Assembly (NCBI GenBank): GCA_964626665.1
Contig: CAZVGK010000004.1
Location: 1-64,000 of the forward strand
Direction: 5' to 3'
Source of the DNA: an uncultured Gemmatimonadota bacterium
GTDB taxonomy: Bacteria; SM23-81; DAOVCL01
Length of the DNA: 64,000 nt
This document shows, piece after piece, positions 1 to 64,000 of this stretch. The notes under the pieces were generated by a model that did no database searches, was not told the origin of the DNA, and worked only from the letters and a program-made list of their open reading frames with translations. Position 1 is the first letter of the stretch; each line of letters opens with the position of its first letter. The position numbers and the translations under genes were made by a program.

Positions 1-211
1 TCTTTGAAATTAAACAGTTAACTCAAATTCAGAGGCAATTTTTAAACAGCCTCATCCAAGAACAAAATGCTATCAGAATATAGGAAACTGTTGACAAGGG
101 TAATACCGACCTTTATTCTGATCGTTTCAGCACAAAACCCTCACCTTCTGGGCCTACTGAATGGTTCCAAGAATCAAAAAGGTAATCCGCCTGTTAATCT
201 TGGGATTATTG

Positions 212-584
212 GGTGGCGTAGTCAAAATTGTTGCTAAAGGGCCTCTGACTGAATCCGATCCAGTTGATATTTTGGGTGTCCACCTTAGCTAACCGAAGTG
301 GTTTTTTTATCGTTCTTGCATCTGTTCCTTTTACGAGAGGCTGTAAACGTATTAAATTTATACTATTTAGATTTGCCTGACAGGCATCGTGGAAGGAATC
401 ATAAGGTCTATTATCGAGTTCATAGCAATTTGAATACTGCAACCGTTCCCTTGACTTATTAATTCTGGCCTCCTGTGGTAAGCGATAACGCCTTATTTAT
501 ACCACTATACCACAGAAGGCGTTGATTTATCTAAAGATTCTGGCTTTCAAAAAACTGACTAGCAACAATTTTGACTACGCCACC
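212..584. mobile_element. MITE / internally deleted IS with 25-bp perfect terminal inverted repeats
   Basis: GGTGGCGTAGTCAAAATTGTTGCTA at 212-236 and its exact reverse complement at 560-584; flanked by direct repeat TTATTG (206-211, 585-590). Confidence 0.8.
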
Positions 585-616
585 TTATTGTGCAATAGAA
601 CCAGAGTAAAAACAAA

Positions 617-1840
617 TCATTTGCGTAGAATCCACCTTAAGCATTTCTTCACTAATATCCTCATGAGGTAAATAATTCTATGCAGAAACGGGAGTGGATC
701 GTCCCAAGCAAATAACGCATAAGTATTTTTACCAATCAAAGACTTTAACCATTTATATGTAGACAATTCATGCCTTGCTTTGTAACCCCGAAATGCCTTG
801 AGGTCCATTTCAAGCGACAGCCACCTCACACCGGTTTTATAATAAGTTACTTTTGGGATGGGCTCACCTAAAATATCTCGGTATGCAATTAGAGGTAGAT
901 TTACCCCGCAACACGCGTCAAGACTATTCCAAAGACTAAAACGTCCGTTAATCTCCAGTATTTTGAATTGACCATCATTGGGGTCTCTCTTGAAGTTGAT
1001 AACTGCGATTCCGTTATAACCGATTTTTTGGAGTAAATCGACTCCGATTTTTGTAACTACGGGTTCATAAACACTCTCAACAAAACAACCCATACCAAAT
1101 TGAGGTGGGAATGTTCTTAGCTTTCGCCCAATAAAGATAGCAAGTGGTTGTGATTTAGCATTTAGATATGTGTGAAAAGAGTATAGCTGGTCATCTCCTC
1201 CTTCTATAAATTCTTGGATCATCATTTCAGAATTAACTGATGAGATTTGGCTGTATTTCTCCATAAGTTCAGAGAATGAGGTAACCATCACAGCTTTTTT
1301 ATATCCAAAAATGCCTTCCACAGCCCTTTTCTCTCTATCATGCGAATAAATAGGTTTAATGATGCAGGGATAACCTATTTTCTTTCCTAATGACTCTACT
1401 TCTGATAAATTATTAGGCACATACGTCTTAGGTACTGGAAAATTGTATTTTAACGCTAAGTTATAGAATCGTCGCTTATCTACAATATTTTCCACGATAT
1501 CTTGAGAAGGCAATGTAAGATAAAAATATTTCTCTAGCATTCGCCGATTTCTGGAAACTAAAAGCAGATTTACATCTCCAGTGGGAAATAGAGCAGGTTT
1601 AGGCTCTAAACGCTTTCCCAAGTTTTGTAGAAAGTTCAACGAATCCAATTCATGGTTGGAAAGCTTAAAATTCAAGACCTCCTTACAAAACCTGGATGAA
1701 AATCCTTCCTCCCAAACATTTGAAGCAAGACCGATAAGAGGGATTTTTTCTCTCCCTAAACTTCTAACAACTCCCAACCCAGCTAAAGTCATCCCCAAAA
1801 CTACCGCTGTGGGCTTTTTGTTGGACATCTTACTCACCAC
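617..1840 (-). CDS. ATP-grasp carboxylate-amine ligase (D-aspartate ligase-like), polysaccharide locus
   Basis: GLGVVRSLG N-terminus, YPCIIKP, IQEFIEG and LEINGRF ATP-grasp motifs; C-terminal DDPLPF. Confidence 0.85.
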   Translation of the reverse strand: MVSKMSNKKPTAVVLGMTLAGLGVVRSLGREKIPLIGLASNVWEEGFSSRFCKEVLNFKLSNHELDSLNFLQNLGKRLEPKPALFPTGDVNLLLVSRNRRMLEKYFYLTLPSQDIVENIVDKRRFYNLALKYNFPVPKTYVPNNLSEVESLGKKIGYPCIIKPIYSHDREKRAVEGIFGYKKAVMVTSFSELMEKYSQISSVNSEMMIQEFIEGGDDQLYSFHTYLNAKSQPLAIFIGRKLRTFPPQFGMGCFVESVYEPVVTKIGVDLLQKIGYNGIAVINFKRDPNDGQFKILEINGRFSLWNSLDACCGVNLPLIAYRDILGEPIPKVTYYKTGVRWLSLEMDLKAFRGYKARHELSTYKWLKSLIGKNTYALFAWDDPLPFLHRIIYLMRILVKKCLRWILRK

Positions 1841-1884
1841 CTTTTCTTAATAGTTCTGATCGTCAGCAAAAGGTGTCTCTGTTT

Positions 1885-2715
1885 TTAACACTTTTGCACC
1901 TTAACTACGTATTGTTGTCCTAGTAACCTTAACAACCGAATATGACGAAGAGTTGATATATCTTCCAACTTGCTGCTAATTTTTATAGAAGTCCCAGTAG
2001 AAAAAAATTCTTTGCGATTGAAGGTAATTGGTCCAAACCCTACACTTGCATACTCTTGTACCTGAAAACCATGTTTTACTAAGGTTTTATTGAACTTCCA
2101 AGGGATGTATGCACGATGTACAAACGATTCTATCGATTGCGGAGAACCGCGTTCTTTGGAAGTAACTAATTTGCGAGCAATCTTCCCCTTGATGGCCTTA
2201 AACATTACTGGAATATCAAGCAATTCTGAAATTTTCCGTTTATTTCTTACGGTAATTATAGCAATCCCTTTCGGTTTAAGCACACGATATATTTCTCTTA
2301 TTGCCTCTTCATCGCTAATTAGATATGGCAAGACCCCCATACAAACAATGGCGTCAAAAAACCCAGTGGAAAATGGGAGATTTTCAACATCACTGATTAG
2401 TAAATTACAGGATTTTTCATAGCCATTTTCTTTGATTATTCGTTTCGCATCTTCTATCATATTATAAGATAAGTCAGTTCCACAAACAAAATGCCCTCTT
2501 TGTAGTAATCTTAAAATTGTCAAGCCAGCTCCACATCCTGTATCCAATATCTTTGCACCATTGTTCTTTAGACTTTCATCAAGCATTTTTAGTACTTTTT
2601 CTTGACGAACCTGAATGCTATATGATAGGAAATCGTCTCCTATTTCGTATAACCTTCGCCATCTAAGAGTGTTTTTATCAAAATGACCGCGAATGGCATC
2701 TCTTTGACTCAGCAT
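1885..2715 (-). CDS. Class I SAM-dependent methyltransferase
   Basis: ILDTGCGAG motif I, DVENLPF, FDAIVC, RVLKPKG. Confidence 0.85.
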   Translation of the reverse strand: MLSQRDAIRGHFDKNTLRWRRLYEIGDDFLSYSIQVRQEKVLKMLDESLKNNGAKILDTGCGAGLTILRLLQRGHFVCGTDLSYNMIEDAKRIIKENGYEKSCNLLISDVENLPFSTGFFDAIVCMGVLPYLISDEEAIREIYRVLKPKGIAIITVRNKRKISELLDIPVMFKAIKGKIARKLVTSKERGSPQSIESFVHRAYIPWKFNKTLVKHGFQVQEYASVGFGPITFNRKEFFSTGTSIKISSKLEDISTLRHIRLLRLLGQQYVVKVQKC

Positions 2716-2741
2716 TTCTTTTCTGGCACCTCATCAATTAT

Positions 2742-3602
2742 TTAATCCTTCAAAATAGATGTGCAGGGGCGTTCAGAGATGTTGAATACTTCCCTTATCG
2801 GGGCAAATTCAAAATCCCTAAGCAGCTTTTTAATCTTAATTTCCATCATATCCAAGTTCGTATAATGCCTAAACTTGTAAAAAAATTTCACTTTTACCTT
2901 CGGAGGATGGGGATCTAACTCCCAAGGTCTGATATAGACAATAGCCGGTTTCCCCTGAGAGTTGGCCTTCTTGATCCCCTTTTTTATGAACCAATAGGGG
3001 TAAAGCCTAAGGTATCCCCCTCCTGCTATGGGGATATTCTTATTCATAATGAGATAGGTAGTCAAGGGGATTTCCCAGAGTAGGCCACCTTTTTTGGCCT
3101 CTATTAGATAAGGGAACCTGGGCGCTTCCGGATACCCATAACTATTGTTTTTTACCGGAAAAACGCTGGAATCATACTTGAACCCAAGGTCAACTAAACT
3201 CTCGTAGGCCCATAGGGTATCTTCCATCAGGGAGAAGTTGGGAGCCCGATAACCAGAGATCTCCCCACCGGTGATTTTTTCCAATATATTGAGGGATCTT
3301 TCGACATCCTTATAAAATTTTTTCTCTGTCAGTTTATTAATTGGCTTATGGTTGTAACCAAAAGATGCTATCTCATTTCCCTGACTTTTGATTTCCTTAA
3401 TCAATTCAGGGAATTTTCTGGCGATCCAGCCCAGAACGAAAAAAGTAGCCTTGGCACCCCTCTCACTTAGTAACACCAGGAGCCTCTGAGTGGTGGATTC
3501 AATCCTCGATTCATAATTTTTCCACTCCCTATACTTTATCACCTCATCAAATACAGAGGCCTGAAACCAATCCTCTAAATTTATGGTTAGGGCATTCTTC
3601 AT
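2742..3602 (-). CDS. Polysaccharide deacetylase (DUF3473 / XrtA-system type)
   Basis: NALTINLEDWF, ATFFVLGW, GYRAPNFS, YDSSVFP, GGGYLRLYP, PWELDP. Confidence 0.85.
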   Translation of the reverse strand: MKNALTINLEDWFQASVFDEVIKYREWKNYESRIESTTQRLLVLLSERGAKATFFVLGWIARKFPELIKEIKSQGNEIASFGYNHKPINKLTEKKFYKDVERSLNILEKITGGEISGYRAPNFSLMEDTLWAYESLVDLGFKYDSSVFPVKNNSYGYPEAPRFPYLIEAKKGGLLWEIPLTTYLIMNKNIPIAGGGYLRLYPYWFIKKGIKKANSQGKPAIVYIRPWELDPHPPKVKVKFFYKFRHYTNLDMMEIKIKKLLRDFEFAPIREVFNISERPCTSILKD

Positions 3603-3819
3603 TGGCTATTTTGATTAGTAAACCCTTTGATTTGGACGCAGATAACGCTGATTTGTTATGATTTATCTCTCGTCAGGGCAGAAGCCCTGACGGCACATTT
3701 GAAACTTAGATATAAGATCCAATCAGCATTCGAAGGGCTATAATTGCCCTTGTATAACCACTGAAAGGACAGATTACTTATGTCTATAATCTCTAAGGAA
3801 TAATATTATCACCGGCCAG

Positions 3820-4236
3820 TTACTTCATAGGCCTCGTTTTAATAAAGCATGTTTGTTCGGTCATATTCTTGAACTGAATTTCGTAAGTTTTGAATAGATC
3901 TCGCCTACCGAGCAAACTTGGCACAAGATTAGTTACAGCAAAAGCGACATCTACTTCAGAGACATAGTTGCCTATTTTCATCTTAACCTTATGAATGTAA
4001 GTTTCGATCCTCCCAGCACCGATCCCTCCGAAAATCGCATATTGTCCGCTTTCAATATCTATCCCAAGTATGTGAGCAAAGCTTCTCGGGAGAATAGTAA
4101 CATCAGCGCCCGAATCAACATACACAACGGTATTTTGCCATTCACCATCCTTATCTTGAACCCATATCTCAGCCACTGGCCTTTCAATCGTTCCAAAAAC
4201 CTTTGAATTCTCTGTCCTCCATTGGAAACATTTCAT
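3820..4236 (-). CDS. Retropepsin-like (clan AA) aspartyl protease
   Basis: VDSGADVT catalytic motif, GGIG flap, LLGRRD. Confidence 0.8.
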   Translation of the reverse strand: MKCFQWRTENSKVFGTIERPVAEIWVQDKDGEWQNTVVYVDSGADVTILPRSFAHILGIDIESGQYAIFGGIGAGRIETYIHKVKMKIGNYVSEVDVAFAVTNLVPSLLGRRDLFKTYEIQFKNMTEQTCFIKTRPMK

Positions 4237-4457
4237 AGGACTAATAACTCCTTCGTCGGAATTTGCGTCAATAAAGGTTTCCGATCCGGTTTTTTCTCTC
4301 TTGCAGATTCATAGGCTTTCTCTGCTGTCTCCCCTACGCCAATAACTTTCTCATCGAGAATGGCCACCCACTTCCCCTCATACTTTTCTTGGAGTTCCAA
4401 GCTATATCTAAGACTCCATTCAAAATCTCCCCTGGCCGCTTTGCTTTTCACAGTCAT
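4233..4457 (-). CDS. DUF5678-family small protein
   Basis: YEGKWVAI..EKVIGVG...AY pattern; its stop overlaps the protease start. Confidence 0.7.
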   Translation of the reverse strand: MTVKSKAARGDFEWSLRYSLELQEKYEGKWVAILDEKVIGVGETAEKAYESAREKKPDRKPLLTQIPTKELLVL

Positions 4458-4572
4458 CTAAAAGACCTCCTTTCAGTTAATTCAGCGATCAGATCCCCTG
4501 ATCTGACCGTGGCAAAATAGGTGTCCTCCACTCCCCGTTTTGGAGTCCCGACAGCACAATTGAGGCCATCCT

Positions 4573-5514
4573 TCACCCGCTATTCCGGTTAGTAAACCAA
4601 TGGACAGCTTTCTTTAATCCCTCAAAGAAGGAAACTTGAGGTTCATATCCCAAAAGTTGCCTGGCCTTAGAGATGTCCGCCAATGAATCCCTCACCTCAC
4701 CAAGGCGGGGCGCGGAATAGATCGGATCAATGGCTGAGTCAAATACCCCCTGCAAATATCTTAGCATCTGGTTTAAGGAGAATCTTTCCCCACAGGCAAT
4801 ATTTATCACTCCTCCGGCAACTCCCTCAACTGAGGAGGCCAAGATGTTGGCGACCACTACATTATGAACATAGGTAAAATCCCTGGTCTGCTCTCCGTCT
4901 CCATAGATTTCTGGAGGTTTCCCTTGTGCCAGTGCCTTTATGAACTTGGGTATCACCGCCGAGTATTCGGACAAGGGATCCTGCTTGGGGCCAAAAACAT
5001 TAAAATACCTTAAACATACCGTCTCCAATCCATAGAGATCATAGAAGGCCTGACAATACCTTTCTCCTGCCAATTTGCTTATAGCATAAGGGGAAAGGGG
5101 ATGAGGAGACATATCCTCGGATTTGGGAAGATCGGCAGAGTCTCCATAGACTGAAGAAGAAGAGGCGTAAACAAGCCTCTTCACATTCGCTTCTTTAGAT
5201 GCTAAAAGAAGATTTAAGGTTCCAGTAATATTCACCTCATTGGTAGTAAGGGGATTTAATATTGACCTTTGAACAGAAGGTAAGGCAGCCTGATGGAGAA
5301 CGAAATCGGCTCCATCTACCGCCTCCTCTACAGTTTTTAGATCCCTAATATCCCCTTCTATGACCTCTATTTTGCCAGAGAACTCGGCAATATTCTCCCT
5401 TCTGCCCGTGGAGAAATTGTCCAGTATCCTTACTTCTTCCCCCCTCTGTAACAACTCACCCACAATATTTGAACCGATGAAACCTCCCCCTCCAGTCACC
5501 AAGTATTTAGACAT
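4573..5514 (-). CDS. NAD-dependent nucleotide-sugar epimerase/dehydratase (WbpP-like extended SDR)
   Basis: GGGGFIG, HQAALPSV, YAISK (YxxxK), LRYFNVFGP, GDGEQTRDF. Confidence 0.92.
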   Translation of the reverse strand: MSKYLVTGGGGFIGSNIVGELLQRGEEVRILDNFSTGRRENIAEFSGKIEVIEGDIRDLKTVEEAVDGADFVLHQAALPSVQRSILNPLTTNEVNITGTLNLLLASKEANVKRLVYASSSSVYGDSADLPKSEDMSPHPLSPYAISKLAGERYCQAFYDLYGLETVCLRYFNVFGPKQDPLSEYSAVIPKFIKALAQGKPPEIYGDGEQTRDFTYVHNVVVANILASSVEGVAGGVINIACGERFSLNQMLRYLQGVFDSAIDPIYSAPRLGEVRDSLADISKARQLLGYEPQVSFFEGLKKAVHWFTNRNSG

Positions 5515-5778
5515 TAGGCCTCCAACCTTTTCTCCATCTGGATGTTCAATCTCCTGGGTTTGAACTTAGCCCCCTGCGGCGAAACATCTCCGACAGGATA
5601 ACAGGATTTATAATTTCCCCAAGAAAACACCGAAGGACACCGAAAAGTTAGCCCAAGATATCTCGAAACCGCAGATTCACCCTGTTAAATATACTTTCGT
5701 ATTTCACGGGGTGAACGCAGACTTGCGGAGATTCTTTAGAACACTAATGACAGAAGTAACCAGAAAAGCCGAATAATC

Positions 5779-5887
5779 ACCACGGAATTTCACGGAATCA
5801 CACCGAAAGAGGCAATTATAAATTGAGAATTAAGAATTAAAAATGAGGTTTATGCTGATTCCTGTTTTCCCCTGTTTGTCCGTGGTT
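5779..5887. repeat. ~100-bp miniature element with CACGGA tandem ends (copy 1)
   Basis: ACCACGGAATTTCACGGAA...GCAATTA..AATGAGGTTTATGCTGATTCCT...CCGTGGT; related copies at 11422, 31400 (inverted) and 63589. Confidence 0.7.
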
Positions 5888-6057
5888 TAGGGTTTGCTGT
5901 AGAGAGTTTGATTCGTAAACCCTTTCGTTAAGATTTTCCGTTAACCAATGGTTTACGAAACAGTGTGGCTTGTCTTTTTGCCCTCCCCTATTCTCTTAAT
6001 CAAATTCATAGAGTTAAGTCTATAAACTTCGCCGCCTCCGGCGAGGCTTTTCTGGCA

Positions 6058-6190
6058 GGATAACGGTCTGCGTATCAGCGGCGGAAGGGCGACGGCGCAC
6101 TGACATTCAATTATTTAAAAACTTTATGCGCTGCAACGGACGTGACTGATTTCAAAAACTGCCCTTCCGCCCGCTGCATACGCTATTTTT
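6058..6190 (-). other. attC-like integron recombination site (one end degenerate)
   Basis: Long imperfect palindrome GCGTATGCAGCGGGCGGAAGGGC...GCCCTTCCGCCGCTGATACGC ending in GTTATCC on the minus strand. Confidence 0.55.
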
Positions 6191-6259
6191 AAAACACCCA
6201 GCGAAGCTTCACCTTCTCGGCTCGGGGGGGCAAACCATCAAGCCGGGAGGCAAGTAAGG

Positions 6260-6415
6260 AAATCCTAAATCCGAATGACGAAATCCGAAACAAACCCCAA
6301 TGACCAAATTCTCTAAACTAAGAACCATTTGCCATATCTAAGTTTGCCTCAGACCGTTTTGCATAGTTGAACTTCGATATTGTTTCGAACTTCGTATTTC
6401 GTGCTTCGCATTTAA
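6260..6415. repeat. Inverted array of AAATCCG-like heptamers (miniature element)
   Basis: AAATCCTAAATCCGAATGACGAAATCCGAAACAA ... TTGTTTCGAACTTCGTATTTCGTGCTTCGCATTT. Confidence 0.5.
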
Positions 6416-6502
6416 AGGCAAGGGAATTGGGTTTCAACACAAAACTTGAAACAAACCTTAAGATCTTACCTTATGAAGCAGGATAGAACGATAACATAAC
6501 TA

Positions 6503-7096
6503 TTATATAAGACTTGTCTTGAAAAGATTTTTTAGTTTATTTATTATTTCTGGTTTTTCTTTTAATTCACATAATGGAAATAGCTGATCAATAATATAAT
6601 TTGTATTAAGTTTTCCCCCTTGGCGTAGTATTACACTTTCAACATCCATCCAATCTCTTGTTCGATCTGCAAATGCTTTAAGAATAATAAGATCTTCAGC
6701 AGAACAAGTAATTAAAGAACAATTCGGATGAAATGTAAACGGCGTGGCTCGCTTTATCATCTCTTCTTCAAAGGGTAAACCAGAAAGTGAAATATCCACA
6801 GAAACTCCATTCGAAGCATATAATAACAATACTCTATTTTTCAGTGCAAAATTGTGTGCATCCGGTATTCTCGATTTATATAGGCCTAAAAGTATTTTTA
6901 TGTATTGTTCTTCATTCCCAAATCCACATAATAAACAGAGATCGATATCTTGGGTCATTCGTATTTCGCCCCAGCGAATAACTGCCAGGCCACCAATAAA
7001 ACAAAATGGCCATCTTCGTTCTTCAAATGTATTTTGAAATTCCAATCCTGCCTGAAATAATGGGTTAATCTTTTCAAATTTCTTGTTTTCATTCAT
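6503..7096 (-). CDS. Nucleotidyltransferase-fold protein (DUF6036/AbiEii-like)
   Basis: FIGGLAV..WGEIRMTQDIDL; EDLIILK...R.RDWMDV. Confidence 0.7.
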   Translation of the reverse strand: MNENKKFEKINPLFQAGLEFQNTFEERRWPFCFIGGLAVIRWGEIRMTQDIDLCLLCGFGNEEQYIKILLGLYKSRIPDAHNFALKNRVLLLYASNGVSVDISLSGLPFEEEMIKRATPFTFHPNCSLITCSAEDLIILKAFADRTRDWMDVESVILRQGGKLNTNYIIDQLFPLCELKEKPEIINKLKNLFKTSLI

Positions 7097-7107
7097 ATTT
7101 TATTATT

Positions 7108-7341
7108 CTAATTTTTTCTTTTAAATTTCATAAAAATTTGTTGCTGTTCTATTAAGCCACTACTAAACCTAACAGTTCTATTTTCAAACGCATATCGTAA
7201 CATCTCGTTCAATAATAGTCGATTCTTTTGATAATAATTGTCAGATCGAAGTTCATATAATTTTATTTCTTGCAAGGAAGAGCTTGCTTTTTCCCAAATA
7301 TAGACCCATTTTTTTATTGTTTCTCTATCAATGTCTCTCAT
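7108..7341 (-). CDS. Small hypothetical protein, partner of the nucleotidyltransferase
   Basis: 77-aa ORF ending 11 nt before the NTase start; same AT-rich composition. Confidence 0.55.
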   Translation of the reverse strand: MRDIDRETIKKWVYIWEKASSSLQEIKLYELRSDNYYQKNRLLLNEMLRYAFENRTVRFSSGLIEQQQIFMKFKRKN

Positions 7342-7507
7342 TGTTAATAATGTGTATCCTTTTCGGCATAAGGGAATTTACAGGGCTCTTGCTTTCTCCA
7401 AATGAACACCGAAGGACACCGAAATAACCCAAAAATCAACCCAAAATACTTGGTAACCGCAGATAAAATCATCGTCGCTCGTGGCTCGTAAACCGCAAGA
7501 AGTCTCA

Positions 7508-7646
7508 GGGTCTGCTCTTGACATTAGATATTTGCCCAGCGATTTTTTCAATCCTCTCCTCTCATTTTCTGATCCTCTCTCATCTGTCTAGCAAACCTCT
7601 CTACCACCTTCGCTACTGCTGAATAGCCGAGTCCTCCAAAGTCTTC
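7508..7646 (-). pseudogene. C-terminal relic of a REP-associated (Y1/RAYT-like) transposase with DnaA-type HTH
   Basis: Minus strand reads EDFGGLGYSAVAKVVERFARQMREDQKMR followed by TCTAATGTCAAGAGCAGACCC, resembling the 'SNVK..P' end of these genes. Confidence 0.45.
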
Positions 7647-7715
7647 ACCCTCTCCTTAGTCCTCCCCCATTAAGGGGGAGGAAACTGTTTTGGATACCCC
7701 TGGGGGGTGGGGGGG
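7642..7715. repeat. Palindromic repeat CCCTCTCCTTAGTCCTCCCCC-AT..-GGGGGAGGA family
   Basis: Near-identical copy at 9092-9166; inverted variants near 27407-27442 and 33185-33220. Confidence 0.7.
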
Positions 7716-7768
7716 TCTACTTATCCTGATCATCCTGTCAATCCCGTCTAAAAAATGGGAATAAGTTA

Positions 7769-8899
7769 TCACAAGATGTTTTCTTTTATCCAGTTTTTAA
7801 AGAATATATCGGTAAAAATATAGTTGTTGTTTTCCTTTTCAATAATCTCATCCTTCTCCAACCGCTCGACAATCCTCCGCAAGGTAGATATAGCACCGAG
7901 GTTATGCTCACTGATAAAATCCGCTGAATAAAGCCTCGCTTGAGGTTCCAGGGTAAGGGCTTCCAAAAGCTTTCTGGATTTTATGGAGAGCCTGTCCCAT
8001 ATCTCATTGTAGGCATAAGTTTCCCTCTTCAAGATATCCCCCAGTGAGTTCTTCACCTGTAAAGGGGTGATTTTTTTGCTATCTGCCTCTTTATCCCAGA
8101 GTATGTTGCAAAACAACTGGGTGAAGTAGGGATGATTCTCCGTGCTTTGCAAGATCAGGTCTATGACCTCAGGGAATATCGTATATCCTCCCTTTTCAAA
8201 CCAATGTTTGATGAAAATGGAAAATTCTTCGGAGGGAATCTTTCCCAAAGGAATGTGCTGGCCAAATCTATAAAATGGTCTATTTTTGTTCGCAAAGATA
8301 TCCAGCATCAGGTGCTTCTTGCTGCCCATAAAGACATAGGCCACATCGGGATGCAGTTGAAAATGGGAGCGCAGTTCCCTCTCCAGTTCACCTTTGTCCC
8401 ACAAGGAAATCTCCTGGAACTCATCAAGGATAACCGCCATTTTCCTCTTATACTTGGTAGAATATCTCTGAGCAGCTTCCAGAAGGTCATCTAAAATCGA
8501 TTCCTTATCCCCCAACCTATCAAAGGAAAACTCAAATTCAATGAGATTTCCTCCCTTAAAGACGATCTTAGGTATTAATCTGGGGAGAAGGGCACTCAGT
8601 TTTCGGCTTAGCTCCTTGACCTTCCCTGATAGGGAACTGCCAATTGCCTGGGCATAGACGGTGATAAACTCTTCCAACGAGGTAACCCTGTAGAGGTCAA
8701 TATAGATACAAACAACCCCTTTGCTTCGTAATATCTCCATTACCTTGAAGATAAGGGATGTTTTACCATACCTCCTGGGGGAGAAGAGAATGACATTCTG
8801 CTCCCGACTCAAGTCTCTTACTAATCCATCAACTTCATCCTTTCTGTCTGCAAAGTATTCCCCTCCTACCACTTCCCCATATCTAAATGGATTCTCCAT
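7769..8899 (-). CDS. AAA/archaeal-type ATPase with C-terminal winged-helix region
   Basis: MENPFRYG N-terminus, Walker A SPRRYGKTSL, Walker B VILDEFQ, HPYFTQ. Confidence 0.8.
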   Translation of the reverse strand: MENPFRYGEVVGGEYFADRKDEVDGLVRDLSREQNVILFSPRRYGKTSLIFKVMEILRSKGVVCIYIDLYRVTSLEEFITVYAQAIGSSLSGKVKELSRKLSALLPRLIPKIVFKGGNLIEFEFSFDRLGDKESILDDLLEAAQRYSTKYKRKMAVILDEFQEISLWDKGELERELRSHFQLHPDVAYVFMGSKKHLMLDIFANKNRPFYRFGQHIPLGKIPSEEFSIFIKHWFEKGGYTIFPEVIDLILQSTENHPYFTQLFCNILWDKEADSKKITPLQVKNSLGDILKRETYAYNEIWDRLSIKSRKLLEALTLEPQARLYSADFISEHNLGAISTLRRIVERLEKDEIIEKENNNYIFTDIFFKNWIKENIL

Positions 8900-9277
8900 C
8901 CTTCTCCTTCACCTTTTCGGACAGGACTTGAGACCTGTCCCTACAATGCTTTCCAACGGGGCTTTTAGTCCCATAGAAGGGCCTAATGGTCTTTGATTTA
9001 TTAATCGGGTAATCAAGAAGTAGAGGCCGGAGGAAGTTACTATATGCGCTAAGGATAGGCTTTTAAACTACGGGCTAAAGCTGGGTAGAAATCTTCACCC
9101 TCTCCTTAGTCCTCCCCCATCAAGGGGGAGGAGACATTCTTGGATGCCCCGCGCTCTGGGTGGGGGAGTTCACTGGGTCATTACCCGATCAAGTTGTCAA
9201 AAACATTAGCCCTCAATAAGAAGGCCCGCACTAAAGTGCGGTAAAATAGGATCTGACAGGATGAACGGGGTTCTTAT

Positions 9278-10012
9278 TTACCCTGTCTTTAGATTCTCCC
9301 CTTCAGGTTTTTTGATTCCTGGCTGCGGTTTTTTGTAATATTTATAGCCGTAATACTTGTAGTCATAATAGTAAGGGAGAACCTTCTTTGCGTTATTCAT
9401 TACCACTCCAATGAGGTTCCCCCCCCCTTCCTTGAGCAGGTCAACAGCCCTTTTAACCACTTCTTTTTGGGTCTTCCCCGCCTCTATCACCAAGAGGACC
9501 CCATCCATCTCAGAGCTCAAAATCAATGGGTCGCTCACCGGTATAACCGGAGCACAGTCAACAACTATGGTCTGGAAATAGAACTTGAGTTCAGCAAAGA
9601 CCTCCTTTATTAGGTTGGAGTTGAAAAGCTCCACCGGACTTCCGTCTAAGAAGCCACTGGTGAGAACCTGCAGGTTTGGCAAGGAGGTAGGTTTGAAACA
9701 AGTTTTCAGGGGAACCCTTTTGGTAAGAACCTCGGCCAAACCACCCTCCCGTTTTAAGCCAAAGAGATTGTGTTGAATTGGCCTGCGAAGATCACTGTCC
9801 ACCAAAAGGGTCTTGGTCTCCCTGTATTTGGAGATGGCAATGGCCAGAAAGGCGGCCAGGGTGCTTTTCCCCTCCCCCACAGAAGGACTGGTGATAAGGA
9901 AATTCTTCATTTCCCCCTGGGAGGGCAGACCTCTGATCCGAGAGTAGAGCCTCCTGAACTCTGTGGGACCAGGAGATTCTTCGTCGTAAAAAGAGAGTAT
10001 GTTATTGTTCAT
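9278..10012 (-). CDS. CpsD/CapB family tyrosine-protein kinase (stand-alone Wzc kinase domain)
   Basis: TSPSVGEGKST, DSDLRRP, DCAPV, C-terminal Tyr cluster YYYDYKYYGYKYY. Confidence 0.9.
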   Translation of the reverse strand: MNNNILSFYDEESPGPTEFRRLYSRIRGLPSQGEMKNFLITSPSVGEGKSTLAAFLAIAISKYRETKTLLVDSDLRRPIQHNLFGLKREGGLAEVLTKRVPLKTCFKPTSLPNLQVLTSGFLDGSPVELFNSNLIKEVFAELKFYFQTIVVDCAPVIPVSDPLILSSEMDGVLLVIEAGKTQKEVVKRAVDLLKEGGGNLIGVVMNNAKKVLPYYYDYKYYGYKYYKKPQPGIKKPEGENLKTG

Positions 10013-10183
10013 TTTACCTCAGTGGAAGTAAGAAAAGATTTACCACGGAATCGCACGGAATTACACGGAACTACTTCAAGAACCAATTGGCAATAGTCAA
10101 TTAACAAGATAAAAATGAAAGGCAACGGCTTTTAATTGATCATTGTCATTGATCATTGATAACTGTTCATTATAACTTGATCT

Positions 10184-11302
10184 TTATTTCATAAAGACCT
10201 TGAGGAGGAGGTGGAAACCCTTGCTATCGTTCTCCGCCAATTTCAGATTTCTTTGGGCCCTTTCGTAATGGGGATTTATCTTAATCGCCTCCCGGAAGTG
10301 TTGTATTGCCTTTTCGTTTATATATTTGCAAAGGACGGTATAGGCTATCCCCAAGTCATTGTGAATATCGGCAAAGTGGGGATTCTTCTTGGCAAAATCT
10401 TCTAAGCTCTGTATATACTGCCTCATTGTGGTGTCATCTATCTCATCTTCCCTATGCAGAAATCGCAGATAGAAATCGAGGGAAAGGGCCTCCGCCTGGG
10501 GGAGATTCTCCTCGGCTTTGGCTTGATTAAACTCTTTCCAAGCATCCTCCAGCTCATCCTCACTAAGATGGGCCATCCCCTTTTCAAAACCTTCACTGCG
10601 GTAGTTGGGGTTTACCGTAGCCGCCTTTTCCAGGGCCTCCACAGCCCTTTCCTTCAGGTTGGTCGCCAAGGAGTAATCCTCCTTTACTATGCCGTTGAGA
10701 ATCAGGGCCAACCCCAAATTGTAATAGGCCTCACCATAATAAGGGTTTATCTCTATCGCCCTCCGAAAGCCATCAGTGGCAAGCTTACATTTTTGGCTCT
10801 GTAGGTAGGCCGAGCCTAAATCGTTGTAATAATCGGCATAATTGGAATCGATACCCAAGGCTTTCTGAAAGGCCCGGATGGCCTCCCCAGTTCTGCCCAC
10901 GGCCAAATGGGCCTTGCCCAAGTTGTCATAAACCTTAGAGAGGTTAGGATTTGCTTTTATGGCTTCCCCAAATTCGGCAATGGCCTCCTCATACATACCC
11001 TTTTCCAAAAAGGCTAAGCCCACCCGGTTCTTAGCATCTACCTGATTGGATCCAACAAGCTTCTCGGAGAGCTTGAGAAGAGACTCGACTTCCTCCCTCT
11101 TCTCCTCATGAATGGATTTGACCAGAGCTAAAAGCGATTCATCAGATACCTGAGGATCATAGGAGATCTCAAAGGAGTTTATCAAGTTGCCTCCCTCGAA
11201 GAGAGAGCATATTATCCTGTTTTGAAAGGCATTATTCGAGGTTTGGAATAGATACTCTTTGTCCCTCACCTTTATGGAACTGCTGAAGCCGAAATTAGCC
11301 AT
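10184..11302 (-). CDS. Tetratricopeptide repeat protein
   Basis: Multiple TPR motifs (NLGKAH, NDLGSAY, YNLGLAL, NDLGIAY). Confidence 0.85.
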   Translation of the reverse strand: MANFGFSSSIKVRDKEYLFQTSNNAFQNRIICSLFEGGNLINSFEISYDPQVSDESLLALVKSIHEEKREEVESLLKLSEKLVGSNQVDAKNRVGLAFLEKGMYEEAIAEFGEAIKANPNLSKVYDNLGKAHLAVGRTGEAIRAFQKALGIDSNYADYYNDLGSAYLQSQKCKLATDGFRRAIEINPYYGEAYYNLGLALILNGIVKEDYSLATNLKERAVEALEKAATVNPNYRSEGFEKGMAHLSEDELEDAWKEFNQAKAEENLPQAEALSLDFYLRFLHREDEIDDTTMRQYIQSLEDFAKKNPHFADIHNDLGIAYTVLCKYINEKAIQHFREAIKINPHYERAQRNLKLAENDSKGFHLLLKVFMK

Positions 11303-11421
11303 CTTCCTCCTATTAAACTAATCAATTAACAAGGGAAAAACCATTTACCACGGAACTGCACAGAGTTACTTCAAAAAACACTAATCAATGACCAATGGTC
11401 AATTAACAATTAACAAGGATC

Positions 11422-11523
11422 TACCACGGAATTTCACGGAACAGAGCAATTAAGAATTAAAATTTAAGAATGAGGTTTATGCTGATTCCTACTTTTCTGT
11501 GTTAGTCCGTGGTTATCCGTGGT
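11422..11523. repeat. ~100-bp miniature element with CACGGA tandem ends (copy 2)
   Basis: TACCACGGAATTTCACGGAA...GCAATTAAGAATT..GAGGTTTATGCTGATTCCT...CCGTGGTTATCCGTGGT. Confidence 0.7.
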
Positions 11524-11548
11524 GATGGACTTTTTAATTGATAATTGG

Positions 11549-12712
11549 TCATTGTTCTGCACCCAGGGAGGCAAACCGCACCCTCTTCTCCTTGGTATTC
11601 AACCCTCCCCTGCGTAGCCTCCGGTAAACAGTGGAACAACTGAGAGTTATAAACCCATAAGGAGAGGTGTTTAACTCCCGCTGAATAGTCTTGGGTCCAA
11701 ACTGAGGGTGTTGCCTAACTATCCTCACTATCTCGTTAAAATAGGCAGGAATCCTCTTGGAGCCACCAGAGCCAGTTTCCCGCCGCGCTTTAATCAGGGC
11801 AATCCTCTCCCGCTTCACCCTCTCCCACTCCCCTTGCAACCTTTCCCTCTCTTGCTGGATAAGCCTCTTCTCCTCCTCTAACCTTTTCCTCTCCTCCTTT
11901 AACTTGGCCCACTCCACTGCCACCCCCTTCTCACCCTCCGCAGGCTTGACCTGAGGAGGGATAGGTTCCTTTTTGGGGGGCGGAGATACAGCCTCCTCAG
12001 AGAGTTCTTGACGTAGGGATTTTACTAAAAGGTGGAGATGCCGTAACTTAACTTTGGTATGCCCATACTTGGGGGATTTGAGGGTTTTCTTTACTTTCCA
12101 GACACCATAGCGCGGATTCTCCCGCAATATCTCCTCAACTTTCTCCTCTAAGGTGGGTTCCCTTCTCATCGATGGGGGCCTTGCCTCCAAAGGTTTTGGG
12201 GCCTCCTTTGGGGGCTGCACAGCCTTCTCCGGTAATGGCGGAATTCTCTTTTCGGGCTGAGTTTCCCTTTGGGGGGGAGGCGCAATCACCTCCTCTTTTT
12301 CAGGTTCCTCTTGAACTACACTTTCCGGCGGCTGAGCTATGGGAATCCCCAATCTTCGCAGAAATCTCTCCTGGGCTTCATCTACGGTATCAAAAGATTG
12401 GATGAAATAATCGAGCTCCAATAGTTCGAATACCTCCCGCACCCCAGGCTGCATCGCAGCCAGCTTGATGTCCCCACCGCGCCCCCGCACCTCCTTTATC
12501 TGACCAGTGAATATCCCCCACCCAGCACTACTTATATAATTCACCCCGGAGAGGTCCACAATCACCCGCCATAACCCTTTTTCTACTATGGTAGTTAAAG
12601 CCTTCTCTAAATCATCAGCCGATTCTGCATCGAGCACCCCCCGCACTTCAATAACGCATAGCTTTCCCTCAGGGGGACCGATCCCTCTGACCGATATATC
12701 GGTGGTGGCCAT
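11549..12712 (-). CDS. STAS (anti-sigma factor antagonist) domain fused to Pro-rich linkers, a coiled coil and two HTH-like repeats
   Basis: VDLSGVNYISSAGW STAS phospho-Ser motif; repeated ILRENPRYG / IVRQHPQFG segments. Confidence 0.75.
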   Translation of the reverse strand: MATTDISVRGIGPPEGKLCVIEVRGVLDAESADDLEKALTTIVEKGLWRVIVDLSGVNYISSAGWGIFTGQIKEVRGRGGDIKLAAMQPGVREVFELLELDYFIQSFDTVDEAQERFLRRLGIPIAQPPESVVQEEPEKEEVIAPPPQRETQPEKRIPPLPEKAVQPPKEAPKPLEARPPSMRREPTLEEKVEEILRENPRYGVWKVKKTLKSPKYGHTKVKLRHLHLLVKSLRQELSEEAVSPPPKKEPIPPQVKPAEGEKGVAVEWAKLKEERKRLEEEKRLIQQERERLQGEWERVKRERIALIKARRETGSGGSKRIPAYFNEIVRIVRQHPQFGPKTIQRELNTSPYGFITLSCSTVYRRLRRGGLNTKEKRVRFASLGAEQ

Positions 12713-14253
12713 TAACCCCTCCCCTTAAGAAATGTGAGATAGCAGAGGATGAAGAAGAGAACTAAAATAACGAGAACCTTCAACCCGATGAGCTTCTCCT
12801 TTTGCTTCAGCCTATGAGGAATCTCCATCCAGGGGATTGTGCCCAAAACCGAAACCCCTAAAAAGCTCTCCACATCCTCAACCCTTTTAAAGGAATGATC
12901 CATATACTCGCTTAAAAATACCAAACCAAAACCCGCCATAGAGCCAAGGATAAAGCCCAAGAAGAGAAGTTTCTTTCGATTAGGTTTAACTGGCTTTAAC
13001 GGCTTAGTGGCTGGCTCCAGTATCTTAAACCGATATTCCGCCTCAGCCCTCTTCAAGGATTCCTCGATCTGGGATCCCTGGGATTGCTCTAAGAACATAT
13101 TGTAAAGCCTTCTGTTGGCTTCAACCTCATCCTGAAGCCTGGATAGAGTTAGCTCCTGAGCAGGTCCTTTGGTCAAGCTCTTTGTATACTCCCCAATGAA
13201 GTTTACCAAGTTCTCCTTCCTTCTCTTTAGGAATTCTATATTCTCCTTGGTTATTTCAGCTTTAATTAAGGAGGGAGAAGAAGTCTCCTTTTTGATCTGT
13301 TGCTCAATTTTATCCCTGATGTCAGCGATAAGCTGGTTCAGTTTCATTACCCTGGCATCCATCCAGGAATACTTTCCTAAGAATCCTGGCAACCGATCTA
13401 TTGCCTTCCTTAGTTCACCTTCCAATTGGATAAGTTCAGGAGAGGAGCGATGGCTAAGGCTGAAAAGGTCCTCACTAGTTAGCTTTGATTTGAGAAAATT
13501 CGAGTGGTCCTCTGCATCCTTCAATTCCATCTCGGTAGAGGAGATCATAGAGTTTATCTGGGCCAAGTTGGCGGAGGTGACCGAATAGTCCTGAATCCGG
13601 CTCTTTAAGGTTTTTTCCTTAAACCGGCGCAGTTTCTCCTCTGATTCCTTCAGCTTAGTCTGATAGATCTCCAATTGCTCCTTACTGAAATTCAGAGCCC
13701 CCCTCACCCCTCCCAGTTCCCCCTTCAGGGTCTCCTGAATGAAGACCTCGCTCAGAGTTTTGGCCATAAGATATGCCCCCTCGGGAGTATTCGATTTAGC
13801 TTTGATCTCCAAAATATCTCCTCTCATAGTGCGCACAGTTATGGCCTTTTTCAAAGATCCCAGCAACATCCTGGTAACAATTTCATCGGCCTTTAGCTCA
13901 GGGTGCTTAGCTTTTACCTTCGCTGCCCCTTCCCTGAGTTTTGGGTCCTTGTCCAGTTTCAACTTCCTAATGAGTCTCTCCAGGTACTCTCTACTCATCA
14001 CCTGCCTTCTCAAGGTCTGTATCCTCTCCCTATCCCCTGCTCCTGGAACAACCCTTTCCACTTGGCGGCCGACAATTCGCCTTTCCCCCACCATAATGGT
14101 GGTGGAGGACTCGTAAACCGAGGATATCTTATAACTCCCCAAGAAGACAACTACCAAGATGCCTACCAAAGGCAAGAGGAAAAGATGTTTCTTCCTCACA
14201 AATATCTGCCAGTATTCCCTAATATCTACTTTTATCCCTTGTTCTGACTGCAT
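12712..14253 (-). CDS. Polysaccharide chain-length determinant (Wzz/GumC family)
   Basis: N-terminal TM helix + YESSTTI, long coiled coil, ILEPA.KP.KPVKPNR + TM, EDVESFLGVSVLGTIP. Confidence 0.85.
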   Translation of the reverse strand: MQSEQGIKVDIREYWQIFVRKKHLFLLPLVGILVVVFLGSYKISSVYESSTTIMVGERRIVGRQVERVVPGAGDRERIQTLRRQVMSREYLERLIRKLKLDKDPKLREGAAKVKAKHPELKADEIVTRMLLGSLKKAITVRTMRGDILEIKAKSNTPEGAYLMAKTLSEVFIQETLKGELGGVRGALNFSKEQLEIYQTKLKESEEKLRRFKEKTLKSRIQDYSVTSANLAQINSMISSTEMELKDAEDHSNFLKSKLTSEDLFSLSHRSSPELIQLEGELRKAIDRLPGFLGKYSWMDARVMKLNQLIADIRDKIEQQIKKETSSPSLIKAEITKENIEFLKRRKENLVNFIGEYTKSLTKGPAQELTLSRLQDEVEANRRLYNMFLEQSQGSQIEESLKRAEAEYRFKILEPATKPLKPVKPNRKKLLFLGFILGSMAGFGLVFLSEYMDHSFKRVEDVESFLGVSVLGTIPWMEIPHRLKQKEKLIGLKVLVILVLFFILCYLTFLKGRG

Positions 14254-14522
14254 ATCCCTAATACAGCAAATTCCTTTTTGACAGGATTAACGGGATTTAC
14301 AGGATTTTATCACTCGTAGCTCGTAAATCAGCTTGTAGGGATAGACCTTCAGGTCTGTAAACTTTCTTCGGACAGGGCTAAAGCCCTATCCCTACAACAG
14401 AAACCATCCAGGAACCATCCGGCGAGTTGGGATGAGACCCACGAAGGATAGATCAAATTTACAGGATTTCCTTATCCAGGCAATCCTGTATATCCTGTCC
14501 CCAAAAATTAACTTTTTAGACC

Positions 14523-15461
14523 TCACCTGGAGAGCCTATCCACCAGGAGATAGATGCCACTGAGGGTGCCCAGAATCCCGATCACATCTCTGGTTGTCCC
14601 CCAAAATCCACCCCAGAAGGAAGACCTCCGGGGGATAAACACCGTGTCCCCTGGCCTGAGGAGAAAGGGGGAGGGAACACCAGAGGGATATTCCTCAAGG
14701 TTGACCTTGGCTACTCGGGAATAAGGAATCCCCTGACTGATTATGGTCACTTCGCGCAACTTGGCCTCAGGTGTAGGCCCTCCGGCCATCACAATAGCGG
14801 CCAACAGGCTCAAATTCTTTTCGCTGGCGTAGGCCCCGGGCCTGGCCACCTCGCCATAGAGGTAAACCCTTTTACCCCCCAGTTCGGTGGATCCCCTTCC
14901 CGTGGAGAGCCCTGGTATATATACCGTGTCCCCGGACCTGAGAGCAGGAAGCAACGATGAGTCGCCCGTCTCCAAAAACTTGGTGAGATCAACGACAATC
15001 GGTTTCTCCCCTTCCCCCCTGATAATAGTCACCCCACTCAAGATGGCCGTTTGGGTTGGCCCCCCCGCCTCCAAGATGGCCTTCCAAAGGTTGGGGATGG
15101 CCTCAAAGGTATACTTCCCCGGAGCAAGAACCTGCCCGGTGAGATATATCTTTTTGCTCCCATATTGGGTGACCACCACCGTGGCCTGGGTTATCCCCTT
15201 GTTGTAAATGGAGATCTTCTCCACTATCTTCTTACCCAATTGAGTAGGTGTAAGACCAGCAGCGGTGATGGAACCTATTATGGGAAGGGCTATCTTGCCA
15301 TCCTGTCCTATCTTAACCTGTGTGTTCAGGGTTGGCTGTTGCCAAAACTGGATGGAGAGAACATCATCCTGGCCGATCACATACTCCTGGGCGGATAGGG
15401 AGGAAGAAGCGAGGAGAACAACCCATAACATAACTCCCCATTTTATATATCGGTAGTTCAT
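14523..15461 (-). CDS. Polysaccharide export protein with SLBB domains (Wza-like)
   Basis: YVIGQDDVLSI, DGKIALPIIG, two G(Q/E)V..PG.Y SLBB motifs, LRPGDTVFIP; start placed at ATG 15461 after AAGGAG. Confidence 0.85.
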   Translation of the reverse strand: MNYRYIKWGVMLWVVLLASSSLSAQEYVIGQDDVLSIQFWQQPTLNTQVKIGQDGKIALPIIGSITAAGLTPTQLGKKIVEKISIYNKGITQATVVVTQYGSKKIYLTGQVLAPGKYTFEAIPNLWKAILEAGGPTQTAILSGVTIIRGEGEKPIVVDLTKFLETGDSSLLPALRSGDTVYIPGLSTGRGSTELGGKRVYLYGEVARPGAYASEKNLSLLAAIVMAGGPTPEAKLREVTIISQGIPYSRVAKVNLEEYPSGVPSPFLLRPGDTVFIPRRSSFWGGFWGTTRDVIGILGTLSGIYLLVDRLSR

Positions 15462-15582
15462 AACTTCTCCTTTAGTACATTTTAAGTGAAACATACACGA
15501 AAAGGGAAGAATTAGCAAGACAAAAATCGCAAGGGGGCAAAAAACAGTTCAAACAGTTTAAAACACGGCATAAAAAATATAA

Positions 15583-15597
15583 GCAAAATGTGTGCCA
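15583..15597 (-). promoter_or_regulatory. Sigma-54 (-24/-12) promoter for the EPS operon
   Basis: Minus strand TGGCAC-ACATT-TTGC, a consensus match about 120 nt upstream of the wza-like start. Confidence 0.75.
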
Positions 15598-15821
15598 AGA
15601 TGGAGGTAGAGGGTTATAATCGGGTTTCTTCCCCTTTATTCCTCCGTTTTCCCCTACTTGAGAACCATAATTACCAAACCTCCAGAGGAAATATTTTCCC
15701 TTTATCCTCGTATTTTGCAGGTGGTTGCAAAGTATATGCAACCCTCTTCAATAGTGAGGGAAATTTCCCTTGATTTTTTTTCCCTTATCCCTTATTTTTG
15801 ATTCGTATGAGGAGTTTGATT

Positions 15822-17060
15822 ATGGCTTCCCGCCAATTCGAGGAGACAAACAGGAAGCTGAAGAGGAGGCTCTACGACTTATATACCCTCTTTGAGCTCA
15901 GCCAACACCTCAACTCCGTCTTGGAGCTTGATCCCCTGTTGGACTCCATCCTCTTAATCTGTATCGGTCAGATGGGGGTGGGAGGGGCAATCCTCTTCCT
16001 AACCAAAGGGGAAAAGCTAAGGCCAGCTAAGGTTAAGGGGATGAACCCTAAAGAACTCCAGGGGATAGAGATCACCGTCCACAGCCCTTTAGGGGGATTC
16101 CTCTCTCAGGCCAATCAGGCCCTCCTCTTTGGCGATTTGGAGAAGGTAAGAGGAGCTGCGGAGGATGTGGAGAAGCTGCGCAAGATAGAATGTGAGGTCT
16201 GCATTCCCCTGAATATAAAGGCGAGGCTAAAAGGGATTCTAACCCTTACTCCGAAGATCTCCCGTGCCCCCTTCACCGGAAACGACCTGGAGTTCCTCAC
16301 TACCTTGGCCAACCAGTTAGGGGTAGCCATAGAGAACGCCGAGCTTTATGAAAGCGTTAAGCTAACCAACCTGGAGCTAAGAAAAACCCAACAACAACTA
16401 ATCCAGAGCGAAAACCTGGCTACAGTAGGTAGGCTTGCGGCCAACCTGGCCCATGAGATAAACAACCCTTTGGGGATAATAAAGAACTACCTTACCCTGC
16501 TGAGCAGAAAGGATAATCACAGCCCAGAGGCCATAGATGTAGTCAAGGAGGAGGTGGACAGAATCGGCAAAATCGTGCGCCAACTCCTCGATCTCTCCCG
16601 GCCAGTAACGGAACTGCGGTCCCCCACTGATATAAACAGGCTCATAGAGGAGACCGCTTCAATTCTAAGGAGGCAACTGGAAAAGGAGGGAATTACCTTG
16701 AAAGAGGACCTCTCCTCCATCCCCCTGGTCAAGGCCTCAGCCGGGCAATTGAAACAGGTTTTTTTGAACTTGATCACCAACGCCAAGGAGGCGATGCCCC
16801 AGGGGGGCAGGCTGAAGATAAGCACTAAGAGGGAGGGGAGCTTTGTGGATATAACCTTCTCGGACACCGGGGAAGGGATCAAGGAGAGGGATATAAAAAG
16901 GCTCTTCCAACCTTTCCACACCACCAAGGAGAAGGGAATGGGACTGGGCCTCTCCATTAGTCAGGAGATAATTAGAAACCACGGAGGGGAACTATCGGCC
17001 AAGAGGGGCGCAAATGGCGGGGCCACCTTTATCATCAGGCTCCCCAAGGGAGGCCAATAA
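15822..17060 (+). CDS. GAF-domain sensor histidine kinase
   Basis: GAF region, AHEINNPL H-box, QVFLNLITNA N-box, DTGEG, GMGLGL; start after GAGGAG. Confidence 0.9.
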   Translation: MASRQFEETNRKLKRRLYDLYTLFELSQHLNSVLELDPLLDSILLICIGQMGVGGAILFLTKGEKLRPAKVKGMNPKELQGIEITVHSPLGGFLSQANQALLFGDLEKVRGAAEDVEKLRKIECEVCIPLNIKARLKGILTLTPKISRAPFTGNDLEFLTTLANQLGVAIENAELYESVKLTNLELRKTQQQLIQSENLATVGRLAANLAHEINNPLGIIKNYLTLLSRKDNHSPEAIDVVKEEVDRIGKIVRQLLDLSRPVTELRSPTDINRLIEETASILRRQLEKEGITLKEDLSSIPLVKASAGQLKQVFLNLITNAKEAMPQGGRLKISTKREGSFVDITFSDTGEGIKERDIKRLFQPFHTTKEKGMGLGLSISQEIIRNHGGELSAKRGANGGATFIIRLPKGGQ

Positions 17061-19120
17061 TGGGGGGAAAGATCTTAGTCGTCGACGATGAGGAGAGGAT
17101 GTGCCAGAGCATGCAAGCTCTCCTCTCCCAGGAGGGGTATGATGTGGCTACGACCTTAAATGGAAGGGAGGCCATCAAAAGGGCAGAGAAGGAGAGATTC
17201 GACTTGGTGATCACCGATTTGAGGATGTCCCCCTTAGATGGGATAAAGGTCCTGGAGGGGATAAAAAGGGTCTCCCCCCAGACCCTGATAGTTATCCTTA
17301 CCGCTTATGCTACCCTGAATTCAGCCATAGAGGCCATAAGCAAGGGGGCTTATGACTACCTGATGAAGCCGGTGGAATTCCCCGATCTGAAGAAGACCGT
17401 GGAGAGGGGGATGGAGAAACTGCAATGGGAGAGGGACCAGAGAAAACTTATGGCCGAGCTTCAGGAGAAGAACACCCTCTTAGCGCAGAGGCTTAAAGAA
17501 CTGGACGCCGTATATGAGGCCTCCACCTCCCTCATCTCAGTGCTCAAGTTGGAGGATAGCTTAAAGAGGATAGTGAACTTAGCCGCGGATGTCTTGGGGG
17601 CTAAGTTAGGTTCCCTGATGATCTTGGACGAGAAGGAAGGGGTTTTAACCATTAAGGCAGCCAAGGGGTTGGAGGAGGAGATCGTTAGAGAGACGAGACA
17701 AAGGGTGGAGGGAAGCATCTCCGGCTGGGTGGCCCAGAGGGGGGAGCCGCTCTTGGTGGAGGATATCGAGTCGGACTCTCGTTTCCGCCGGCTGAACCGC
17801 GAAAAGTATGAGACCAAATCCCTTCTTAGCGTCCCCTTAAAGGTCAAGGGGAAGACCTTAGGGGTGCTCAATATGAACAACAAATACTCCGGTCAACCCT
17901 TCAACCAATCTGACCTCCGCCTCCTCTCCACCTTTGGCTCCCAGGCAGCCTTGGCCATCGAGAACGCTGCCCTCTTCGAGGAGAGCAGAAAGAGGATCAC
18001 GGAACTTTCCATCCTCTACAGGATAGCCAGTAACCTTCCCTCAGCCGAAAACAGGGAGTCAATGGCCCTGATGGTCTATCTGGCTTTAAAGGAGATAATG
18101 AATGTGGAAGGCTGTTACTGGTTTCAAGGAAGAGGGGGAAACCTGCAGCTCGTCCTCACCTGTAGGGAGGGGGAGATCATCCCTTCACCATCGGTTGTCC
18201 TAAGGTTAGAGGAGGGCCTCACCGCGGAAGATCTCTCCCAGAGGGCAGGGGAGCTCTTGGCCTCTCAGGGTTTACTCCCCTCTGAGGTCAAGGGGAGTTT
18301 CGCCCTCCCCCTAACCATCAAGGGCCAGTTGCAAGGGGTCTTCTCCCTTTCAGCCCCGGAGGAAATCTCCGAACGGGAGAAGAAATTAACCTCCATCTTA
18401 GTCTCTCAGGCCACATCCCTCTATGAGACCCAGAGCGCCATCCTTTCGGCAGGCCAACTGATGATTATGGGCCAACTCGTCTCGGAGATAACCCATGATC
18501 TCAAACAACCCCTGACCAGTATGAGGGGAACCCTGCAAATGCTCAAACAGAGATGGGATAGCCTCCCCTCTAAGGATGAGTATTTGGACCATTTGGAGAA
18601 CGACATTATCCGGATGTCCGACCTGGTCAAGGAGCTCCTGCAATTCTCCAACCCCCAGGAGTATGCCCGCCAGTTAAGGGAGATCAAACCCATTATTGAG
18701 AAAACCCTGGAACTGGTTAAAGGAGAATTACAGGCAAGTGGCATTAAGGCAGAGGTCATCTCCCCTCCAGATCTCCCCTCCCTTCCCCTGAACGAAAACG
18801 AAATTCTGCAGGCACTGATTAACATCATCCTCAACTCAATTCAGGCTATGCCATCTGGAGGGAGGCTGAAGATAGAGCTCAAGGGGTTGCAGAGGAGGGG
18901 GAGGAACTATCTGGGGATAGGAATTTCCGACACCGGGGAGGGGATACCAACTGCGGATTTAGACCACATATTCGATCGCTACTTTACCACCAAAGATGGG
19001 GGAACAGGCCTGGGCCTTTCCATCGTCAAAAGGATTATTGCCGCCCATCAGGGGGAGATAGAAGTAAAAAGCGGTAGAGGAGAGGGGACAACTTTTAACA
19101 TCTATCTGCCTATATTATGA
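17060..19120 (+). CDS. Hybrid receiver-GAF-histidine kinase
   Basis: ILVVDDE/DLRM receiver, GAF (SLLSVPL), THDLKQPL, DTGEG, GTGLGL. Confidence 0.9.
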   Translation: MGGKILVVDDEERMCQSMQALLSQEGYDVATTLNGREAIKRAEKERFDLVITDLRMSPLDGIKVLEGIKRVSPQTLIVILTAYATLNSAIEAISKGAYDYLMKPVEFPDLKKTVERGMEKLQWERDQRKLMAELQEKNTLLAQRLKELDAVYEASTSLISVLKLEDSLKRIVNLAADVLGAKLGSLMILDEKEGVLTIKAAKGLEEEIVRETRQRVEGSISGWVAQRGEPLLVEDIESDSRFRRLNREKYETKSLLSVPLKVKGKTLGVLNMNNKYSGQPFNQSDLRLLSTFGSQAALAIENAALFEESRKRITELSILYRIASNLPSAENRESMALMVYLALKEIMNVEGCYWFQGRGGNLQLVLTCREGEIIPSPSVVLRLEEGLTAEDLSQRAGELLASQGLLPSEVKGSFALPLTIKGQLQGVFSLSAPEEISEREKKLTSILVSQATSLYETQSAILSAGQLMIMGQLVSEITHDLKQPLTSMRGTLQMLKQRWDSLPSKDEYLDHLENDIIRMSDLVKELLQFSNPQEYARQLREIKPIIEKTLELVKGELQASGIKAEVISPPDLPSLPLNENEILQALINIILNSIQAMPSGGRLKIELKGLQRRGRNYLGIGISDTGEGIPTADLDHIFDRYFTTKDGGTGLGLSIVKRIIAAHQGEIEVKSGRGEGTTFNIYLPIL

Positions 19121-20499
19121 AAAGAGAGGAAAACAAGGTACTCCTGGTGGATGATGACCCCCGCATCTGCTGGATGCTTAACGAAGCCCTCAAGGATGAG
19201 GGTTATAAGGTCCTTACCGCCCGAGATGGTCGCACCGCCCTGCGCACAGTGGTCGAAGAGAACCCTCAGGTGATGGTCTTAGACATAAAGCTGCCTGATA
19301 TCAGCGGTCTGGAGGTGCTGGAGAAGCTGCGCCAAGCCGAACAGAGGATAGAGGTAATCATCCTCTCGGGTCATGGGGAGACCAAGAATGTGGTGCAGGC
19401 CATAAAGTTGGGAGCTGCGGACTTTGTCAACAAACCCTTCGATATAGAAGAGGTTAAGATGCATATCCGCAACACCTTGGAGAAGGGCAAGTTAAAGAAA
19501 GAGGTGCAGTTCCTGCGGTCTGAATTGAAGGCCAAGAACTGGTTTGAGAGCTTCATCGGCGATAGCCCGCAGGTGACAGAGATCAAAAGGGTGGTTGAGG
19601 AGGTAGCCGATAGCAGCCTGACTGTGCTCATCCGGGGGGAGAGCGGGACCGGAAAGGAGATCGTAGCCCGCATACTCCACCACATCTCCTCCAGAAAGGA
19701 GGGGCCCTTTATAAAGGTCAACTGCGTGGCCATTCCCAAGGAACTCTTAGAGGCGGAGCTCTTTGGATATGAGCGGGGGGCTTTCACCGGGGCTTACAAG
19801 AGAAAGCCAGGACGGTTTGAACTGGCCAATCAGGGGACCATCTTCCTTGATGAGATTGGCGATATGCCCATTGAACTCCAGGCCAAGCTGCTCCAAGTCT
19901 TAGAACATCGGGAATTCGTCAGGGTGGGAGGAGTGGAGAACATCTCCGTGGATGTGCGGATTATCTGTGCCACAAACCAGGATCTGGAGAAGGGTTTGGC
20001 CGAGGGAAGTATGCGGGAGGACCTCTATTATCGCCTCAATGAGATAACCATCTCCCTCCCCCCTCTCCGCGAGCGGCGGGGGGATATTCCCCTGTTGGTG
20101 GAGCATTTTCTGAAAACCTACAATGAGCAGTTCAACAGGCAATTCCCCCCCCTTTTCCCAGCTACCACGCAGGCCCTGGAGGATTACGATTGGCCGGGGA
20201 ATGTGAGGGAGTTAGAGAACCTGATAAAACAGACGGTAGTGCGGAGCAATGAGGGGATTATCCTCTCAGAGCTGAGAAAGAGAAGCTTCACCGCCCCCAC
20301 TCCATCTGCTCCTCGGGTCAGCCCTGAAGACCTTTCCCTGAAGAGGGCCAGCCAGAGAGCCGTGGAGGAGACAGAGAGCAATCTCATCAGCAAGGTCCTC
20401 AACCAAACCAATTGGAACAGGAGAAAGGCATCCCAGACCTTAGGAATCAGCTACAGATCTCTCCTTTACAAGATCAAGGAATACGGAATTGATTCTTAA
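19117..20499 (+). CDS. Sigma-54-dependent response regulator (NtrC family)
   Basis: Receiver, GESGTGKE, GAFTGA, FLDEIG, WPGNVREL, C-terminal Fis-type HTH. Confidence 0.95.
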   Translation: MKREENKVLLVDDDPRICWMLNEALKDEGYKVLTARDGRTALRTVVEENPQVMVLDIKLPDISGLEVLEKLRQAEQRIEVIILSGHGETKNVVQAIKLGAADFVNKPFDIEEVKMHIRNTLEKGKLKKEVQFLRSELKAKNWFESFIGDSPQVTEIKRVVEEVADSSLTVLIRGESGTGKEIVARILHHISSRKEGPFIKVNCVAIPKELLEAELFGYERGAFTGAYKRKPGRFELANQGTIFLDEIGDMPIELQAKLLQVLEHREFVRVGGVENISVDVRIICATNQDLEKGLAEGSMREDLYYRLNEITISLPPLRERRGDIPLLVEHFLKTYNEQFNRQFPPLFPATTQALEDYDWPGNVRELENLIKQTVVRSNEGIILSELRKRSFTAPTPSAPRVSPEDLSLKRASQRAVEETESNLISKVLNQTNWNRRKASQTLGISYRSLLYKIKEYGIDS

Positions 20500-20780
20500 C
20501 GGACCACAGCGCGGCAGGGCTGCAACCAAACAAAGCCACAGATTACACGGATTGCGCTGACAAGAAACCACTAGCGGGGTTCGTGGATCGCAGCTTGTAT
20601 AGTTCTTTTTTGAGGTGGCTGAACCCCGATTCTGCAGCAGTCAGATCAGGTAAACCCCTTGTAGACCAGCTATGATTTGGCAAGGGGAAAATTTAAAAAA
20701 ATTCAAGGTCGTAGGAATTAGCTAACTGATCTGCTCTTTGAAATTACTACAACCCACAGTTACAATGAGCAAGGGAAGCA

Positions 20781-22190
20781 TCAACCCTTCAAGGTTCTCA
20801 ACTTCTCCATCACCTGAGATACAATGCGACTTATCGGCACAGGATCTGTGGCATAGGCAACAATCCTATCCTCTTCATCGTAAACGGGGAAGCTGCTCTC
20901 TTTAGCCGTCTCTGGCTGCTGAGGCTTTGCCTGTTGGGTCCCTTTCTTGCCCTCTCCCGGCTCCCTCACCTCAAACCCCTGGCCATCTCTGAGGGTGGCA
21001 AAGATGTAGCCCACCATCTTGCGCATACAAGCCCCTATGGCCACCTTATGGAGTTTGCCCCGCTCCCTGAGGCTTTTGTAATAAGCTCCCAACACCGGGT
21101 TTGGTGGTTTACCATTTCTCTTGGGCAAGGCAGCGGCGGAGGCAATGATGTATAAAGCTAAACGCAGGTAGGGAGAGCCTCTCTTGGACATACGCACTCT
21201 GGCTGCCTTATACTTGCCGCTCTGGGAGACCTTGGGATCAATCCCGGCAAAGGCCACAATCTCCCCGGCTGACTTGAACCATTGGAACTCACCCAGTTCA
21301 CCTAAGATGGTAGCCGCTGTTATCGGGCCAGTCCCAGGGATAGTAAGGAGGAGCTCATACTCAGGATCATCCTTGACCAATGCCTTGATCTCTGCAAGCA
21401 GAGCATCTGCTTCTGCCTTCAGGGTGGCAATTGCCCGGGCATAGGATTGTAACCTGCGGATAGCGGTTCTTTCCTCTGCAGGCAGAGTTGGTGAAGCAGA
21501 GGCAAGGGATTTCAAGGTATCCGCCTTCTTCTCTGCCCAGGCAAGGGATTTGTGGGCCAACTTCTTGATCTTCAGGGCCAGGACCTCCCTTTTCTCTTGC
21601 AGGATGCGCTCAGGGGTGGGATACTCAAGGAAGATACCCAGGGCTGTGGGGCCGAATGATTTGCTGAAGGCCTTTTCGTAGAGGAGGAATATCTGATCTC
21701 GCAGGGCGGTGAACCTCCGTTTCCAGTCCGCTGCCTGGTTGATAAAGTTCCATTAATCTCGGCAGAGCTCCTTGAGCTGAATGCGTTCCTGGGTAGGGAC
21801 CTTGGCTGGGGTGAGTATTCCCATGCGGTAGAGGAGGGCTATCCCCTTGGCGCTGATCTTGTCGGTTGTGGCCCTGCGAATCTTGGGGGCATTGGTGAAA
21901 GCCCTCGTTTGGATGGGGTTAACCAGGACCACCTGGAACCCGGCATTGTAGAAGAGGTAGAATACGATCCTGAAGTAGTGGCCCGTGGCCTCCATAACGA
22001 TAATGGGCTTAGCTCCCAAGGATTTCCCTGTCTTCTGAATCTTATGGAGGGCATCCAACATAGCCTTATGGGTATGTTCCATGCGCCAAGGCTCTCCATA
22101 GGGCTGGTTGAAGGAGTCAACCGTTTGGATCTCTGAGAAGCCCTTGGCGATGTCAATACCTGTAACAGGTAGCAGCGATCTGTCAGCCAT
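20781..22190 (-). pseudogene. IS110 DEDD recombinase/transposase interrupted by one in-frame TAA (21753-21755)
   Basis: GIDIAK, MEATGHY, TDKISA, IPGTG, AGIDPKVSQSGK, SKRGSPYLR; both ORF halves are in one frame and the intervening sequence is open. Confidence 0.9.
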
Positions 22191-22199
22191 AAAGCCTCC

Positions 22200-22445
22200 T
22201 TTTGAATGGTTGGTTTGCAGGGGATGGCCCCATCTTTTCTGTGGGGAGAGGATAACCTGGTTCGTTATCCGAGGACAAAGCCTCTACCAGCTCATTCATT
22301 GACCTCTCGCCGGGATGGGGTAGCAGTCTACTTCACGAGAAATCCGCCTAAGCGATTCTCCAAGGGGCTCCAGTCAAAACCCCATCCCCTGCGAGAGGTA
22401 ATTATGCATCGGAAAACCAAAAAGCAAACACATTTTTAAAAACAA
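22200..22445 (-). ncRNA. Predicted IS110 bridge RNA
   Basis: Stem ACCTCTCGC/GCGAGAGGT + GGGATGGGG/CCCCATCCC encloses GGAGCCCCT, identical to the target flank; second loop has AGCTGGT and ACCAG matching the donor junction; boundaries approximate. Confidence 0.75.
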
Positions 22446-22829
22446 CCTAATTATACCAGGGGCTCCGATAAATCGGAGCCCACAAGGTTCGGGTCGCATA
22501 AATGCGACCCCTACGCTTCTCCCCCCGCTAAAGCGGGGGTAAGAGGGCTTTTTAGCCCTCAATGAGTCAATCCGCACTAAAGTGCGGTAGAAATTGGCTA
22601 ATCAAACCCAACTAAAAAACTTTGCTAAAAAAACAAGAGCTTGCAGAATTGTAGTACAGATTGAAATCAAAGCCACAGATTCCACGGATTGAAATGATAG
22701 ATGAAACTGTTTTAGTAGGGAGTGGATCATAGCTCGTCACCCGAAGCAAAGATGGTGGCAGAACCGGGGTTCTGCCACCTCGTTTTTAAGAGGACATAAT
22801 GGGGGTGAGACCCTGCGCAGGAGAGGAGA

Positions 22830-24557
22830 TTGAAGGTGAAGTTAGCCCGACATGCCGGTTTCTGCTGGGGGGTGAGAAGGGCAGTAAATATGGTGCTGGA
22901 GGCAGCCCATCGGAGGGAACCTAATCTCTTTACCTATGGGCCGCTTATCCACAACCCCCAGGTTATTGGCCTGCTGCAAGACCTAGGGGTGGGGATCATC
23001 ACCCATCCCTCAGCGATCACCCCTCAGACAAACCTGTTTATCAGATCCCATGGAATATCCCCCCAGGAGAGGGAGGAAATCAAGGCCAAAGGGGCAAGAA
23101 TCCACGATGCCACTTGCCCCCTGGTGGAGGTTGTCCAGAGAACGATCGCCAAATTTGCCCGGGACGGATATGGGACAATCATCGTGGGCGATGCCGGCCA
23201 TCCCGAGGTCTCCGCCCTGTTGCAGTATGCCCAGGGAAAGGGGATAGCCATCTCCGGAAGGGAAGAGGTGGCCAAACTCCCCCCCTGGGAAAAGGTATGC
23301 GTGGTGGCTCAGACAACTCAGGACAGGGATATATTCAGGGAGCTGGTCAACCTCATCAAGCCAAGATACCCGACCTGTGAGGTCTTCGATACCATCTGTC
23401 CGGCAACCCTCAGAAGACAGGAAGGGGTGCGGCAGCTTGCCCCCCAGGTCGATGCATTGGTGGTTGTCGGGGGAAGAAACAGCGCCAACACAGCCCGCTT
23501 AGCGCAGATCTCCCGCTTCTTAGGGAAACCCACCCTTCAGGTGGAGACCGAGGAGGAAATCAGAGAGAAGGATCTACAGGGGATAAAGTCCATCGGCATC
23601 ACTGCTGGGGCCTCTACCCCCAACTGGATGATCCAAAGGGTGGTGGAGAGGATCGAAAACCTGGATAGGGGAAGGGGGTTGCGGGGCCTTTTCTTTCGCG
23701 GGATAAGGTTTCTCATTCGCAGCAACCTCTACTTGGCCTTTGGTGTAGCCTGTTTCAGCTACGCAGTAAGCCACCTGCAGGGGATAGAACCCCGGCTGGC
23801 CTTCCTCCTGGTAACTGCGGGTTATGTCTTCTCTATGCACCTTTTCAACCACTATACGGACCCTTCTCCGGCAAGCTTCAATGAGCCTTATAGGGTCTCC
23901 TTCTACCGTCATCATAAGGCCATCCTCTTAGGCCTGGCTTCCCTCTCTCTGGCCGGGACCTTAGCTTTGTCCCTATATTTGGGCCTCCTCCCCTTTCTTC
24001 TCCTGGTCTTCATCTCCCTGATGGGAACGGTCTATCGGCTAAAGGTCATCCCCGCAGGTTGGTCCATCATCCATTATAGGAGGCTGGTAGAGATCCCCGG
24101 CTCTAAGGACATCTTCCTGGCCTTGGCCTGGTCCTCGGTCATCGTGTTTCTGCAGGATCTAAGCAGAGCAGATAGCCTCTCCCCCGCCTTTGGGGTGGCC
24201 TTGGCCTTCACCTTCATCCTCTCCCTGGTGAGATCCACCCTCTTCAGCCTCAAGGATATCCAGGGGGACAGGATCGTGGGGAGGGAGACTCTGCCCATAA
24301 TTTGGGGGAAGAAGAGGACAAAGTTGTTTCTCATAGCTGTTTTGGCCTGTCTCACCCTACTTCTTCCCCTTTCCTGGATCTGGAAGTGGACACCCAGCCT
24401 CAGCCTCTGGCTCCTTCTCCCAGTAGCCTACGCTTACCTTTACCTCTACCTCTATCATCGTAGGTTCATATTCCAGGGCATCCTCTCCGAGGCCGTTGTG
24501 GACACTGGCTTCATCCTCTCCGGGGCCACAGCTTACCTTTGGTCCCTTGTGCATTAA
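22830..24557 (+). CDS. ispH: 4-hydroxy-3-methylbut-2-enyl diphosphate reductase fused to a C-terminal UbiA-like membrane domain
   Basis: AGFCWGVRRA, LIHN, DATCPLV, QTT, TICPAT, SANT, AGASTP; about 290-aa multi-TM tail with KDIQGDRIVGRETLP. Confidence 0.9.
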   Translation: MKVKLARHAGFCWGVRRAVNMVLEAAHRREPNLFTYGPLIHNPQVIGLLQDLGVGIITHPSAITPQTNLFIRSHGISPQEREEIKAKGARIHDATCPLVEVVQRTIAKFARDGYGTIIVGDAGHPEVSALLQYAQGKGIAISGREEVAKLPPWEKVCVVAQTTQDRDIFRELVNLIKPRYPTCEVFDTICPATLRRQEGVRQLAPQVDALVVVGGRNSANTARLAQISRFLGKPTLQVETEEEIREKDLQGIKSIGITAGASTPNWMIQRVVERIENLDRGRGLRGLFFRGIRFLIRSNLYLAFGVACFSYAVSHLQGIEPRLAFLLVTAGYVFSMHLFNHYTDPSPASFNEPYRVSFYRHHKAILLGLASLSLAGTLALSLYLGLLPFLLLVFISLMGTVYRLKVIPAGWSIIHYRRLVEIPGSKDIFLALAWSSVIVFLQDLSRADSLSPAFGVALAFTFILSLVRSTLFSLKDIQGDRIVGRETLPIIWGKKRTKLFLIAVLACLTLLLPLSWIWKWTPSLSLWLLLPVAYAYLYLYLYHRRFIFQGILSEAVVDTGFILSGATAYLWSLVH

Positions 24558-24901
24558 TTGGCTTCATCAGGCAACCTCCAAATCTCGAATTTTTGATGAT
24601 TAGACCGAATTATTCAGGGCACTTCTCAAATCGCTAAAGGTCTTTTTCGTAGGGACAGGTCTTTAGACCTGTCCGAAGGATGCGGACAGACATAAATGTC
24701 TGTCCCTAAAAAAAAATAGGAAGTGTCCCTATTTTTCTATTTTACTTGTCGAAAAAATTAACAGCAAAACTCCTTGCCCGCTATGAGATTGCCTGAAGGA
24801 GGGTGGAAAATTGTCGGCAAATGCTACAAAAAATGGGGGTCACTTAACCCAAACAACCTATAATTGTTTGCAAAATAAGGGGTTAAATAGAAGATGAAGG
24901 T

Positions 24902-24916
24902 TGGCCTTAAGTTTGC
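24902..24916 (+). promoter_or_regulatory. Putative sigma-54 promoter
   Basis: TGGCCT-TAAGT-TTGC; upstream TTGT-N11-ACAA-type palindrome near 24811 could be an activator site. Confidence 0.55.
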
Positions 24917-24932
24917 AATTTATCCCTTTGAA

Positions 24933-25226
24933 ATGAAACTGTTGAAGATACTTTTGTTTTTCCTCTTTATCCTTAACTTAGCCGATGGGTTCCTCCTCCT
25001 TTGGGGAAAGTCCACTGGGCTCTTTCAAGAGGCCAACCCCCTGATGAGATGGTGTTTAGAAAGGGGGGTAGGGATATTTCTTTCGGTAAAGATATCCCTC
25101 TGTCTGGCTTACATAGCGGTGAGCTTGGCCGCGAAGAAGCCTCAATATATGAACCCGGTAACCTCCTTCCTGGTGGCCATTTACTCAATGATAGTGCTCC
25201 ATTCCTTGCAACTACTTACCCTCTAA
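24933..25226 (+). CDS. Small membrane protein (DUF5658-like)
   Basis: LNLADG..T..G...EANPLM...K pattern with three hydrophobic helices. Confidence 0.6.
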   Translation: MKLLKILLFFLFILNLADGFLLLWGKSTGLFQEANPLMRWCLERGVGIFLSVKISLCLAYIAVSLAAKKPQYMNPVTSFLVAIYSMIVLHSLQLLTL

Positions 25227-26243
25227 GGTACATCCCCTCAGTTTAGAAGCCGCCTCTTCAGGCAAGACAGGATTTATATGAAAACCTGTGCTCCATTCAA
25301 AGCCGGCAACCTTACCCAACCGGGGCAAGATCTCCAAGTGCCAATGAAAATCCTTACACAGGGTCTTCCAGTGACCCCTCCCGGGGATACGGTTGGGTCC
25401 GGTGTAAAGGAACCAGTGGTAGGAGGGATCATTCAGGCAGGAAAACAATCGGCCAAAAAATTCCTTTAGGATTTGGGCCAGGGAAGCTATCTCCTCCTTG
25501 GGCATCCCCTCAAAGTCACACTGATGGCGCTTGGGCAGGATCCAGGTTTCATAAGGGAACCTGGAGGCAAAGGGACAAAAGGCCAAAAAGTCATGGTTCT
25601 CGTAGACAACCCTCTTCCCGGACAACTTCTCCTGCTTGATTATGTCACAGAAGATACATCTCTCCTTATAGGCGAAATACTTCTTGGCGCCCACCAGCTC
25701 CTCCTTTACCGCTTTAGGCGTAACTGGCATAGCGATAAGCTGCGAGTGGGTATGATCTATCTTAAAGGCCCCGGCATCTTTCCCATAGTTTTTAAAGATC
25801 AATAGATACCTAAACCTTTTATCCTTTTTCAAATCTGAGATCCTCTGAATGTAGGTCTGCAAGACCAGTTCTATCTGATCGGCATTTAAGAGATGCCAGC
25901 CCTTTAGATGTTGCGGTGTCTCGATGATGATTTCGTGTGCCCCTATCCCTCTCATCAGATCATATATCCCCTCTCCCCTTTTCCCCAATCCACCTTCTAT
26001 CCCAAAAATGGGCGAAATACTTGGTACCACCCGTACCTTCCATCCAGGACCATCCCGAGAACTGGCCTCTTCCCTTATGGCAAAGACCTCAGGGAAAGTG
26101 GCCTCCTCGTGCCCCTCACAGAAGGGGCAAACACCTTTCCCATAATCCAAACCATTTTGGATTAATTTGGACCTCTCCTCCCCACCCTTTTCTATGTTTA
26201 CCACCCACCTCCCCGCAATCGGGTCCCTCCTCAGAATGGACAA
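25212..26243 (-). CDS. galT: Galactose-1-phosphate uridylyltransferase
   Basis: LRRDPI, CPFCEGHE, HEIIIETPQH, HTHSQ (HxH), CIFCD, HWHLEI. Confidence 0.88.
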   Translation of the reverse strand: MSILRRDPIAGRWVVNIEKGGEERSKLIQNGLDYGKGVCPFCEGHEEATFPEVFAIREEASSRDGPGWKVRVVPSISPIFGIEGGLGKRGEGIYDLMRGIGAHEIIIETPQHLKGWHLLNADQIELVLQTYIQRISDLKKDKRFRYLLIFKNYGKDAGAFKIDHTHSQLIAMPVTPKAVKEELVGAKKYFAYKERCIFCDIIKQEKLSGKRVVYENHDFLAFCPFASRFPYETWILPKRHQCDFEGMPKEEIASLAQILKEFFGRLFSCLNDPSYHWFLYTGPNRIPGRGHWKTLCKDFHWHLEILPRLGKVAGFEWSTGFHINPVLPEEAASKLRGCTLEGK

Positions 26244-26397
26244 AATCCCCCTTTCTCAACGGTTTATGGAAGACAGGGAACAGCCTACAGAGTTCAGGGT
26301 CAGCTTAGGGGGATCAGGAAAGGCCCCTACCCCCAACCGAGAACTGGCGCATGCCTCCCTGCTGATCCTTGGTCAGTGAGTTGTCATCCCCCTCTCA

Positions 26398-26745
26398 TTA
26401 GGCCAGATCCAGATCAACCGGGGTCCCTAAGGCCTCCTCTAACTTTAAGATAAAGATTCGTCCCACCCCAGGGGTTAAGAAGTCAATATCCACATCCTGC
26501 AACATCTTCATGATCTCGGAGCCAATCTCCTTCCTCTCCACCTGAGCTATGATGGTCTTGGAGTAGGACTTGCTACCTGACATTTGAAAGCTAAGGCCGG
26601 CAAAGATGGGCACCTCATAGGCCAGCGCTTTCCCCATAGCCTGCGAATCTATGATGGCGGCATCCGTTATCCCCAACTCCACCAAGACGGAGAGGAGATC
26701 ATCCAAGAACTTCTCCTGGTTGAGCACGATAATTAGGAGCCACAT
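26398..26745 (-). CDS. P-II-like (GlnB-fold) hypothetical protein
   Basis: LGITDAAIIDSQAMG...IFAGL, PGVGRIF; directly follows PTS IIA. Confidence 0.55.
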   Translation of the reverse strand: MWLLIIVLNQEKFLDDLLSVLVELGITDAAIIDSQAMGKALAYEVPIFAGLSFQMSGSKSYSKTIIAQVERKEIGSEIMKMLQDVDIDFLTPGVGRIFILKLEEALGTPVDLDLA

Positions 26746-26758
26746 AACCTCTTTCCTT

Positions 26759-27268
26759 TCAAGACCTGTGGATTACCCTACCCTCTTTGGTCTTCACCTC
26801 CACCTCGCTGGGGTAGCGGGAATCGAACTCCTCTACCACCTTGAGCACATCTTCCACCGATTGAGCCTGGAGAAGCCCCTGTTTAAGGACCTTGATCTTC
26901 AGCAACCGGACGATCCTGGCCACTGTCTGCAGATATTCCTTCTTGGCATCGAGGGGAGCTGCTATCATAAAAATAAGGTGCACGGGCTTCCCATCTAAGG
27001 AGTTAAACTCCACTCCTTCCTTTGATCCCCCAAAGCCCACTGCCAACCTCTTCACCGTCTCCGACCTCCCGTGAGGGATGGCTATTCCCTCCCCAATGGC
27101 TGTGCTTTCAATCCCCTCCCTAACCTTGATGGTCTCTTCAAATTTTTCCACCTCCTCTACCACTTTGGCCTGGCCAAAGAGGTGGCAGAGCTCACCGATT
27201 ATTCCCTCCTTCTCCTTGTTGGTTAACTGAGGGATGACCAAATCCTTGGTAATTAGTTCTTTCAACAT
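26759..27268 (-). CDS. PTS IIA domain protein (Ntr/fructose type)
   Basis: REGIESTAIGEGIAIPHGR phospho-His motif, DGKPVHLIF. Confidence 0.9.
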   Translation of the reverse strand: MLKELITKDLVIPQLTNKEKEGIIGELCHLFGQAKVVEEVEKFEETIKVREGIESTAIGEGIAIPHGRSETVKRLAVGFGGSKEGVEFNSLDGKPVHLIFMIAAPLDAKKEYLQTVARIVRLLKIKVLKQGLLQAQSVEDVLKVVEEFDSRYPSEVEVKTKEGRVIHRS

Positions 27269-27615
27269 TTACCCCTCCTTTGCAAATTGGTAAACAAGCT
27301 TTGACTGCATCGTAAAAAGGTTGAAAATTAGAGAGGCGCAACCTTTAGGTTGCGTAAATAGTTGTGCCATCTGGATTTTCCTCGCAGGCTAAAGCCTGCG
27401 GCTACTCCCCTCCCTTTGCTGGGGGAGGACTAAAGAGAGGGTAAGAATTATCTCCGATTTCCCCCTCAGGGGAGGGAACTATCAGGAATTTATGCTATTT
27501 ATTGACCCTCCCTTGGGAGGCCATCGGATCGTTCCGTCCCTAAAATTGAAGGGGGCATGCTCCCTTCAATCTATCCCAAAGGCTCGGAATACCTAAGAAA
27601 TTCCGAACCATCAGG

Positions 27616-28011
27616 TTATCCTTCCCTAAGGTAGTCCTCCAAGATTTTCCTGTGATCAAAGGCTATCTCCAAAGGCAGGCTGTCCCGGGGGAAAATGCCT
27701 ACCCTGCGGGCATCATCTGCGGCCTGGGGCTTCCCCTGAGCTCGCCCAATATAGACGGTGGTTATGGTGTGTTGCCGAGGGTCTCGCTGGGGGTCGGAGT
27801 AGGTGTGAAACTGCCGCAAGAGCTCCACTTGCAGACCTGTCTCTTCCTCAGCTTCCCGCACCGCGGCCTCCTCCAAGCTCTCCCCATAGTTGACGAAACC
27901 TCCGGGAAAGGCCCAGCCAAAAGGGGGATTTTCCCTCTCCACCAGCACTATACCCCTCTCCTCCAACTCTATGATTACATCAACAGTAGGAATCGGATTC
28001 CTATAGCCCAT
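27616..28011 (-). CDS. NUDIX hydrolase
   Basis: [24 protein letters not shown] Nudix box; RDPR, AFDH. Confidence 0.92.
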
Positions 28012-28418
28012 CAGAAGGGAAGGTCCTCCTCTTCCACATTTTCCATCTGGGGAGGCTCTCCCTTTATCTCCCCCTCATAGGTTTCCCCCTTCCTGCCCAA
28101 AAGCTGCATCCTGTAAGCAACAATCTCCGTTGTATATCTCTTATTCCCATTCTTATCATCCCAGGAACGGGTCTGAATCCTTCCTTCAATGTAGACCGGA
28201 CTCCCCTTCTTCAGGTATTCCCCACTGATCTCTGCCTGTCTCCCCCAAACAACTATGCGATGCCATTCCGTCCTCTCCTGCAAATTTCCCTCCTTATCCT
28301 TCCACTTGGAGGTGGTAGCCAGAGGAAAATTGGCCACAGGTTGCCCAGAGGGGGTATACCTCAATTCGGGATCCCTACCCAAGTTGCCAATCAAAATTGC
28401 CTTGTTTACGCTGGCCAT
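28011..28418 (-). CDS. ssb: Single-stranded DNA-binding protein
   Basis: [26 protein letters not shown], acidic tail DLPF. Confidence 0.97.
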
Positions 28419-28429
28419 AGAACCTCCTC

Positions 28430-28822
28430 TTATTTGATGACAAAATAGGCGGAGGTCAGGGTATCACCCTCCGCGGAGAGAACATCCACCCTCCACCATC
28501 CTTTCCATTGGGGAAGGATTACCTTAGAGCTCCAGGTCCTCCAGTGGGGCGACATCACCGCAAGATCTACCTCAGCCATCTCCTCTTGACCATAATACCA
28601 GATATGGGTAACCGTGGTGGAATCCTCTGCCCCTTCGACTAGGTTATGGCAGTAGAGCTTGCCTACCTCGGAAGGAAAACTCTCCCCCCCTCCCACTGGC
28701 TCCCTCCCCTGAATATCCTTACATATTGAGGCGGTGACCTGCAACCCTTTTTGCGAACCAGCCAGGGCTGAAACCGCCAAAATGCTTAGGCCAATCAAAA
28801 CGAAGGTTACCGATTTGGTCAT
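28430..28822 (-). CDS. Secreted DUF2914-like protein
   Basis: Signal peptide; [19 protein letters not shown]. Confidence 0.7.
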
Positions 28823-31119
28823 TTTACCCCCTTGGTTGCCCTATCAATCATAGCGAGGGCCCCCCTGGCTGCCTTAAGGAGCAGCTCATCCCCGGTCTGG
28901 GAGATAAAATCCTCAATCTTGGAAGCAGCCCGCGAGTCCCCAATCTTCCCCAAAGCCCTAAAGAGGGTAAGGAGAATCTCCTCCTTCCCCTCCCCTAAGA
29001 TCTTCTTCCAACGAGATCTCCTCTCCTCCAACAGGTGCAAAAGGAAATCTGTGGCCTGAGAGTCCCTTATGTTTCCCAAGGTCGAGATAATCAGGAGCTT
29101 CTCAGCCTTCCTTTGATCGGGATAGACCTCGATCAGGGGGTTAAGAGCATCTTTAGCCCCCATTGTGCCCAAGGCCACAATTCCCGCCTTCCGCACCTCA
29201 TCCTGGGGATCGGCAATCGCGCGAATAAGAAAGGGAACCGCCCGCTGGCTGCCTATCTTCTCCATAGCCCTAACCACCTCCAACCTCACCCGATAATCGG
29301 AATCCTCCAACCAGCTCTTCAGAAGGGGTAGGGAGATCTCCTGGCCTATTTCCCCTAAAAGGTAGCTGCCATTCCGCACCACCCACCAGTTCTCATCCAT
29401 TAGGTTCCCCTCCGGTCCCCGGGAAAACTCCTGCTGCAACAGCTTGGACAGAGGTCCCAAGGAGTTCTCCCCAATTTGGGTAAGGACGTGTAGGGAAACC
29501 TGCCTTACCCCCCTATCGGGATGGGTGAAGACCTTTAGCAACCCCTCGGCCACATCCTTAGTGCCCAGGTCGGTGAGGATGTTGGCTACATCCCTTCTGC
29601 TCTCCCCTTCCACGATCCTTTCTACCAACTGGGAGACAACCTCCTTGGTTCCTATGCTCCGCAGAACCCGGGCAGCAGTTAGCCTATGCTCCAAGGGGAA
29701 ACCAGCCTGGGGTTCAGTAAGCTGGCCTAAAAGGTGAATAATGGTGGAGGCGGAGCTGTATCTGCCCTTCCCTATGAGGCCGAGGACTTGCTCCTTAAGA
29801 AGGGTGGAGATGATCTGAAAGACCCCCTCATCTGGCTCTTTACCTCCCCTCTCAGCCAAGACCTCCAAGTTCTGATCTAAAAGCTCAACTTGACCTGCAT
29901 CTAAAAGGATATTAAGCAATTTGCTGAATTTCTGGACGAGCTGTCCCCTCTCCTGGGGAGACCCCTCCCCTAATGTAGCCGCAAATTTGCGCAACATCTC
30001 CCCCACCTTCACCTCCTCACTAATGGAGAGAAGCCCATGGATAACCCCAAACACCTCCTCCGCATTGGTCAAAAGGGGGTTCTCCCTTTTCAATATCTCC
30101 TTCGCCCGTTGGAGGATAGACTCCTTACTCCTCTGCTCCTCCCCTCTAATCCAGGCCCAGTTCTCTTGCGATACCCCAAACTGGGAAAGCTGCTCCTCTA
30201 AGAGGGGGAATATCCTCTTTCTCTCTCCCTCCTGAAACAGCTTCCCCACCAAATCCTTAGCCCTGTTCAGGGAAGTCCCTTCCCCAGTAAGTTCCTTACT
30301 AACTAAATCTATCCTCACCTCATCCAGAATCTCCTTGACCAACTCACCGGTGCGATCCTCTGTCTCGGCCTCTCCCCCCTCCCCTTTTTGTGGCCAATCC
30401 TCCAATTGCGAATTCAGGGAGAGGATTAGCTGAGCCATATGCCTTTTAACCTTACGCTGATCTGGATAAATCTCCAGGAGGGCAGCAGCGATGTGGTGGA
30501 GGTAGTCCCCAATCAATTGATCTTTGAGTTGCGGCGGTTTATCCGCAACTATATTCCCAATCTTTTCCCCCAAGAGGGAGGGATCCGTTTCTAAAAGTTC
30601 CAGCAGCTCCCTCTGGAGCCATTCGCCGGAAATCTTCCCCGGCGGAGGGGAAACCTGACCAGCCCCATTCACCCCGACCTCCTCAACCTTAATATGTTGG
30701 ACCCCATTCTCCCTTAAGAAGGCAACCATTCCTCCCTTGCTGTGCAGGAGATCAGGTTTCAGGCTCAGGGCCTCGAGAAACCCCCACAGCTCCTCCTTCC
30801 TCAGTCCCTGCAAAAGGGTTACCCCCTCTATTTTCCTGTCCTCCATATCCAGAAGGAGCTTATCGAAAGCTGGAACTCCCTTCTCCAAAGGAAAATCCCC
30901 TACCAATAACCTCTCTCCTTTTATGGCCAGGGTCAGTTCCCCCCTCTGAGCCATAAATTCGGCCAGGAGATCCCAGGGAGCATCAATCGCTTTCTCCACT
31001 GCCGGGTGTCCCGGAGGGTACATCCCCAGCCTCTTTATCGCCCCACCCAAAAGCCTGGCCAGACCCCTTGCCTGTTGGGGGAGGTTGTTGTCCACAGCTT
31101 CACTCATCACTTTTGCCAT
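28819..31119 (-). CDS. HEAT-repeat protein
   Basis: N-terminal MYPPGHP domain; C-terminal HEAT/PBS repeats (WWVVRN, DYRVRLEVV, DEVRKA). Confidence 0.8.
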   Translation of the reverse strand: MAKVMSEAVDNNLPQQARGLARLLGGAIKRLGMYPPGHPAVEKAIDAPWDLLAEFMAQRGELTLAIKGERLLVGDFPLEKGVPAFDKLLLDMEDRKIEGVTLLQGLRKEELWGFLEALSLKPDLLHSKGGMVAFLRENGVQHIKVEEVGVNGAGQVSPPPGKISGEWLQRELLELLETDPSLLGEKIGNIVADKPPQLKDQLIGDYLHHIAAALLEIYPDQRKVKRHMAQLILSLNSQLEDWPQKGEGGEAETEDRTGELVKEILDEVRIDLVSKELTGEGTSLNRAKDLVGKLFQEGERKRIFPLLEEQLSQFGVSQENWAWIRGEEQRSKESILQRAKEILKRENPLLTNAEEVFGVIHGLLSISEEVKVGEMLRKFAATLGEGSPQERGQLVQKFSKLLNILLDAGQVELLDQNLEVLAERGGKEPDEGVFQIISTLLKEQVLGLIGKGRYSSASTIIHLLGQLTEPQAGFPLEHRLTAARVLRSIGTKEVVSQLVERIVEGESRRDVANILTDLGTKDVAEGLLKVFTHPDRGVRQVSLHVLTQIGENSLGPLSKLLQQEFSRGPEGNLMDENWWVVRNGSYLLGEIGQEISLPLLKSWLEDSDYRVRLEVVRAMEKIGSQRAVPFLIRAIADPQDEVRKAGIVALGTMGAKDALNPLIEVYPDQRKAEKLLIISTLGNIRDSQATDFLLHLLEERRSRWKKILGEGKEEILLTLFRALGKIGDSRAASKIEDFISQTGDELLLKAARGALAMIDRATKGVK

Positions 31120-31177
31120 TAAGGATAAGTCCCACTCCCCTAAAAGTCAACCAAAAAATAGTCAGGTTGAATTCCCC

Positions 31178-31206
31178 TTGCTATGGGTCGTTTTTTTTGT
31201 TATAAT
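31178..31206 (+). promoter_or_regulatory. Sigma-70-type promoter upstream of nadE
   Basis: TTGCTA-N17-TATAAT. Confidence 0.5.
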
Positions 31207-31489
31207 TGCCTCTAATCAGGATTATTCATAAATTCTAGCCACGAAGACACTAAGAATATAAAAAATAAGAGCAGTTCGGTTTGTAAACTGAGTCGTTCTA
31301 TATTAGTCTGTGAACTTTTATTCTAATCTAAATTTTATCAACCCATTGGGGGTTGGCGTCTTTGTGGCATATGCATTATTCAGGCTAGCAGGGAAAAGTA
31401 GGAAACAGCATAAACCTCATTCTTAATTCTTAATTGCTTTTTTCCGTGAGATTCCGTGGTGAACTGTTACAGGGAATTGGAGAGGATAT

Positions 31490-32293
31490 ATGAACAAAGA
31501 GTTGCTAATCAACCCTGAGCTAACGGCAAGGTTACTGAAGGACTTCATTGCCGATGAGGTGAAGAAGGCGGGCTTCCAGAGGGTGGTAATCGGCCTCTCC
31601 GGAGGGCTTGACTCAACCACCACAGCCTACCTGGCAGCTAACTCCCTGGGCCCTGAGGAAGTGTGCGGGTTAATTATGCCCTACAAAACCAGTGACCCCC
31701 GGAGCGAGGAGGATGCCCTTCTGGTAGCCGAAAAGCTGGGGATCAACCACCTGCGGATAGATATTACCCCTATGGTTGAACCGCTTTTCCAGACCTTTTC
31801 TCAGATGGATAGGGTGAGGAAGGGAAATGTAATGGCCAGGGAGAGAATGATCATCCTCTATGACCAGTCAAGGGAGAGGGAGGCACTTGTTTTAGGAGCA
31901 GGTAACAAGACCGAATATCTTCTCGGCTATACCACCCTGTGGGGGGATATGGCCTGTGCCTTAGCCCCTTTAGGTGACCTCTATAAGACCCAGGTTTATC
32001 AACTGGCCGCATTCTTAGGGGTTCCAGAGAGGATCTTGCAGAAGAAGCCCTCCGCCGACCTCTGGGCCAGCCAGACCGATGAGGAAGAATTGGGTTTTAC
32101 CTATGAAGAGGTAGATACCCTTCTCTACTTTATGGTGGATAAAAGTTACACATTTTCCAAGTTGAAGGAACTGGGATATAAGAGGGAATTCGTGAGGGAT
32201 GTATTCCTAAGAATCCAATCATCTCAATACAAGAGGAGACTCCCTTTAGTTGTTAAGCTCTCAGAGAGGACAATCAATCGGGGCTTTAGATAA
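31490..32293 (+). CDS. nadE: NH3-dependent NAD+ synthetase
   Basis: GLSGGLDS, GNVMARERM, GNKTE, GYTTLWGD, DLYKTQV, PSADLW..QTDE. Confidence 0.93.
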   Translation: MNKELLINPELTARLLKDFIADEVKKAGFQRVVIGLSGGLDSTTTAYLAANSLGPEEVCGLIMPYKTSDPRSEEDALLVAEKLGINHLRIDITPMVEPLFQTFSQMDRVRKGNVMARERMIILYDQSREREALVLGAGNKTEYLLGYTTLWGDMACALAPLGDLYKTQVYQLAAFLGVPERILQKKPSADLWASQTDEEELGFTYEEVDTLLYFMVDKSYTFSKLKELGYKREFVRDVFLRIQSSQYKRRLPLVVKLSERTINRGFR

Positions 32294-32990
32294 CCCAGGG
32301 ACTGGAACGGGTAGGCTCTATCTGGTAGCTACTCCCATAGGCAATTTGGAGGATATAACCCTGCGGGCCCTACGCATCTTGAAAGAGGTTGATTTCATCG
32401 CCTGTGAGGATACTCGGAGGACAAGGAAACTCCTTGCCCATTACGGAATAGGGAAAAGACTGGTCAGCTACTATGATTACAACAAGGAGAAAAAAGCCCC
32501 TTGGTTGGTGAAGAACCTATTGGAGGGAAAGTCTATTGCCTTGGTCTCCGATGCTGGCACTCCGGGGATCTCTGATCCAGCCTTCTACTTGGTGAGGCTG
32601 GCCATCAGGGAGGGTGTAGAAATAACCCCTATCCCTGGGCCAAATGCCGCCCTCTCGGCCCTTATCTCCTCTGGTCTTCCCACTGACAGGTTTGTCTTTG
32701 AAGGCTTTCTTCCCTCCAAACCAGGCCCGCGGAGGAGAAGGCTGCAGGATCTGGAGAGTGAGAGGAGGACCTTGATCTTCTATGAATCCCCTCACAGACT
32801 TTTGGCCACCTTGCAGGATATGGCAACTATCTTCGGGGAGAGAAGGGTTGCTTTAGCCAAGGAACTGACTAAAAGGTTCGAGAGGATAATAAGGGGAACC
32901 ATCGATCAGCTAATTCAGCAATTGTCCGAGGGGAAAGTTAAGGGGGAGTGGGTAATATTGGTAGAGGGGAAGAGAGATAAAAAGAGCTAG
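32250..32990 (+). CDS. rsmI: 16S rRNA (cytidine1402-2'-O)-methyltransferase; start uncertain
   Basis: LYLVATPIGNLEDIT, CEDTR, SDAGTPGISDP, FEGFLP, YESPHR, ELTK. Confidence 0.93.
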   Translation: MLSSQRGQSIGALDNPGTGTGRLYLVATPIGNLEDITLRALRILKEVDFIACEDTRRTRKLLAHYGIGKRLVSYYDYNKEKKAPWLVKNLLEGKSIALVSDAGTPGISDPAFYLVRLAIREGVEITPIPGPNAALSALISSGLPTDRFVFEGFLPSKPGPRRRRLQDLESERRTLIFYESPHRLLATLQDMATIFGERRVALAKELTKRFERIIRGTIDQLIQQLSEGKVKGEWVILVEGKRDKKS

Positions 32991-33390
32991 CTGTGCAGGT
33001 GGGGTCCCTGTGCTGGTAGGACCTTAACCCAATCTATCCATAAATCCGCAGGTAACACTTCAGATCATCTGGAGGGGTTCTTACGGTAGGGACAGATCTT
33101 TAGAACTGTCCGAGGAATGAATGAACTTAGCACCCTACGGACAAGCTATGAGGGATGCAGATAAGCAGGATTTCTAAACACTTTCCTCTCCCTTGATGGA
33201 GGAGGACTAAGGAGAGGGAACTAATATAACGGTAGTGGTGCCTTCGTAGGTGGCAACAGAGAGCAGACTAAAGTCTGCGGCAGCGGGAATTTTGGCCAGC
33301 AACCCCAAGTGGTCTTGTAACTCTTTGATAACCAATGAGTAAAAGAAGGAAATTCCTATACCTTCAAGCTAAGTTCTTCTGGGAGGAAAG

Positions 33391-33924
33391 ATGAAGGTCA
33401 GAGTAGGAAATGCCGAAGTAGAAATCTATCAGGGAAACATAACAGACCTCGCTGTCAATGCCTTGGTCAATGCGGCCAACAATCGACTCTGGATGGGCGG
33501 AGGGGTGGCCGGGGCCATAAAGGCCAAAGGAGGAAAAGCCATCGAGGAAGAGGCGGTAAAGAAGGGACCCCTACCGGTGGGGGAGGCCGTGGTTACGGGG
33601 GCGGGAAGTCTTCCCGCCAAGTATATCATCCATGCTGCAGTTATGGGGCAGGATCTGAGAACAGATAAGGAGAAGGTAAAAACCTCCACTCTCAACAGTC
33701 TAAAGAGGGCCGAGGAGTTGAAGCTAACCTCCCTTGCCTTCCCTGCCTTGGGAACTGGGGTGGGCAGGTTCTCCCTCTACGAATGTGCCCAGATTATGAT
33801 TGATGTGGTGGTGGATTTCCTGCAAAATACGAAGGTCATTGAGAAAGTTGTGTTTGCCCTCTACAGTCAAGCCCCCTATGAAATCTTCCACAAATACCTG
33901 ATGGAGAAGTTTTCCTCCAAATAG
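33391..33924 (+). CDS. Macro domain protein (ADP-ribose binding/hydrolase)
   Basis: GNIT, VNAAN..LWMGGGVAGAI, IIHA, AFPALGTGVG. Confidence 0.92.
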   Translation: MKVRVGNAEVEIYQGNITDLAVNALVNAANNRLWMGGGVAGAIKAKGGKAIEEEAVKKGPLPVGEAVVTGAGSLPAKYIIHAAVMGQDLRTDKEKVKTSTLNSLKRAEELKLTSLAFPALGTGVGRFSLYECAQIMIDVVVDFLQNTKVIEKVVFALYSQAPYEIFHKYLMEKFSSK

Positions 33925-34064
33925 GGAGAAAATCTGCTTGACAGAAGTGAATTTAATCCTTAACTTCTTATGGCAGTTGACTACAGGATTTCATGAAAGT
34001 CAAAAGCTGCCTCGGCTCCTTCCCGATCTCCGAAAACTGATCTCTGATAGCTATTGTAACTGAC

Positions 34065-34135
34065 TCCCCGGTAGCTCAATGGTAGCCTGCCCGAGCCGAT
34101 TCCTGCTCGGGCCAGCGGCCAGGGAGCGGGTGGCT
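34065..34135 (+). pseudogene. 5'-half copy of tRNA-Asn interrupted by a 39-bp hairpin insertion in the D-arm
   Basis: TCCCCGGTAGCTCAATGGTAG + insert 34086-34124 + AGCGGGTGGCT, identical to the first 32 nt of the tRNA at 34554. Confidence 0.8.
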
Positions 34136-34312
34136 ACTTATACATTTCGGAATTTCTAAGAAATTTCGAAACGTCGGGGAATGTTTTAAAGGGGGTATGC
34201 CTTCTTCAAGGGTGACAGCGGAGCAATCCGAGCGAGCGTAGGATTGCGGAGCGCCATAGGGTCGGTGAGACCCTCTGGAGAAGTTAGCGACCGAAGGGAG
34301 CTAAGTTCTGTT

Positions 34313-34597
34313 ATGTTTTATGTTTACATACTACAAAGTCTGAAGGATGGTCAATTCTACACAGGGCATACTGTAGACCTTAATCAAAGGCTAAAGATGC
34401 ATAATAGTGGACAAGTACATTCTACTCGGAACAGACGTCCATTTGAGCTAATATACAGTGAAAAATTCGCCTCGCGCAATGAAGCAATCAAAAGAGAAAA
34501 GTACCTTAAGAGTCTTAAAGGAGCCAAAGAGGTAAAATCTAAATTAAAGTCACTCCCCGGTAGCTCAATGGTAGAGCGGGTGGCTGTTAACCACTAG
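34313..34597 (+). CDS. GIY-YIG nuclease family protein (UPF0213-like)
   Basis: MFYVYILQS..FYTGHT..L.QRLKMHN, EAIKREKYLKS; the ORF reads into the tRNA. Confidence 0.85.
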   Translation: MFYVYILQSLKDGQFYTGHTVDLNQRLKMHNSGQVHSTRNRRPFELIYSEKFASRNEAIKREKYLKSLKGAKEVKSKLKSLPGSSMVERVAVNH

Positions 34598-34628
34598 GTT
34601 GGCGGTTCGAGCCCGTCCCGGGGAGCCA
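34554..34628 (+). tRNA. tRNA-Asn (GTT)
   Basis: Acceptor TCCCCGG/CCGGGGA, D-arm, anticodon stem GTGG..GTT..CCAC, GGTTCGA T-loop, encoded CCA. Confidence 0.97.
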
Positions 34629-34640
34629 ATGTTTCCTGAA

Positions 34641-34680
34641 GAGATAAGCCTGCTTGGGTAAATCATGCAGGCTTATCTCT
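34641..34680 (+). terminator. Hairpin downstream of tRNA-Asn
   Basis: GAGATAAGCCTGC...GCAGGCTTATCTC 13-bp stem. Confidence 0.55.
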
Positions 34681-34834
34681 ATTCTACCTATTCATTGGGA
34701 CTTAGTTCATACCCGCCTGTGAAAGGTCTTTTCCGACGGGATGAACAGGATTTACCTGATTTTTATTTATCCCGTTTATCCTATCTGAAAATGGAAATTC
34801 CTGTGCGTTCAAGTCCAAGATGAGGGGAATCCCC

Positions 34835-34999
34835 CTTAGCCATAGATGAGGTTTTCCGGAAGAAAAGGAGAACTTGGCCAGGTATCGAGCCGGAAAGAGA
34901 GGGCTCTTTGGCTACTTCGTAGGCCAAGTGATGAAAAAAACCGGCGGAAAAGCCAACCCCCAGTTGGTAAACAGGATTCTGAAGGAAAGGTTGAGCTAA
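34835..34999 (+). pseudogene. Relic GatB/YqeY C-terminal domain
   Basis: Reads [43 protein letters not shown], frameshifted upstream, no intact start. Confidence 0.7.
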
Positions 35000-35577
35000 C
35001 CAGTCTCCAAATTCCCTCTCAGTTCCCTACTCAGAATACGATGACCTCTTAGGATAAAACCATCTCCCGAGTGAAGCCCGGCCATAGGCCAAAAGGGAAC
35101 TCATCTCCTTTGGAAACCCCAGAATAGGGGACGCTGCCCTCTTATAACCTCCGAAGCGGATGGCATTCATCCCCCGCTCACAAGCCAGGGTATTCTATCA
35201 TATCTTTTATAAATCTGCCTCCTTTTGGAGGAAATGTATCAAACTTTTAAGCCATAAGCAAATATGAAAGTAGGTTCCATCCTCAGGTTGTATAATTTTT
35301 GTGTTGATGTAAAACCTCGGTAGTAGTAGGCACAGATTTTCACTGTCAAGTTTGGGACAAGCTCCATAAGTAAGAACTTGTCGGTTTGAGGCGAAGCTTC
35401 GCTAGACTCTATGGGTTTTAAGATAATGTTTTTGGGTCAACTACCTTAGGGAAAGCCCATTTAACAAAAGCGTTTGCCGTTGCTAACCCCAAAATCTTTT
35501 TCTTAAACTGTATAAAACAGGAGAATCCTAACCTAAAATTTTTAAAAATGTCTAAATTTGGTGTGAAACAATAAGCT

Positions 35578-37107
35578 ATGCACAAACTCAATATCAGCAT
35601 CATCGACCTTGTCGTTAAAGCTCCGACTCGAAAATTATACGCGCACGTCATGAATGCTAATTTCGCGAGTATCATGCCCCAAGTTATAGCTACGTGGTGC
35701 GAAGAAGAAGGACATAACGTTACACTGGTGTGCTACACTGGCTTTGAAAATCTTGTTGAGGAGTTACCGGACGACGCTGATCTTGTTTTCATAGGATCCT
35801 TTACTCAGTCTGCACAATTGGCATACGCGCTAAGCAACCTGTTACGATCGAAAGGCGCCGTCACCGCTCTTGGCGGACCCCACGCGCGCTGCTATCCGCA
35901 AGATGCACTGCAGTACTTCGACTACGTCCTGGGCTTCACCGACAGGGCGGTGATCCGTGAAGTCTTACACGATTGTTCACAGCATAGACCAATTGGTTTG
36001 CACATCACAGCGAAACAGCAACCCGCATCGCTTCCTGGAGTACGCGAGCGCTGGAAATTCATTGAGAAAAATCTCCGGAAGTCTTCATTTATTAAGATTG
36101 TTCCGATGCTCAGCAGTTTAGGTTGCCCGTACACCTGCAGCTTTTGTATCGACTCGGTCATACCATATCAGGCCCTGGACTTCAATGTAATCAAAGAGGA
36201 TCTCAGGTTCCTTTTACGAAAGATGCGGCGGCCGCGTGTAGGCTGGCACGACCCAAACTTTGGTGTCAGATTTAACGACTGCATGGACGCCTTTGAGGAG
36301 GCTGTGCCTCCCGGCAGTATTGACTTTATCGCCGAGACTAGTCTGTCCATCCTATCGGAACCGCACCTGGAGCGACTCAAACGAAACGGATTCATTGGCA
36401 TCCTCCCCGGTATTGAGTCCTGGTACGGCCTGGGCAAGAAATCGAAAACAGGTGAGTTGAAGGGAATGGACAAAGTCCGTCACGTTTCAGAACATGTCAA
36501 TATGATCCTAAGGTACCTGCCTTACGTACATACCAACTTCATCCTCGGACTCGATGTAGACGAAGGACCAGAGCCATTTGAGCTCACGAAACGATTTGTT
36601 GACCTAACGCCAGGTACCTTTCTTGCTTTTTCGCTGCTTTCGGCATTTGGACGGGCCGCGCCGCTCAACCTCGAATACCAACGCGCCAATCGTATTCTAC
36701 CATTCCCGTTCCACTTTTTGGACAATAATCACGCCATGAACGTAAAACCGCTGCACTATTCCTGGCCTGATTTCTATGATCACCTGATCGATTTGACCAA
36801 GTACACATTTTCATGGCACGCGATTATCAACCGCTTCAAAGCGAACAAGGGCATGATCCCACGATGGATGAACATGCTGCGGGCGGTATCGTCAGAAGGC
36901 TTTGGTAGGATCAAATACTATACTGAAGTGCGTCGACGCCTGGACACCGACCGGCAGGTCCGCCGATATTTCGAACAGGAGACGACCGAGCTACCGCAGT
37001 TCTATATTGACCAGGTACGAAAGGACCTGGGGCCACTGGGGGAGTGGCTTCCGAAAGGGGCGCTGTATCACGACCCAAACGCCTATCTCAAGTCAGAGAA
37101 AGAGTAG
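35578..37107 (+). CDS. B12-binding-domain radical SAM protein
   Basis: LGGPHA in the N-terminal domain, GCPYTCSFC (CxxxCxxC), PGIES, FILGLD. Confidence 0.85.
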   Translation: MHKLNISIIDLVVKAPTRKLYAHVMNANFASIMPQVIATWCEEEGHNVTLVCYTGFENLVEELPDDADLVFIGSFTQSAQLAYALSNLLRSKGAVTALGGPHARCYPQDALQYFDYVLGFTDRAVIREVLHDCSQHRPIGLHITAKQQPASLPGVRERWKFIEKNLRKSSFIKIVPMLSSLGCPYTCSFCIDSVIPYQALDFNVIKEDLRFLLRKMRRPRVGWHDPNFGVRFNDCMDAFEEAVPPGSIDFIAETSLSILSEPHLERLKRNGFIGILPGIESWYGLGKKSKTGELKGMDKVRHVSEHVNMILRYLPYVHTNFILGLDVDEGPEPFELTKRFVDLTPGTFLAFSLLSAFGRAAPLNLEYQRANRILPFPFHFLDNNHAMNVKPLHYSWPDFYDHLIDLTKYTFSWHAIINRFKANKGMIPRWMNMLRAVSSEGFGRIKYYTEVRRRLDTDRQVRRYFEQETTELPQFYIDQVRKDLGPLGEWLPKGALYHDPNAYLKSEKE

Positions 37108-37186
37108 TCGCTAACGATAGTGAGCGTCAGAGCTGCGACGTACTTGTGGCGAGAGGAACGGGGACAATGAGAAAAGGAGGTACGCA

Positions 37187-37312
37187 ATGGGAGACAAAGG
37201 CAAGAAGGATAAGGAAAAGAGTCAAAAACAGAAAGCAGCAAAACAGCAACAGAAGGCAAAAAGGAAATTGGACAAGCAACAGAAAAGACCCCCGGAACAG
37301 AAAACATGGTGA
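37187..37312 (+). CDS. 41-aa Lys/Gln-rich small protein
   Basis: MGDKGKKDKEKSQKQKAAKQQQKAKRK...; strong AGGAGGT RBS; below the ORF-track size cutoff. Confidence 0.5.
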   Translation: MGDKGKKDKEKSQKQKAAKQQQKAKRKLDKQQKRPPEQKTW

Positions 37313-37626
37313 GATGTCCGCCTCACTCGTCGGGTCCCTTGATAGACCGGTAGTGGGGGATGATTCCACCTCATTGGCTTTTCGGCAAGACTGAGTTCAA
37401 ACACGTAAAGACCACAATTCGTGACGAAGTTCGATGCCTGACCACGGAACTTCAGAAAGCCAAAAGGCTAACCATGTCATGCAGTCGACGGCAAATGGCG
37501 CTCCTCATGGCTGTCCTTACGCATCGCATTTGCGGGTTATCGAAGTCAGCACGCCAACGTTTAAGCGATGGGATTCGGTAAAGAGGTCTCTGGTATCTTG
37601 GATGAGCCGTTGTAGGACAGCGGGGA

Positions 37627-37794
37627 GCTACTTTGGTTGCTGGTAAAGAAGAAGCCGGATACAAGACCACCAGGTGGGATGCAGCTTCTCTCTCCAATGG
37701 GATCTACTTCTATCGGCTACAGGTCCGAAGGACTCCGGACTCCTTCGAGGCTGGGGATTTTGTGGAGACAAGGAAGATGGTGCTAATCAGATAG
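37627..37794 (+). pseudogene. Orphan T9SS type-A C-terminal sorting domain fragment
   Basis: ATLVAGKEEAGYKTTRWDAASLSNGIYFYRLQ...AGDFVETRKMVLIR* with no upstream body. Confidence 0.7.
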
Positions 37795-38247
37795 AGATAG
37801 AGATGAGAGGCCGCCCAGCCCTTACAAAGGGAGGAGAGAATGAGTTCCTCCTTTTTTTGTTGGCTCCTCCGGATGGAGAGGACTTAAGGCCAGCTTAGCC
37901 CTCAAAGTCCCTTGACGGAGGGCTCCTGAGTGGCTATATTGAGAAATAGGAAGGTTTGAATTGTGGTAAAACCTGTTCAAAATAGGGTAGGTCTTGCTTG
38001 GCAGTTTTAGTAGGTTAGACCAGGGGCTTCGGAGGTGAGGGCGTATTGCCCAGAAGAACCTCCTGAAAAGCCTCCGAGGCTCTCTGGTTAAGGAAAAGAT
38101 GAGAAAGCTTATCGCCCAAAAGATAAAGCTTTCGACCGATATTTCCGATAATCAATATAAGCCACTTTGCCCAATACATTTTTGGACTTGACAGCCAAGT
38201 CTTGCATTGATATATTGGTTTACAGGAAATCAAATAAGGAGTTCGAA

Positions 38248-38496
38248 ATGGCTCTTGATAAAGACATAAAGCAAGAGTATGATTTTTACCTGAGTCAACC
38301 CGAAGAGTGGAAAAAGGAGAACTACGGTAAAACTGTTTTAATCAAAGATCAAAAAATCCACGGGATATATGCCAGTCATGAAGACGCCTTTCAAGAAGGC
38401 ATTAAGAAATTTGGAGACTCAAAATTCCTTATCCACGAAATCGGCAGTGAAGATGTTCTAAATTATAATACCTTCTCTCTTATAGGGGCGACCTAA
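38248..38496 (+). CDS. DUF5678-like small protein
   Basis: YGKTVLIKDQKIHGIY...DAFQEG pattern; ATG after AAGGAG; TAATG overlap with the protease. Confidence 0.6.
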   Translation: MALDKDIKQEYDFYLSQPEEWKKENYGKTVLIKDQKIHGIYASHEDAFQEGIKKFGDSKFLIHEIGSEDVLNYNTFSLIGAT

Positions 38497-38939
38497 TGCC
38501 CTCATTTCTAACCAAAAACCCCGCCTTAATCTCGAAAGGCCCAATTATTCCTATAAAGATAGGGTTGCCCAAAATGCTCAGAACTTTTCTTACAGAAAAA
38601 AAGCAGCCAATCCCGAGTCCAATTCCAGTCAACGCTCTCATTGATACTGGGGCAAGTTTTACCGGCATTTCGCAGCGTGTTGCCAAAGACCTTAGCTTAA
38701 CTCCTCATGGTGTAACCAAAATGCTTACTGCTGGAGAACCTACCCTTTCTAATTTATATGAAGTCTATATAGATATCGGTTCTGCATTCAAAACTCATAT
38801 TATTCTTGATCCGCTCCGAGTCAGTGCAACCCCACTTATAGGACAAACCGATATAGATTGCCTGATTGGTAGAGATCTTCTGCGTCAAACAGTATTTATA
38901 TATATTGGCTATGCCGACACTTTTAGTCTTTCGTTATAA
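38496..38939 (+). CDS. Retropepsin-like aspartyl protease
   Basis: ALIDTGAS, CLIGRDLL. Confidence 0.8.
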   Translation: MPSFLTKNPALISKGPIIPIKIGLPKMLRTFLTEKKQPIPSPIPVNALIDTGASFTGISQRVAKDLSLTPHGVTKMLTAGEPTLSNLYEVYIDIGSAFKTHIILDPLRVSATPLIGQTDIDCLIGRDLLRQTVFIYIGYADTFSLSL

Positions 38940-39217
38940 TTGGCCATTTATGATTATTTCCTGATAGTATAAGAAGGCTTAAAAAAATCACTGGTGGGAC
39001 ATTGCTTTTTCGAATGGCGTTTGAATCTTCTGTTGTTGATCCGCCAGGGCAACGGGAGGTTTGAACGCCATTTGCCTTTAAATAAGGGAGTTATCACATT
39101 AAGAGATAGTTTTTCATCTCTGGCAAAAGTCAACAACCTTGACAAATCTTTTGACAAAAACGCAGCTCTCTATACCCTAAGTAGTTGGAACCAAAGTCGG
39201 TTAGATGTGACAAAACT

Positions 39218-39643
39218 ATGGACAAAAATCTGGTCAAAAAAATTAGAACTTTTAAATCTCATCAATTCGTATTTAGTCGGAAATTCTCAACCGAAAAAAT
39301 GGCCAGCTCTCTCGTTGAGGCAAGAATCCTTTACCGCACAGTCATTGATTTGCCTATATTACCCCAATTAGCCGCACAGATTGGGGAAGAAGCAATTATA
39401 AAATCGATTTTTGGTACTGCCGCAATTGAAGGGAATCCTCTAAAAGAAGAAGAAGTTGCCGAAATCCTTTCAAAATCAGGAGAGACAGAGAAACTTGAGC
39501 GCGCAGAAAAAGAAATAAGAAATCTCAATTCACCTATGATTTTATTGCTGGTTTGCAACGGACAGTATCACCTTTTTGCCAAAGTCGGGTATAAATGCGT
39601 AGGAGCAGGGCTAAAGCCTGTTCGAAAAAAGCTTGCCCACTGA
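39218..39643 (+). pseudogene. Truncated Fic-family protein (N-terminal part only)
   Basis: KSIFGTAAIEGNPL motif; no HPFxxGNGR; 3' end runs into a REP-like repeat. Confidence 0.6.
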
Positions 39644-39961
39644 GAAAAAAAACCTTGACAGAAAAGATATGATTCAGTATTTTTAAGCATACCCAGGAAA
39701 GGTTCCTAATGATAGAGGCTTTACCTCACAGAAAGGGGAACGTGGAGTGATTTGGAGGGCAAAAAGGAATAGCTCTCCAGCAGTTGTTTCAAAGCTGGAG
39801 TCCAATAGGAAGGAACAGCCGATCTGCTGGGGTACTATACCTGGAGGCAGGTCGGTTTTTGTTTGGGCTTTGCCCCGAAGGGGAAGGCAGAGTATCTGGT
39901 TTATTGAGTAAGCGAGATGCACTTAAAAAAGTGTGGCGAGAGGGAAAAATGGGAAGTGTCC

Positions 39962-40141
39962 CTAATTGCCATAGTTCGACTCTTTCTTGGCTTTTCTGGA
40001 AAAGGCAGTTGCAATCTCAACTAAATTGACACTTCTGACCTTCAAAAGTGCAATAAGAAAGTTGGCTAAGAAGCCTATTCTTGCAGCGTTCCATTTCAGA
40101 TGATCTTTGAAGGCTTTCTTTATGATTTCAATCTCAGTCAT
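39962..40141 (-). pseudogene. IS4-like transposase N-terminal fragment
   Basis: HLKWNAARIGFLANFLIALLKVRSVNLVEIATAFS.KAK.ESNY then truncation. Confidence 0.6.
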
Positions 40142-40231
40142 GGCGCTATCTCCTATTAAAGAAGTATTTCCCGACGTCATAACTGAGCATATTATTCACG
40201 AAATGTCAAACAATTTTTTAACTAACAACAA

Positions 40232-40486
40232 TTATCTCAAATGATTAATCCATTTCCGGGGGATTTTTGTCCTGCACAGAGAATGACCGTATAATAGGAT
40301 GCGAATATCACCTTCTGTTTCTGACTTGTACTTGTAACCAATTTCAGGCAAATCGCGTAACATTTGTGACTTTTCGTAGATTCCAGAGACAAGTTTAGCA
40401 GCAGCATTTGGATTATCCTGGGCGATGTAATCATAAATGTCTTTGAGCCATCTCTCGGCTTCAGCTGTCCACTCTATTTCTGCCAT
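40232..40486 (-). CDS. RelE/ParE family toxin, probably 3'-truncated
   Basis: IEWTAEAERWLKDIYDYIAQDNPNAA...L..PEIG...IRILLYGH then divergence. Confidence 0.75.
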   Translation of the reverse strand: MAEIEWTAEAERWLKDIYDYIAQDNPNAAAKLVSGIYEKSQMLRDLPEIGYKYKSETEGDIRILLYGHSLCRTKIPRKWINHLR

Positions 40487-40659
40487 GTGCGAATTCGATG
40501 CCCCATTTCTTCATTCGATATTGTCCGACCAGCACGAGAGTCTCTTAACCCACGCTCTAACACCCGTGCAAACGCTAACTCACGAAGAATTTCGTCATAC
40601 GTGCTATCTTCTGGCTGTTCTTGAATAATTTTAGTCATTTTCTCTTTTGCTATTGCCAT
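40474..40659 (-). CDS. Antitoxin paired with RelE/ParE
   Basis: QPEDSTYDEILREL...ERGLRDSRAGRTISNEE; overlaps toxin start; follows GTTAGGC cassette boundary. Confidence 0.7.
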   Translation of the reverse strand: MAIAKEKMTKIIQEQPEDSTYDEILRELAFARVLERGLRDSRAGRTISNEEMGHRIRTWQK

Positions 40660-40679
40660 GATACATCTCCTATCCAAAG

Positions 40680-40737
40680 GCCTAACGAGAAGCTCAGCCG
40701 CGTGCTTTAGCGCGTCTGCTGGAGCGCTTTGTTGGGC
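40680..40737 (-). other. attC site
   Basis: GCCCAAC...GCTCCAGCAGACGCGCTAAAGCACGCGGCTGAGC...GTTAGGC on the minus strand. Confidence 0.8.
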
Positions 40738-40942
40738 CAACCCATCTCTGTGCTACATCAATAAGGGAACGAAGGGCATCATTTACGGCCTCTTCAGTTG
40801 GAAACGCCTTCGCTACATCAGGGCTGAGCAGGACCAAATTGGTTCCAGCCCGGTAGGCATCTAAATACTTGCCTCGGACACCGCGGCCAAGGTCTTCACG
40901 CCGATACTCCGGGCGCAGTTCGTCAGATTTAGCCTTCTTCAT
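40694..40942 (-). CDS. Antitoxin downstream of BrnT (BrnA-like)
   Basis: DELRPEY...VRGKY...VLLSPDVAKAFPTEEAVNDALR. Confidence 0.75.
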   Translation of the reverse strand: MKKAKSDELRPEYRREDLGRGVRGKYLDAYRAGTNLVLLSPDVAKAFPTEEAVNDALRSLIDVAQRWVGPTKRSSRRAKARG

Positions 40943-41201
40943 ATATCCTCCTTTCATGGCGTGTCATGAGACGCGCACTGATGATCCTCACTCTATCACC
41001 ACGGTCAAAATGTGAGACGACCATCAGCCGGTCGAATCTTGAAAGGCCAAAGGAGAGGTATCGCTCTTCATCAATAGAATGATCAGAATCTGTGAAAGTG
41101 ATGGCCAGCGGATCTCCAAAGATTGTTGCTGCCTCATGAAAACTGACGTCATGTTTTCGTTTGTTCCCTTCGGCTTTTTTCGGGTCCCATTCAAATTCCA
41201 T
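40929..41201 (-). CDS. BrnT family toxin
   Basis: FEWDPKKAEGNKRKHDVSF, HSIDEER, RIISAR. Confidence 0.9.
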   Translation of the reverse strand: MEFEWDPKKAEGNKRKHDVSFHEAATIFGDPLAITFTDSDHSIDEERYLSFGLSRFDRLMVVSHFDRGDRVRIISARLMTRHERRIYEEG

Positions 41202-41524
41202 TTAATAGCCCCTTCAGAAACAACTGGCAAGCCGACTCATCAATATCGGTTCAAGTGTCTTGTGACCGGCGCGTCCAGTGAGCACTTTAGTCAATTCCGA
41301 TCACGCCTCATTTGCGGCAATTTTGAGCGCAGACTGTTCCTCAGCAGAGCAATGCTGGAGATCCTCTCTCAAACATTCAAACATGTCCAATGCGGAGCCT
41401 GAGATGTCGCTCTCTCCCTCTCCAACACTGTCGATGAACCATAGGGCGTCAACAAGTGTCTTTGCCAAGATCTGCATGATACCTTCTGTCACGATGCGTG
41501 TGTGGTCTGTGTTCGTTCTCCAGT

Positions 41525-41655
41525 GGATACCGATAGAGTTCAGCGGCGGCGGGGAGGATTACCACCAAATTTTATAAACAGAACCAACTTTGGTGAACCT
41601 CAAACTTTTAAAAGCTGTGCGCCCCCCCGCCGTCCGCTGCAACGATTTGTTAGGC
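41525..41655 (-). other. attC site (R' degenerate) closing the DUF5678-like/protease cassette
   Basis: GCCTAAC..GTTGCAGCGGACGGCGGGG...CCCCGCCGCCGCTGAAC on the minus strand. Confidence 0.75.
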
Positions 41656-41667
41656 AAGATGTTTTGC

Positions 41668-42054
41668 TTATACCTCCAATATTCCCTCATCAAAGTCTAT
41701 TTTTAATTTAAGTTCAACTAACGATTTTACTCCAAGCAATCCATCCACATAGCTTTTTGGCGGAAGGCCATGGACAACAGCTTCAACTCTTTCTATTCTC
41801 TTCCCCAAAACAACTATAGACTTCAAGGTGATTAGAGGAGCTCTTTCCACTCCACTGGCAGTAATTATTTCTATTCTCTCTTTGGATAGCTCTGGTTCTA
41901 ACCCCAAAACTTCAGCAATCTCCAATGGGATCATAGTATAAGTTGCTCCTGTATCAAGAGCCACCCTTATCTTTTGTTTGGAATTACCCTGACCCTCCAA
42001 TAAGATAGTCAATATAATTACTGGTGCTTTGGTATTAAATCTAAATTTCGACAT
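41668..42054 (-). CDS. Retropepsin-like aspartyl protease (integron cassette)
   Basis: ALDTGATYT, TASG flap, DGLLG. Confidence 0.82.
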   Translation of the reverse strand: MSKFRFNTKAPVIILTILLEGQGNSKQKIRVALDTGATYTMIPLEIAEVLGLEPELSKERIEIITASGVERAPLITLKSIVVLGKRIERVEAVVHGLPPKSYVDGLLGVKSLVELKLKIDFDEGILEV

Positions 42055-42271
42055 AGAATGCAACCGCATAACCCTTTTTGGGGATCTTCCCTGTATAGAA
42101 ATGGTAGGTATATTTACCTTTTGCTTTTCTCATTGCAGCATAGGTATCATCTCTATTTTTGGAATGGACTATCACCCTCACTTCTGTAGGTTCTCCTAAT
42201 TCATCCTCTTTCAATACCTCAGCTAATACCCATTCATCCCAATATTTTTTCTCTATCTCTTTCACCTTCAC
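42041..42271 (-). CDS. DUF5678-like small protein (integron cassette)
   Basis: IEKKYWDEWVL...VIVHSKNRDD.Y; overlaps protease start; RBS GGAGG. Confidence 0.65.
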   Translation of the reverse strand: MKVKEIEKKYWDEWVLAEVLKEDELGEPTEVRVIVHSKNRDDTYAAMRKAKGKYTYHFYTGKIPKKGYAVAFYVEI

Positions 42272-42291
42272 TTTTGCACCTCCAGTATAAT

Positions 42292-42325
42292 GCCTAACTA
42301 AGGATTATATGGTTTCCGTATAACA
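42292..42325 (-). other. Putative attI site
   Basis: GTTATACGGAAACCATATAATCCTTAGTTAGGC between the intI stop and the first cassette; GTTAGGC complements the GCCTAAC of that cassette's attC. Confidence 0.55.
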
Positions 42326-42343
42326 CCCTTGCACCTCTTCTTT

Positions 42344-42490
42344 TCATAGAGCGTCCACAGGACTGCGTACTCCCTTTCCGCCTCGATTTAGGACATGCGT
42401 GTAGACTATCGTTGTCTTGATGTCCTTGTGGCTGAAAGGTTCCTAAACGGTCCGAATATCATAACCGCCTTTCAGCAAATAGGTCGCAGT
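42344..42490 (-). pseudogene. intI: Integron integrase C-terminal relic
   Basis: [46 protein letters not shown], the characteristic IntI C-terminus, with an internal stop. Confidence 0.85.
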
Positions 42491-43296
42491 GGATTTCCCG
42501 AACCTTTTCAAATGTGCGTGAAATGGCTGTTTCACGATGTCGGGAGGAATGGTCAACCGGTTTTTGCTTCCCTGCTGCGACATCTTTCGGATCAAAATGG
42601 GCTTTGCAATCCGAAAATCTGATTTAGGGCGAGAAAACTAAAATCCTCCCCAATTCCCTCGATGCACTCGTGCAACTTCAACTGTTCCAGGATGCAAGGC
42701 GCATGCCCCAATATCGCAATCACCAATATGATACCTCCCTCCCCCAGCATGTCAAGCAGATTGTTTTGTTTTTCTGACTGATAGCCCCACCAAGTTACCA
42801 CCTCCCAAAGGTCCATTCGAGAGCTCTACCCTGGAGAAGGCAATGCTTGTTCTGTGACTAGAAAACTCCAAAAGCATTAACAGAGAAGCCATATTATTTT
42901 CTCGGTAATAGAGAACAAAGGGGATGGTTTAGGCGAAAATATAGGTTCGTTAATTTACTTTGCCCAGTTGAAAATAGGTGCTGAATTCTCCTGAATGATT
43001 CGGAGTTGGTTCAAGCTTTTAACCCCTTCCCGCATTCCAATTTGATTCTTCTTTTTTGCTCAGGGCGGGGTGGGTATTGCACAATGAGGTAGGCGCTCCA
43101 CCAATGGATTAAGTAGCCTCCAAGGCTTTGTCCTGCCTGTCCCGAGAGAAATCGTGGGAACGCCTCCCGACAAAGAGTCGGGATACTTGGACTCGTGCCT
43201 CACCGCCCCGCCCCCTCTTTTCCTCAAACATCGATTTTCAATTTATCAAGCCCGGTTGTCAAAAATACGGGAAGTGTTCCTAATTTCGATCACTTC

Positions 43297-43635
43297 TTAC
43301 AGAAATTCGATATGGTTCTTCATATCTTCAACTGATAAGAGATCAACCAGTAACTTTATTCGCCGGATACATTCACCGATACTCAACTTTTGTGGATGAG
43401 CGTAAATGATCCCGTAGTATTCTTTCTTCTCTTTGGTCCACTTATCAGCCAACATCAGAAAATCGTCATCTCTCGTGAAAACCACAGCTCTTATCTTAGA
43501 GGCGTATTTCAACTGTTCTTCATCAGTCATACCCAAATTCCCTGCATCCCTTGCAGACCAAGCTTCTATACCCCTTCGCTTAAGCCCTTCGGTAATAGCA
43601 ACATTTACACTCTCATTAGTGTAAACCTTGATCAT
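43297..43635 (-). CDS. DUF5615 PIN-like protein (putative toxin)
   Basis: YTNESV...GLKRRG, DEEQL.YA, TRDDDF, GIIY. Confidence 0.8.
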   Translation of the reverse strand: MIKVYTNESVNVAITEGLKRRGIEAWSARDAGNLGMTDEEQLKYASKIRAVVFTRDDDFLMLADKWTKEKKEYYGIIYAHPQKLSIGECIRRIKLLVDLLSVEDMKNHIEFL

Positions 43636-43958
43636 CCCCTGAGAAGTCCTTCAATTTTGGAGATATATATTTTTTTCAGCTCGGCAGTCCTCTTCTCTTT
43701 AATTGCCATCTCTTTGTCAAGTTCTGTTTGATTTTCATAGTAGTAAGACAAGGCGTCGTGGATTTGGGATAGATTTAGGTGGGGATGAGCATTAGCTATC
43801 TCATCTGGCGAGTATCCAAGCCGGTCGTACTCGACAGCGATATCTATCACACGGGTTCTAGTTCCTACAATAATTGGGCTGCCGTCGCATATTCTTTTGT
43901 CCCTTATAATATACGCATGGTTTACTTTCTTTTTTGCCAATGTTTTGGGGGCCATCAA
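43632..43958 (-). CDS. DUF433 protein (putative antitoxin)
   Basis: ICDGSPIIVGTRTRV...SPDEIA..HPHLNLSQIHDALSYYY. Confidence 0.88.
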   Translation of the reverse strand: MMAPKTLAKKKVNHAYIIRDKRICDGSPIIVGTRTRVIDIAVEYDRLGYSPDEIANAHPHLNLSQIHDALSYYYENQTELDKEMAIKEKRTAELKKIYISKIEGLLRG

Positions 43959-44365
43959 TGTCTCCTTCTCACATTACCCGTTTGATGTTCACTTTATCGA
44001 TTTTCATGTTTTACTAAGCTCTTTCCCTTTTCCTTGGCTCTTTGTATTTCACATCATCGGTGGAGGGGTCACAGAATATTGAATTCTTAACGATCTAGAT
44101 ATATCGTAATAGTATTTAATTGATTGTCAAGCGTCAAGATTTGACTCCATAGAGTATTGGAAAACATCTTTGTCGTTGCTAACTTCGCCATTTTCAACTC
44201 CTGAGAATTTTAGTCTTACCAGTTAAGAATATAGCGCAGTATAGAGCTTTAGGCAAGGGAAATTTGATTCAAATCTCTGGGAAGCTAATGTGGAAGTAAG
44301 TTACAGAATGGGCCGCCCCTTAATAACCGTTGAGAACCCAAAAATGCACTCAAAAAGTACATACC

Positions 44366-44632
44366 TTATTTGGCGATAAATTTGTCGCCTTTCTTCTCAA
44401 TTCGCAATAGTGGAAGGAGAATCTCACGCCAGTCATCAATTGACCCGTTCACACCATTTATTTCAAGCCCTTCAGGATCGTAGTATACTTCCAACTTTTC
44501 ATCGCAACAACCACATTTCAAAAGATAACGTGGCATTTTCTTTCCTGAACCCTTTTTGTGGTAGACTCTGATTTGAGGGTAACCATCTGGCCTGATGTAA
44601 TAAAAACGATTGGTTCTTTTCAGTATGTTCAT
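44366..44632 (-). CDS. Hypothetical protein with CGCC motif
   Basis: 88-aa ORF, LKCGCCDEKLEVYY...LEINGV. Confidence 0.55.
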   Translation of the reverse strand: MNILKRTNRFYYIRPDGYPQIRVYHKKGSGKKMPRYLLKCGCCDEKLEVYYDPEGLEINGVNGSIDDWREILLPLLRIEKKGDKFIAK

Positions 44633-44820
44633 TTAACACTCCATTTGCTGAGTAAATTACTTATCATCCTATCTTCAACAATTTGGCATAGTTCATTAAA
44701 CACCGCCCGAGGGTCGTCTCCATGACAGCCGCCGTAGAAAAGCTCTGGACAACTGCCAATGAAGCATTGATCCTCGTCGGACCATTCGACGAGCTTCACA
44801 TACTTGGCTGCTTTATTCAT
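44629..44820 (-). pseudogene. HicB-like antitoxin fragment
   Basis: VEWSDEDQCFIGSCPEL..GGCHGDD...EL, then truncated. Confidence 0.6.
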
Positions 44821-45516
44821 TTCTTAGCCTTCTTTATAGTTACCCTTCCCTCCTCGGTCAACAAAACCCACTTTCTGCAAATCTCTTATGAGATCCCTCA
44901 CTTTCTTGGGCATTCTCTATTCTTTTGCATGACATTGTCTATCCTGACGGCCTCGTCTAAAACCGTCAGGGCAGGAACTCTGACGGCACTGAATGAAACC
45001 CGAAAGGGTAAATTCCTTTCTCCGCCTCTCGATTTAATAATACTAAATCAAATTCTTGCCGTCAAGGCCTTTCCCTTGTTTTGTTGACTGGAAACCCCAG
45101 AAGGTAACAATCCACGGGGGTCAGCATTTGGGTATTCATCTGTTGCCAGTTGTCACAGATTTTTCCTGATCCCCGGGAACTGTAAAGTTGTGGGAGAAGT
45201 CTCCAGACCTCGACAATAATCGGCATCAGGAGATGCCTCCCACATATTTTTGCCTAATTTCCGCTGTCTTATCCAATACCCACTTTAACAGCCATACCTT
45301 CCAAATCCTGATAATCCTTGAAAACTCATCTACTTTCCCTGATCCCTGGGAACTGTAACGAGTTAATTTTGCCTACTTCCGGGGGTGTTCGTATATTGAA
45401 CACCCTTGGCCGTTTTCCGTGCAAAATCCTCCTCTCCCCACCTCTCCTCAATAAATTTCCCTTATGTAACTCCCCTGTTGATTTGTAGATAAGGTCATTT
45501 TCTCCCCAAGGGGATT

Positions 45517-45531
45517 TGGCATACAAGTTGC
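45517..45531 (+). promoter_or_regulatory. Sigma-54 promoter for the giant-protein operon
   Basis: TGGCAT-ACAAG-TTGC about 130 nt upstream of ATG 45660. Confidence 0.7.
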
Positions 45532-45659
45532 AAAGTATGAAAAAGCTCATAGCAGCCAGCAATCAGGGATTTTTCGGTTGTCGGCTGTCAGTTCCTATAG
45601 ACCTTTCCTGATCCCTGGAAACTGACCCCTGGGGACTGTTAATAAATGGGAGATTAGTA

Positions 45660-48600
45660 ATGTTCAAAAGATGGCTATTGCCTTTAACCCTGCTTGTCTG
45701 GTGGTCTTTGGCTCCTTTGGCCATGGCTTATAACCATCTGGAGATAGTAACCTCTGGTGGGGAGAGCGATGAGACCCAGTCTGTTGGTTTTTCAGTGATA
45801 GTCACTGCCAGAAACCCTGACGGCTCCATTGATGCCGGTGCCTATCCCTTAGTCTCCTTCACCTCATCTGATCTTAATGCCTCCCTTCCCCCGAACAGCT
45901 ATCTTTCCGGTGGTCAGGCAACCTTCAACAACCTGGTGCTAAATACCCCCGGAAACCAGACAATTACGGTCAGTGATGTCTATGACCCAACTGTTTTGGA
46001 GGGAACCCTTCCCCTGAATGTCCACCGCTTCGTTGACCGCTTCGACTTTGACATCCCTCATGGGGCAAAGGATGTAGGGTTTCCCTTCCAGACAACCATT
46101 GTGGCCAAGGACAACACCGGAGCCACTAATACCATCTTCTCCGACAATGTGAGCTTAAGCGCTGCCGTGGGGCGGATAAGCCCCAGTTCTGTCCTGGGCT
46201 CCTCCTTTACCAATGGAGAGACCACCCTGATGGTTACCTTATATGGAACGGATCCCACCACCCATATCAATAGTATAACTTGCACCAACGCCATATCCTA
46301 CCCTGGCCAGTCCGAGCTCCCCTCTGGAACAAGCGAGAACATCACCGTCAACCCCGGTTCTTATAGCACTGTGATTCTCCTCTTTCCCGGGGAGGACCTC
46401 ACCCCCGGCACGGCTCCGGGAAAGAGTGGGGAACCAAACCAACAGGTGGCTGGAGTTCCCTTTCCTCAGGTTGAGGTTAAAGCCGTGGATGAATACTGGA
46501 ATCCGGTCTCCTCCCACCCTTATCCTACTATCTCTTTTGGTTCCACCGATACCCTGGCCACCCTTCCCGCAGCTACCTCGATGACCTCCAACAGCGAGAG
46601 CTTCTCTGGCGTGGTTTTGAAGATCGCGGGAAATCAGACGGTCACCGTTGAGGAGGATATAAACTACAATACCAGTGTAAGCACCATTCCCATCATCCAT
46701 TCTTCGGTAGACCATTTCACCTTCGCCCAAATACCCAGTCCCCAGACGACCATTACCCCCTTCAATGTCTCCATTACCGCCAAAGATGCCTTCGAAAACC
46801 GGGTCTATTCATTCAATTCAGACATCGCCTTAGAGTCCTCTACTGGACCTTATACCTATACCCCCACCTTGGTTACCCTATCAAATGGATTTTGGTCGGG
46901 GTTGGTCCATATAACCAAGAAGGCAAACAATGCCCAACTTAGCTGTGACGATCTTGCCGGTCATACAGGATTGAGCAATAACTTTACCATCAATGCAGGC
47001 CCTTTTAGCGAACTATTGATCGTCCTTCCCGGGGAGACCTATACGCCTGGAATTCCACCTGGCCGCAGCAATCCACCCACTCCTGTGCTTACTGGGGAGA
47101 CGGTCACAGCAACTATCCGAGCAGTGGACCAGTACTGGAATCAGGTGGCCGGGCCCTCGGTCCTGGTTCCCATAAGCATTAGCTCTCCCACAGGATATAT
47201 AGAGTCCTTGGATGATGGGGCTCAGCTCACCCAGTTTGGAATTGGTGATTACCGGGTGATCTTCCGCACCTATCAGGGGCAGAGGATCAGGGCGGTCAAC
47301 GGGTTCAACCCCGACATGGACGATTTGAGCAGTGTGATAATCGTCCACTCCGGACCATACTCTAAGCTTGTCCTGGCCGCCCCCGGAGAATCCCTTGATG
47401 CGGGGACCTTTGAACCAGATGGCAAGTCGGGTTCACCGACCACACAGATGGCCGGGAACAAGTTTCAGATCGAGGTGGCGGTCACCGATAGCTACTGGAA
47501 CCCTATAGAGGATCCACCCCCTTATCCTGTGATAGATTTTGCCACAAATGATCCTCAGGCGACCCTGCCCCCAGGCGGAGAGGCAATGGGGAGCCCGGTG
47601 CAGAGTTATCCGGTGACCTTAGCCACGGTGGGGTTAAATTGGCTAAAAGCCACTGACTCCAATGATTCCGACAAGGAGGATCTGGTCAACATCGAGGTCA
47701 CTGCCGGCCCCTTAGACCACTTTAGATTTAGCCAGATATCATCACCCCAACAGGTGGGGCAGCCCATCCACCAGGTGAAGGTTACCGCCAGGGATGGCTT
47801 TGGCAACCAGGTCCTTAGCTTCAACCAGGAGATCAGCCTCCTCTCCTCCACCGGAGAGGGGACATTTACTCCCCTCAGCATTACCCTGACCAACGGGGAG
47901 TGGACTGGGACCGTGACCATCTATCGGGCGGGAACGGGGGTTGAGCTCTCCTGTGAGGATGGGATGGGACATTCTGGAACGAGCAACCCATTTGATGTTT
48001 TGGCTGCCACATACAGCAAGATTCTCATCACCCTACCTGGGCAGGATTATACTCCAGGGGTGGCCCCAGGAAAGAGGGGATCGGCCACATCCACCACTGC
48101 TGGGGTCTCCATACCGGCCATGGTAAGGGCGGTAGATCAGTACTGGAACCTGGTCCCCGCTCAGCCAACTGTGAACCTCTCTACCAGCGGCTATGCGGTG
48201 ATCCCGGGAAACGACAGCAGGCTAAACCCTGATGGGACGAGGGAATTTCAGCTCCTCTTCCGCACAGCGGGGATAAATTCCGTTATAGCCAAGGATGTGA
48301 ATGACACCCTGATTGCGGATACAGGCGCAATCTCCGTCTCCCCGGCAGATTTTGTCCAGATCCAGCTCCTTGCCTCCGGGGAGACCCCTGATCCGGGCAG
48401 TCCTACGGGCAAGGTCGGCTCTATCCTTCCTCAGACGACAGGTATCATCTTCGACTGTGGGGTCAGGGCGGTGGATGAATACTGGAACCTGGTTCCCACG
48501 ATCAATGGAGAACAAATCAGGCTGTCCTCATCTGACAACTCCCTGAATGACAACAATCCGCCAAACCAGGGGCAGTCCTTTGTCAATGGGGAGATAACCT

Positions 48601-51600
48601 TCAGCATCTATTTGGCCCATACCGGGCTAATCTCTGTCACAGCTACTGACTTAGACGATATGAACAAGACCCAGACGGTGGAGATAAATGTCCATCAGGG
48701 AGCCTATTATGAGTTGATCACCCCGAATACAGTCACCGCCGGGCCACCGGCAAGCTTTCCCATGACCGTGAGGCTTATTGACCCCCAGACCGGGGAGCCG
48801 GTCAATGCCTCCCATGGTTTTTTCCTTATTCCCCTTTTGGCCAACCACGACCCCACAGACGGAACTTTGGGAACCACCAGCGGCATCCTGGATAGTGGGG
48901 TGGTGGTAATTGACCACCAGACCTACGACCAGGTGGAGTCCATCTGCATCAGGGTCTGGGATGACTACAGCAGGGAGACCTTTTCCAATACCATCCGGGT
49001 GGTGGCCGGCGATGTCTTCTATCATATATCAGTTCCGGAGGCGGCCACAGTTGGCCCCCCCAAGACCTTCCCGGTGACCGTTGAGCTGAGGGACGCCCAG
49101 ACCGGAAACCCCATCACCACCGAGGATCGGGAGGTGAAGCTTACTATCTACTCGGCCTCGAGTGGGGAACCAGGAACGGGGATAACTGATGTCACTACGA
49201 TCAACCTGATTCAGGGGCGGGCCTCAATTCAGGAAAGTTATACCAAAGCCGAGGATATATATATCGTGGCTACAGATACCTTAGGGGTGAGGGGAACATC
49301 TTCTGTCTTCCCTGTTGATCCAGATGGCTACAAGAAGCTCCAGCTTATAGCCCCAGGGGAGACTTCCCAGCCGGGCTCCATCTCGGAGAGCGGTAAATCG
49401 GGGATACCTGATCCCCAGAAGGCAGGGGTTCCCTTCACGGTTTTAGTAAGGGCTGTGGATCAATATTGGAATTTGGCCGACACAACCCAATCTGGAAGGA
49501 TCCACCTCAGTTCCAGCGACAACTCCCTGAACGAGGAGAATCCCCCCGACCAGGACCAGCCTTTCGTTAATGGGGAGAGGATATTCAACATATTCCTGAG
49601 CAATGCTGGGTTCGTTGAGGTGACCGCCTCTGACAACTCGGATCCGGCCAAGCTCCCCCAGGTGGTGCCCATTGAGGTGAGGGAGGGCCCTCATTATGAG
49701 ATCACCGTCTCTGACACCGCCCTGGCCGGGCCTCCGGCCACTTTCTTCGTGGTGGTCAAACTGATTGACCCCCAAACCGGGGAGCGTGCCTCCTCCTCCA
49801 ACAGTTTCACTATGACCCCATTTCTGGCCAATCATGACCCGGCTCATGGGGTTCTGGGCAGAACCTCAGCTACCCTGAACGACGGATCGGTAACTATAGT
49901 TGATCAGACCTACAACACCGTAGAGGATATTGTGATCAGGATAGATGATGACTACGGACGTCAAGAATATTCTCATCCCATTAGTATTACCTCCGGTGGG
50001 TTCTACTACCAGATCACCGTTCCCGATTCGGCCACAGTTGGTCCCCCCAGCTCGTTTCCGGTGGATATAACCTTAAGGGATGTAAATACCAATGCCGTTG
50101 CCGTTACCGAGAACAGGGAGCTATCGGTGGTCATCTATTCGGCTGAGACCGGCATTCCAGGGACTGGCTCTGTGGGGGTAACCAGGGTCAACCTTGAAAG
50201 GGGGAAGGCAGACTTCCTTCAGACCTACACCAAGGCCGAAGGGGTCTTCATCAGGGTCTCAGACAGCCTGGGCCTATCCGCGGTGAGCTCCGTCTTTTCC
50301 CTGGCCCCCGATAGCTACAAGAAGCTCCAGTTGGTCGCCCCGGGGGAGGCTGCCGAGCCAGGCTCCATCTCCCCCACAGGAAAGAGCGGCCTCCCCCGGG
50401 TAGAGACATCTGAGGTTCCCTTTGTGGTCACCTGCTTGGCGGTTGATCAGTACTGGAACCTAGTGGATGTCAACAACGGGGTTGTCCATATAACCTCATC
50501 GGACAGCTCCCTGGATGGGACCAACCCTCTGAACCAGGATTCCCCATTTACAAACGGGAGAGTGGACTTCGAAATAGTCCTCCATCGCCAGGGACAGATA
50601 AAGGTTACCGTTGAAGACTCAGTCAACTTAGAGAAGACCCCCCAGTCCGTGGATATCCCGGTCAATGCGGCCACTTATGAGATCACCGTTCCCACCACGG
50701 CAGTGGCCGGTCCACCAGCCACATTCCCCATAACCGTCAAGCTGATCAATCCGGCCAGCGGAGGAGTGGTCGGTGCCTCCCACTCATTCATTATCAACCC
50801 ATTTAAGGCAAATCATGACAGCACAGATGGAAATCTCCTGGTAAAAAGTGGGCTTTTGGAGAACGGGATTTCCGTAATCAACGATCAGGCTTACGACAAG
50901 GCTGAGGCCATCTGTATCAGGGTGAGGGACTACTTAGGGCGGGAGGCCTATTCTCCCCCCATAAACATCCAGGCCGGAGGGGTCTACTATGCGGTGGAGG
51001 CGCCGGATACGGCCACGGCAGGGCCGCCGGAGAGGTTTCCGGTTACGGTCAGGCTCTTAGATGCCAATACGGGCAATCTGGTAACCACTCAGGATAGGAG
51101 AGTTTGGCTTCAGGCTTATTCGGCAAGCTCGGGGTTGCCAGGGGATAGCTTAGGGGTGGGGGTGGCCCAACTGGTTGAGGGGAAGGTTACCATCCAGGAG
51201 ACTTATGCAATTGCCGAGCACATTTATATAAAGGTCTGGGACGATGGAGGGTTAGAGGCGGTCAGTCCCCCATTTCTGATCGTTGCCGGAAGGGAGGCCA
51301 GCCTGGTGGTGACGGCAAATCCGGTTATGGAGGGTGGCCAGACGACTTCCCTGGTGGCCACTCTAACCGATGCACAGGGGAACTACATCTCCAATGCCCG
51401 GTTCTCCTTCTCGGTTCTGGAGGGACCGGGAAGCCTTAATTCGTCCTCCGGGGTTACCAATGCACTGGGGCAGGCATCTGTGGAACTGACGGCCTGGCCG
51501 GGTAGCCAGGGGATCATTAGGGTGGAGGTGAGTTCTGATCTGCTTTATAAGCTAACGGAGATTGAGGTCTTGGGTCCACCCCTCACTGAGATGAGTTTTG

Positions 51601-52145
51601 ATGGAATCCATATAGAACTGGGAGAAATCGTTTACATAAAGCCAACTACCCAGATAATCCTCTCCTCCAGCTCTCAGATCGGCCTGGACAGCATCTATTA
51701 TTCCTTAGACGAGGAAGACTGGCAGGTCTATAGGGAGCCCTTCCCCATCGAGGAGGTGGGATCTCACCTGATCCGCTACTATGGGGTGGACATCCACGGA
51801 AACAGGGAAGAGGTTAGAGTAAGCAAAAGGCTCTCCGTGAGCCAGACCTTGCGAGGGAAGGTCAACAACTATCCCAACCCATTTCGGGCGGGGTGCCAGC
51901 CTACCCATATAGAGTATCTCCTGGAGGAGGCCTCCGATGTGACCCTCACCATATATGATCTTCTGGGGGAGGTCGTCTGGAGAAAAGAGTTTAAGGCGGG
52001 AGACCCGGGGGGAGAGGCTGGAGTGAACCTTTTGGAGTGGTGGGGGAAAAATGGAGCGGGAAAGGTTGTGGGCAATGGCGGATATATCTGCCTGATCAAA
52101 TCCAAACGGGAAGAGCTAAAAAGGAAGATAGCGGTGGTTAAATAG
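45660..52145 (+). CDS. 2161-aa secreted repeat (Ig-like) surface protein with T9SS/FlgD-like C-terminal domain
   Basis: Signal peptide; seven PG(E/Q)..PG..GK.G...AVD.YWN repeats; Big_1-like segment; C-terminal NYPNPF...LTIYDLLGEVV...W.GKN..G..VGNGGY...KIAVVK. Confidence 0.85.
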   Translation: MFKRWLLPLTLLVWWSLAPLAMAYNHLEIVTSGGESDETQSVGFSVIVTARNPDGSIDAGAYPLVSFTSSDLNASLPPNSYLSGGQATFNNLVLNTPGNQTITVSDVYDPTVLEGTLPLNVHRFVDRFDFDIPHGAKDVGFPFQTTIVAKDNTGATNTIFSDNVSLSAAVGRISPSSVLGSSFTNGETTLMVTLYGTDPTTHINSITCTNAISYPGQSELPSGTSENITVNPGSYSTVILLFPGEDLTPGTAPGKSGEPNQQVAGVPFPQVEVKAVDEYWNPVSSHPYPTISFGSTDTLATLPAATSMTSNSESFSGVVLKIAGNQTVTVEEDINYNTSVSTIPIIHSSVDHFTFAQIPSPQTTITPFNVSITAKDAFENRVYSFNSDIALESSTGPYTYTPTLVTLSNGFWSGLVHITKKANNAQLSCDDLAGHTGLSNNFTINAGPFSELLIVLPGETYTPGIPPGRSNPPTPVLTGETVTATIRAVDQYWNQVAGPSVLVPISISSPTGYIESLDDGAQLTQFGIGDYRVIFRTYQGQRIRAVNGFNPDMDDLSSVIIVHSGPYSKLVLAAPGESLDAGTFEPDGKSGSPTTQMAGNKFQIEVAVTDSYWNPIEDPPPYPVIDFATNDPQATLPPGGEAMGSPVQSYPVTLATVGLNWLKATDSNDSDKEDLVNIEVTAGPLDHFRFSQISSPQQVGQPIHQVKVTARDGFGNQVLSFNQEISLLSSTGEGTFTPLSITLTNGEWTGTVTIYRAGTGVELSCEDGMGHSGTSNPFDVLAATYSKILITLPGQDYTPGVAPGKRGSATSTTAGVSIPAMVRAVDQYWNLVPAQPTVNLSTSGYAVIPGNDSRLNPDGTREFQLLFRTAGINSVIAKDVNDTLIADTGAISVSPADFVQIQLLASGETPDPGSPTGKVGSILPQTTGIIFDCGVRAVDEYWNLVPTINGEQIRLSSSDNSLNDNNPPNQGQSFVNGEITFSIYLAHTGLISVTATDLDDMNKTQTVEINVHQGAYYELITPNTVTAGPPASFPMTVRLIDPQTGEPVNASHGFFLIPLLANHDPTDGTLGTTSGILDSGVVVIDHQTYDQVESICIRVWDDYSRETFSNTIRVVAGDVFYHISVPEAATVGPPKTFPVTVELRDAQTGNPITTEDREVKLTIYSASSGEPGTGITDVTTINLIQGRASIQESYTKAEDIYIVATDTLGVRGTSSVFPVDPDGYKKLQLIAPGETSQPGSISESGKSGIPDPQKAGVPFTVLVRAVDQYWNLADTTQSGRIHLSSSDNSLNEENPPDQDQPFVNGERIFNIFLSNAGFVEVTASDNSDPAKLPQVVPIEVREGPHYEITVSDTALAGPPATFFVVVKLIDPQTGERASSSNSFTMTPFLANHDPAHGVLGRTSATLNDGSVTIVDQTYNTVEDIVIRIDDDYGRQEYSHPISITSGGFYYQITVPDSATVGPPSSFPVDITLRDVNTNAVAVTENRELSVVIYSAETGIPGTGSVGVTRVNLERGKADFLQTYTKAEGVFIRVSDSLGLSAVSSVFSLAPDSYKKLQLVAPGEAAEPGSISPTGKSGLPRVETSEVPFVVTCLAVDQYWNLVDVNNGVVHITSSDSSLDGTNPLNQDSPFTNGRVDFEIVLHRQGQIKVTVEDSVNLEKTPQSVDIPVNAATYEITVPTTAVAGPPATFPITVKLINPASGGVVGASHSFIINPFKANHDSTDGNLLVKSGLLENGISVINDQAYDKAEAICIRVRDYLGREAYSPPINIQAGGVYYAVEAPDTATAGPPERFPVTVRLLDANTGNLVTTQDRRVWLQAYSASSGLPGDSLGVGVAQLVEGKVTIQETYAIAEHIYIKVWDDGGLEAVSPPFLIVAGREASLVVTANPVMEGGQTTSLVATLTDAQGNYISNARFSFSVLEGPGSLNSSSGVTNALGQASVELTAWPGSQGIIRVEVSSDLLYKLTEIEVLGPPLTEMSFDGIHIELGEIVYIKPTTQIILSSSSQIGLDSIYYSLDEEDWQVYREPFPIEEVGSHLIRYYGVDIHGNREEVRVSKRLSVSQTLRGKVNNYPNPFRAGCQPTHIEYLLEEASDVTLTIYDLLGEVVWRKEFKAGDPGGEAGVNLLEWWGKNGAGKVVGNGGYICLIKSKREELKRKIAVVK

Positions 52146-52170
52146 TCGAAGTAGAAGCTTAGGAACACGA

Positions 52171-52564
52171 ATGACACGAATAGACGAACCTACACGAATA
52201 GATAAGAAGATTATTCATAAAGAGTTGTCTTTTGCCATTATGGAGGCATCATTTGAGGTGCACAATGCACTTGGTCCTGAGTATTCAGAGGGTATCTATG
52301 AGTCAGCGCTGGTCAAAGAATTCAGAGATCGAGACATCAAATACGAAAGACAAAAACTCATAGAGGTTCGGTGAGAAGATAGGCGAGTATCGATTAGATA
52401 TGGTTATTGAGGGCAAGATAATTCTAGAGTTTAAAGTTGTCTCCGAGTTAAATAAGATCTTTGAAGCGCGGATTCTTTCATATCTAAAGGCCACTGGGAT
52501 GAAGTTAGGGATATTGCTCGACTCTGGAAGCAAGAAGGTAGAATACAAAAGAATAGTAGATTAG
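52171..52564 (+). pseudogene. GxxExxY family protein, frameshifted near 52370
   Basis: EVHNALGPEYSEGIYESAL; second frame GEYRLDMVIEGKIILEFK...ILSYLKATGMKLGILL; flanked by inverted CACGAA tandem repeats. Confidence 0.8.
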
Positions 52565-52673
52565 GATTCGTGCTATTTGCATATTCGTGGGATTCGTGTT
52601 CAAGGCCTTATTTATATAAACCCTAAATTAACCGTATAAAGCCGTTTGGACGGCCTAAACCAAATAGGTGAAA

Positions 52674-53924
52674 ATGAAAAGATACTTAGCATTTGTTCTT
52701 TTTGGAGTTTTGCTTGGTGCCCCCCAGGTCAGAGGAGGGTCGGAGGATGGTGGGCTCCCTGGTGGCTACCTAAGGTGGGGGGCAAGCGCCCGTTGCCTGG
52801 CCTTAGGCGGGGCCTTTGTGGGGTTGGCAGATGATGCAGCAGCCGCCTACTGGAATCCGGCGGGGCTGGAGCAGATCCCATCCACCCAGCTTCTGGTTAT
52901 GCATGCCATTCTGTTCGAGCAAACAACCTACGATCTTTTGACCATAATCCAGCCTACCAGGAAGCTGGGGACATTTGGCTTTGGTGGAGTATGGCTCTCC
53001 TCCGGCTCCTTTGAGCGGACCGATGAGCAGAACCGCCCCCAGGGCCACTTCTCAGATCTGCAGAGTTCTCTCCTTTTCTCCTATGCAAAGGAGTTGGGGA
53101 GGATTTCGGCAGGCTTAAACTTCAAGCTGGTGGGACACAAGCTTGCGGGATATTCCGGATCGGGCACTGGAATGGACCTCTCCCTCACCTATCGCCCCTT
53201 GAGGAACCTGAACCTTGGGTTGAGCCTGCAGAACCTCCTCCAACCCAAGCTCACTCTGATCGAAGAGGAGGAGAGCTTTCCCAGATGCATCAGGGTCGGC
53301 CAGGCGCTCAAGTTCCTCAACCGCAGGCTCTGCTTAGTTACAGATTTAGAAAAGGTTGAGGGACAGGAGCTGCAGGTGCACACCGGGATGGAATATTGGG
53401 TTTTTCCCTCCCTGGCCCTGAGAGGTGGATATGACGGCCAGGTGAGGGAGTATTCCCTGGGAGGTGGGTTCAGGTTCTCCCGCTACCAGGTTGATTACTC
53501 GATGCTAACTCATGAGCTGGGTATCTCCCATCGCTTCTCCTTTATCTGGAGGTTTGGTGTCCCCTACGGGGTGGAATTGACTGTCTCTCCCGGACTTTTC
53601 TCTCCCACCGGTAAAGTTGACCGGGTTAAACTAAGGATAAAGACCTGGGATAAATACCCCATGGAGAATTGGAGACTGACCATTGAAGATCAAAAGGGTA
53701 ATCAGGTGAAAAGCTACCAGGGGGATGAGAACCCGCCTGAGGAGATAGTCTGGGAAGGTGAGGATGAGCTGAACAGAAGCGTGGGGGATGGGGTATACAA
53801 GGTGAAGATTACGGTCAGGGACGGGTTTGGGGATACCTGGGAGGACTCCGATGAGGTGAGGGTGGTCAACTTCCAGGAGGAGAGGGAGGTTCCCATCAAG
53901 ATAAAGGTGAACAGAGGGGATTAG
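52674..53924 (+). CDS. PorV/PorQ (UPF0164)-like outer-membrane protein with C-terminal FlgD-Ig-like domain
   Basis: Signal peptide; GASARCLALGGAFVGLADDAAAAYWNPAGL; ALRGGY, DYS..H.LG.SHRFS; tail FSP...WRLTI...IVWEG...DGVY. Confidence 0.8.
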   Translation: MKRYLAFVLFGVLLGAPQVRGGSEDGGLPGGYLRWGASARCLALGGAFVGLADDAAAAYWNPAGLEQIPSTQLLVMHAILFEQTTYDLLTIIQPTRKLGTFGFGGVWLSSGSFERTDEQNRPQGHFSDLQSSLLFSYAKELGRISAGLNFKLVGHKLAGYSGSGTGMDLSLTYRPLRNLNLGLSLQNLLQPKLTLIEEEESFPRCIRVGQALKFLNRRLCLVTDLEKVEGQELQVHTGMEYWVFPSLALRGGYDGQVREYSLGGGFRFSRYQVDYSMLTHELGISHRFSFIWRFGVPYGVELTVSPGLFSPTGKVDRVKLRIKTWDKYPMENWRLTIEDQKGNQVKSYQGDENPPEEIVWEGEDELNRSVGDGVYKVKITVRDGFGDTWEDSDEVRVVNFQEEREVPIKIKVNRGD

Positions 53925-53926
53925 AG

Positions 53927-56917
53927 ATGAAACTAAAGATCGTTGGAGTTTGTGTTGTCTTCCTCTTGATGCTTTTGGGCCCGGGGAGAGGATGGGCCAA
54001 GCCCATCCCCAGCGAAGAGGATCTTTTCCTCTCTGCTTCCCAGAAATACAGGGAGGAGGAGGACAAGACCCAAGCCTTGAGACAATATTGGCTCTTCTTG
54101 CAGAGCTATGCGAGGAGCAGCTATGCCCCTCCTGCCCAATATATGGTGGCCGAATGTCTCTTTCAGAAAGGGGATTATCAGAGGGCTATCCGGGAGTATA
54201 AGCGGGCAAGGGGTTATCCCTCCAAGGACGAATTTGCCTCAACGAGTATCCTCCTGAGGATGGGTGAGACCTATTTTAATCTAAAGGAATATGGTCACGC
54301 CCTGAACTGCTTTAACCGTCTGATTAAAAATCATTCGAAGTCATTCCTGGTGCCTGAGGCCCTCTACGGGAAGGTGGAATGTCAGATTCAAATGGGGAAA
54401 TGGGAGAAGGCCGAAAAATCCCTGCAAAAGCTGGTTCAATTGAGACCTTCCTACAAGAAAATAGCCAAAATCAGCTTCTTGAAAGGTCTATTACTCTATC
54501 ACCAGGAGAGATATGAGGAAGCCCTCAAGTCCTTCGAATTGGTCCCCGAGGACCGAGGGATCTACTATTGCGGCCGCTGCCTGGAGAACTTTGGGGAGTT
54601 CCTCCCTGCTGTGCAGAAATACAAAACGGTTCTGGACCAATTCCCCCGGAGCGATCTGGCGGACAATGCCTCCTACTCCATCGGGGAGTCCTTCTGGAAG
54701 GCGGGACAGTTCTCCTTGGCCACCGAGTCCTTGCAGCGGATGATCGACCAATATCCCCACAGTCCCTTTGCCCCTTATGCCTATTACCTCTTGGCCTGCG
54801 TTCTCTATCAGTCGGGGAGCCACGAAAAGGCCATAGATCTGCTCTATCCTCTGCCCCAGAAATATCCCCAGAGCCCAGCCATCCCTTTTGTGCAGTATCT
54901 CATTGGAAATAGCTTTTTGGCCCTGAACAGATTGGATGATGCCATCTTTGGCTACACAAAAGTGGCTAAGTCCTCTCCCGACGAAGAGGTTGCCGCTGCT
55001 GCCCAACACAAGATAAGCTGGTGCCAGGGGAAGAAGGGGGAGTTCGTCAAGCTTATCATGTCGGCGGAGGAGTTTACCAGGAGGTTTGGAGGGGATAAGC
55101 TCGCCGGCCGGGTGAACCTCCTCAGGGGAACCTCCTATCTCAAGCTAAGGAGGTTCAAGGAGGCCATAAAGACCTTTGGGAGCATTCTGGACAAATACCC
55201 GGGCACAGAGCTGGCCGAAAAGGCACTCTATCTTTCTATTATGTCCTACTACCTGCAGGGGAACTATGAGAGGCTGGTAACCAACTACAGGTATCTGACC
55301 GACAACCTCTCCCCCTCATCCAGCCCCTGGCGGGCGTTGACCTATTTCTATCTGGGTGAGGCCTATTATCACTTAGGGCTGTGGAAGAAGGCCGAGAGGA
55401 TGTATAGGTTGGTGGTGGAAACCTATCCTCAAAACCCCCTGGCACCATACGCGGTTCAAGGGGTAACAGCCTGCTTTTCTCAGAGAGGAGAGTATGGGCT
55501 GGCCCTCCAGGAGCAGAAGAGGCTCCTGAGCCAGATAGCGGATCAGGATGTCTTGAAGGGCAGTGATCAACTGACCATAGCGGGTATCTACTTCAACCAG
55601 AGGGAGTATGAGAAAGCCCTGAGGCTCTTGGAGGATTTTGTTTCCCATAACCCCAAATCTCCCCAGGTCCCTTCTGCCCTCTTTCAGCTCGGGAGCTGTT
55701 ACTACAGGCTGCGTTACTATCAGCAGGCGGTTGAGAGCTGGAAGAGGCTCATTGATCAACACCCTGATGATCCACAGGTTCCTGAGGCCATCTTCAAGAT
55801 TGCCCAGACCCAATTTGGGCTTCAGGATTACGGCTCTGCCCTTCTCACCTATGGGGAGATCCTGAAGAGAGGGGGAGAAAAAGCCAAGGAGGCCCTCTTC
55901 CAGACCGCCAACTGTTATTACAATATGAAGCTAACTCAGAAGGCAATCGATGCCTACCAGAAGTATATAGACCAATATCCCGATGCTCCCCAGGCAGGCG
56001 CTGCCTTGGAGGGAATTCAGCTATGCTATTATCGGTCGGGTAAGAGCTTAACGGATTTGATCAAGAAATATCCGGGGAGCAAACTTGCCGCTGATGCCTA
56101 CTGGCAGAAGGGGAAGGGGGCTTTTGCCCGAGGAGACTACTCCACCGCCAAGACCTTTTTCCAGAAGGTGGTCTTGAACTTTCCTTTGAGCAAGTCAGCT
56201 CCCCCCAGCCTCTTCTATATGGGGGAATGCCACTATAAGCTAAAAGAATATGACCGAGCAGTGGTCTGTTACCGCAACTTCGTCTCCACCTATCCCCAGG
56301 ACAACCTCAGCCCCCAGGCTAAGTTCAAACTGGGAAATGTGCTCTTCAAACTAAATAAATATAGGGAGAGCATAAAAGTCTACCGGGAGATAGCCGAGAC
56401 GATTGACGATACAGTCTTTGCTCCTGCCTCCCAGTATAATATTGCCCTCTGCTACAAGAAGCTGGCTGGGTGGGGGGATCTGATAAAGGCCTATGAGAGG
56501 TTTGTTCAAAAGTACCCCTGGAGCCCAAAGAGGGACTTCGTCCTGATGGATTTAGGGCTTATCTACCAGCAGAAGCTTAAAGACTACCAAAAGGCAATCG
56601 TCGCCTATCAAAAGGTCCAGCCGGGGGGGGAGGTTAGTTACTCCGAGCTCCATTTCAAATTAGCCGAATGTTACGATAAGTTGGAGAAGGGGGAGGAGGC
56701 CGTCCAGGAATACAAGAGGGTGGCCTCGACGAAACCCACAGCGGATTCATATAGGTTGGCCGCTCTGGCCAGGTTGGGCCAGAAGTATGAGGATCAAGCC
56801 AGATGGAAGGATGCCATAGCCATTTACCAGGATATCCTCTTCAGTGGGGGAAGGAGGGAATGGGTGGAGGCGGCCAGGGAGAGGATTGAGCAAATAAAGA
56901 AGTTGGACAGATTGTAA
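53927..56917 (+). CDS. Large periplasmic TPR protein (BamD/CpoB-type repeats)
   Basis: Signal peptide; many YP.S..A..A.(Y/F)..G repeats over 996 aa. Confidence 0.85.
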   Translation: MKLKIVGVCVVFLLMLLGPGRGWAKPIPSEEDLFLSASQKYREEEDKTQALRQYWLFLQSYARSSYAPPAQYMVAECLFQKGDYQRAIREYKRARGYPSKDEFASTSILLRMGETYFNLKEYGHALNCFNRLIKNHSKSFLVPEALYGKVECQIQMGKWEKAEKSLQKLVQLRPSYKKIAKISFLKGLLLYHQERYEEALKSFELVPEDRGIYYCGRCLENFGEFLPAVQKYKTVLDQFPRSDLADNASYSIGESFWKAGQFSLATESLQRMIDQYPHSPFAPYAYYLLACVLYQSGSHEKAIDLLYPLPQKYPQSPAIPFVQYLIGNSFLALNRLDDAIFGYTKVAKSSPDEEVAAAAQHKISWCQGKKGEFVKLIMSAEEFTRRFGGDKLAGRVNLLRGTSYLKLRRFKEAIKTFGSILDKYPGTELAEKALYLSIMSYYLQGNYERLVTNYRYLTDNLSPSSSPWRALTYFYLGEAYYHLGLWKKAERMYRLVVETYPQNPLAPYAVQGVTACFSQRGEYGLALQEQKRLLSQIADQDVLKGSDQLTIAGIYFNQREYEKALRLLEDFVSHNPKSPQVPSALFQLGSCYYRLRYYQQAVESWKRLIDQHPDDPQVPEAIFKIAQTQFGLQDYGSALLTYGEILKRGGEKAKEALFQTANCYYNMKLTQKAIDAYQKYIDQYPDAPQAGAALEGIQLCYYRSGKSLTDLIKKYPGSKLAADAYWQKGKGAFARGDYSTAKTFFQKVVLNFPLSKSAPPSLFYMGECHYKLKEYDRAVVCYRNFVSTYPQDNLSPQAKFKLGNVLFKLNKYRESIKVYREIAETIDDTVFAPASQYNIALCYKKLAGWGDLIKAYERFVQKYPWSPKRDFVLMDLGLIYQQKLKDYQKAIVAYQKVQPGGEVSYSELHFKLAECYDKLEKGEEAVQEYKRVASTKPTADSYRLAALARLGQKYEDQARWKDAIAIYQDILFSGGRREWVEAARERIEQIKKLDRL

Positions 56918-56955
56918 GTGAGCTAATGACAAGATCCAATCTGAGGGAGGATAGG

Positions 56956-57570
56956 ATGAAGAGGCCTGGTATAATTGTCCTGCCGATTCTATTTTTGAGT
57001 ATTCTGCTGGGATGTAGTCGAGAGGATGCAGTCTCCATCCCAGATGTATCGCCGAAGATGTTGTTGCCCCAATTGGGTGGGTTGGGATTCAAACTCCAGG
57101 AGGCCAATGAGATAGATCATTCTGCATTGTTTAATCTGGCCAAAGATGTGGCCAGTCAGTTTGGCATTCCCGTCTCCCAGCGAGATTTGGATAAGATAGA
57201 TTTCCCCCGGCGAATGGCCATAGGAAAATATAGAGATGAGGCGGGGACGATTACTATAAAGATCTCTCAATTTGAGGATGGAACTACTGCTTATAAGGAG
57301 CTGAAGTCCCACTTAGATAAAGTTAAGGAGCTGGAACGTCTTCTCCGAAGAAGCAAGAGCGTCATAGGTGGAAAACCTGAGAGAATAAGGGTAAACGGTC
57401 AGAAGGCTTATTGGCTTGAATATCTGATGAGACCCAGTAATGTTGGGCTGAGGTATGAATTCCGGCTTATCTGGGCAAATGGGCCTTATCTCTTTGAGGT
57501 TAACTCTTATGGAGAAGAGCCTCGGATGATTGCAGAGGCCGTAGAGATAGCGGGGGAGATTGGACTTTGA
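56956..57570 (+). CDS. Lipoprotein of unknown function
   Basis: Lipobox ILLGC after a hydrophobic stretch; ATG after GGGAGGA. Confidence 0.65.
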   Translation: MKRPGIIVLPILFLSILLGCSREDAVSIPDVSPKMLLPQLGGLGFKLQEANEIDHSALFNLAKDVASQFGIPVSQRDLDKIDFPRRMAIGKYRDEAGTITIKISQFEDGTTAYKELKSHLDKVKELERLLRRSKSVIGGKPERIRVNGQKAYWLEYLMRPSNVGLRYEFRLIWANGPYLFEVNSYGEEPRMIAEAVEIAGEIGL

Positions 57571-57899
57571 ACTCACGGCTAATATATTGACACTCAACCT
57601 CACAATTGTTCACTACTGAGCCCCACAGTGCGGCAAAGCCGTAAAAAAACAAGGGCCACAGATTACACTGACTCTTAGGAACACGAATGACATGAATAGA
57701 TCCAGAATCGAGGTGGCAGAACCCCGATTCTGCCACCATCCTTCTGCCGTCAGAATCGGGGTTCTGACGGCTCGGGAATTTCTATTTTCCGTTTTTCTAC
57801 CCGGCTTTAACCGGTTTGGAATGCTGTGACTCCTGTCACAGCATGCGTCAACAGGAGTTACCACACTCCATAGTGACCTGCACTAAAGTGCGGTGGAAG

Positions 57900-58025
57900 T
57901 TGGAGATTGCTTCGGCTTGCCGCCTCGCTGCCGCTGGGGCAAGCCTCGCAATGACAGACAGGGGGGACCCGTCATTGCGAGGAGCACTTCGCTATTGCTC
58001 AGCACAGGCTCCGCGACGAAGCAAT
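57900..58025. repeat. GTCATTGCGAG...GAAGCAAT palindromic repeat family
   Basis: GAGATTGCTTCG...CTCGCAATGACA and GTCATTGCGAGG...CGAAGCAAT; another copy at about 62123-62217. Confidence 0.65.
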
Positions 58026-58232
58026 TTTGTTCTACCCGGTTTTAGCTGAAGGTTTCCCCAGAGGGTGGCAGAAGCCCTCTTCTGCTACCAAAAAGAGAAA
58101 GATCAAAAAACGGTAACAATTCACGGGATCAGTCTCCAGGGATCAGGGAGTCAGATGCTCTTTCATTCTTCATTTTACATTCGAAGCTTCCCTGACCTCG
58201 TGGGCTGTTAAACCAAACGAAAGGAGAGGAAG

Positions 58233-58871
58233 ATGTTTGAAGGAGTTCAAATTCTTGATCTCTTCAGGGAAAGCCCCATAATGTCCGTTCTCCTGGTCTG
58301 TTCCATTATTGCCTTCACCTTTGCTATAGAGAGGTGGTGGTTTTTCAGGAGGAACAGGATCAATGTGCCGAAGTTTATGGAAAGGGCAAAGGAATTTCTC
58401 AGGAGAAACGAGCTGGATCATCTCTTTGGCTACTGTGAGACCAAGAGGGGACCAGTTCCCAGGATGATCCACACAGCTTTGAGCAACTTGAGCCTATCTA
58501 AGGAGGAGATGGAGCAACTCTTGGATACGACAAAGGAGAAGGAGGAGGTGAAATTCGAGAAAAATCTCTCCATTTTAGGGACCCTGAGCAACATCGCCCC
58601 TCTTCTTGGGCTCTTCGGCACGGTCTTGGGGATTATCAGGGCCTTTCGCGATATAGCGGTTACCGGTTCAGGGGGCTCGGCAGTGGTGGCTATGGGTGTA
58701 GCCGAGGCACTTCTTACCACGGCAGCCGGGATAATTATCGCTGTCGTCTCCACCATCTTTTACAACTATTTTATGCGCCGCATCAGGGTGATGGATGTGG
58801 AGACAGAAGATGTGAGAGTAAACCTCTGGAGGATGTTGAGGGAGGCAAACGGCAACAATGTTCAAAGATAG
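58233..58871 (+). CDS. MotA/TolQ/ExbB proton channel protein
   Basis: IAPLLGLFGTVLGIIRAF, GVAEALLTTAAG. Confidence 0.95.
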   Translation: MFEGVQILDLFRESPIMSVLLVCSIIAFTFAIERWWFFRRNRINVPKFMERAKEFLRRNELDHLFGYCETKRGPVPRMIHTALSNLSLSKEEMEQLLDTTKEKEEVKFEKNLSILGTLSNIAPLLGLFGTVLGIIRAFRDIAVTGSGGSAVVAMGVAEALLTTAAGIIIAVVSTIFYNYFMRRIRVMDVETEDVRVNLWRMLREANGNNVQR

Positions 58872-59283
58872 GTCCATCGTTTCCATAAACATCACCCCTT
58901 TGGCCGACGTGACCATGACTCTGATCGTTATCTTCCTCATCACTATGCCCTACATTATGTGGTCGGGGATTAAAGTCAACTCCACCAGGGCAGTGAAAGA
59001 CAAAAGGATCGTTAAGGCAGCAAAGGAGCCTGAGCCCATAGTGCTTGTTCTCACGGCCAAGGAGGTCTATTTAAACAGGGAACGGGTAAAGAAAAAGAGG
59101 GATCTCGAGCTCCTTTTACGAGGGCTTCTCAAGGAGAGGGCTGACAAACAGGTCATCATCGTCCCAGATGGGGATGTTCTCTTAGGAAGGGTGGTGGAGG
59201 TTCTGGACATAGCTAAACAGAGTGGGGCAGCAAAACTGGCCCTCTTAAAGAGAAGAGAAGGGAGGTTAGCTCTGAGCCAATGA
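58858..59283 (+). CDS. ExbD/TolR protein
   Basis: INITPLADV TM Asp motif; VVEVLDIAK.SG. Confidence 0.9.
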   Translation: MFKDRSIVSINITPLADVTMTLIVIFLITMPYIMWSGIKVNSTRAVKDKRIVKAAKEPEPIVLVLTAKEVYLNRERVKKKRDLELLLRGLLKERADKQVIIVPDGDVLLGRVVEVLDIAKQSGAAKLALLKRREGRLALSQ

Positions 59284-59684
59284 GGGAAGACAAGATTAGG
59301 TCACATATAGATGTATCGCCGGTGATAAATGTCTCCCTGGTGATTGTCCTAACGCTGATGATCATCTCCCCCTTTCTCGGTGAATCCAAGGTAAAGGTAA
59401 AACTACCCCAGGCTACGACAAGTGAGGTAAAAGACCAGGAGAAAGTGGAGATCACCTACTCGGTGGAGGGAGAGCTCGCCGTGGGGGAGGAGATTGTGAC
59501 CTTAGCTCAACTGCCCCATGTGCTTAAAGAGAGGTTTCAGACCAATCCAGGACAGATGGCGGTGATAAAGGCAGACGAGAGAGTCAGATATGAGAAGGTG
59601 GAGAAGATCATAGCTATAGCCAGGGAGTGCGGCGCAGAAAGAATAGCAATAGCCACCGAGCAGAAAAAGGGGAAGGGAAAGTGA
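59280..59684 (+). CDS. Second ExbD/TolR protein (TM Asp replaced by Asn)
   Basis: IDVSPVINVSLVIV, VKLPQA, IKADE.V.Y, IAIAT. Confidence 0.88.
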   Translation: MREDKIRSHIDVSPVINVSLVIVLTLMIISPFLGESKVKVKLPQATTSEVKDQEKVEITYSVEGELAVGEEIVTLAQLPHVLKERFQTNPGQMAVIKADERVRYEKVEKIIAIARECGAERIAIATEQKKGKGK

Positions 59685-60853
59685 ACATTGGCTCTACAAA
59701 AAAGGAGACCAGAAGGTCCTTTTTTATCTCAGTAACTTTGCATCTGGCTGCCCTCCTTCTTTTGATCTTTAATGGGGGGACCAAACAGAGATCTATGGGT
59801 TCAAAGCTTACCGAGGTATCCTTCATAGAGAGGTATGGGCCGGATGTGGCCAGCAAGATAGTGAGAAGGAGGATCCCCATCCGCACTCACAGCCTATTGA
59901 AGAAGATATTTCCCTCCCAGAAGAAGGGAGATAAGTCCGCCGGGGTGAGAGAAAGGTCACGCCCCTCGGGTCACCAGGGGAGAAGCAAGCCAATCGGTAA
60001 AAGCATAATTGCCTCCCACACCAAAAAGGTGGAGGATCTAATAGATGTTGACCAGGATGTGAGGGTAAGCAGTCAACCAAGGAAGAGATCGACAATTGCC
60101 CAGGGGAAACTGGTGGGAAGAAAAGCGGAGGTTAATCTTAGAGACCTCCCATTTGAGGTAGAGGAGGATCTGCCGAAGCTAGAGAGCGCAGATATAGAGA
60201 TGGCAGTGAAGATTCCGGTAGGCGGATTAGAGTCAGGAAACAAGCGCTTTGTGGGGGGGATATTGACCAAAGGGGAAAAGGGTCTGGAGGAGCCGGTTAT
60301 CTTTCCTCTGGCAAGTTCAGGGGATCTGGTCGACATTTCAGATGGTGGCGGAGGTGGGGGACGGGGTACTCTTTTGAACTATGGGGAAACGGGTTCTGCG
60401 GGAGGGGGTGGAAATCCTACGGGAAGGAGAGGAAATTCGGAAGTGATAATCCCAAAAGCCAAGAGATTGAAGATGCTGAGCGAAGAGGTTGATGCCCAGG
60501 TAGTTGTTAAATCACAGAGGGAAGAGAGAGGAGGAAACCTCAAGTCTGGCCGAGGGGTGACGATGAGACTGTCTGGACCACTTTCGGGCAGAAAGATCTT
60601 AAGGTCCTTTGCCCCAGAGTATCCGGAATGGGCGAGGAGGAAGGGGATAGAGGGAAGAGTAGATCTCCACCTAACGGTGAATCCGAATGGGTTTGTCAAG
60701 GATAATGTCTGGGTGGAAAGAACCTCCGGACAAACTGGCCTTGACCGGGTGGCCATTGATGCCGTAAAGAGATGGGTATTTGCCCCTCTGCCTTCGGACG
60801 TGGCTCAAATAGAGCAGTGGGGAATAATTACCATCTTCTTCAGGTTGGAATAA
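59681..60853 (+). CDS. TonB family energy transducer
   Basis: N-terminal TM SVTLHL (S-x-x-L-H); C-terminal PEYPEWARRKGIEGRV...LDRVAIDAVKRWVFAP; GTG start overlaps the exbD stop. Confidence 0.88.
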   Translation: MNIGSTKKETRRSFFISVTLHLAALLLLIFNGGTKQRSMGSKLTEVSFIERYGPDVASKIVRRRIPIRTHSLLKKIFPSQKKGDKSAGVRERSRPSGHQGRSKPIGKSIIASHTKKVEDLIDVDQDVRVSSQPRKRSTIAQGKLVGRKAEVNLRDLPFEVEEDLPKLESADIEMAVKIPVGGLESGNKRFVGGILTKGEKGLEEPVIFPLASSGDLVDISDGGGGGGRGTLLNYGETGSAGGGGNPTGRRGNSEVIIPKAKRLKMLSEEVDAQVVVKSQREERGGNLKSGRGVTMRLSGPLSGRKILRSFAPEYPEWARRKGIEGRVDLHLTVNPNGFVKDNVWVERTSGQTGLDRVAIDAVKRWVFAPLPSDVAQIEQWGIITIFFRLE

Positions 60854-61151
60854 ATATCAAGTCCACCACGGACTAGCACAGCGCGGAAAAGCCGCAACCA
60901 AACAATTCACCGCAAAGTCGCAAAGGACGCAAAGCCTACCACGGAACCTCACGGATAAACAATAGCCACAGATTACACAGATTTCACTGATAATGAAAAA
61001 GATACTTGAGATTTCAGGCGTTCACCTGGTATATACCGCAATTTACATTCAAACCTTTGTTTTCTCTGCGCCTACTTTGCGAGCTTTGCGGTTAAAAAAC
61101 TTTACCCAAAAAACAAGATCTTGCAAAATTGTAGTTAAGGGGGAAAATAAA

Positions 61152-62054
61152 ATGCGAAATTTACTCTCTTATCTTATCTCGCTTTTCTTTATTTTTTTCT
61201 CTGTGGCTCCCAATTGGGCCGAAGAGGGAACGGGTGATGTCTCCCTCCCGGATGTGGTGGTGAAAGCCAAGAGCAAGGAGAAAACAAAGATAGAGAAGGC
61301 TGAATCCCCTCTCTCGGTGGAGACCTACATCATAGATGAGGCCAAATCCCCTCTCGATGCCCAGATTTTGGAGATATCCCCGGTGCAGAGTGTTGAGGTC
61401 TACCTAAAGGACATCCCCCCTCTAACCACTGAACAGACTATTCACCCCTGGTTGCCCCCCATAGTAGCTCAACCAGTGGTGGTCTTCTTCCCTCAGGAAA
61501 AGGAAGGGATGATCGAATGGGAGCTGGTGATCACCGATTATCAGGGGGAGGAGGTAAAGAAGTTCAACGGCAAGGGCAGGCCTCCAGATAGGATAGAGTG
61601 GGATGGGGTAGACCGCAATTACCGAACCCTAAAGGTAGGGTTCCCCTATTCCTATGTATATACCGCAGTTGATGTGGGGACCAACTCCCATACCTATGTA
61701 GGGGAGCCTTTCAAGGTAAACGCATTTAAGTATCCCAGAGAGCACGACCTTGTAGTGGACATCGTCAACGCCAAGCTCTTTGGGGAAGAGGGCCTTAATT
61801 TAAGCAGAGATGGCAGCTTCCTTATGGGGAAAGTCGCCGATCTGGCCAGATCTTATCCCAACTCCCCAATTTCGGTCACAGTCTATAGCCAGGGCGCCTC
61901 CCTGGCCCAGAAGAAGGCAGATGTGCTGGCTGATTATCTCTCCCAGGACCTGATCATCTCCCCGGAAGGGATTAAGAGGGTGGGCAAGAAGCCAACTGGC
62001 CCCGGCATCGATCCTGGCGGCTATACGCAGATCGTCATCTCCCATGCCAGGTAA
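61152..62054 (+). CDS. Exported protein with FlgD-Ig-like domain and degenerate OmpA-like C-terminal domain
   Basis: Signal peptide; WELVITDYQG..VKKF.G.G.PP..IEWDG; C-terminal LAQKKADVLADYL...I...G. Confidence 0.65.
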   Translation: MRNLLSYLISLFFIFFSVAPNWAEEGTGDVSLPDVVVKAKSKEKTKIEKAESPLSVETYIIDEAKSPLDAQILEISPVQSVEVYLKDIPPLTTEQTIHPWLPPIVAQPVVVFFPQEKEGMIEWELVITDYQGEEVKKFNGKGRPPDRIEWDGVDRNYRTLKVGFPYSYVYTAVDVGTNSHTYVGEPFKVNAFKYPREHDLVVDIVNAKLFGEEGLNLSRDGSFLMGKVADLARSYPNSPISVTVYSQGASLAQKKADVLADYLSQDLIISPEGIKRVGKKPTGPGIDPGGYTQIVISHAR

Positions 62055-62443
62055 AGACTCAACTCTTAGTTATATTCTCCTTGCTTGTTGAGGATGTTAT
62101 CATCCTCAACAGAGGTTCCTTCTGTCATTGCGAGCCCCGTTAGATATCAATGACGTTTCGCTGAACTCCGAGATTGGTAGAAATTATCTAACGGGGCGAG
62201 CGAAGCGAAGCAATCTCATAGGTGTTCAACGGAGGCTTATTGGATTCTTGAGGGATGATAACATCCCTCAAGAGCCGGGCGACAAAAGTTTTTGTGCTCG
62301 ATTTCATATCGGGCGGAAAGAGACGCCCCATCTAAAATGGGGCGCTACCGTTTATCATCGTAAGGAAAGGAGGTTTTGAATGTAACAAGCAAAGAGATGT
62401 TTTTTTGTCCAATAACTAACCCATAGAAAGAAGAGGAGGCACG

Positions 62444-63331
62444 ATGAAGAGGTTACCCTTGTTTCTTTCTCTAATAGTCCTTTTTGCCCTGACGGGCTGC
62501 AGTAAGAAGAGTACAAATTCTGAGCAAACAGATGAGGGAACCATCCGGGAGTTTATCTTTGACTCGGACTGGTTTAAACTCACTAACCACTTTGAGGGTG
62601 AAGCGGTCAGCGACTCTGGGGATACGAGCACAACGGCGGGCAAAGTCCTCTGTGACACCCTCACCGTACTCTGGGGAAGGAAGATCACCGATCATCCTGA
62701 TCCCCAGGTGACCATCGAGATCACGGGAGATTCGGCCTTCGTCTCCTGGACGATAAACACAGTGGGCTGGTTTCACATTATCAAATGGGTATCATCAGAT
62801 AGTAGTCATTGGGTGCACATCAAGAAGCCCCTGAGCGAGACGGCCAATCTTTATGCCATATTCAAGAGAAGGGGTGAGGTCAATCTTCCCCATCGAGGAT
62901 GGGAGTTGAACAAGATCTCCGGGGCTGAGGGAACATCGGACTCGGTGTGCACGGTAGAGATTCTAAGCATTAATATCCAAAGCAGTAGCTATGATACCAC
63001 CATCACCAATCCCCTGGAGCTGTTTGACATAACAGATGTGCTCACCTTTGAGACCGGAGAGGAGGTCAAAATTACGGTGGAGACCACCGGTGAGCCCGCC
63101 AAGCTCTTCCTTCATGTCTTCACCCACCTCTGGCCCTGGCATTTTAGGATACCCTTTCAAAAAGAGGAGGGTGGAACCTTTATCGGCACCTGGAAGGTGC
63201 AGAGGATACCGGCAGTCAAGTTCGCCGTCTTTGATCTGCTGCGACACGAGACCATCTACGACGACAGCTACCCCTACGACTCCAACGGCTGGCTCTTCCC
63301 TTACTTGGTAAAATCAACCGTGAGCAACTAA
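62444..63331 (+). CDS. Lipoprotein of unknown function
   Basis: Lipobox LTGC, RBS GAGGAGG, 295-aa ORF. Confidence 0.75.
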   Translation: MKRLPLFLSLIVLFALTGCSKKSTNSEQTDEGTIREFIFDSDWFKLTNHFEGEAVSDSGDTSTTAGKVLCDTLTVLWGRKITDHPDPQVTIEITGDSAFVSWTINTVGWFHIIKWVSSDSSHWVHIKKPLSETANLYAIFKRRGEVNLPHRGWELNKISGAEGTSDSVCTVEILSINIQSSSYDTTITNPLELFDITDVLTFETGEEVKITVETTGEPAKLFLHVFTHLWPWHFRIPFQKEEGGTFIGTWKVQRIPAVKFAVFDLLRHETIYDDSYPYDSNGWLFPYLVKSTVSN

Positions 63332-63363
63332 TCTTGCTCATTCAGGATTTTCTCATCCTGAAC

Positions 63364-63397
63364 AAGGGAGGGCCGGGTAGCCCCGGCCCTCCCTTTA
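63364..63397 (+). terminator. Intrinsic terminator
   Basis: AAGGGAGGGCCGGG-TAGC-CCCGGCCCTCCCTT followed by TAT. Confidence 0.7.
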
Positions 63398-63554
63398 TGT
63401 GCGGATTTCGGTCAGGATCAAAGAGCCAAAGGAGGTGTTTGACCTGATTCCGAACAGGGTTGGTTTAAAAAGGTTACTAGGATTACCTCCAATGGTTAAG
63501 TTCTCCTCCAATTGGCAGTTAGCTGAAGAGTAAAGTTGCCTCCTTCTGGTTTTT

Positions 63555-63569
63555 TGGTATAAAAATTGC
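63555..63569 (+). promoter_or_regulatory. Putative sigma-54 promoter
   Basis: TGGTAT-AAAAA-TTGC. Confidence 0.45.
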
Positions 63570-63795
63570 AAATAGTTAAAACAGTTTTCCACGGAATCTC
63601 ACGGAAAAAAGCAATTAAGGATTGAGAACTAAAAATGAAATTTATGCTGGCTATTCCCGATCCTTGAAGACTAATCCCTGTTTTTCTGTGCAAACCCGTG
63701 GTTGTATGTGGTTAGCTATTAAAAGAAAACCAGATCCTCTCAAAAAACCCTTGACAGAGGGAAAAGGATTTAATAATATCCTCTCAATTTGAGCG

Positions 63796-64000
63796 ATGAG
63801 AAAACGATGGTGCAGTTTCGGCGTTCTCTTGGGAGGAATTATCCTTTGGGGGGCTCAGGGGGCATTTTCTCTTCATAACCTTCTTTTAGACGACCAGAAG
63901 GTTGATACGGTCTCAGTGGGCCAACCATTTCTCCTCTCCTTTGATTTAGAGAGGATGGGGGGCTTAGTGGGAGCGGAAATATGGATGGATCTAAATAGGG
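63796..64000 (+). CDS. Secreted protein, partial (runs off the window)
   Basis: MRKRWCSFGVLLGGIILWGAQGAFS signal peptide; open to the end; TTGACA-N17-TAATAT at 63751. Confidence 0.6.
   Translation, partial: MRKRWCSFGVLLGGIILWGAQGAFSLHNLLLDDQKVDTVSVGQPFLLSFDLERMGGLVGAEIWMDLNR

Follow-up and report, generated by a model that had tools for sequence, protein, structure and literature searches.

Among the closest described systems is IS621 of E. coli, a CT-core element with no terminal inverted repeats, a long left end upstream of its gene, and a transposase built of RuvC-like and Tnp domains (PMC11208160, PMC11208158; PDB 8wt6-8wt9). In these papers, the target-binding loop of its bridge RNA is described as a stem, a 9-base left target guide (LTG) that repeats the top strand of left target (LT) plus core, a hairpin, a 4-base right target guide (RTG) and a 2-nt handshake guide, the target being 11 bp long, and the right donor guide (RDG) as discontiguous (PMC11208160; PMC11208158). 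The wild-type target is given as ATCAGGCCTAC and a promoter is reported at the circle junction (PMC11208160), and the handshake rule that we used to delimit the guides is taken from PMC11208158. Published IS621 work describes the RuvC-like domain and the coiled-coil/Tnp part as acting inside one chain and reports that mutation of D105 abolishes activity. IS110 elements that target the feet of REP stem-loops have also been published, ISPpu10 being the example (10.64898/2026.03.19.712850); the accounts of ISPpu10 and ISPpu9 of P. putida (10.64898/2026.03.19.712850, PMC12288879) describe a repeated extragenic palindrome as the target, a left target formed by the 3' arm of the stem-loop with the 5' arm just upstream, and the same CT duplication.

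In the window, by which we mean the whole stretch of 64,000 nt that was analysed, an IS110-family element of 1,795 bp lies at 20663-22457 on the minus strand, as do all of the features described below, and a CT core flanks it on both sides (22458-22459 on the left, 20663-20664 on the right). A CT at either end had been noted in the first-pass annotation of this DNA, every coordinate and quoted letter of which was recovered from the minus-strand read when recomputed by script. The resulting 2-bp CT duplication at the two junctions (22459-58 and 20664-63) matches the hallmark of the IS110 group and, as in IS621, terminal inverted repeats are lacking, with no pair joining both ends among the 25 of 66 inverted pairs listed. 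The left end comprises 267 non-coding nucleotides 5' of the transposase gene and carries all four guides; it opens with a 50-nt AU-rich leader in place of the 5' stem-loop of IS621 and has longer linkers ahead of the guides. The right end is 116 nt long (20665-20780) and contains a -35 hexamer, TTGCCA (20683-20678), and the left donor AGCTGGT (20671-20665). Elements of the IS1111 group, which are said to share the transposase family and the RNA-guided logic, reportedly carry a seekRNA at their right end, as described by Siddiquee et al. in 2024. The present element differs from that group in having all of its guides ahead of the gene, within the left end, in having a right end where only the 6-mer TTGTAG is complementary to the target, and in having no subterminal inverted repeats among the same 25 of 66 pairs listed.

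The ends of the element are fixed independently, at the level of sequence, by paralogous empty sites. On the left, the element abuts a REP-like hairpin, GGGCTCC-GATTTATC-GGAGCCC (22460-22481), whose 3' arm GGAGCCC (22466-22460) forms the LT, and the right target (RT) is the AC with which the right flank begins (20661-20662). Unoccupied copies of this hairpin module, each followed by CTAC, stand on contigs C5, C26 and C12, and the empty sites read GGAGCCC-CT-AC; comparison with these empty copies supports the assignment of both core copies and of the RT. When the element is removed in silico, its flanks become colinear with repeat copies on C5, C35, C7 and C2, which upholds the earlier reconstruction of the empty site as a REP-type hairpin. 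The repeat resembles REP/BIME elements in its short GC-rich hairpins, its intergenic multicopy occurrence, its GTAG/CTAC feet and its mosaic arrangement (seven copies aligned), and fuzzy counts on both strands gave 66, 15, 84 and 30 modules of types hp1 to hp4 genome-wide and 186 copies of the terminal palindrome. The exact 11-bp target occurs at three other sites in the 3.17-Mb genome, all three within this hairpin module. With one mismatch allowed, the 11-mer is not enriched (51 sites, compared with 146 for the reversed 11-mer used as control), a result that counts against our best explanation. The putative target is the 3' foot of a recurrent REP-like hairpin of this genome, similar to the published arrangement in ISPpu10 and ISPpu9 but in a different host phylum and a different repeat family, and it ends in CC-CT-AC inside a REP as the published IS621 target does.

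The guides for this target were found in the left end, in a predicted target-binding loop (22302-22399) in which an 8+10 bp stem encloses an internal loop divided by a hairpin (22360-22337). The LTG, GGAGCCCCU (22363-22371), is preceded by one strand of this stem and corresponds to the DNA letters GGAGCCCCT (22371-63), which are identical at 9/9 positions to the flank plus core (22466-58), the top strand of LT and core, as had been claimed. Across the hairpin, the element 22326-22331 comprises the RTG, GUAG (22331-28), the reverse complement of CT plus AC and identical to the RTG published for IS621, and the handshake guide AC (22327-26), so that GUAGAC as a whole is the reverse complement of GTCTAC at the junction of right end and flank. 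A script check found no complementarity of the RTG past 4 nt. The layout is the one published for IS621 in its stem, 9-nt LTG, hairpin, 4-nt RTG and 2-nt handshake, as well as in its 11-bp target. The LTG 9-mer, placed precisely at the junction, is the sole 9-mer that the left end has in common with the right end or with 300 nt on either side of the element; it recurred in 147 of 200,000 shuffles of the left end, whereas GTAGAC recurred in 12,377 of 200,000 and at least two of the four guide matches together in 991 of 200,000. The enclosing stem, also proposed at first reading, coincides with inverted repeat I20 (13 nt, 92% complementary), and folding of the 98-nt target-loop segment gave z = -3.56, a stability equalled by 1 of 200 shuffles, with both guides unpaired in the centroid. 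Rfam 15 gave no match in 20300-22800 at E up to 1, although that library may hold no bridge-RNA model of sufficient reach.

As in the published IS621 circle, a predicted sigma-70 promoter is rebuilt when the ends are joined. The left end starts with a -10 hexamer, TATAAT (22450-22455), that gains a -35 box only upon circularisation, and no promoter-like site was called at this region on the minus strand of the linear form. Computed joining of right end, one CT and left end gave TTGCCA-17-TATAAT, with a spacer of 13+2+2 nt, in agreement with the junction promoter and spacing proposed in the first-pass annotation.

The donor guides follow in IS621 order. The left donor guide (LDG), AGCUGGU (22286-22292), is identical to the final 7 nt of the right end, and the RDG region (22256-22268) contains ACCAG (22261-57), the reverse complement of CT plus GGT, followed by a handshake G (22256) that faces target C7 as in the published donor loop of IS621; ACCAG and G together are the reverse complement of CCTGGT at the junction of flank and left end. 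The LDG spans 7 nt and the RDG 5+1 nt, the AGCTGGT 7-mer recurring in 3,807 and ACCAGG in 9,703 of 200,000 left-end shuffles. The donor reads CTGGT-CTGGT, and the two donor guides are thus mutually complementary and their matches partly non-independent. A script check found no LDG match past 7 nt; the base that follows is A, leaving the LDG without pairing to the core C. We suggest that AU (22268-67), separated from ACCAG by a 5-nt bulge, could base-pair with A13/T14 of the donor. Both matches of the proposed second loop were recovered on recomputation, but the loop itself was not supported by folding: in contrast to the target loop, the donor module gave z = -0.95, with 26 of 200 shuffles folding as well and no supported enclosing stem. 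An IS621-like closing stem, GAGAGG/CCUCUC, was forced on the module and rejected, as it vies for pairing with the foot of the target-loop stem and carries a penalty of about 10 kcal/mol (-43.7 against -54.0). The minimum-free-energy fold predicts ACCAG in the 7-nt loop of a GGAUAAC/GUUAUCC hairpin, with the closing stem absent.

The gene downstream (20781-22190) has 469 codons and a stop, is preceded by a Shine-Dalgarno GGAGG (22195-22199) 4 nt ahead of its ATG, and contains one in-frame TAA. Its assignment to the IS110 family is supported by Pfam, NCBIfam and structural data alike. PF01548 matches residues 11-144 (E 3.6e-18; 66.3 bits, cut-off 29) and PF02371 residues 133-208 of the second gene piece (E 8.2e-24). 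The model NF033542, 'IS110 family RNA-guided transposase', has a cut-off of 140 bits, which the intact, 90%-identical homologue P0001 passes with 226 bits; the second and first gene pieces alone reach 140.5 and 72.6 bits. IS621 was matched in the PDB (E 1.3e-20), and the top 10 Foldseek matches consist solely of chains from IS621 or ISCro4, with E about 4e-13. Identity to IS621 is about 22-23%, and the protein has 469 aa against 326. The RuvC-like DEDD residues D13, E67 and D110 are present, whereas the fourth is Ser113 in place of D105 of IS621; among 120 homologues this position is Asp in 110, Ser in nine and Glu in one. On the Tnp side, VSQSGKY aligns with the YESGSS of the IS621 nucleophile loop (S241-G242), and alignment A1 shows S324 and G325 conserved to 90% or more. 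Between the RuvC and Tnp domains, about 80 extra residues lengthen the helical region, and the protein ends in a tail of about 62 aa (20784-20969), a K/Q/P/E-rich linker followed by FPVYDEEDRIVAYA and a helix. The tail lies past the end of the NF033542 model (residue 404) and of the IS621 alignment (408), and AF2 predicts a beta-hairpin (435-446) and a helix (453-468) at pLDDT about 70. The extra tail noted at first reading is real and confined to its own clade, being conserved in P0001-3 and P0005-9 and absent from P0010-14. A Pfam search of the tail returned nothing, and a search of 1.84 billion representatives with the tail by itself returned three matches at E up to 0.001, two of them a homologue and an 80-aa homologue fragment; the third, a multi-cystatin repeat protein, was regarded as spurious. 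The phrase 'C-terminal extension' is absent from the best 10 of 58 matching IS110/bridge-RNA papers, and the clade may already stand among the orthologues tabulated by Durrant et al.

These departures from IS621 raise the question of whether the donor is recognised in a different manner, the LDG staying single-stranded within a linker and leaving the core unpaired, and a hairpin loop or a long bulge presenting the RDG. The minimum-free-energy fold, with ACCAG in a hairpin loop and no closing stem, and the A instead of C after the LDG would fit such a donor module, and both features set the present left end apart from the published IS621 RNA. We consider this arrangement unlikely, since free-RNA folds need not mirror the protein-bound state and the AU...ACCAG reading resembles the discontiguous RDG described for IS621; moreover, relatives vary at 22266 and 22269, outside the proposed RDG pairing positions, and these changes would break two of the seven hairpin pairs, with no compensation among the rows listed. 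It is similarly improbable that the expanded coiled coil, Ser113 and the C-terminal module are adaptations to donor recognition, although the 469-aa protein, with its about 80 inter-domain residues and 60-aa tail, is larger than the 326-aa IS621 enzyme and all nine of the Ser-bearing homologues belong to the tail-bearing clade. By the same token, we doubt that the nine tail-bearing proteins of 464-479 aa and their elements constitute a distinct bridge-recombinase subclade with a differently built donor-binding module. If they did, an enlarged coiled coil, a Ser at the fourth DEDD position and an orphan beta-hairpin-helix tail would be its features, and it would represent a new donor-recognition variant whose tail possibly contacts the RNA or the REP hairpin. 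We instead retain the reading of an IS621-type element.

The in-frame stop implied by the first-pass annotation is the TAA at 21755-21753, where it replaces the Tyr of an RDYW motif (Y146), a residue that all 13 homologues in the alignment share. With this residue lost to a stop, the resident copy cannot supply its own enzyme; the copy is dead and its self-mobility impossible. The contrary view, that the element is still autonomously active and the TAA reflects an assembly or consensus error, is read through, or separates halves that work as a split enzyme, is very unlikely. The TAA is the single visible lesion, the remaining frame being open and 86-90% identical to intact 469-aa homologues, and the ends, guides and promoter halves are all intact; yet a Logan contig from X1 (depth about 131) spans 20400-22512 without a single difference and so carries the TAA too, support that is non-independent insofar as X1 may be the source sample. 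In addition, no in-frame start follows the TAA until a TTG at 21560, and the break falls between the RuvC-like and coiled-coil/Tnp parts that are single-chain partners in the published description of IS621.

The genome contains one copy of the element, and a search of the phylum's six other genomes at E up to 1e-20 found none, so that mobility within this host is no more than putative. Joints skipping about 1.83-1.96 kb were considered as excision products and rejected, because they carry other letters between the sides and represent paralogous repeat copies, not excision of the present locus. Relatives were sought more widely: a search of genome contigs gave 10 loci, all at most 42% identical, a metagenome scan dominated by generic patterns kept 80 loci of 461, all at most 35% identical, and viral contigs held no related locus. 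Comparison of the left end with 91 retrieved loci gave only chance matches of 12-17 nt by blastn-short and nothing by nhmmer, and inspection of repeated 8-mers upstream of the second IS110 gene of the genome (on C36) revealed no obvious guide.

Close relatives were found among four sequencing runs compared as Logan contigs. A 1,321-nt contig from X24, about 94% identical, shares the left end, here fused to ...GGACAGGTCTAAAAACCTGT|CCCT-GGTATAAT, and its target, CCTGTCC-CT, is another hairpin foot. Two X23 contigs carry UCUGUCCCU at the LTG position with the adjoining scaffold kept, and another X23 contig has CAAGAC where the present copy has GUAGAC. The LTG swapped in X23 agrees at 8/9 positions with the different hairpin foot of X24, in a comparison that draws on three contig fragments from two runs, guide and foot coming from different samples. 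Read across samples in this way, the relatives appear to display natural reprogramming of the guide. The expectation that other copies would share the ends and carry targets related to the guide thus held for the left end and for the 8/9 agreement with a different foot, the guide and the foot compared coming from separate runs. If guides track flanks, the X24 copy would read CCUGUCCCU at its LTG position.

That the guide-like matches are by-products of sequence, the left end having picked up a scrap of REP or the GC-rich palindromic flanks favouring short matches, is hardly credible: the flank is palindromic, so that GGAGCCC matches its own reverse complement too, GTAG is a 4-mer found twice in the left end and the 5-7-nt donor matches are each only 2-6% events, but the identity is limited to exactly the 9 nt that finish with the core and does not reach the hairpin loop, the four matches stand in IS621 order in unpaired strands of a significant fold, the product of their shuffle frequencies is about 4e-8, and relatives replace the same nine positions while keeping the scaffold, with a replacement that matches another hairpin foot at 8/9.

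Taken together, the locus very probably holds an IS110-group element, present as one copy and inactivated in the recent past, that moves or moved by IS621-type bridge-RNA-guided recombination. Anatomy, exact ends, target family and kinship with IS621 are the observed part of this account; expression of the RNA, folding of the donor module and catalysis are its inferred part. By homology with IS621, excision would yield a circle whose junction, made of right end, CT and left end, supplies the donor AGCTGGT-CT-GGTAT as well as the TTGCCA-17-TATAAT promoter, from which the left end would be transcribed. The target guides would jointly specify the 11-bp GGAGCCC-CT-AC at the 3' foot of the REP-like hairpin, and the downstream guides AGCUGGU and ACCAG would hold the donor. 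A DEDD/Ser recombinase tetramer would then exchange strands at CT, and the bases after the right guides (AC and G) would pair with the opposite duplex once the strands have been exchanged, the handshake of IS621. Unlike IS621, the present copy bears a nonsense codon, and its LDG without core pairing and its donor module without a clear closing stem are further points in which it differs from the published system.

The element represents no new mechanism; it is a further member of the family described in 2024. What it adds is a cleanly readable natural bridge-RNA element with ends confirmed by empty paralogous sites, in an uncultured salt-marsh bacterium of a phylum with only seven genomes in the collection searched. 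For the engineering of bridge recombinases, its clade provides Ser in the place of D105, an extended coiled coil and an additional module at the C-terminus, and also supplies natural examples of apparent guide reprogramming. For the family, the locus indicates that CTAC-foot targeting of REP-type hairpins with the RTG of E. coli IS621, GUAG, recurs far beyond Proteobacteria.

Read on the minus strand, the insertion comprises 1,795 bp with one CT included (22457-20663). Copies of the CT core mark its limits at 22459-58 and 20664-63; it has a left end of 267 nt from the core to the ATG and a right end of 116 nt, and it is present once in the 3.17 Mb genome (63 contigs). It sits in a repeat-filled spacer between two neighbouring ORFs, on the opposite strand to both; by eye, the ORF at 19117-20499 (+, 460 aa) looks like a sigma-54-type response regulator and that at 22830-24557 (+, 575 aa) like a fusion of an IspH-like with a membrane domain. 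Upon removal of the element and one CT in silico, the flanks were colinear with copies on contigs C5, C35, C7 and C2 of the genome, running from upstream hairpins through ...GGAGCCC-CT-AC... into a downstream GGGATTTACCTGA...GTGGCAGAATCGGGGTTCTGCCACCTC module, and the alignment was interrupted by an 8-nt gap immediately right of CTAC. The ends of the element are thereby fixed without recourse to the guide argument.

The exact 11-mer GGAGCCCCTAC has three further copies in the genome, all of which sit at the 3' foot of the same hairpin, GGGCTCCGAT..ATCGGAGCCC, with a second hairpin, GGGGTCGCATTTATGCGACCC, ahead of it. These sites, together with the unoccupied colinear copies, bear out the proposal of the first-pass annotation that the empty site is a REP-type hairpin. 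A fuzzy search with a 26-mer (≤5 substitutions) returned 20 matches, palindromes being matched on both strands, and fuzzy counts of the REP/BIME-like hairpin modules hp1, hp2, hp3 and hp4 and of the terminal palindrome were 66, 15, 84, 30 and 186, respectively, both strands being counted. No enrichment of the 11-mer was seen at one mismatch (51 sites versus 146 for the reversed control), so that it is the exact sites that carry the case for specificity. IS621, ISPpu9 and ISPpu10 are likewise described as inserting at the foot of REP-like stem-loops (ISPpu10 preprint, 10.64898/2026.03.19.712850). The flanks also share a 27-nt direct repeat (20528-20554 and 22665-22691, 93% identity) and a 24-nt inverted repeat (20612-20635 and 22758-22781, 92% complementary), both being additional pieces of the genomic mosaics of hairpin repeats, outside the element.

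In the published descriptions of IS621, an IS110-group bridge recombinase element of E. coli, a 9-base left target guide (LTG) corresponds to the top strand of the left target plus core, a 4-base right target guide (RTG) is complementary to the core and two bases, and, once strands have been exchanged, the two handshake bases behind each right guide pair with the opposite duplex; the donor loop is analogous, with discontiguous pairing of its right guide, and the wild-type target is ATCAGGCCTAC (PMC11208160; PMC11208158). As far as those descriptions go, the guide layout of our element agrees with that of IS621. The LTG, GGAGCCCCU (22371-63, minus), matches the flank and core at 9/9 positions, and the RTG, GUAG (22331-28, minus), is followed by AC, GUAGAC being the reverse complement of GTCTAC, where the right end meets the flank. 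This RTG is identical in every letter to the RTG reported for IS621, and both targets end CC-CT-AC. In the fold of the 98-nt segment 22399-22302, a stem of 8+10 bp encloses an internal loop divided by a hairpin (22360-22337); the z-score is −3.56, with 1 of 200 shuffles folding equally well, and both target guides are unpaired in the centroid. When the left end was shuffled 200,000 times, the LTG 9-mer occurred 147 times, GTAGAC 12,377, AGCTGGT 3,807 and ACCAGG 9,703 times, and the LTG is the only 9-mer common to the left end and 300 nt of either flank or the right end. The guide-flank match and the complementarity of GTAG to core and right target, as first noticed from the sequence alone, both stand. 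Two further matches were observed. TTGTAG in the right end (20747-20752, minus) is the reverse complement of the core plus four right-target bases (CTACAA), a would-be 6-nt 'extended RTG' at the wrong end that may be due to chance (about 3%). CCCCUUG (22361-22367, minus), overlapping the 3' part of the LTG, finds its complement in CAAGGGG of the right flank (20655-20661), a match that looks copy-specific because paralogous sites read CAAGGAA or similar.

The second loop, proposed to carry donor guides, stood in part. The left donor guide (LDG), AGCUGGU (22292-86, minus), equals the final 7 nt of the right end, and the right donor guide (RDG), ACCAG (22261-57, minus), is followed by G, ACCAGG being the reverse complement of CCTGGT, where the flank meets the left end; the letters and positions of the guides match the ends, but no enclosing fold was supported for the donor module (z = −0.95, 26 of 200 shuffles equally good). 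The minimum-energy fold places ACCAG in the loop of GGAUAAC/GUUAUCC, and closing the module with a stem as in IS621, GAGAGG/CCUCUC, costs about 10 kcal/mol; such a stem would be in competition with the lower end of the target-loop stem. Unlike the LDG reported for IS621, that of our element does not pair with the core C, since its next base is A, and the two donor guides are mutually complementary because the donor is CTGGT-CTGGT. Donor A13/T14 could be paired by the AU at 22268-67 over a bulge of 5 nt, in a way reminiscent of the discontiguous RDG described for IS621; the positions that vary in relatives among Logan contigs, 22266 and 22269, lie outside the proposed RDG pairing positions.

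Joining right end, CT and left end yields TTGCCA, 17 nt and TATAAT, so that the promoter suggested to form upon circularisation, with exactly 17 nt spacing, is present in the computed junction. In the integrated form hairpin sequence occupies the −35 position, and a minus-strand promoter scan called none there. The predicted promoter is like the circle-junction promoter published for IS621 (PMC11208160).

The transposase gene is one frame of 469 codons (ATG 22190 to TGA 20781, minus) with a sole internal stop, TAA at 21755-21753. Its first piece (145 aa) matches PF01548 (DEDD_Tnp_IS110, E = 3.6e-18) and its second (323 aa) PF02371 (E = 8.2e-24). An intact homologue of 469 aa, P0001, is 90% identical across the second piece, scores 226 bits against the NCBIfam equivalog NF033542 'IS110 family RNA-guided transposase' (cut-off 140) and matches the IS621 recombinase (E = 1.3e-20) and ISCro4 (3.3e-19) in the PDB; the ten best Foldseek matches of its AlphaFold model (pLDDT 79.4) are IS621 and ISCro4 chains (E about 4e-13). 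The second piece is 50-90% identical to nine stop-free relatives of 464-479 aa. The stop has taken the place of Y146 in the RDYW motif, a tyrosine invariant in 13/13 aligned sequences. In comparison with the 326-aa protein of IS621, about 80 added helical residues lie between the RuvC-like and Tnp domains. The extra C-terminal tail claimed earlier is real: it runs about 60 residues past the end of the family model, is kept in homologues P0001-3 and P0005-9 and missing in P0010-14, and is modelled as a linker of low confidence that leads to a beta-hairpin (FPVYDE..RV..YA) and helix (pLDDT about 70). It has no Pfam match, and a search of 1.84 billion representatives with the tail by itself recovered only members of its clade and a single repeat protein, regarded as spurious. 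D105 of IS621, whose mutation is reported to abolish recombination, aligns with Ser113; this position is Ser in 9/120 homologues, all of the same clade, Asp in 110/120 and Glu in 1/120. The Ser113 codon (21852-21854, minus) specifies the fourth DEDD residue. A second, unrelated and unbroken IS110-family gene lies elsewhere in the genome (C36:18901-19959, locus L003; 353-aa frame, PF01548 67.8 bits).

Related copies were read from Logan contigs of four public runs and fragments were compared across samples. An X1 contig is identical across 20400-22512, TAA included, and X1 may be the source sample. An X24 contig of 1,321 nt, about 94% identical over 21233-22461, has its left end abutting a different flank (minus sense, ...GGACAGGTCTAAAAACCTGT/CCCTGGTATAAT), which is the foot of a different hairpin and gives the target CCTGTCC-CT. 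Two X23 contigs track the window as far as 22372, beyond which they have UCUGUCCCU-UGGAGAACCGCUCCGGCGGAU in place of GGAGCCCCU-UGGAGAAUCGCUUAGGCGGAU; the guide differs at 4/9 positions and the scaffold is retained, one U.G pair becoming C-G. This X23 guide matches the X24 target at 8/9 positions, guide and target coming from fragments of different samples. Another X23 contig reads ...UUUCUC-GUAGCAAGAC-CGGCA-CCCAUCCC, where the window copy has ...UUUCUC-GUGAAGUAGAC-UGCUAC-CCCAUCCC; it is compatible with an RTG CAAG and a kept handshake AC, GUAG+CA being an alternative reading. The X22 and X24 copies are without the 15 nt directly upstream of the start codon (22191 region).

Donor-loop architecture and large-scale covariation apart, all sequence-testable defining features of the IS110 group were found. 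By its anatomy the element is of the IS110 group, IS621 type, and we infer that it would use an IS621-type mechanism. Judged by sequence, the resident copy is a recently dead member, being the only one in the genome and having a nonsense codon in its gene. The earlier observation and its interpretation hold, and what is new about the element is modest.

Follow-up and report, generated by a model that had tools for sequence, protein, structure and literature searches.

The window (the whole 64,000-nucleotide stretch of DNA analysed) carries, at 45660-62054 and on one strand, an operon of eight core genes that are inherited, ordered, and gained or lost as one unit. Taking known envelope systems as a guide, the eight genes may well encode a single accessory, envelope-spanning machine, in which an anchor resembling the PorE-PorP-cargo complex is combined with a private Ton/Agl-type motor that would pull the loaded barrel. 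Literature searches returned no description of this operon or of such a machine.

The features of the region are listed in Table 1. A first-pass annotation had reported a one-strand cluster with named parts, and all ten open reading frames were recovered on the plus strand at the same positions. Four intergenic gaps consist largely of dispersed repeats, as had been noted, with 17 to 253 genome-wide blastn matches per gap; in other genomes, the gaps between the operon genes are tight or the genes overlap. The last core gene probably starts at 61152 and not at 60993, as the first 53 codons of the longer reading frame fall in a dispersed repeat. The sigma-54-type box matches twice in the window, where 0.08 matches would be expected by chance. 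A TGGCAY-N5-YTGC box was seen close to the start of the cargo gene in 5 of 11 loci (the window counted among them), and the gene at 19117-20499 codes for an NtrC-type sigma-54 activator.

Table 1. Genes and other features of the operon region (positions in the window)
Feature	Position	Strand	Basis
Sigma-54-type -24/-12 box TGGCAT-N5-TTGCA	45517..45532	+	127 nt 5' of cargo start; flank
Present/absent block, ~16.9 kb	45537..62397	+	eight core genes and 214-aa lipoprotein
Cargo, 2161-aa secreted Ig-repeat surface protein	45660..52145	+	Pfam/NCBIfam domains; C-terminal T9SS-type (FlgD_ig-like) beta-sandwich
PorV/PorQ-family (FadL-type) outer-membrane barrel, 418 aa, with C-terminal Ig domain	52668..53924	+	PorV_fam; AlphaFold model
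TPR protein, 996 aa, signal peptide, presumed periplasmic scaffold	53927..56917	+	TPR matches
214-aa lipoprotein, no known family	56926..57570	+	lipobox-like N-terminus
ExbB/TolQ-type proton-channel subunit, 212 aa	58233..58871	+	MotA_ExbB, 104.1 bits
ExbD/TolR-type subunit 1, 141 aa	58858..59283	+	ExbD, 73.7 bits
ExbD/TolR-type subunit 2, 134 aa	59280..59684	+	ExbD, 82.6 bits
TonB-like transducer, 408 aa as listed, start uncertain	59627..60853	+	TonB_C, 58.3 bits
Last core gene, Ig and OmpA-like-fold protein, 300 aa from probable start	61152..62054	+	predicted structure
Second lipoprotein, 295 aa	62444..63331	+	lipobox-like N-terminus; conserved flank, outside block

Gene order was examined in two surveys. 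The barrel-based survey gave 68 loci, 15 of which held the orthologue at full length, with a score of at least 200 bits. The TPR gene was the next gene in all 15, and in the loci surveyed it invariably lies directly after the barrel gene. ExbB and the genes following it were present, up to the contig ends, in 14 of the 15; in the fifteenth, the contig stops inside the TPR gene. The flanks of the other 53 loci, which are generic PorV-family genes or lack a confirmed match, contained no ExbB, ExbD or TonB. The second survey was based on the last core gene, a relative of which is encoded in 118 species genomes. Eighty loci were kept, 77 of them newly fetched; some share contigs with the barrel loci, and each of the 80 carriers listed is a metagenome-assembled genome, some with a doubtful phylum label. 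Among the newly fetched loci, wherever at least 7.6 kb of upstream sequence was available, the barrel, TPR, ExbB, ExbD, ExbD and TonB genes were found in this order (42 of 42 loci), each time with a cargo-like gene 5' of the barrel, and no violation of the order was seen in shorter loci. No conserved genes were found downstream of the operon (the best gene cluster occurs in 9 of 43 loci), and no gene for a periplasmic binding protein or inner-membrane transporter is conserved beside it. The eight-gene neighbourhood is not due to chance, and the synteny of the Ton genes with the PorV-like barrel and cargo, on which the first-pass annotation depended, is borne out in both surveys.

The operon is an accessory element. 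Three of the seven genomes of the phylum have the third ExbB together with the last gene and the ~420-aa barrel; none of these is present in the other four. In a genome of the same genus (G001, 97% complete), exactly window 45537-62397 is missing at the same site: a homologue of 45386-45536 is followed ~150 nt later by a homologue of 62398-63337, and the genome has no orthologue of the barrel, the last gene or the third ExbB. The site homologous to the sigma-54 box reads TGGCACACAAGTTGC in G001 and lies directly 5' of the homologue of the 295-aa lipoprotein. The box and the second lipoprotein, which had been counted as parts of the cluster, are indeed present, but this same-genus comparison places both in the conserved flank and not in the block that is gained or lost. 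The block has a GC content of 0.517, and the genome one of 0.489; since 10.9% of 17-kb windows are equally high, its composition is not anomalous. It is scarcely credible that the operon is no more than a juxtaposition of two unrelated modules, a pair of cargo and barrel genes and a housekeeping Ton system. Cargo-barrel pairs without Ton genes do occur elsewhere in the same genome (contigs C29, C1 and C5), but such a view has to face the full gene order in both surveys, the joint presence or absence of all parts in the seven genomes, the gain or loss of the block as a unit inside one genus, and an ExbB lineage separate from that of two other ExbB loci found in all seven genomes.

The first gene encodes the giant CTD-bearing repeat protein that had been predicted. 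Its internal repeats are ~330 aa each, and Big_1 (33.7 bits) and an OmpL47-type domain (47 bits, cut-off 40) were recognized, together with a CTD slightly below the curated cut-offs (FlgD_ig, 26.7 versus 27; Por_Secre_tail-like, 18.7 versus 23). Its orthologues contain Big_1, BatD-like and FlgD_ig domains, the latter above the cut-off of 27 (31.9 and 30.7 bits). Profile searches of the cargo recognized no binding or enzyme domain beyond Ig folds. The second gene product exceeded the cut-off of NCBIfam PorV_fam (125.1 bits, cut-off 90) and passed neither that of the PorV nor that of the PorQ equivalog. The closest structure to its AlphaFold model (pLDDT 81.5) was that of Flavobacterium johnsoniae PorV with bound CTD substrate (8gl6_F, E 1.5e-11), and another PorV chain, 6h3i_F, was also matched, in agreement with the earlier description of a PorV/PorQ-like barrel. 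The protein carries a C-terminal Ig domain at approximately residues 300-400 (FlgD_ig at 331-384, 25.6 bits). This domain presumably faces the periplasm and is homologous to that of the last core protein (39% over 44 aa, E 4e-8).

The genome also encodes a T9SS translocon, outside the operon. SprA was found in all 16 genomes searched, including all nine that bear the operon, and PorU was above cut-off in all five searched; in the source genome, both are encoded elsewhere. On the other hand, GldK, GldL and GldM gave no match in the genomes searched, with a Bacteroidota control genome positive, although these models are built on Bacteroidota and very divergent homologues could be missed. PorW was likewise not detected in the source genome and was positive in the control. 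Nor did GldL, GldM or GldK match in two other genomes with SprA, G014 (labelled Cytophagia) and G015 (Ignavibacteriales), which likewise warns that divergent homologues may escape these models. The absence of SprA, GldK, GldL and GldM from the cluster that had been reported agrees with profile searches, and a canonical motor-driven T9SS was not seen. We rejected the possibility that the operon is a self-contained secretion system or the motor of the T9SS at large, because it contains no translocon and is accessory. The four operon-less genomes of the phylum each have SprA and 10-17 PorV-family matches, and in the source genome 47 CTD-like matches were counted, the cargo CTD matching 46 other places, along with 14 PorV-family matches; at least eight PorV-family genes besides the operon barrel are over the cut-off. 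Of the dedicated cargo, shuttle, scaffold and motor module originally put forward, the single module was retained, and its interpretation as an independent export system or a variant or ancestral T9SS was not: SprA and PorU lie elsewhere, four of seven genomes do without the operon, and 46 CTD-like matches have no such motor.

The motor genes match the Pfam families expected for ExbB, two ExbD proteins and TonB (MotA_ExbB, ExbD, ExbD, TonB_C). The operon ExbB is the third copy in the genome, and only operon-bearing genomes have this copy. In a quick tree, a single branch (SH-aLRT 99) set 65 operon-linked ExbBs apart from 10 housekeeping copies; judging from these sequences, the operon ExbB is a lineage of its own. 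The transmembrane Asp of ExbD1 ('TPL(A/I)DV') is present in all 11 aligned orthologues; at the corresponding site of ExbD2, the window and locus L033 have Asn and the nine other aligned orthologues have Asp. The TonB-like protein has one N-terminal membrane helix with the S-x3-H motif of the TonB membrane helix, and a long linker of low complexity leads to TonB_C at residues 330-407; 11 orthologues share S35, H39, Y332 and the C-terminal core without exception. The conserved ExbD1 Asp, S-x3-H motif and TonB_C core are signs of a competent motor. The Asn of ExbD2 in the window counts against the motor-driven anchor favoured below, as does the cargo CTD with its scores under the cut-offs.

These components are shared with classical TonB systems, but here no plug-type receptor accompanies them. 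Neither the window nor the 18 kb beyond its end contained a Plug or TonB-dependent receptor, and the rest of the 154-kb contig had none either, so that the lack of a receptor noted in the cluster extends well beyond the window; the nine Plug matches of the genome all lie on other contigs. Two further ExbB-ExbD-TonB loci are kept in all seven genomes of the phylum. A full ExbB-ExbD-TonB set with an intact TonB_C is nevertheless a hallmark of uptake systems, and after PorV the nearest folds to the barrel model are the FadL/TodX/TbuX transporters. We therefore considered energized uptake, in which the Ig-repeat protein would catch a ligand and the FadL/PorV-type barrel would import it with TonB energy as a small-barrel counterpart of SusCD/RagAB. 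This is very improbable, given the missing receptor, the PorV_fam assignment and substrate-bound PorV as closest structure, a cargo whose only recognizable domains are Ig folds, and the lack of a conserved binding protein or transporter gene nearby. Moreover, FadL-type transport is not known to require TonB.

The presumed periplasmic components were then compared with known families. TPR matches span residues 39 to 967 of the TPR protein, which has a signal peptide and no lipobox Cys; YbgF-type repeats reached 333 bits in 10 stretches, and scores were below the cut-offs for PorW/SprE (145.7, cut-off 250), PorE (62.3, cut-off 600) and GltC (28, cut-off 450). The products of both lipoprotein genes have the lipobox-like N-termini that had been pointed out. 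The 214-aa lipoprotein reached threshold with no family in Pfam or NCBIfam, and its sole homologue in the barrel-locus survey is in L026 (94% identity); as it is confined to this genus, it is not in the conserved core, though it lies inside the block. The last core protein also gave no Pfam or NCBIfam match at threshold, Pfam OmpA included. Its predicted structure, with an OmpA-like fold C-terminal to an Ig domain (Foldseek 6jfw_A, E 1.5e-6; VIA-align 4b62_A, Z 14.7, rmsd 2.0, 109 aligned), fits the former label 'FlgD/OmpA-like'. Following a signal peptide is a conserved but disordered N-terminal block, '..T.F.slTvEGEDRvhvefeRP.L.ldLDP..apGLd', matched as a regular expression in 60 of 77 orthologues. 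Neither an Asp nor an Arg is invariant in the OmpA-like domain across the orthologue alignment, and its peptidoglycan-binding residues are not conserved. Taking this and the lack of a Pfam OmpA match into account, wall anchoring by the last protein is doubtful.

Several of these features recall Tol-Pal (TolQ-TolR-TolA-TolB-Pal-CpoB), and raise the question of whether motor, CpoB-like TPR protein and Pal-like protein hold the outer membrane as a tether, with the cargo-barrel pair as the structure stabilized. The operon has no receptor gene, the last protein has a Pal/OmpA-like fold, TolQ and TolR are the top-scoring models for ExbB and both ExbDs (115, 55 and 63 bits), and the YbgF/CpoB repeats are that for the TPR protein. 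TolB binds TolA through its N-terminus, and the disordered block of the last protein could act as such an N-terminus in a genome with no TolB over cut-off and only three Pfam OmpA matches. However, the absence of TolB, from the cluster as first reported and from the genome, also speaks against Tol-Pal, as does the presence of two TolR-like genes. All Tol scores fall well short of the equivalog cut-offs (221 and 127.3), with 90.1 exceeded only when TPR repeats are summed, and the operon ExbB reached neither the TolQ nor the ExbB equivalog cut-off. Unlike a housekeeping system, the operon is absent in four of seven genomes of the phylum, including the 97%-complete one of the same genus; among the surveyed loci it never occurs without cargo and barrel, and the last protein does not conserve peptidoglycan-binding residues. 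We regard a tether as improbable.

The outer-membrane part resembles anchors of the T9SS. Excerpts of PMC9143113 describe a complex of PorE (with TPR and OmpA_C domains), the PorP barrel and the cargo PG1035 in Porphyromonas gingivalis, and SprB-SprF in F. johnsoniae; cognate shuttle-cargo gene pairs in the Bacteroidota T9SS are described in part of PMC12618676. Within the scope of these excerpts, the operon shares with PorE-PorP-PG1035 and SprB-SprF a CTD surface protein gene adjoining the gene of its own 14-strand FadL-family barrel, and a cargo thought to remain barrel-bound. The TPR, beta-sandwich and OmpA_C-like domains borne by PorE are here split between the TPR protein and the last protein. 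On the other hand, the barrel here is of the PorV/PorQ family, not PorP/SprF, and bears an additional Ig tail, the CTD resembles type A (FlgD_ig/Por_Secre_tail) and no beta-propeller is present, the OmpA-like domain is without conserved binding residues and, above all, the operon includes a full ExbB-ExbD-ExbD-TonB set. It is carried by candidate phyla in which GldKLMN was not detected, in contrast to the Bacteroidota that harbour the anchor systems.

The motor part resembles the Agl-Glt core complex as outlined in sections of PMC3169522: one TolQ-like and two TolR-like subunits, a TonB-like transducer (GltG) and secreted TPR proteins. According to those sections, relatives of this core occur in operon form, with function unassigned, in Gammaproteobacteria and Fibrobacter, and the full Myxococcus machine adds outer-membrane barrels and an adhesin. 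The likeness is one of gene content; T9SS-type outer-membrane parts replace GltA/B/H/K and CglB, and the equivalog cut-offs are missed. It raises the question of a surface-motility or adhesion motor, a Ton-type motor that would continuously propel or tension the barrel-adhesin in the outer membrane, in the way that GldLM drives SprB. The long adhesin-like Ig-repeat cargo, the weak match of the TonB-like protein to the AgmX/PglI tail (24.5 bits, cut-off 40) and the proposal in a passage of PMC9143113 that PorP-like barrels carry mobile adhesins would be compatible with this. Nevertheless, we consider it unlikely. The GltC score is far below its cut-off, Pfam detects no FHA domain in the TonB-like protein, unlike GltG, and track or ring proteins were not found (GldK only in the control). 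The organism already has flagellar MotAB/FliL/FliM and type IV pilus pilMNOPQ genes. In the portions concerned, PMC3169522 states that the core complex is insufficient for motility and PMC9143113 ties an OmpA-like partner to non-mobile cargo.

We favour an anchor whose loaded barrel is pulled by the private motor; the links between its parts are drawn from gene linkage and analogy. The giant Ig-repeat protein would pass the outer membrane via the ordinary SprA translocon of the genome and remain attached by its CTD to the private PorV/PorQ-type barrel, with SprB on SprF and PG1035 on PorP as known parallels. Beneath the barrel, its Ig tail, the 996-aa TPR protein and the Ig/OmpA-like protein would form a PorE-like periplasmic platform. 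The ExbB-ExbD-ExbD complex would convert proton flow into force, which the TonB-like protein would relay through the periplasm to the platform; gene linkage suggests that ExbBD-TonB energizes barrel and cargo in this manner. Extracting the carrier-substrate complex from SprA requires energy, supplied in Bacteroidota by GldLM, according to a passage of PMC10994853. As depicted in parts of PMC10994853 and PMC8986121, GldLM/PorLM is likewise a proton-driven inner-membrane motor of the ExbBD/MotAB kind that spans the periplasm; its energy extracts the complex from the translocon and moves adhesins, and release requires the TPR protein SprE/PorW. The transducer here is TonB-like rather than GldM-like, GldL, GldM, GldK and PorW are undetected, and the motor is accessory and private to one cargo, whereas GldLM is a general engine. 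The most likely job of the motor would be to extract the barrel-cargo complex from SprA for subsequent placement on the surface, with continued pulling, that is, tensioning or moving the adhesin, as a possible second use. If the motor does act in release from the translocon, the 46 CTD-like matches and at least eight PorV-family genes without the operon imply that it would serve this cargo only, and that the others would be served in some other way.

The window makes up the first 64 kb of contig C4, which is 154.6 kb long and belongs to a 3.17-Mb genome of 63 contigs that is 99.65% complete. A closely related contig, with proteins 88-95% identical to those of the window, carries the label Candidatus Zixiibacteriota. 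As described in the first-pass annotation, a single co-directional cluster of ten ORFs is present (see the table), and its account of the cluster agrees with our Pfam and NCBIfam searches and structure models with respect to the gene identities, the sigma-54 box and the repeat-filled gaps.

Features of the operon, its flanks and related loci (window coordinates unless a contig or locus is named)
Feature	Position	Strand	Size	Assignment or content
Co-directional cluster	45660-63331	+	ten ORFs	
Cargo		+	2161 aa	Big_1, OmpL47-type domain; C-terminal FlgD_ig / Por_Secre_tail-like domain just below curated cut-offs (Pfam, NCBIfam)
Barrel		+	418 aa	PorV_fam 125.1 bits (NCBIfam subfamily cut-off 90); C-terminal FlgD_ig-like tail
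TPR protein		+	996 aa	TPR throughout (Pfam, NCBIfam)
Lipoprotein		+	214 aa	No family (Pfam, NCBIfam)
ExbB		+		PF01618 104.1 bits, over Pfam cut-off
ExbD, ExbD		+		PF02472 73.7 and 82.6 bits, over Pfam cut-off
TonB-like protein		+	408 aa	Terminal TonB_C, PF03544 58.3 bits, over Pfam cut-off
Last protein, ORF as called	from 60993	+	353 aa	No family (Pfam, NCBIfam)
Last protein, Met54	61152	+		Start of signal peptide
Second lipoprotein	62444-63331	+	295 aa	No family (Pfam, NCBIfam)
Repeat-rich gaps	45088-45659, 52146-52667, 57571-58232, 60854-61151, 62055-62443			Repeats (blastn)
Sigma-54 box	45517-45532			
Homologous to G001	45386-45536			Includes sigma-54 box
Block	45537-62397		~16.9 kb	
Flank kept in G001	62444-63331; L022:1797-3827 and L022:3894-8353 = C4 63796-70352			
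Second sigma-54-type box	15582-15597	-		Ahead of Wza-like gene
Stretch with Wza-like gene	14523-20499			Polysaccharide export
Mobile-element-type ORFs	20781-21560, 38496-38939, 41668-42069			IS110-family transposase; two small retropepsin-like aspartyl protease ORFs
AT-richer stretch	38-45.6 kb			Short ORFs and repeats only
Stretch sought in DNA runs	52668-61200			
TPR-TonB_C fusion	G000:C42:13845-15644		672-aa frame	
PorV-family genes directly 3' of CTD-ending genes	G000:C29:16850-18328, C1:56783-57926, C5:81577-87387			

The structure model of the barrel (pLDDT 81.5) gave PorV structures as its top Foldseek matches (8gl6_F, E 1.5e-11, TMt 0.59; 6h3i_F, TMt 0.63), the best being F. johnsoniae PorV in the SprA complex, followed by FadL/TodX transporters. 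Its scores lie below the equivalog cut-offs for PorQ (82.7 bits, cut-off 220), PorV (37.5, cut-off 250) and PorV2 (56.7, cut-off 325). On profile scores and modelled fold, the protein is predicted to be a FadL-type member of the PorV/PorQ family, and not PorV or PorQ proper. Compared with the type A sorting domains of T9SS cargo, the C-terminal domain (CTD) of the giant Ig-repeat protein scored 18.7 bits with Por_Secre_tail (cut-off 23) and 26.7 bits with FlgD_ig (cut-off 27), and the FlgD_ig domain of its orthologues is over the cut-off (31.9 and 30.7 bits). No match to the cargo was found among PDB sequences.

The ORF of the last protein is over-called, as its initial 53 codons are a false extension generated by one of the dispersed gap repeats. 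The model of this protein (pLDDT 70.6) comprises a disordered N-terminal third, an Ig domain and an OmpA/MotB-like domain, the last matching 6jfw_A in Foldseek (E 1.5e-6) and 4b62_A in VIA-align (Z 14.7, rmsd 2.0, 109 aligned). The Ig domain is homologous to the barrel tail (39% over 44 aa, E 4e-8), and a block of ~45 residues at the N-terminus is strongly conserved, yet predicted to be disordered. A search for homologous proteins returned just seven close relatives, none of them named. The profile of the last gene also matches many proteins of 800-4000 aa (P0028-P0156) in which this Ig domain occurs 7-23 times; as some of these finish in an Ig plus an OmpA-like part, multi-Ig relatives of the domain pair do exist. 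In the motor proteins, the membrane Asp of ExbD1 is retained in all 11 orthologues, the helix of the TonB-like protein retains S-x3-H, and the core of its C-domain is invariant.

We then considered whether these genes form one unit. An alignment of four barrel orthologues retrieved 68 loci from species-representative genomes. A full-length orthologue (at least 200 bits) was present in 15, and the TPR gene lies directly next to it in every case. ExbB, ExbD(s), TonB and the last gene follow in fourteen of these, up to where the contigs end; in the fifteenth, the contig stops within the TPR gene. Of the other 53 loci, some contain PorV-family genes of a generic kind, scoring 136 bits at most, and the rest lack a confirmed match; no Ton gene flanks any of them. 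A wider search from the last gene, using a nine-row alignment (A5) of the operon subtype designated type B below, found a relative encoded in 118 genomes, and 80 loci were kept, 77 of them newly fetched; because A5 consists of type B, the divergent type A of the window is beyond its reach. Among newly fetched loci with at least 7.6 kb upstream, the order barrel, TPR, ExbB, ExbD, ExbD, TonB, preceded by a cargo-like gene, was found in 42 of 42, and shorter loci displayed no violation of the order. The two sets of loci overlap, several lying on contigs common to both. Downstream of the last gene there is no conserved gene, the best cluster occurring in 9 of 43 loci. The linkage of Ton genes to a PorV-like barrel and cargo, noted initially in this stretch alone, thus extends to other genomes. 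An accidental juxtaposition of a cargo-barrel module and a Ton module is contradicted by these counts, and we consider it scarcely credible.

All 80 records are from MAGs, labelled Eisenbacteria (37), Krumholzibacteriota/-ia (11), Latescibacterota (6), UBP1 (2), Zixibacteria (1), unnamed (14) and other phyla (9). The labels of the last group are probably labelling or binning errors; with 9 of 80 apparently out of place, submitters' labels were dropped as an independent count of phyla. Separately, when DNA runs were compared with window 52668-61200, 19 of the 24 listed runs contained a fraction of 0.90 or more of the words sampled. Each of the 19 bears the label salt marsh metagenome (2019); these runs are not independent, because the source sample is possibly included and the runs possibly represent one campaign.

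Within the GTDB phylum of the window, the full-length barrel orthologue, the last gene and a third ExbB co-occur in three of seven genomes (G000, the window's own; G002, a genus-mate; and G006) and are jointly absent from the other four, while the two other ExbB loci are retained in all seven. The site in G001, a 97% complete genome of the same genus, was informative. A homologue of the sequence that includes the sigma-54 box is followed, after ~150 nt, by a homologue of the 295-aa lipoprotein, a 676-aa CTD protein and pilM. As only ~150 nt separate the flanks in G001, the intervening sequence of the window represents a single block that was gained or lost whole. No sign of foreign origin was found in its base composition. 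The 214-aa lipoprotein gene lies within the block and is found in this genus only; the 295-aa lipoprotein, counted previously as a cluster member, is indeed present on the same strand but belongs to the flank, being kept in the operon-less G001. Neither was retained as a core part, as they are not conserved. The flank also contains a CarboxypepD_reg protein (the 676-aa one, with a T9SS CTD) and type IV pilus genes (pilM-pilN-like-...-pilQ).

A similar revision applies to the sigma-54 box, which had been placed at the head of the cluster. The box is real (2 matches against 0.08 expected), but it is part of the flank; in G001 it is found immediately 5' of the lipoprotein gene. Near the cargo start, the strict pattern occurred in none of 10 orthologous loci and the looser pattern TGGCAY-N5-YTGC in 4 of 10, in addition to the window. 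Based on these counts and the G001 comparison, we left the box out of the block. Divergent to the second sigma-54-type box in the window are genes for an NtrC-type sigma-54 activator and for two histidine kinases with GAF domains. The gaps are largely filled by short dispersed repeats present on 13 to 49 contigs, with 17-253 blastn hits each. In L026, a locus of the genus-mate, the cargo-barrel gap is only ~30 nt, and at least the repeat in this gap was therefore inserted in the window.

A quick maximum-likelihood tree confined to operon-linked ExbBs and the housekeeping ExbBs of the phylum, to which long-branch warnings apply, separated 65 of the former from 10 of the latter by a branch with SH-aLRT 99. 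The ExbBs of the window and of L033, a Krumholzibacteriota locus, form a long-branched pair (type A) that is sister to the other 63 (type B). In this analysis, type A was seen in G000, G002 and L033 only. At loci on C141 (L029) and C156/C56 (L026), G002 carries both subtypes; its type A copy is 88-95% identical to that of the window, and its type B copy resembles that of G006. An Asn in place of the membrane Asp in ExbD2 was dropped as a family feature, as it is seen in type A alone.

The genome harbours four MotA/ExbB loci: flagellar MotAB, two other ExbB-ExbD(-ExbD)-TonB sets, and that of the operon. Judged from its domains, the inner half of the operon is predicted to be a complete motor of the Ton/Tol/Agl type. 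In profile comparisons it would not be assigned to any named family at the equivalog level. With the TonB system it shares the ExbB, ExbD and TonB_C domains (Pfam), with scores below the equivalog cut-offs for exbB (87.2, cut-off 206.2), ExbD (best 48.4, cut-off 216) and TonB PRK10819 (20.5, cut-off 448). The first-pass annotation had seen no TonB-dependent receptor, and this held on a larger scale: the genome has nine Plug matches, none on C4; the window and the 18 kb beyond it contain none, and there is no plug-type receptor in the conserved operon of related loci. TonB-energised uptake through the FadL-type barrel would account for these domains and for the barrel; we regard it as improbable.

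Scores were likewise below the equivalog cut-offs for tolQ (115.2, cut-off 221), tolR (55 and 63.4, cut-off 127.3) and tolA_full (27.8, cut-off 59.45). A tether resembling Tol-Pal would be in line with the Pal-like fold of the last protein; this protein has no lipobox, no Pfam OmpA match and no invariant Asp or Arg in the domain. TolB, reported missing from the cluster, is not detected in the genome either, where the best scores (at most 94.7 bits, cut-off 343.15) come from long frames of unrelated proteins that lie on other contigs or at a distance on C4. We find such a tether rather unlikely. The plan of the operon, with one TolQ-like, two TolR-like, a TonB-like and a secreted TPR protein, is that of the Agl-Glt core complex as defined in the cited portion of PMC3169522. 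The operon proteins do not reach the family models (gliding_GltC 28 bits, cut-off 450; AgmX/PglI tail 24.5, cut-off 40), and the TonB-like protein lacks the FHA domain of GltG. A gliding or adhesion motor of this kind is unlikely, with somewhat better prospects than a tether.

We next examined the T9SS components of the genome. SprA was identified outside the operon on C18 (1930-aa frame, 746.2 bits summed, cut-off 200), and is present in all 16 genomes searched, including nine of nine operon carriers. The PorU sortase scores 743.8 bits summed (cut-off 420) on C5, also outside the operon, where its neighbour is a PorV-family gene; it exceeds the cut-off in five of five genomes searched. G000 has 14 PorV_fam matches, nine over the cut-off (10-17 PorV-family matches per genome in the phylum), and 47 tblastn matches to the cargo CTD. 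Taken together, these indicate a T9SS-type outer-membrane apparatus with many substrates that exists apart from the operon. The motor was a different matter. GldL and GldM gave no match in G000-G012, against 132.2 and 254.6 bits, respectively, in the Bacteroidota control G013 (labelled Saprospiraceae), with models that are Bacteroidota-built and that divergent homologues could escape. GldK (575 bits in the control, best 22 bits in G000) and PorW/SprE (G000 best 87.4 bits, on C42) were over the cut-off only in the control. Across G000-G012, G014 and G015, none of the four was detected, and the SprA gene has only housekeeping neighbours, with no motor genes. A complete canonical PorLM T9SS, which would have offered another explanation for export, was thus not detected. 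The sub-threshold PorW/SprE-like TPR matches on C42 fall in a TPR-TonB_C fusion. Other PorV-family genes follow CTD-ending genes on C29, C1 and C5, some of them with additional parts fused at the C-terminus (frames of 661 and 760 aa), so that the pairing of a cargo gene with a barrel gene recurs in G000.

Since a barrel with an even number of strands has both its ends on the inner side, the Ig tail of the barrel should be periplasmic. In the cited sections of PMC9143113 and PMC12618676, CTD cargo remains on its own FadL-family barrel in PorE-PorP-PG1035 and SprB-SprF, and the barrel is gripped by a PorE-type periplasmic holder that combines TPR, beta-sandwich and OmpA_C-like domains. These systems resemble the operon's outer half, in which the domains of PorE are spread over the TPR protein, the Ig tail of the barrel and the last protein. 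In Bacteroidota, according to the part of PMC10994853 relied on here, extraction of the carrier-substrate complex from SprA requires GldLM energy, and release requires the TPR protein SprE. From the PorE-like outer half, the conserved motor and this energy requirement, we propose as our best reading a private motor whose pull reaches the loaded barrel via the periplasmic platform and the TonB-like protein. Initially, this would release the barrel from SprA and set it in place; sustained pulling might also move the adhesin or put it under tension. A candidate handle would be the conserved block at the N-terminus of the last protein. A complex prediction of this block (A2 residues 24-110) with the TonB-like C-domain (A3 residues 305-408) gave a score of 0.00 and a mark of 0.32, which, run without controls, provide no answer.

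This motor-pull model is built on gene identities, folds, linkage, co-occurrence and a separate motor lineage that are directly observed, and we infer every contact, topology and work step of the machine. Against it, the operon is dispensable for many other CTD proteins in G000 and for relatives without the operon, the CTD of the window is sub-threshold by profile score, and the OmpA-like domain lacks conserved binding residues; divergent GldLM homologues might also have been overlooked. We tentatively propose, as a possibility that may well prove wrong, that a TonB-family transducer works on a PorV/FadL-type carrier barrel and not on a plug-type receptor, that Ton-type motors serve as the energy chain of the T9SS in lineages with SprA, PorU and PorV that lack GldLM, and that the operon is a private copy for one giant adhesin.

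We found no description of the eight-gene set in full-text searches of the literature on T9SS and on FCB/candidate phyla, supplements aside, and among the papers listed for candidate-phylum names none joined such a name with a T9SS term. The periplasm-spanning proton-driven motors known are Ton, Tol-Pal, Agl-Glt, GldLM and the flagellar stators, and we view the operon as a variant on established types of motor-coupled envelope machine. The outer membrane has no energy source of its own, and each new output device of a motor is instructive on how work is done there. Here, a complete Ton-type motor is tied gene for gene to parts otherwise particular to T9SS, a carrier barrel, a CTD cargo and a PorE-like platform, in uncultured FCB-group phyla in which the usual T9SS motor is not detectable, and for this reason the operon is of high interest. 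A functional link would have a bearing on the power source of SprA-type secretion outside Bacteroidota, and on whether TonB-like proteins are able to pull barrels other than plug-type receptors. The system is compact, with eight genes and clear predictions. If the transducer does act on the carrier barrel, it would represent a new class of TonB-dependent outer-membrane machine, one that releases or moves a surface protein rather than importing a nutrient.
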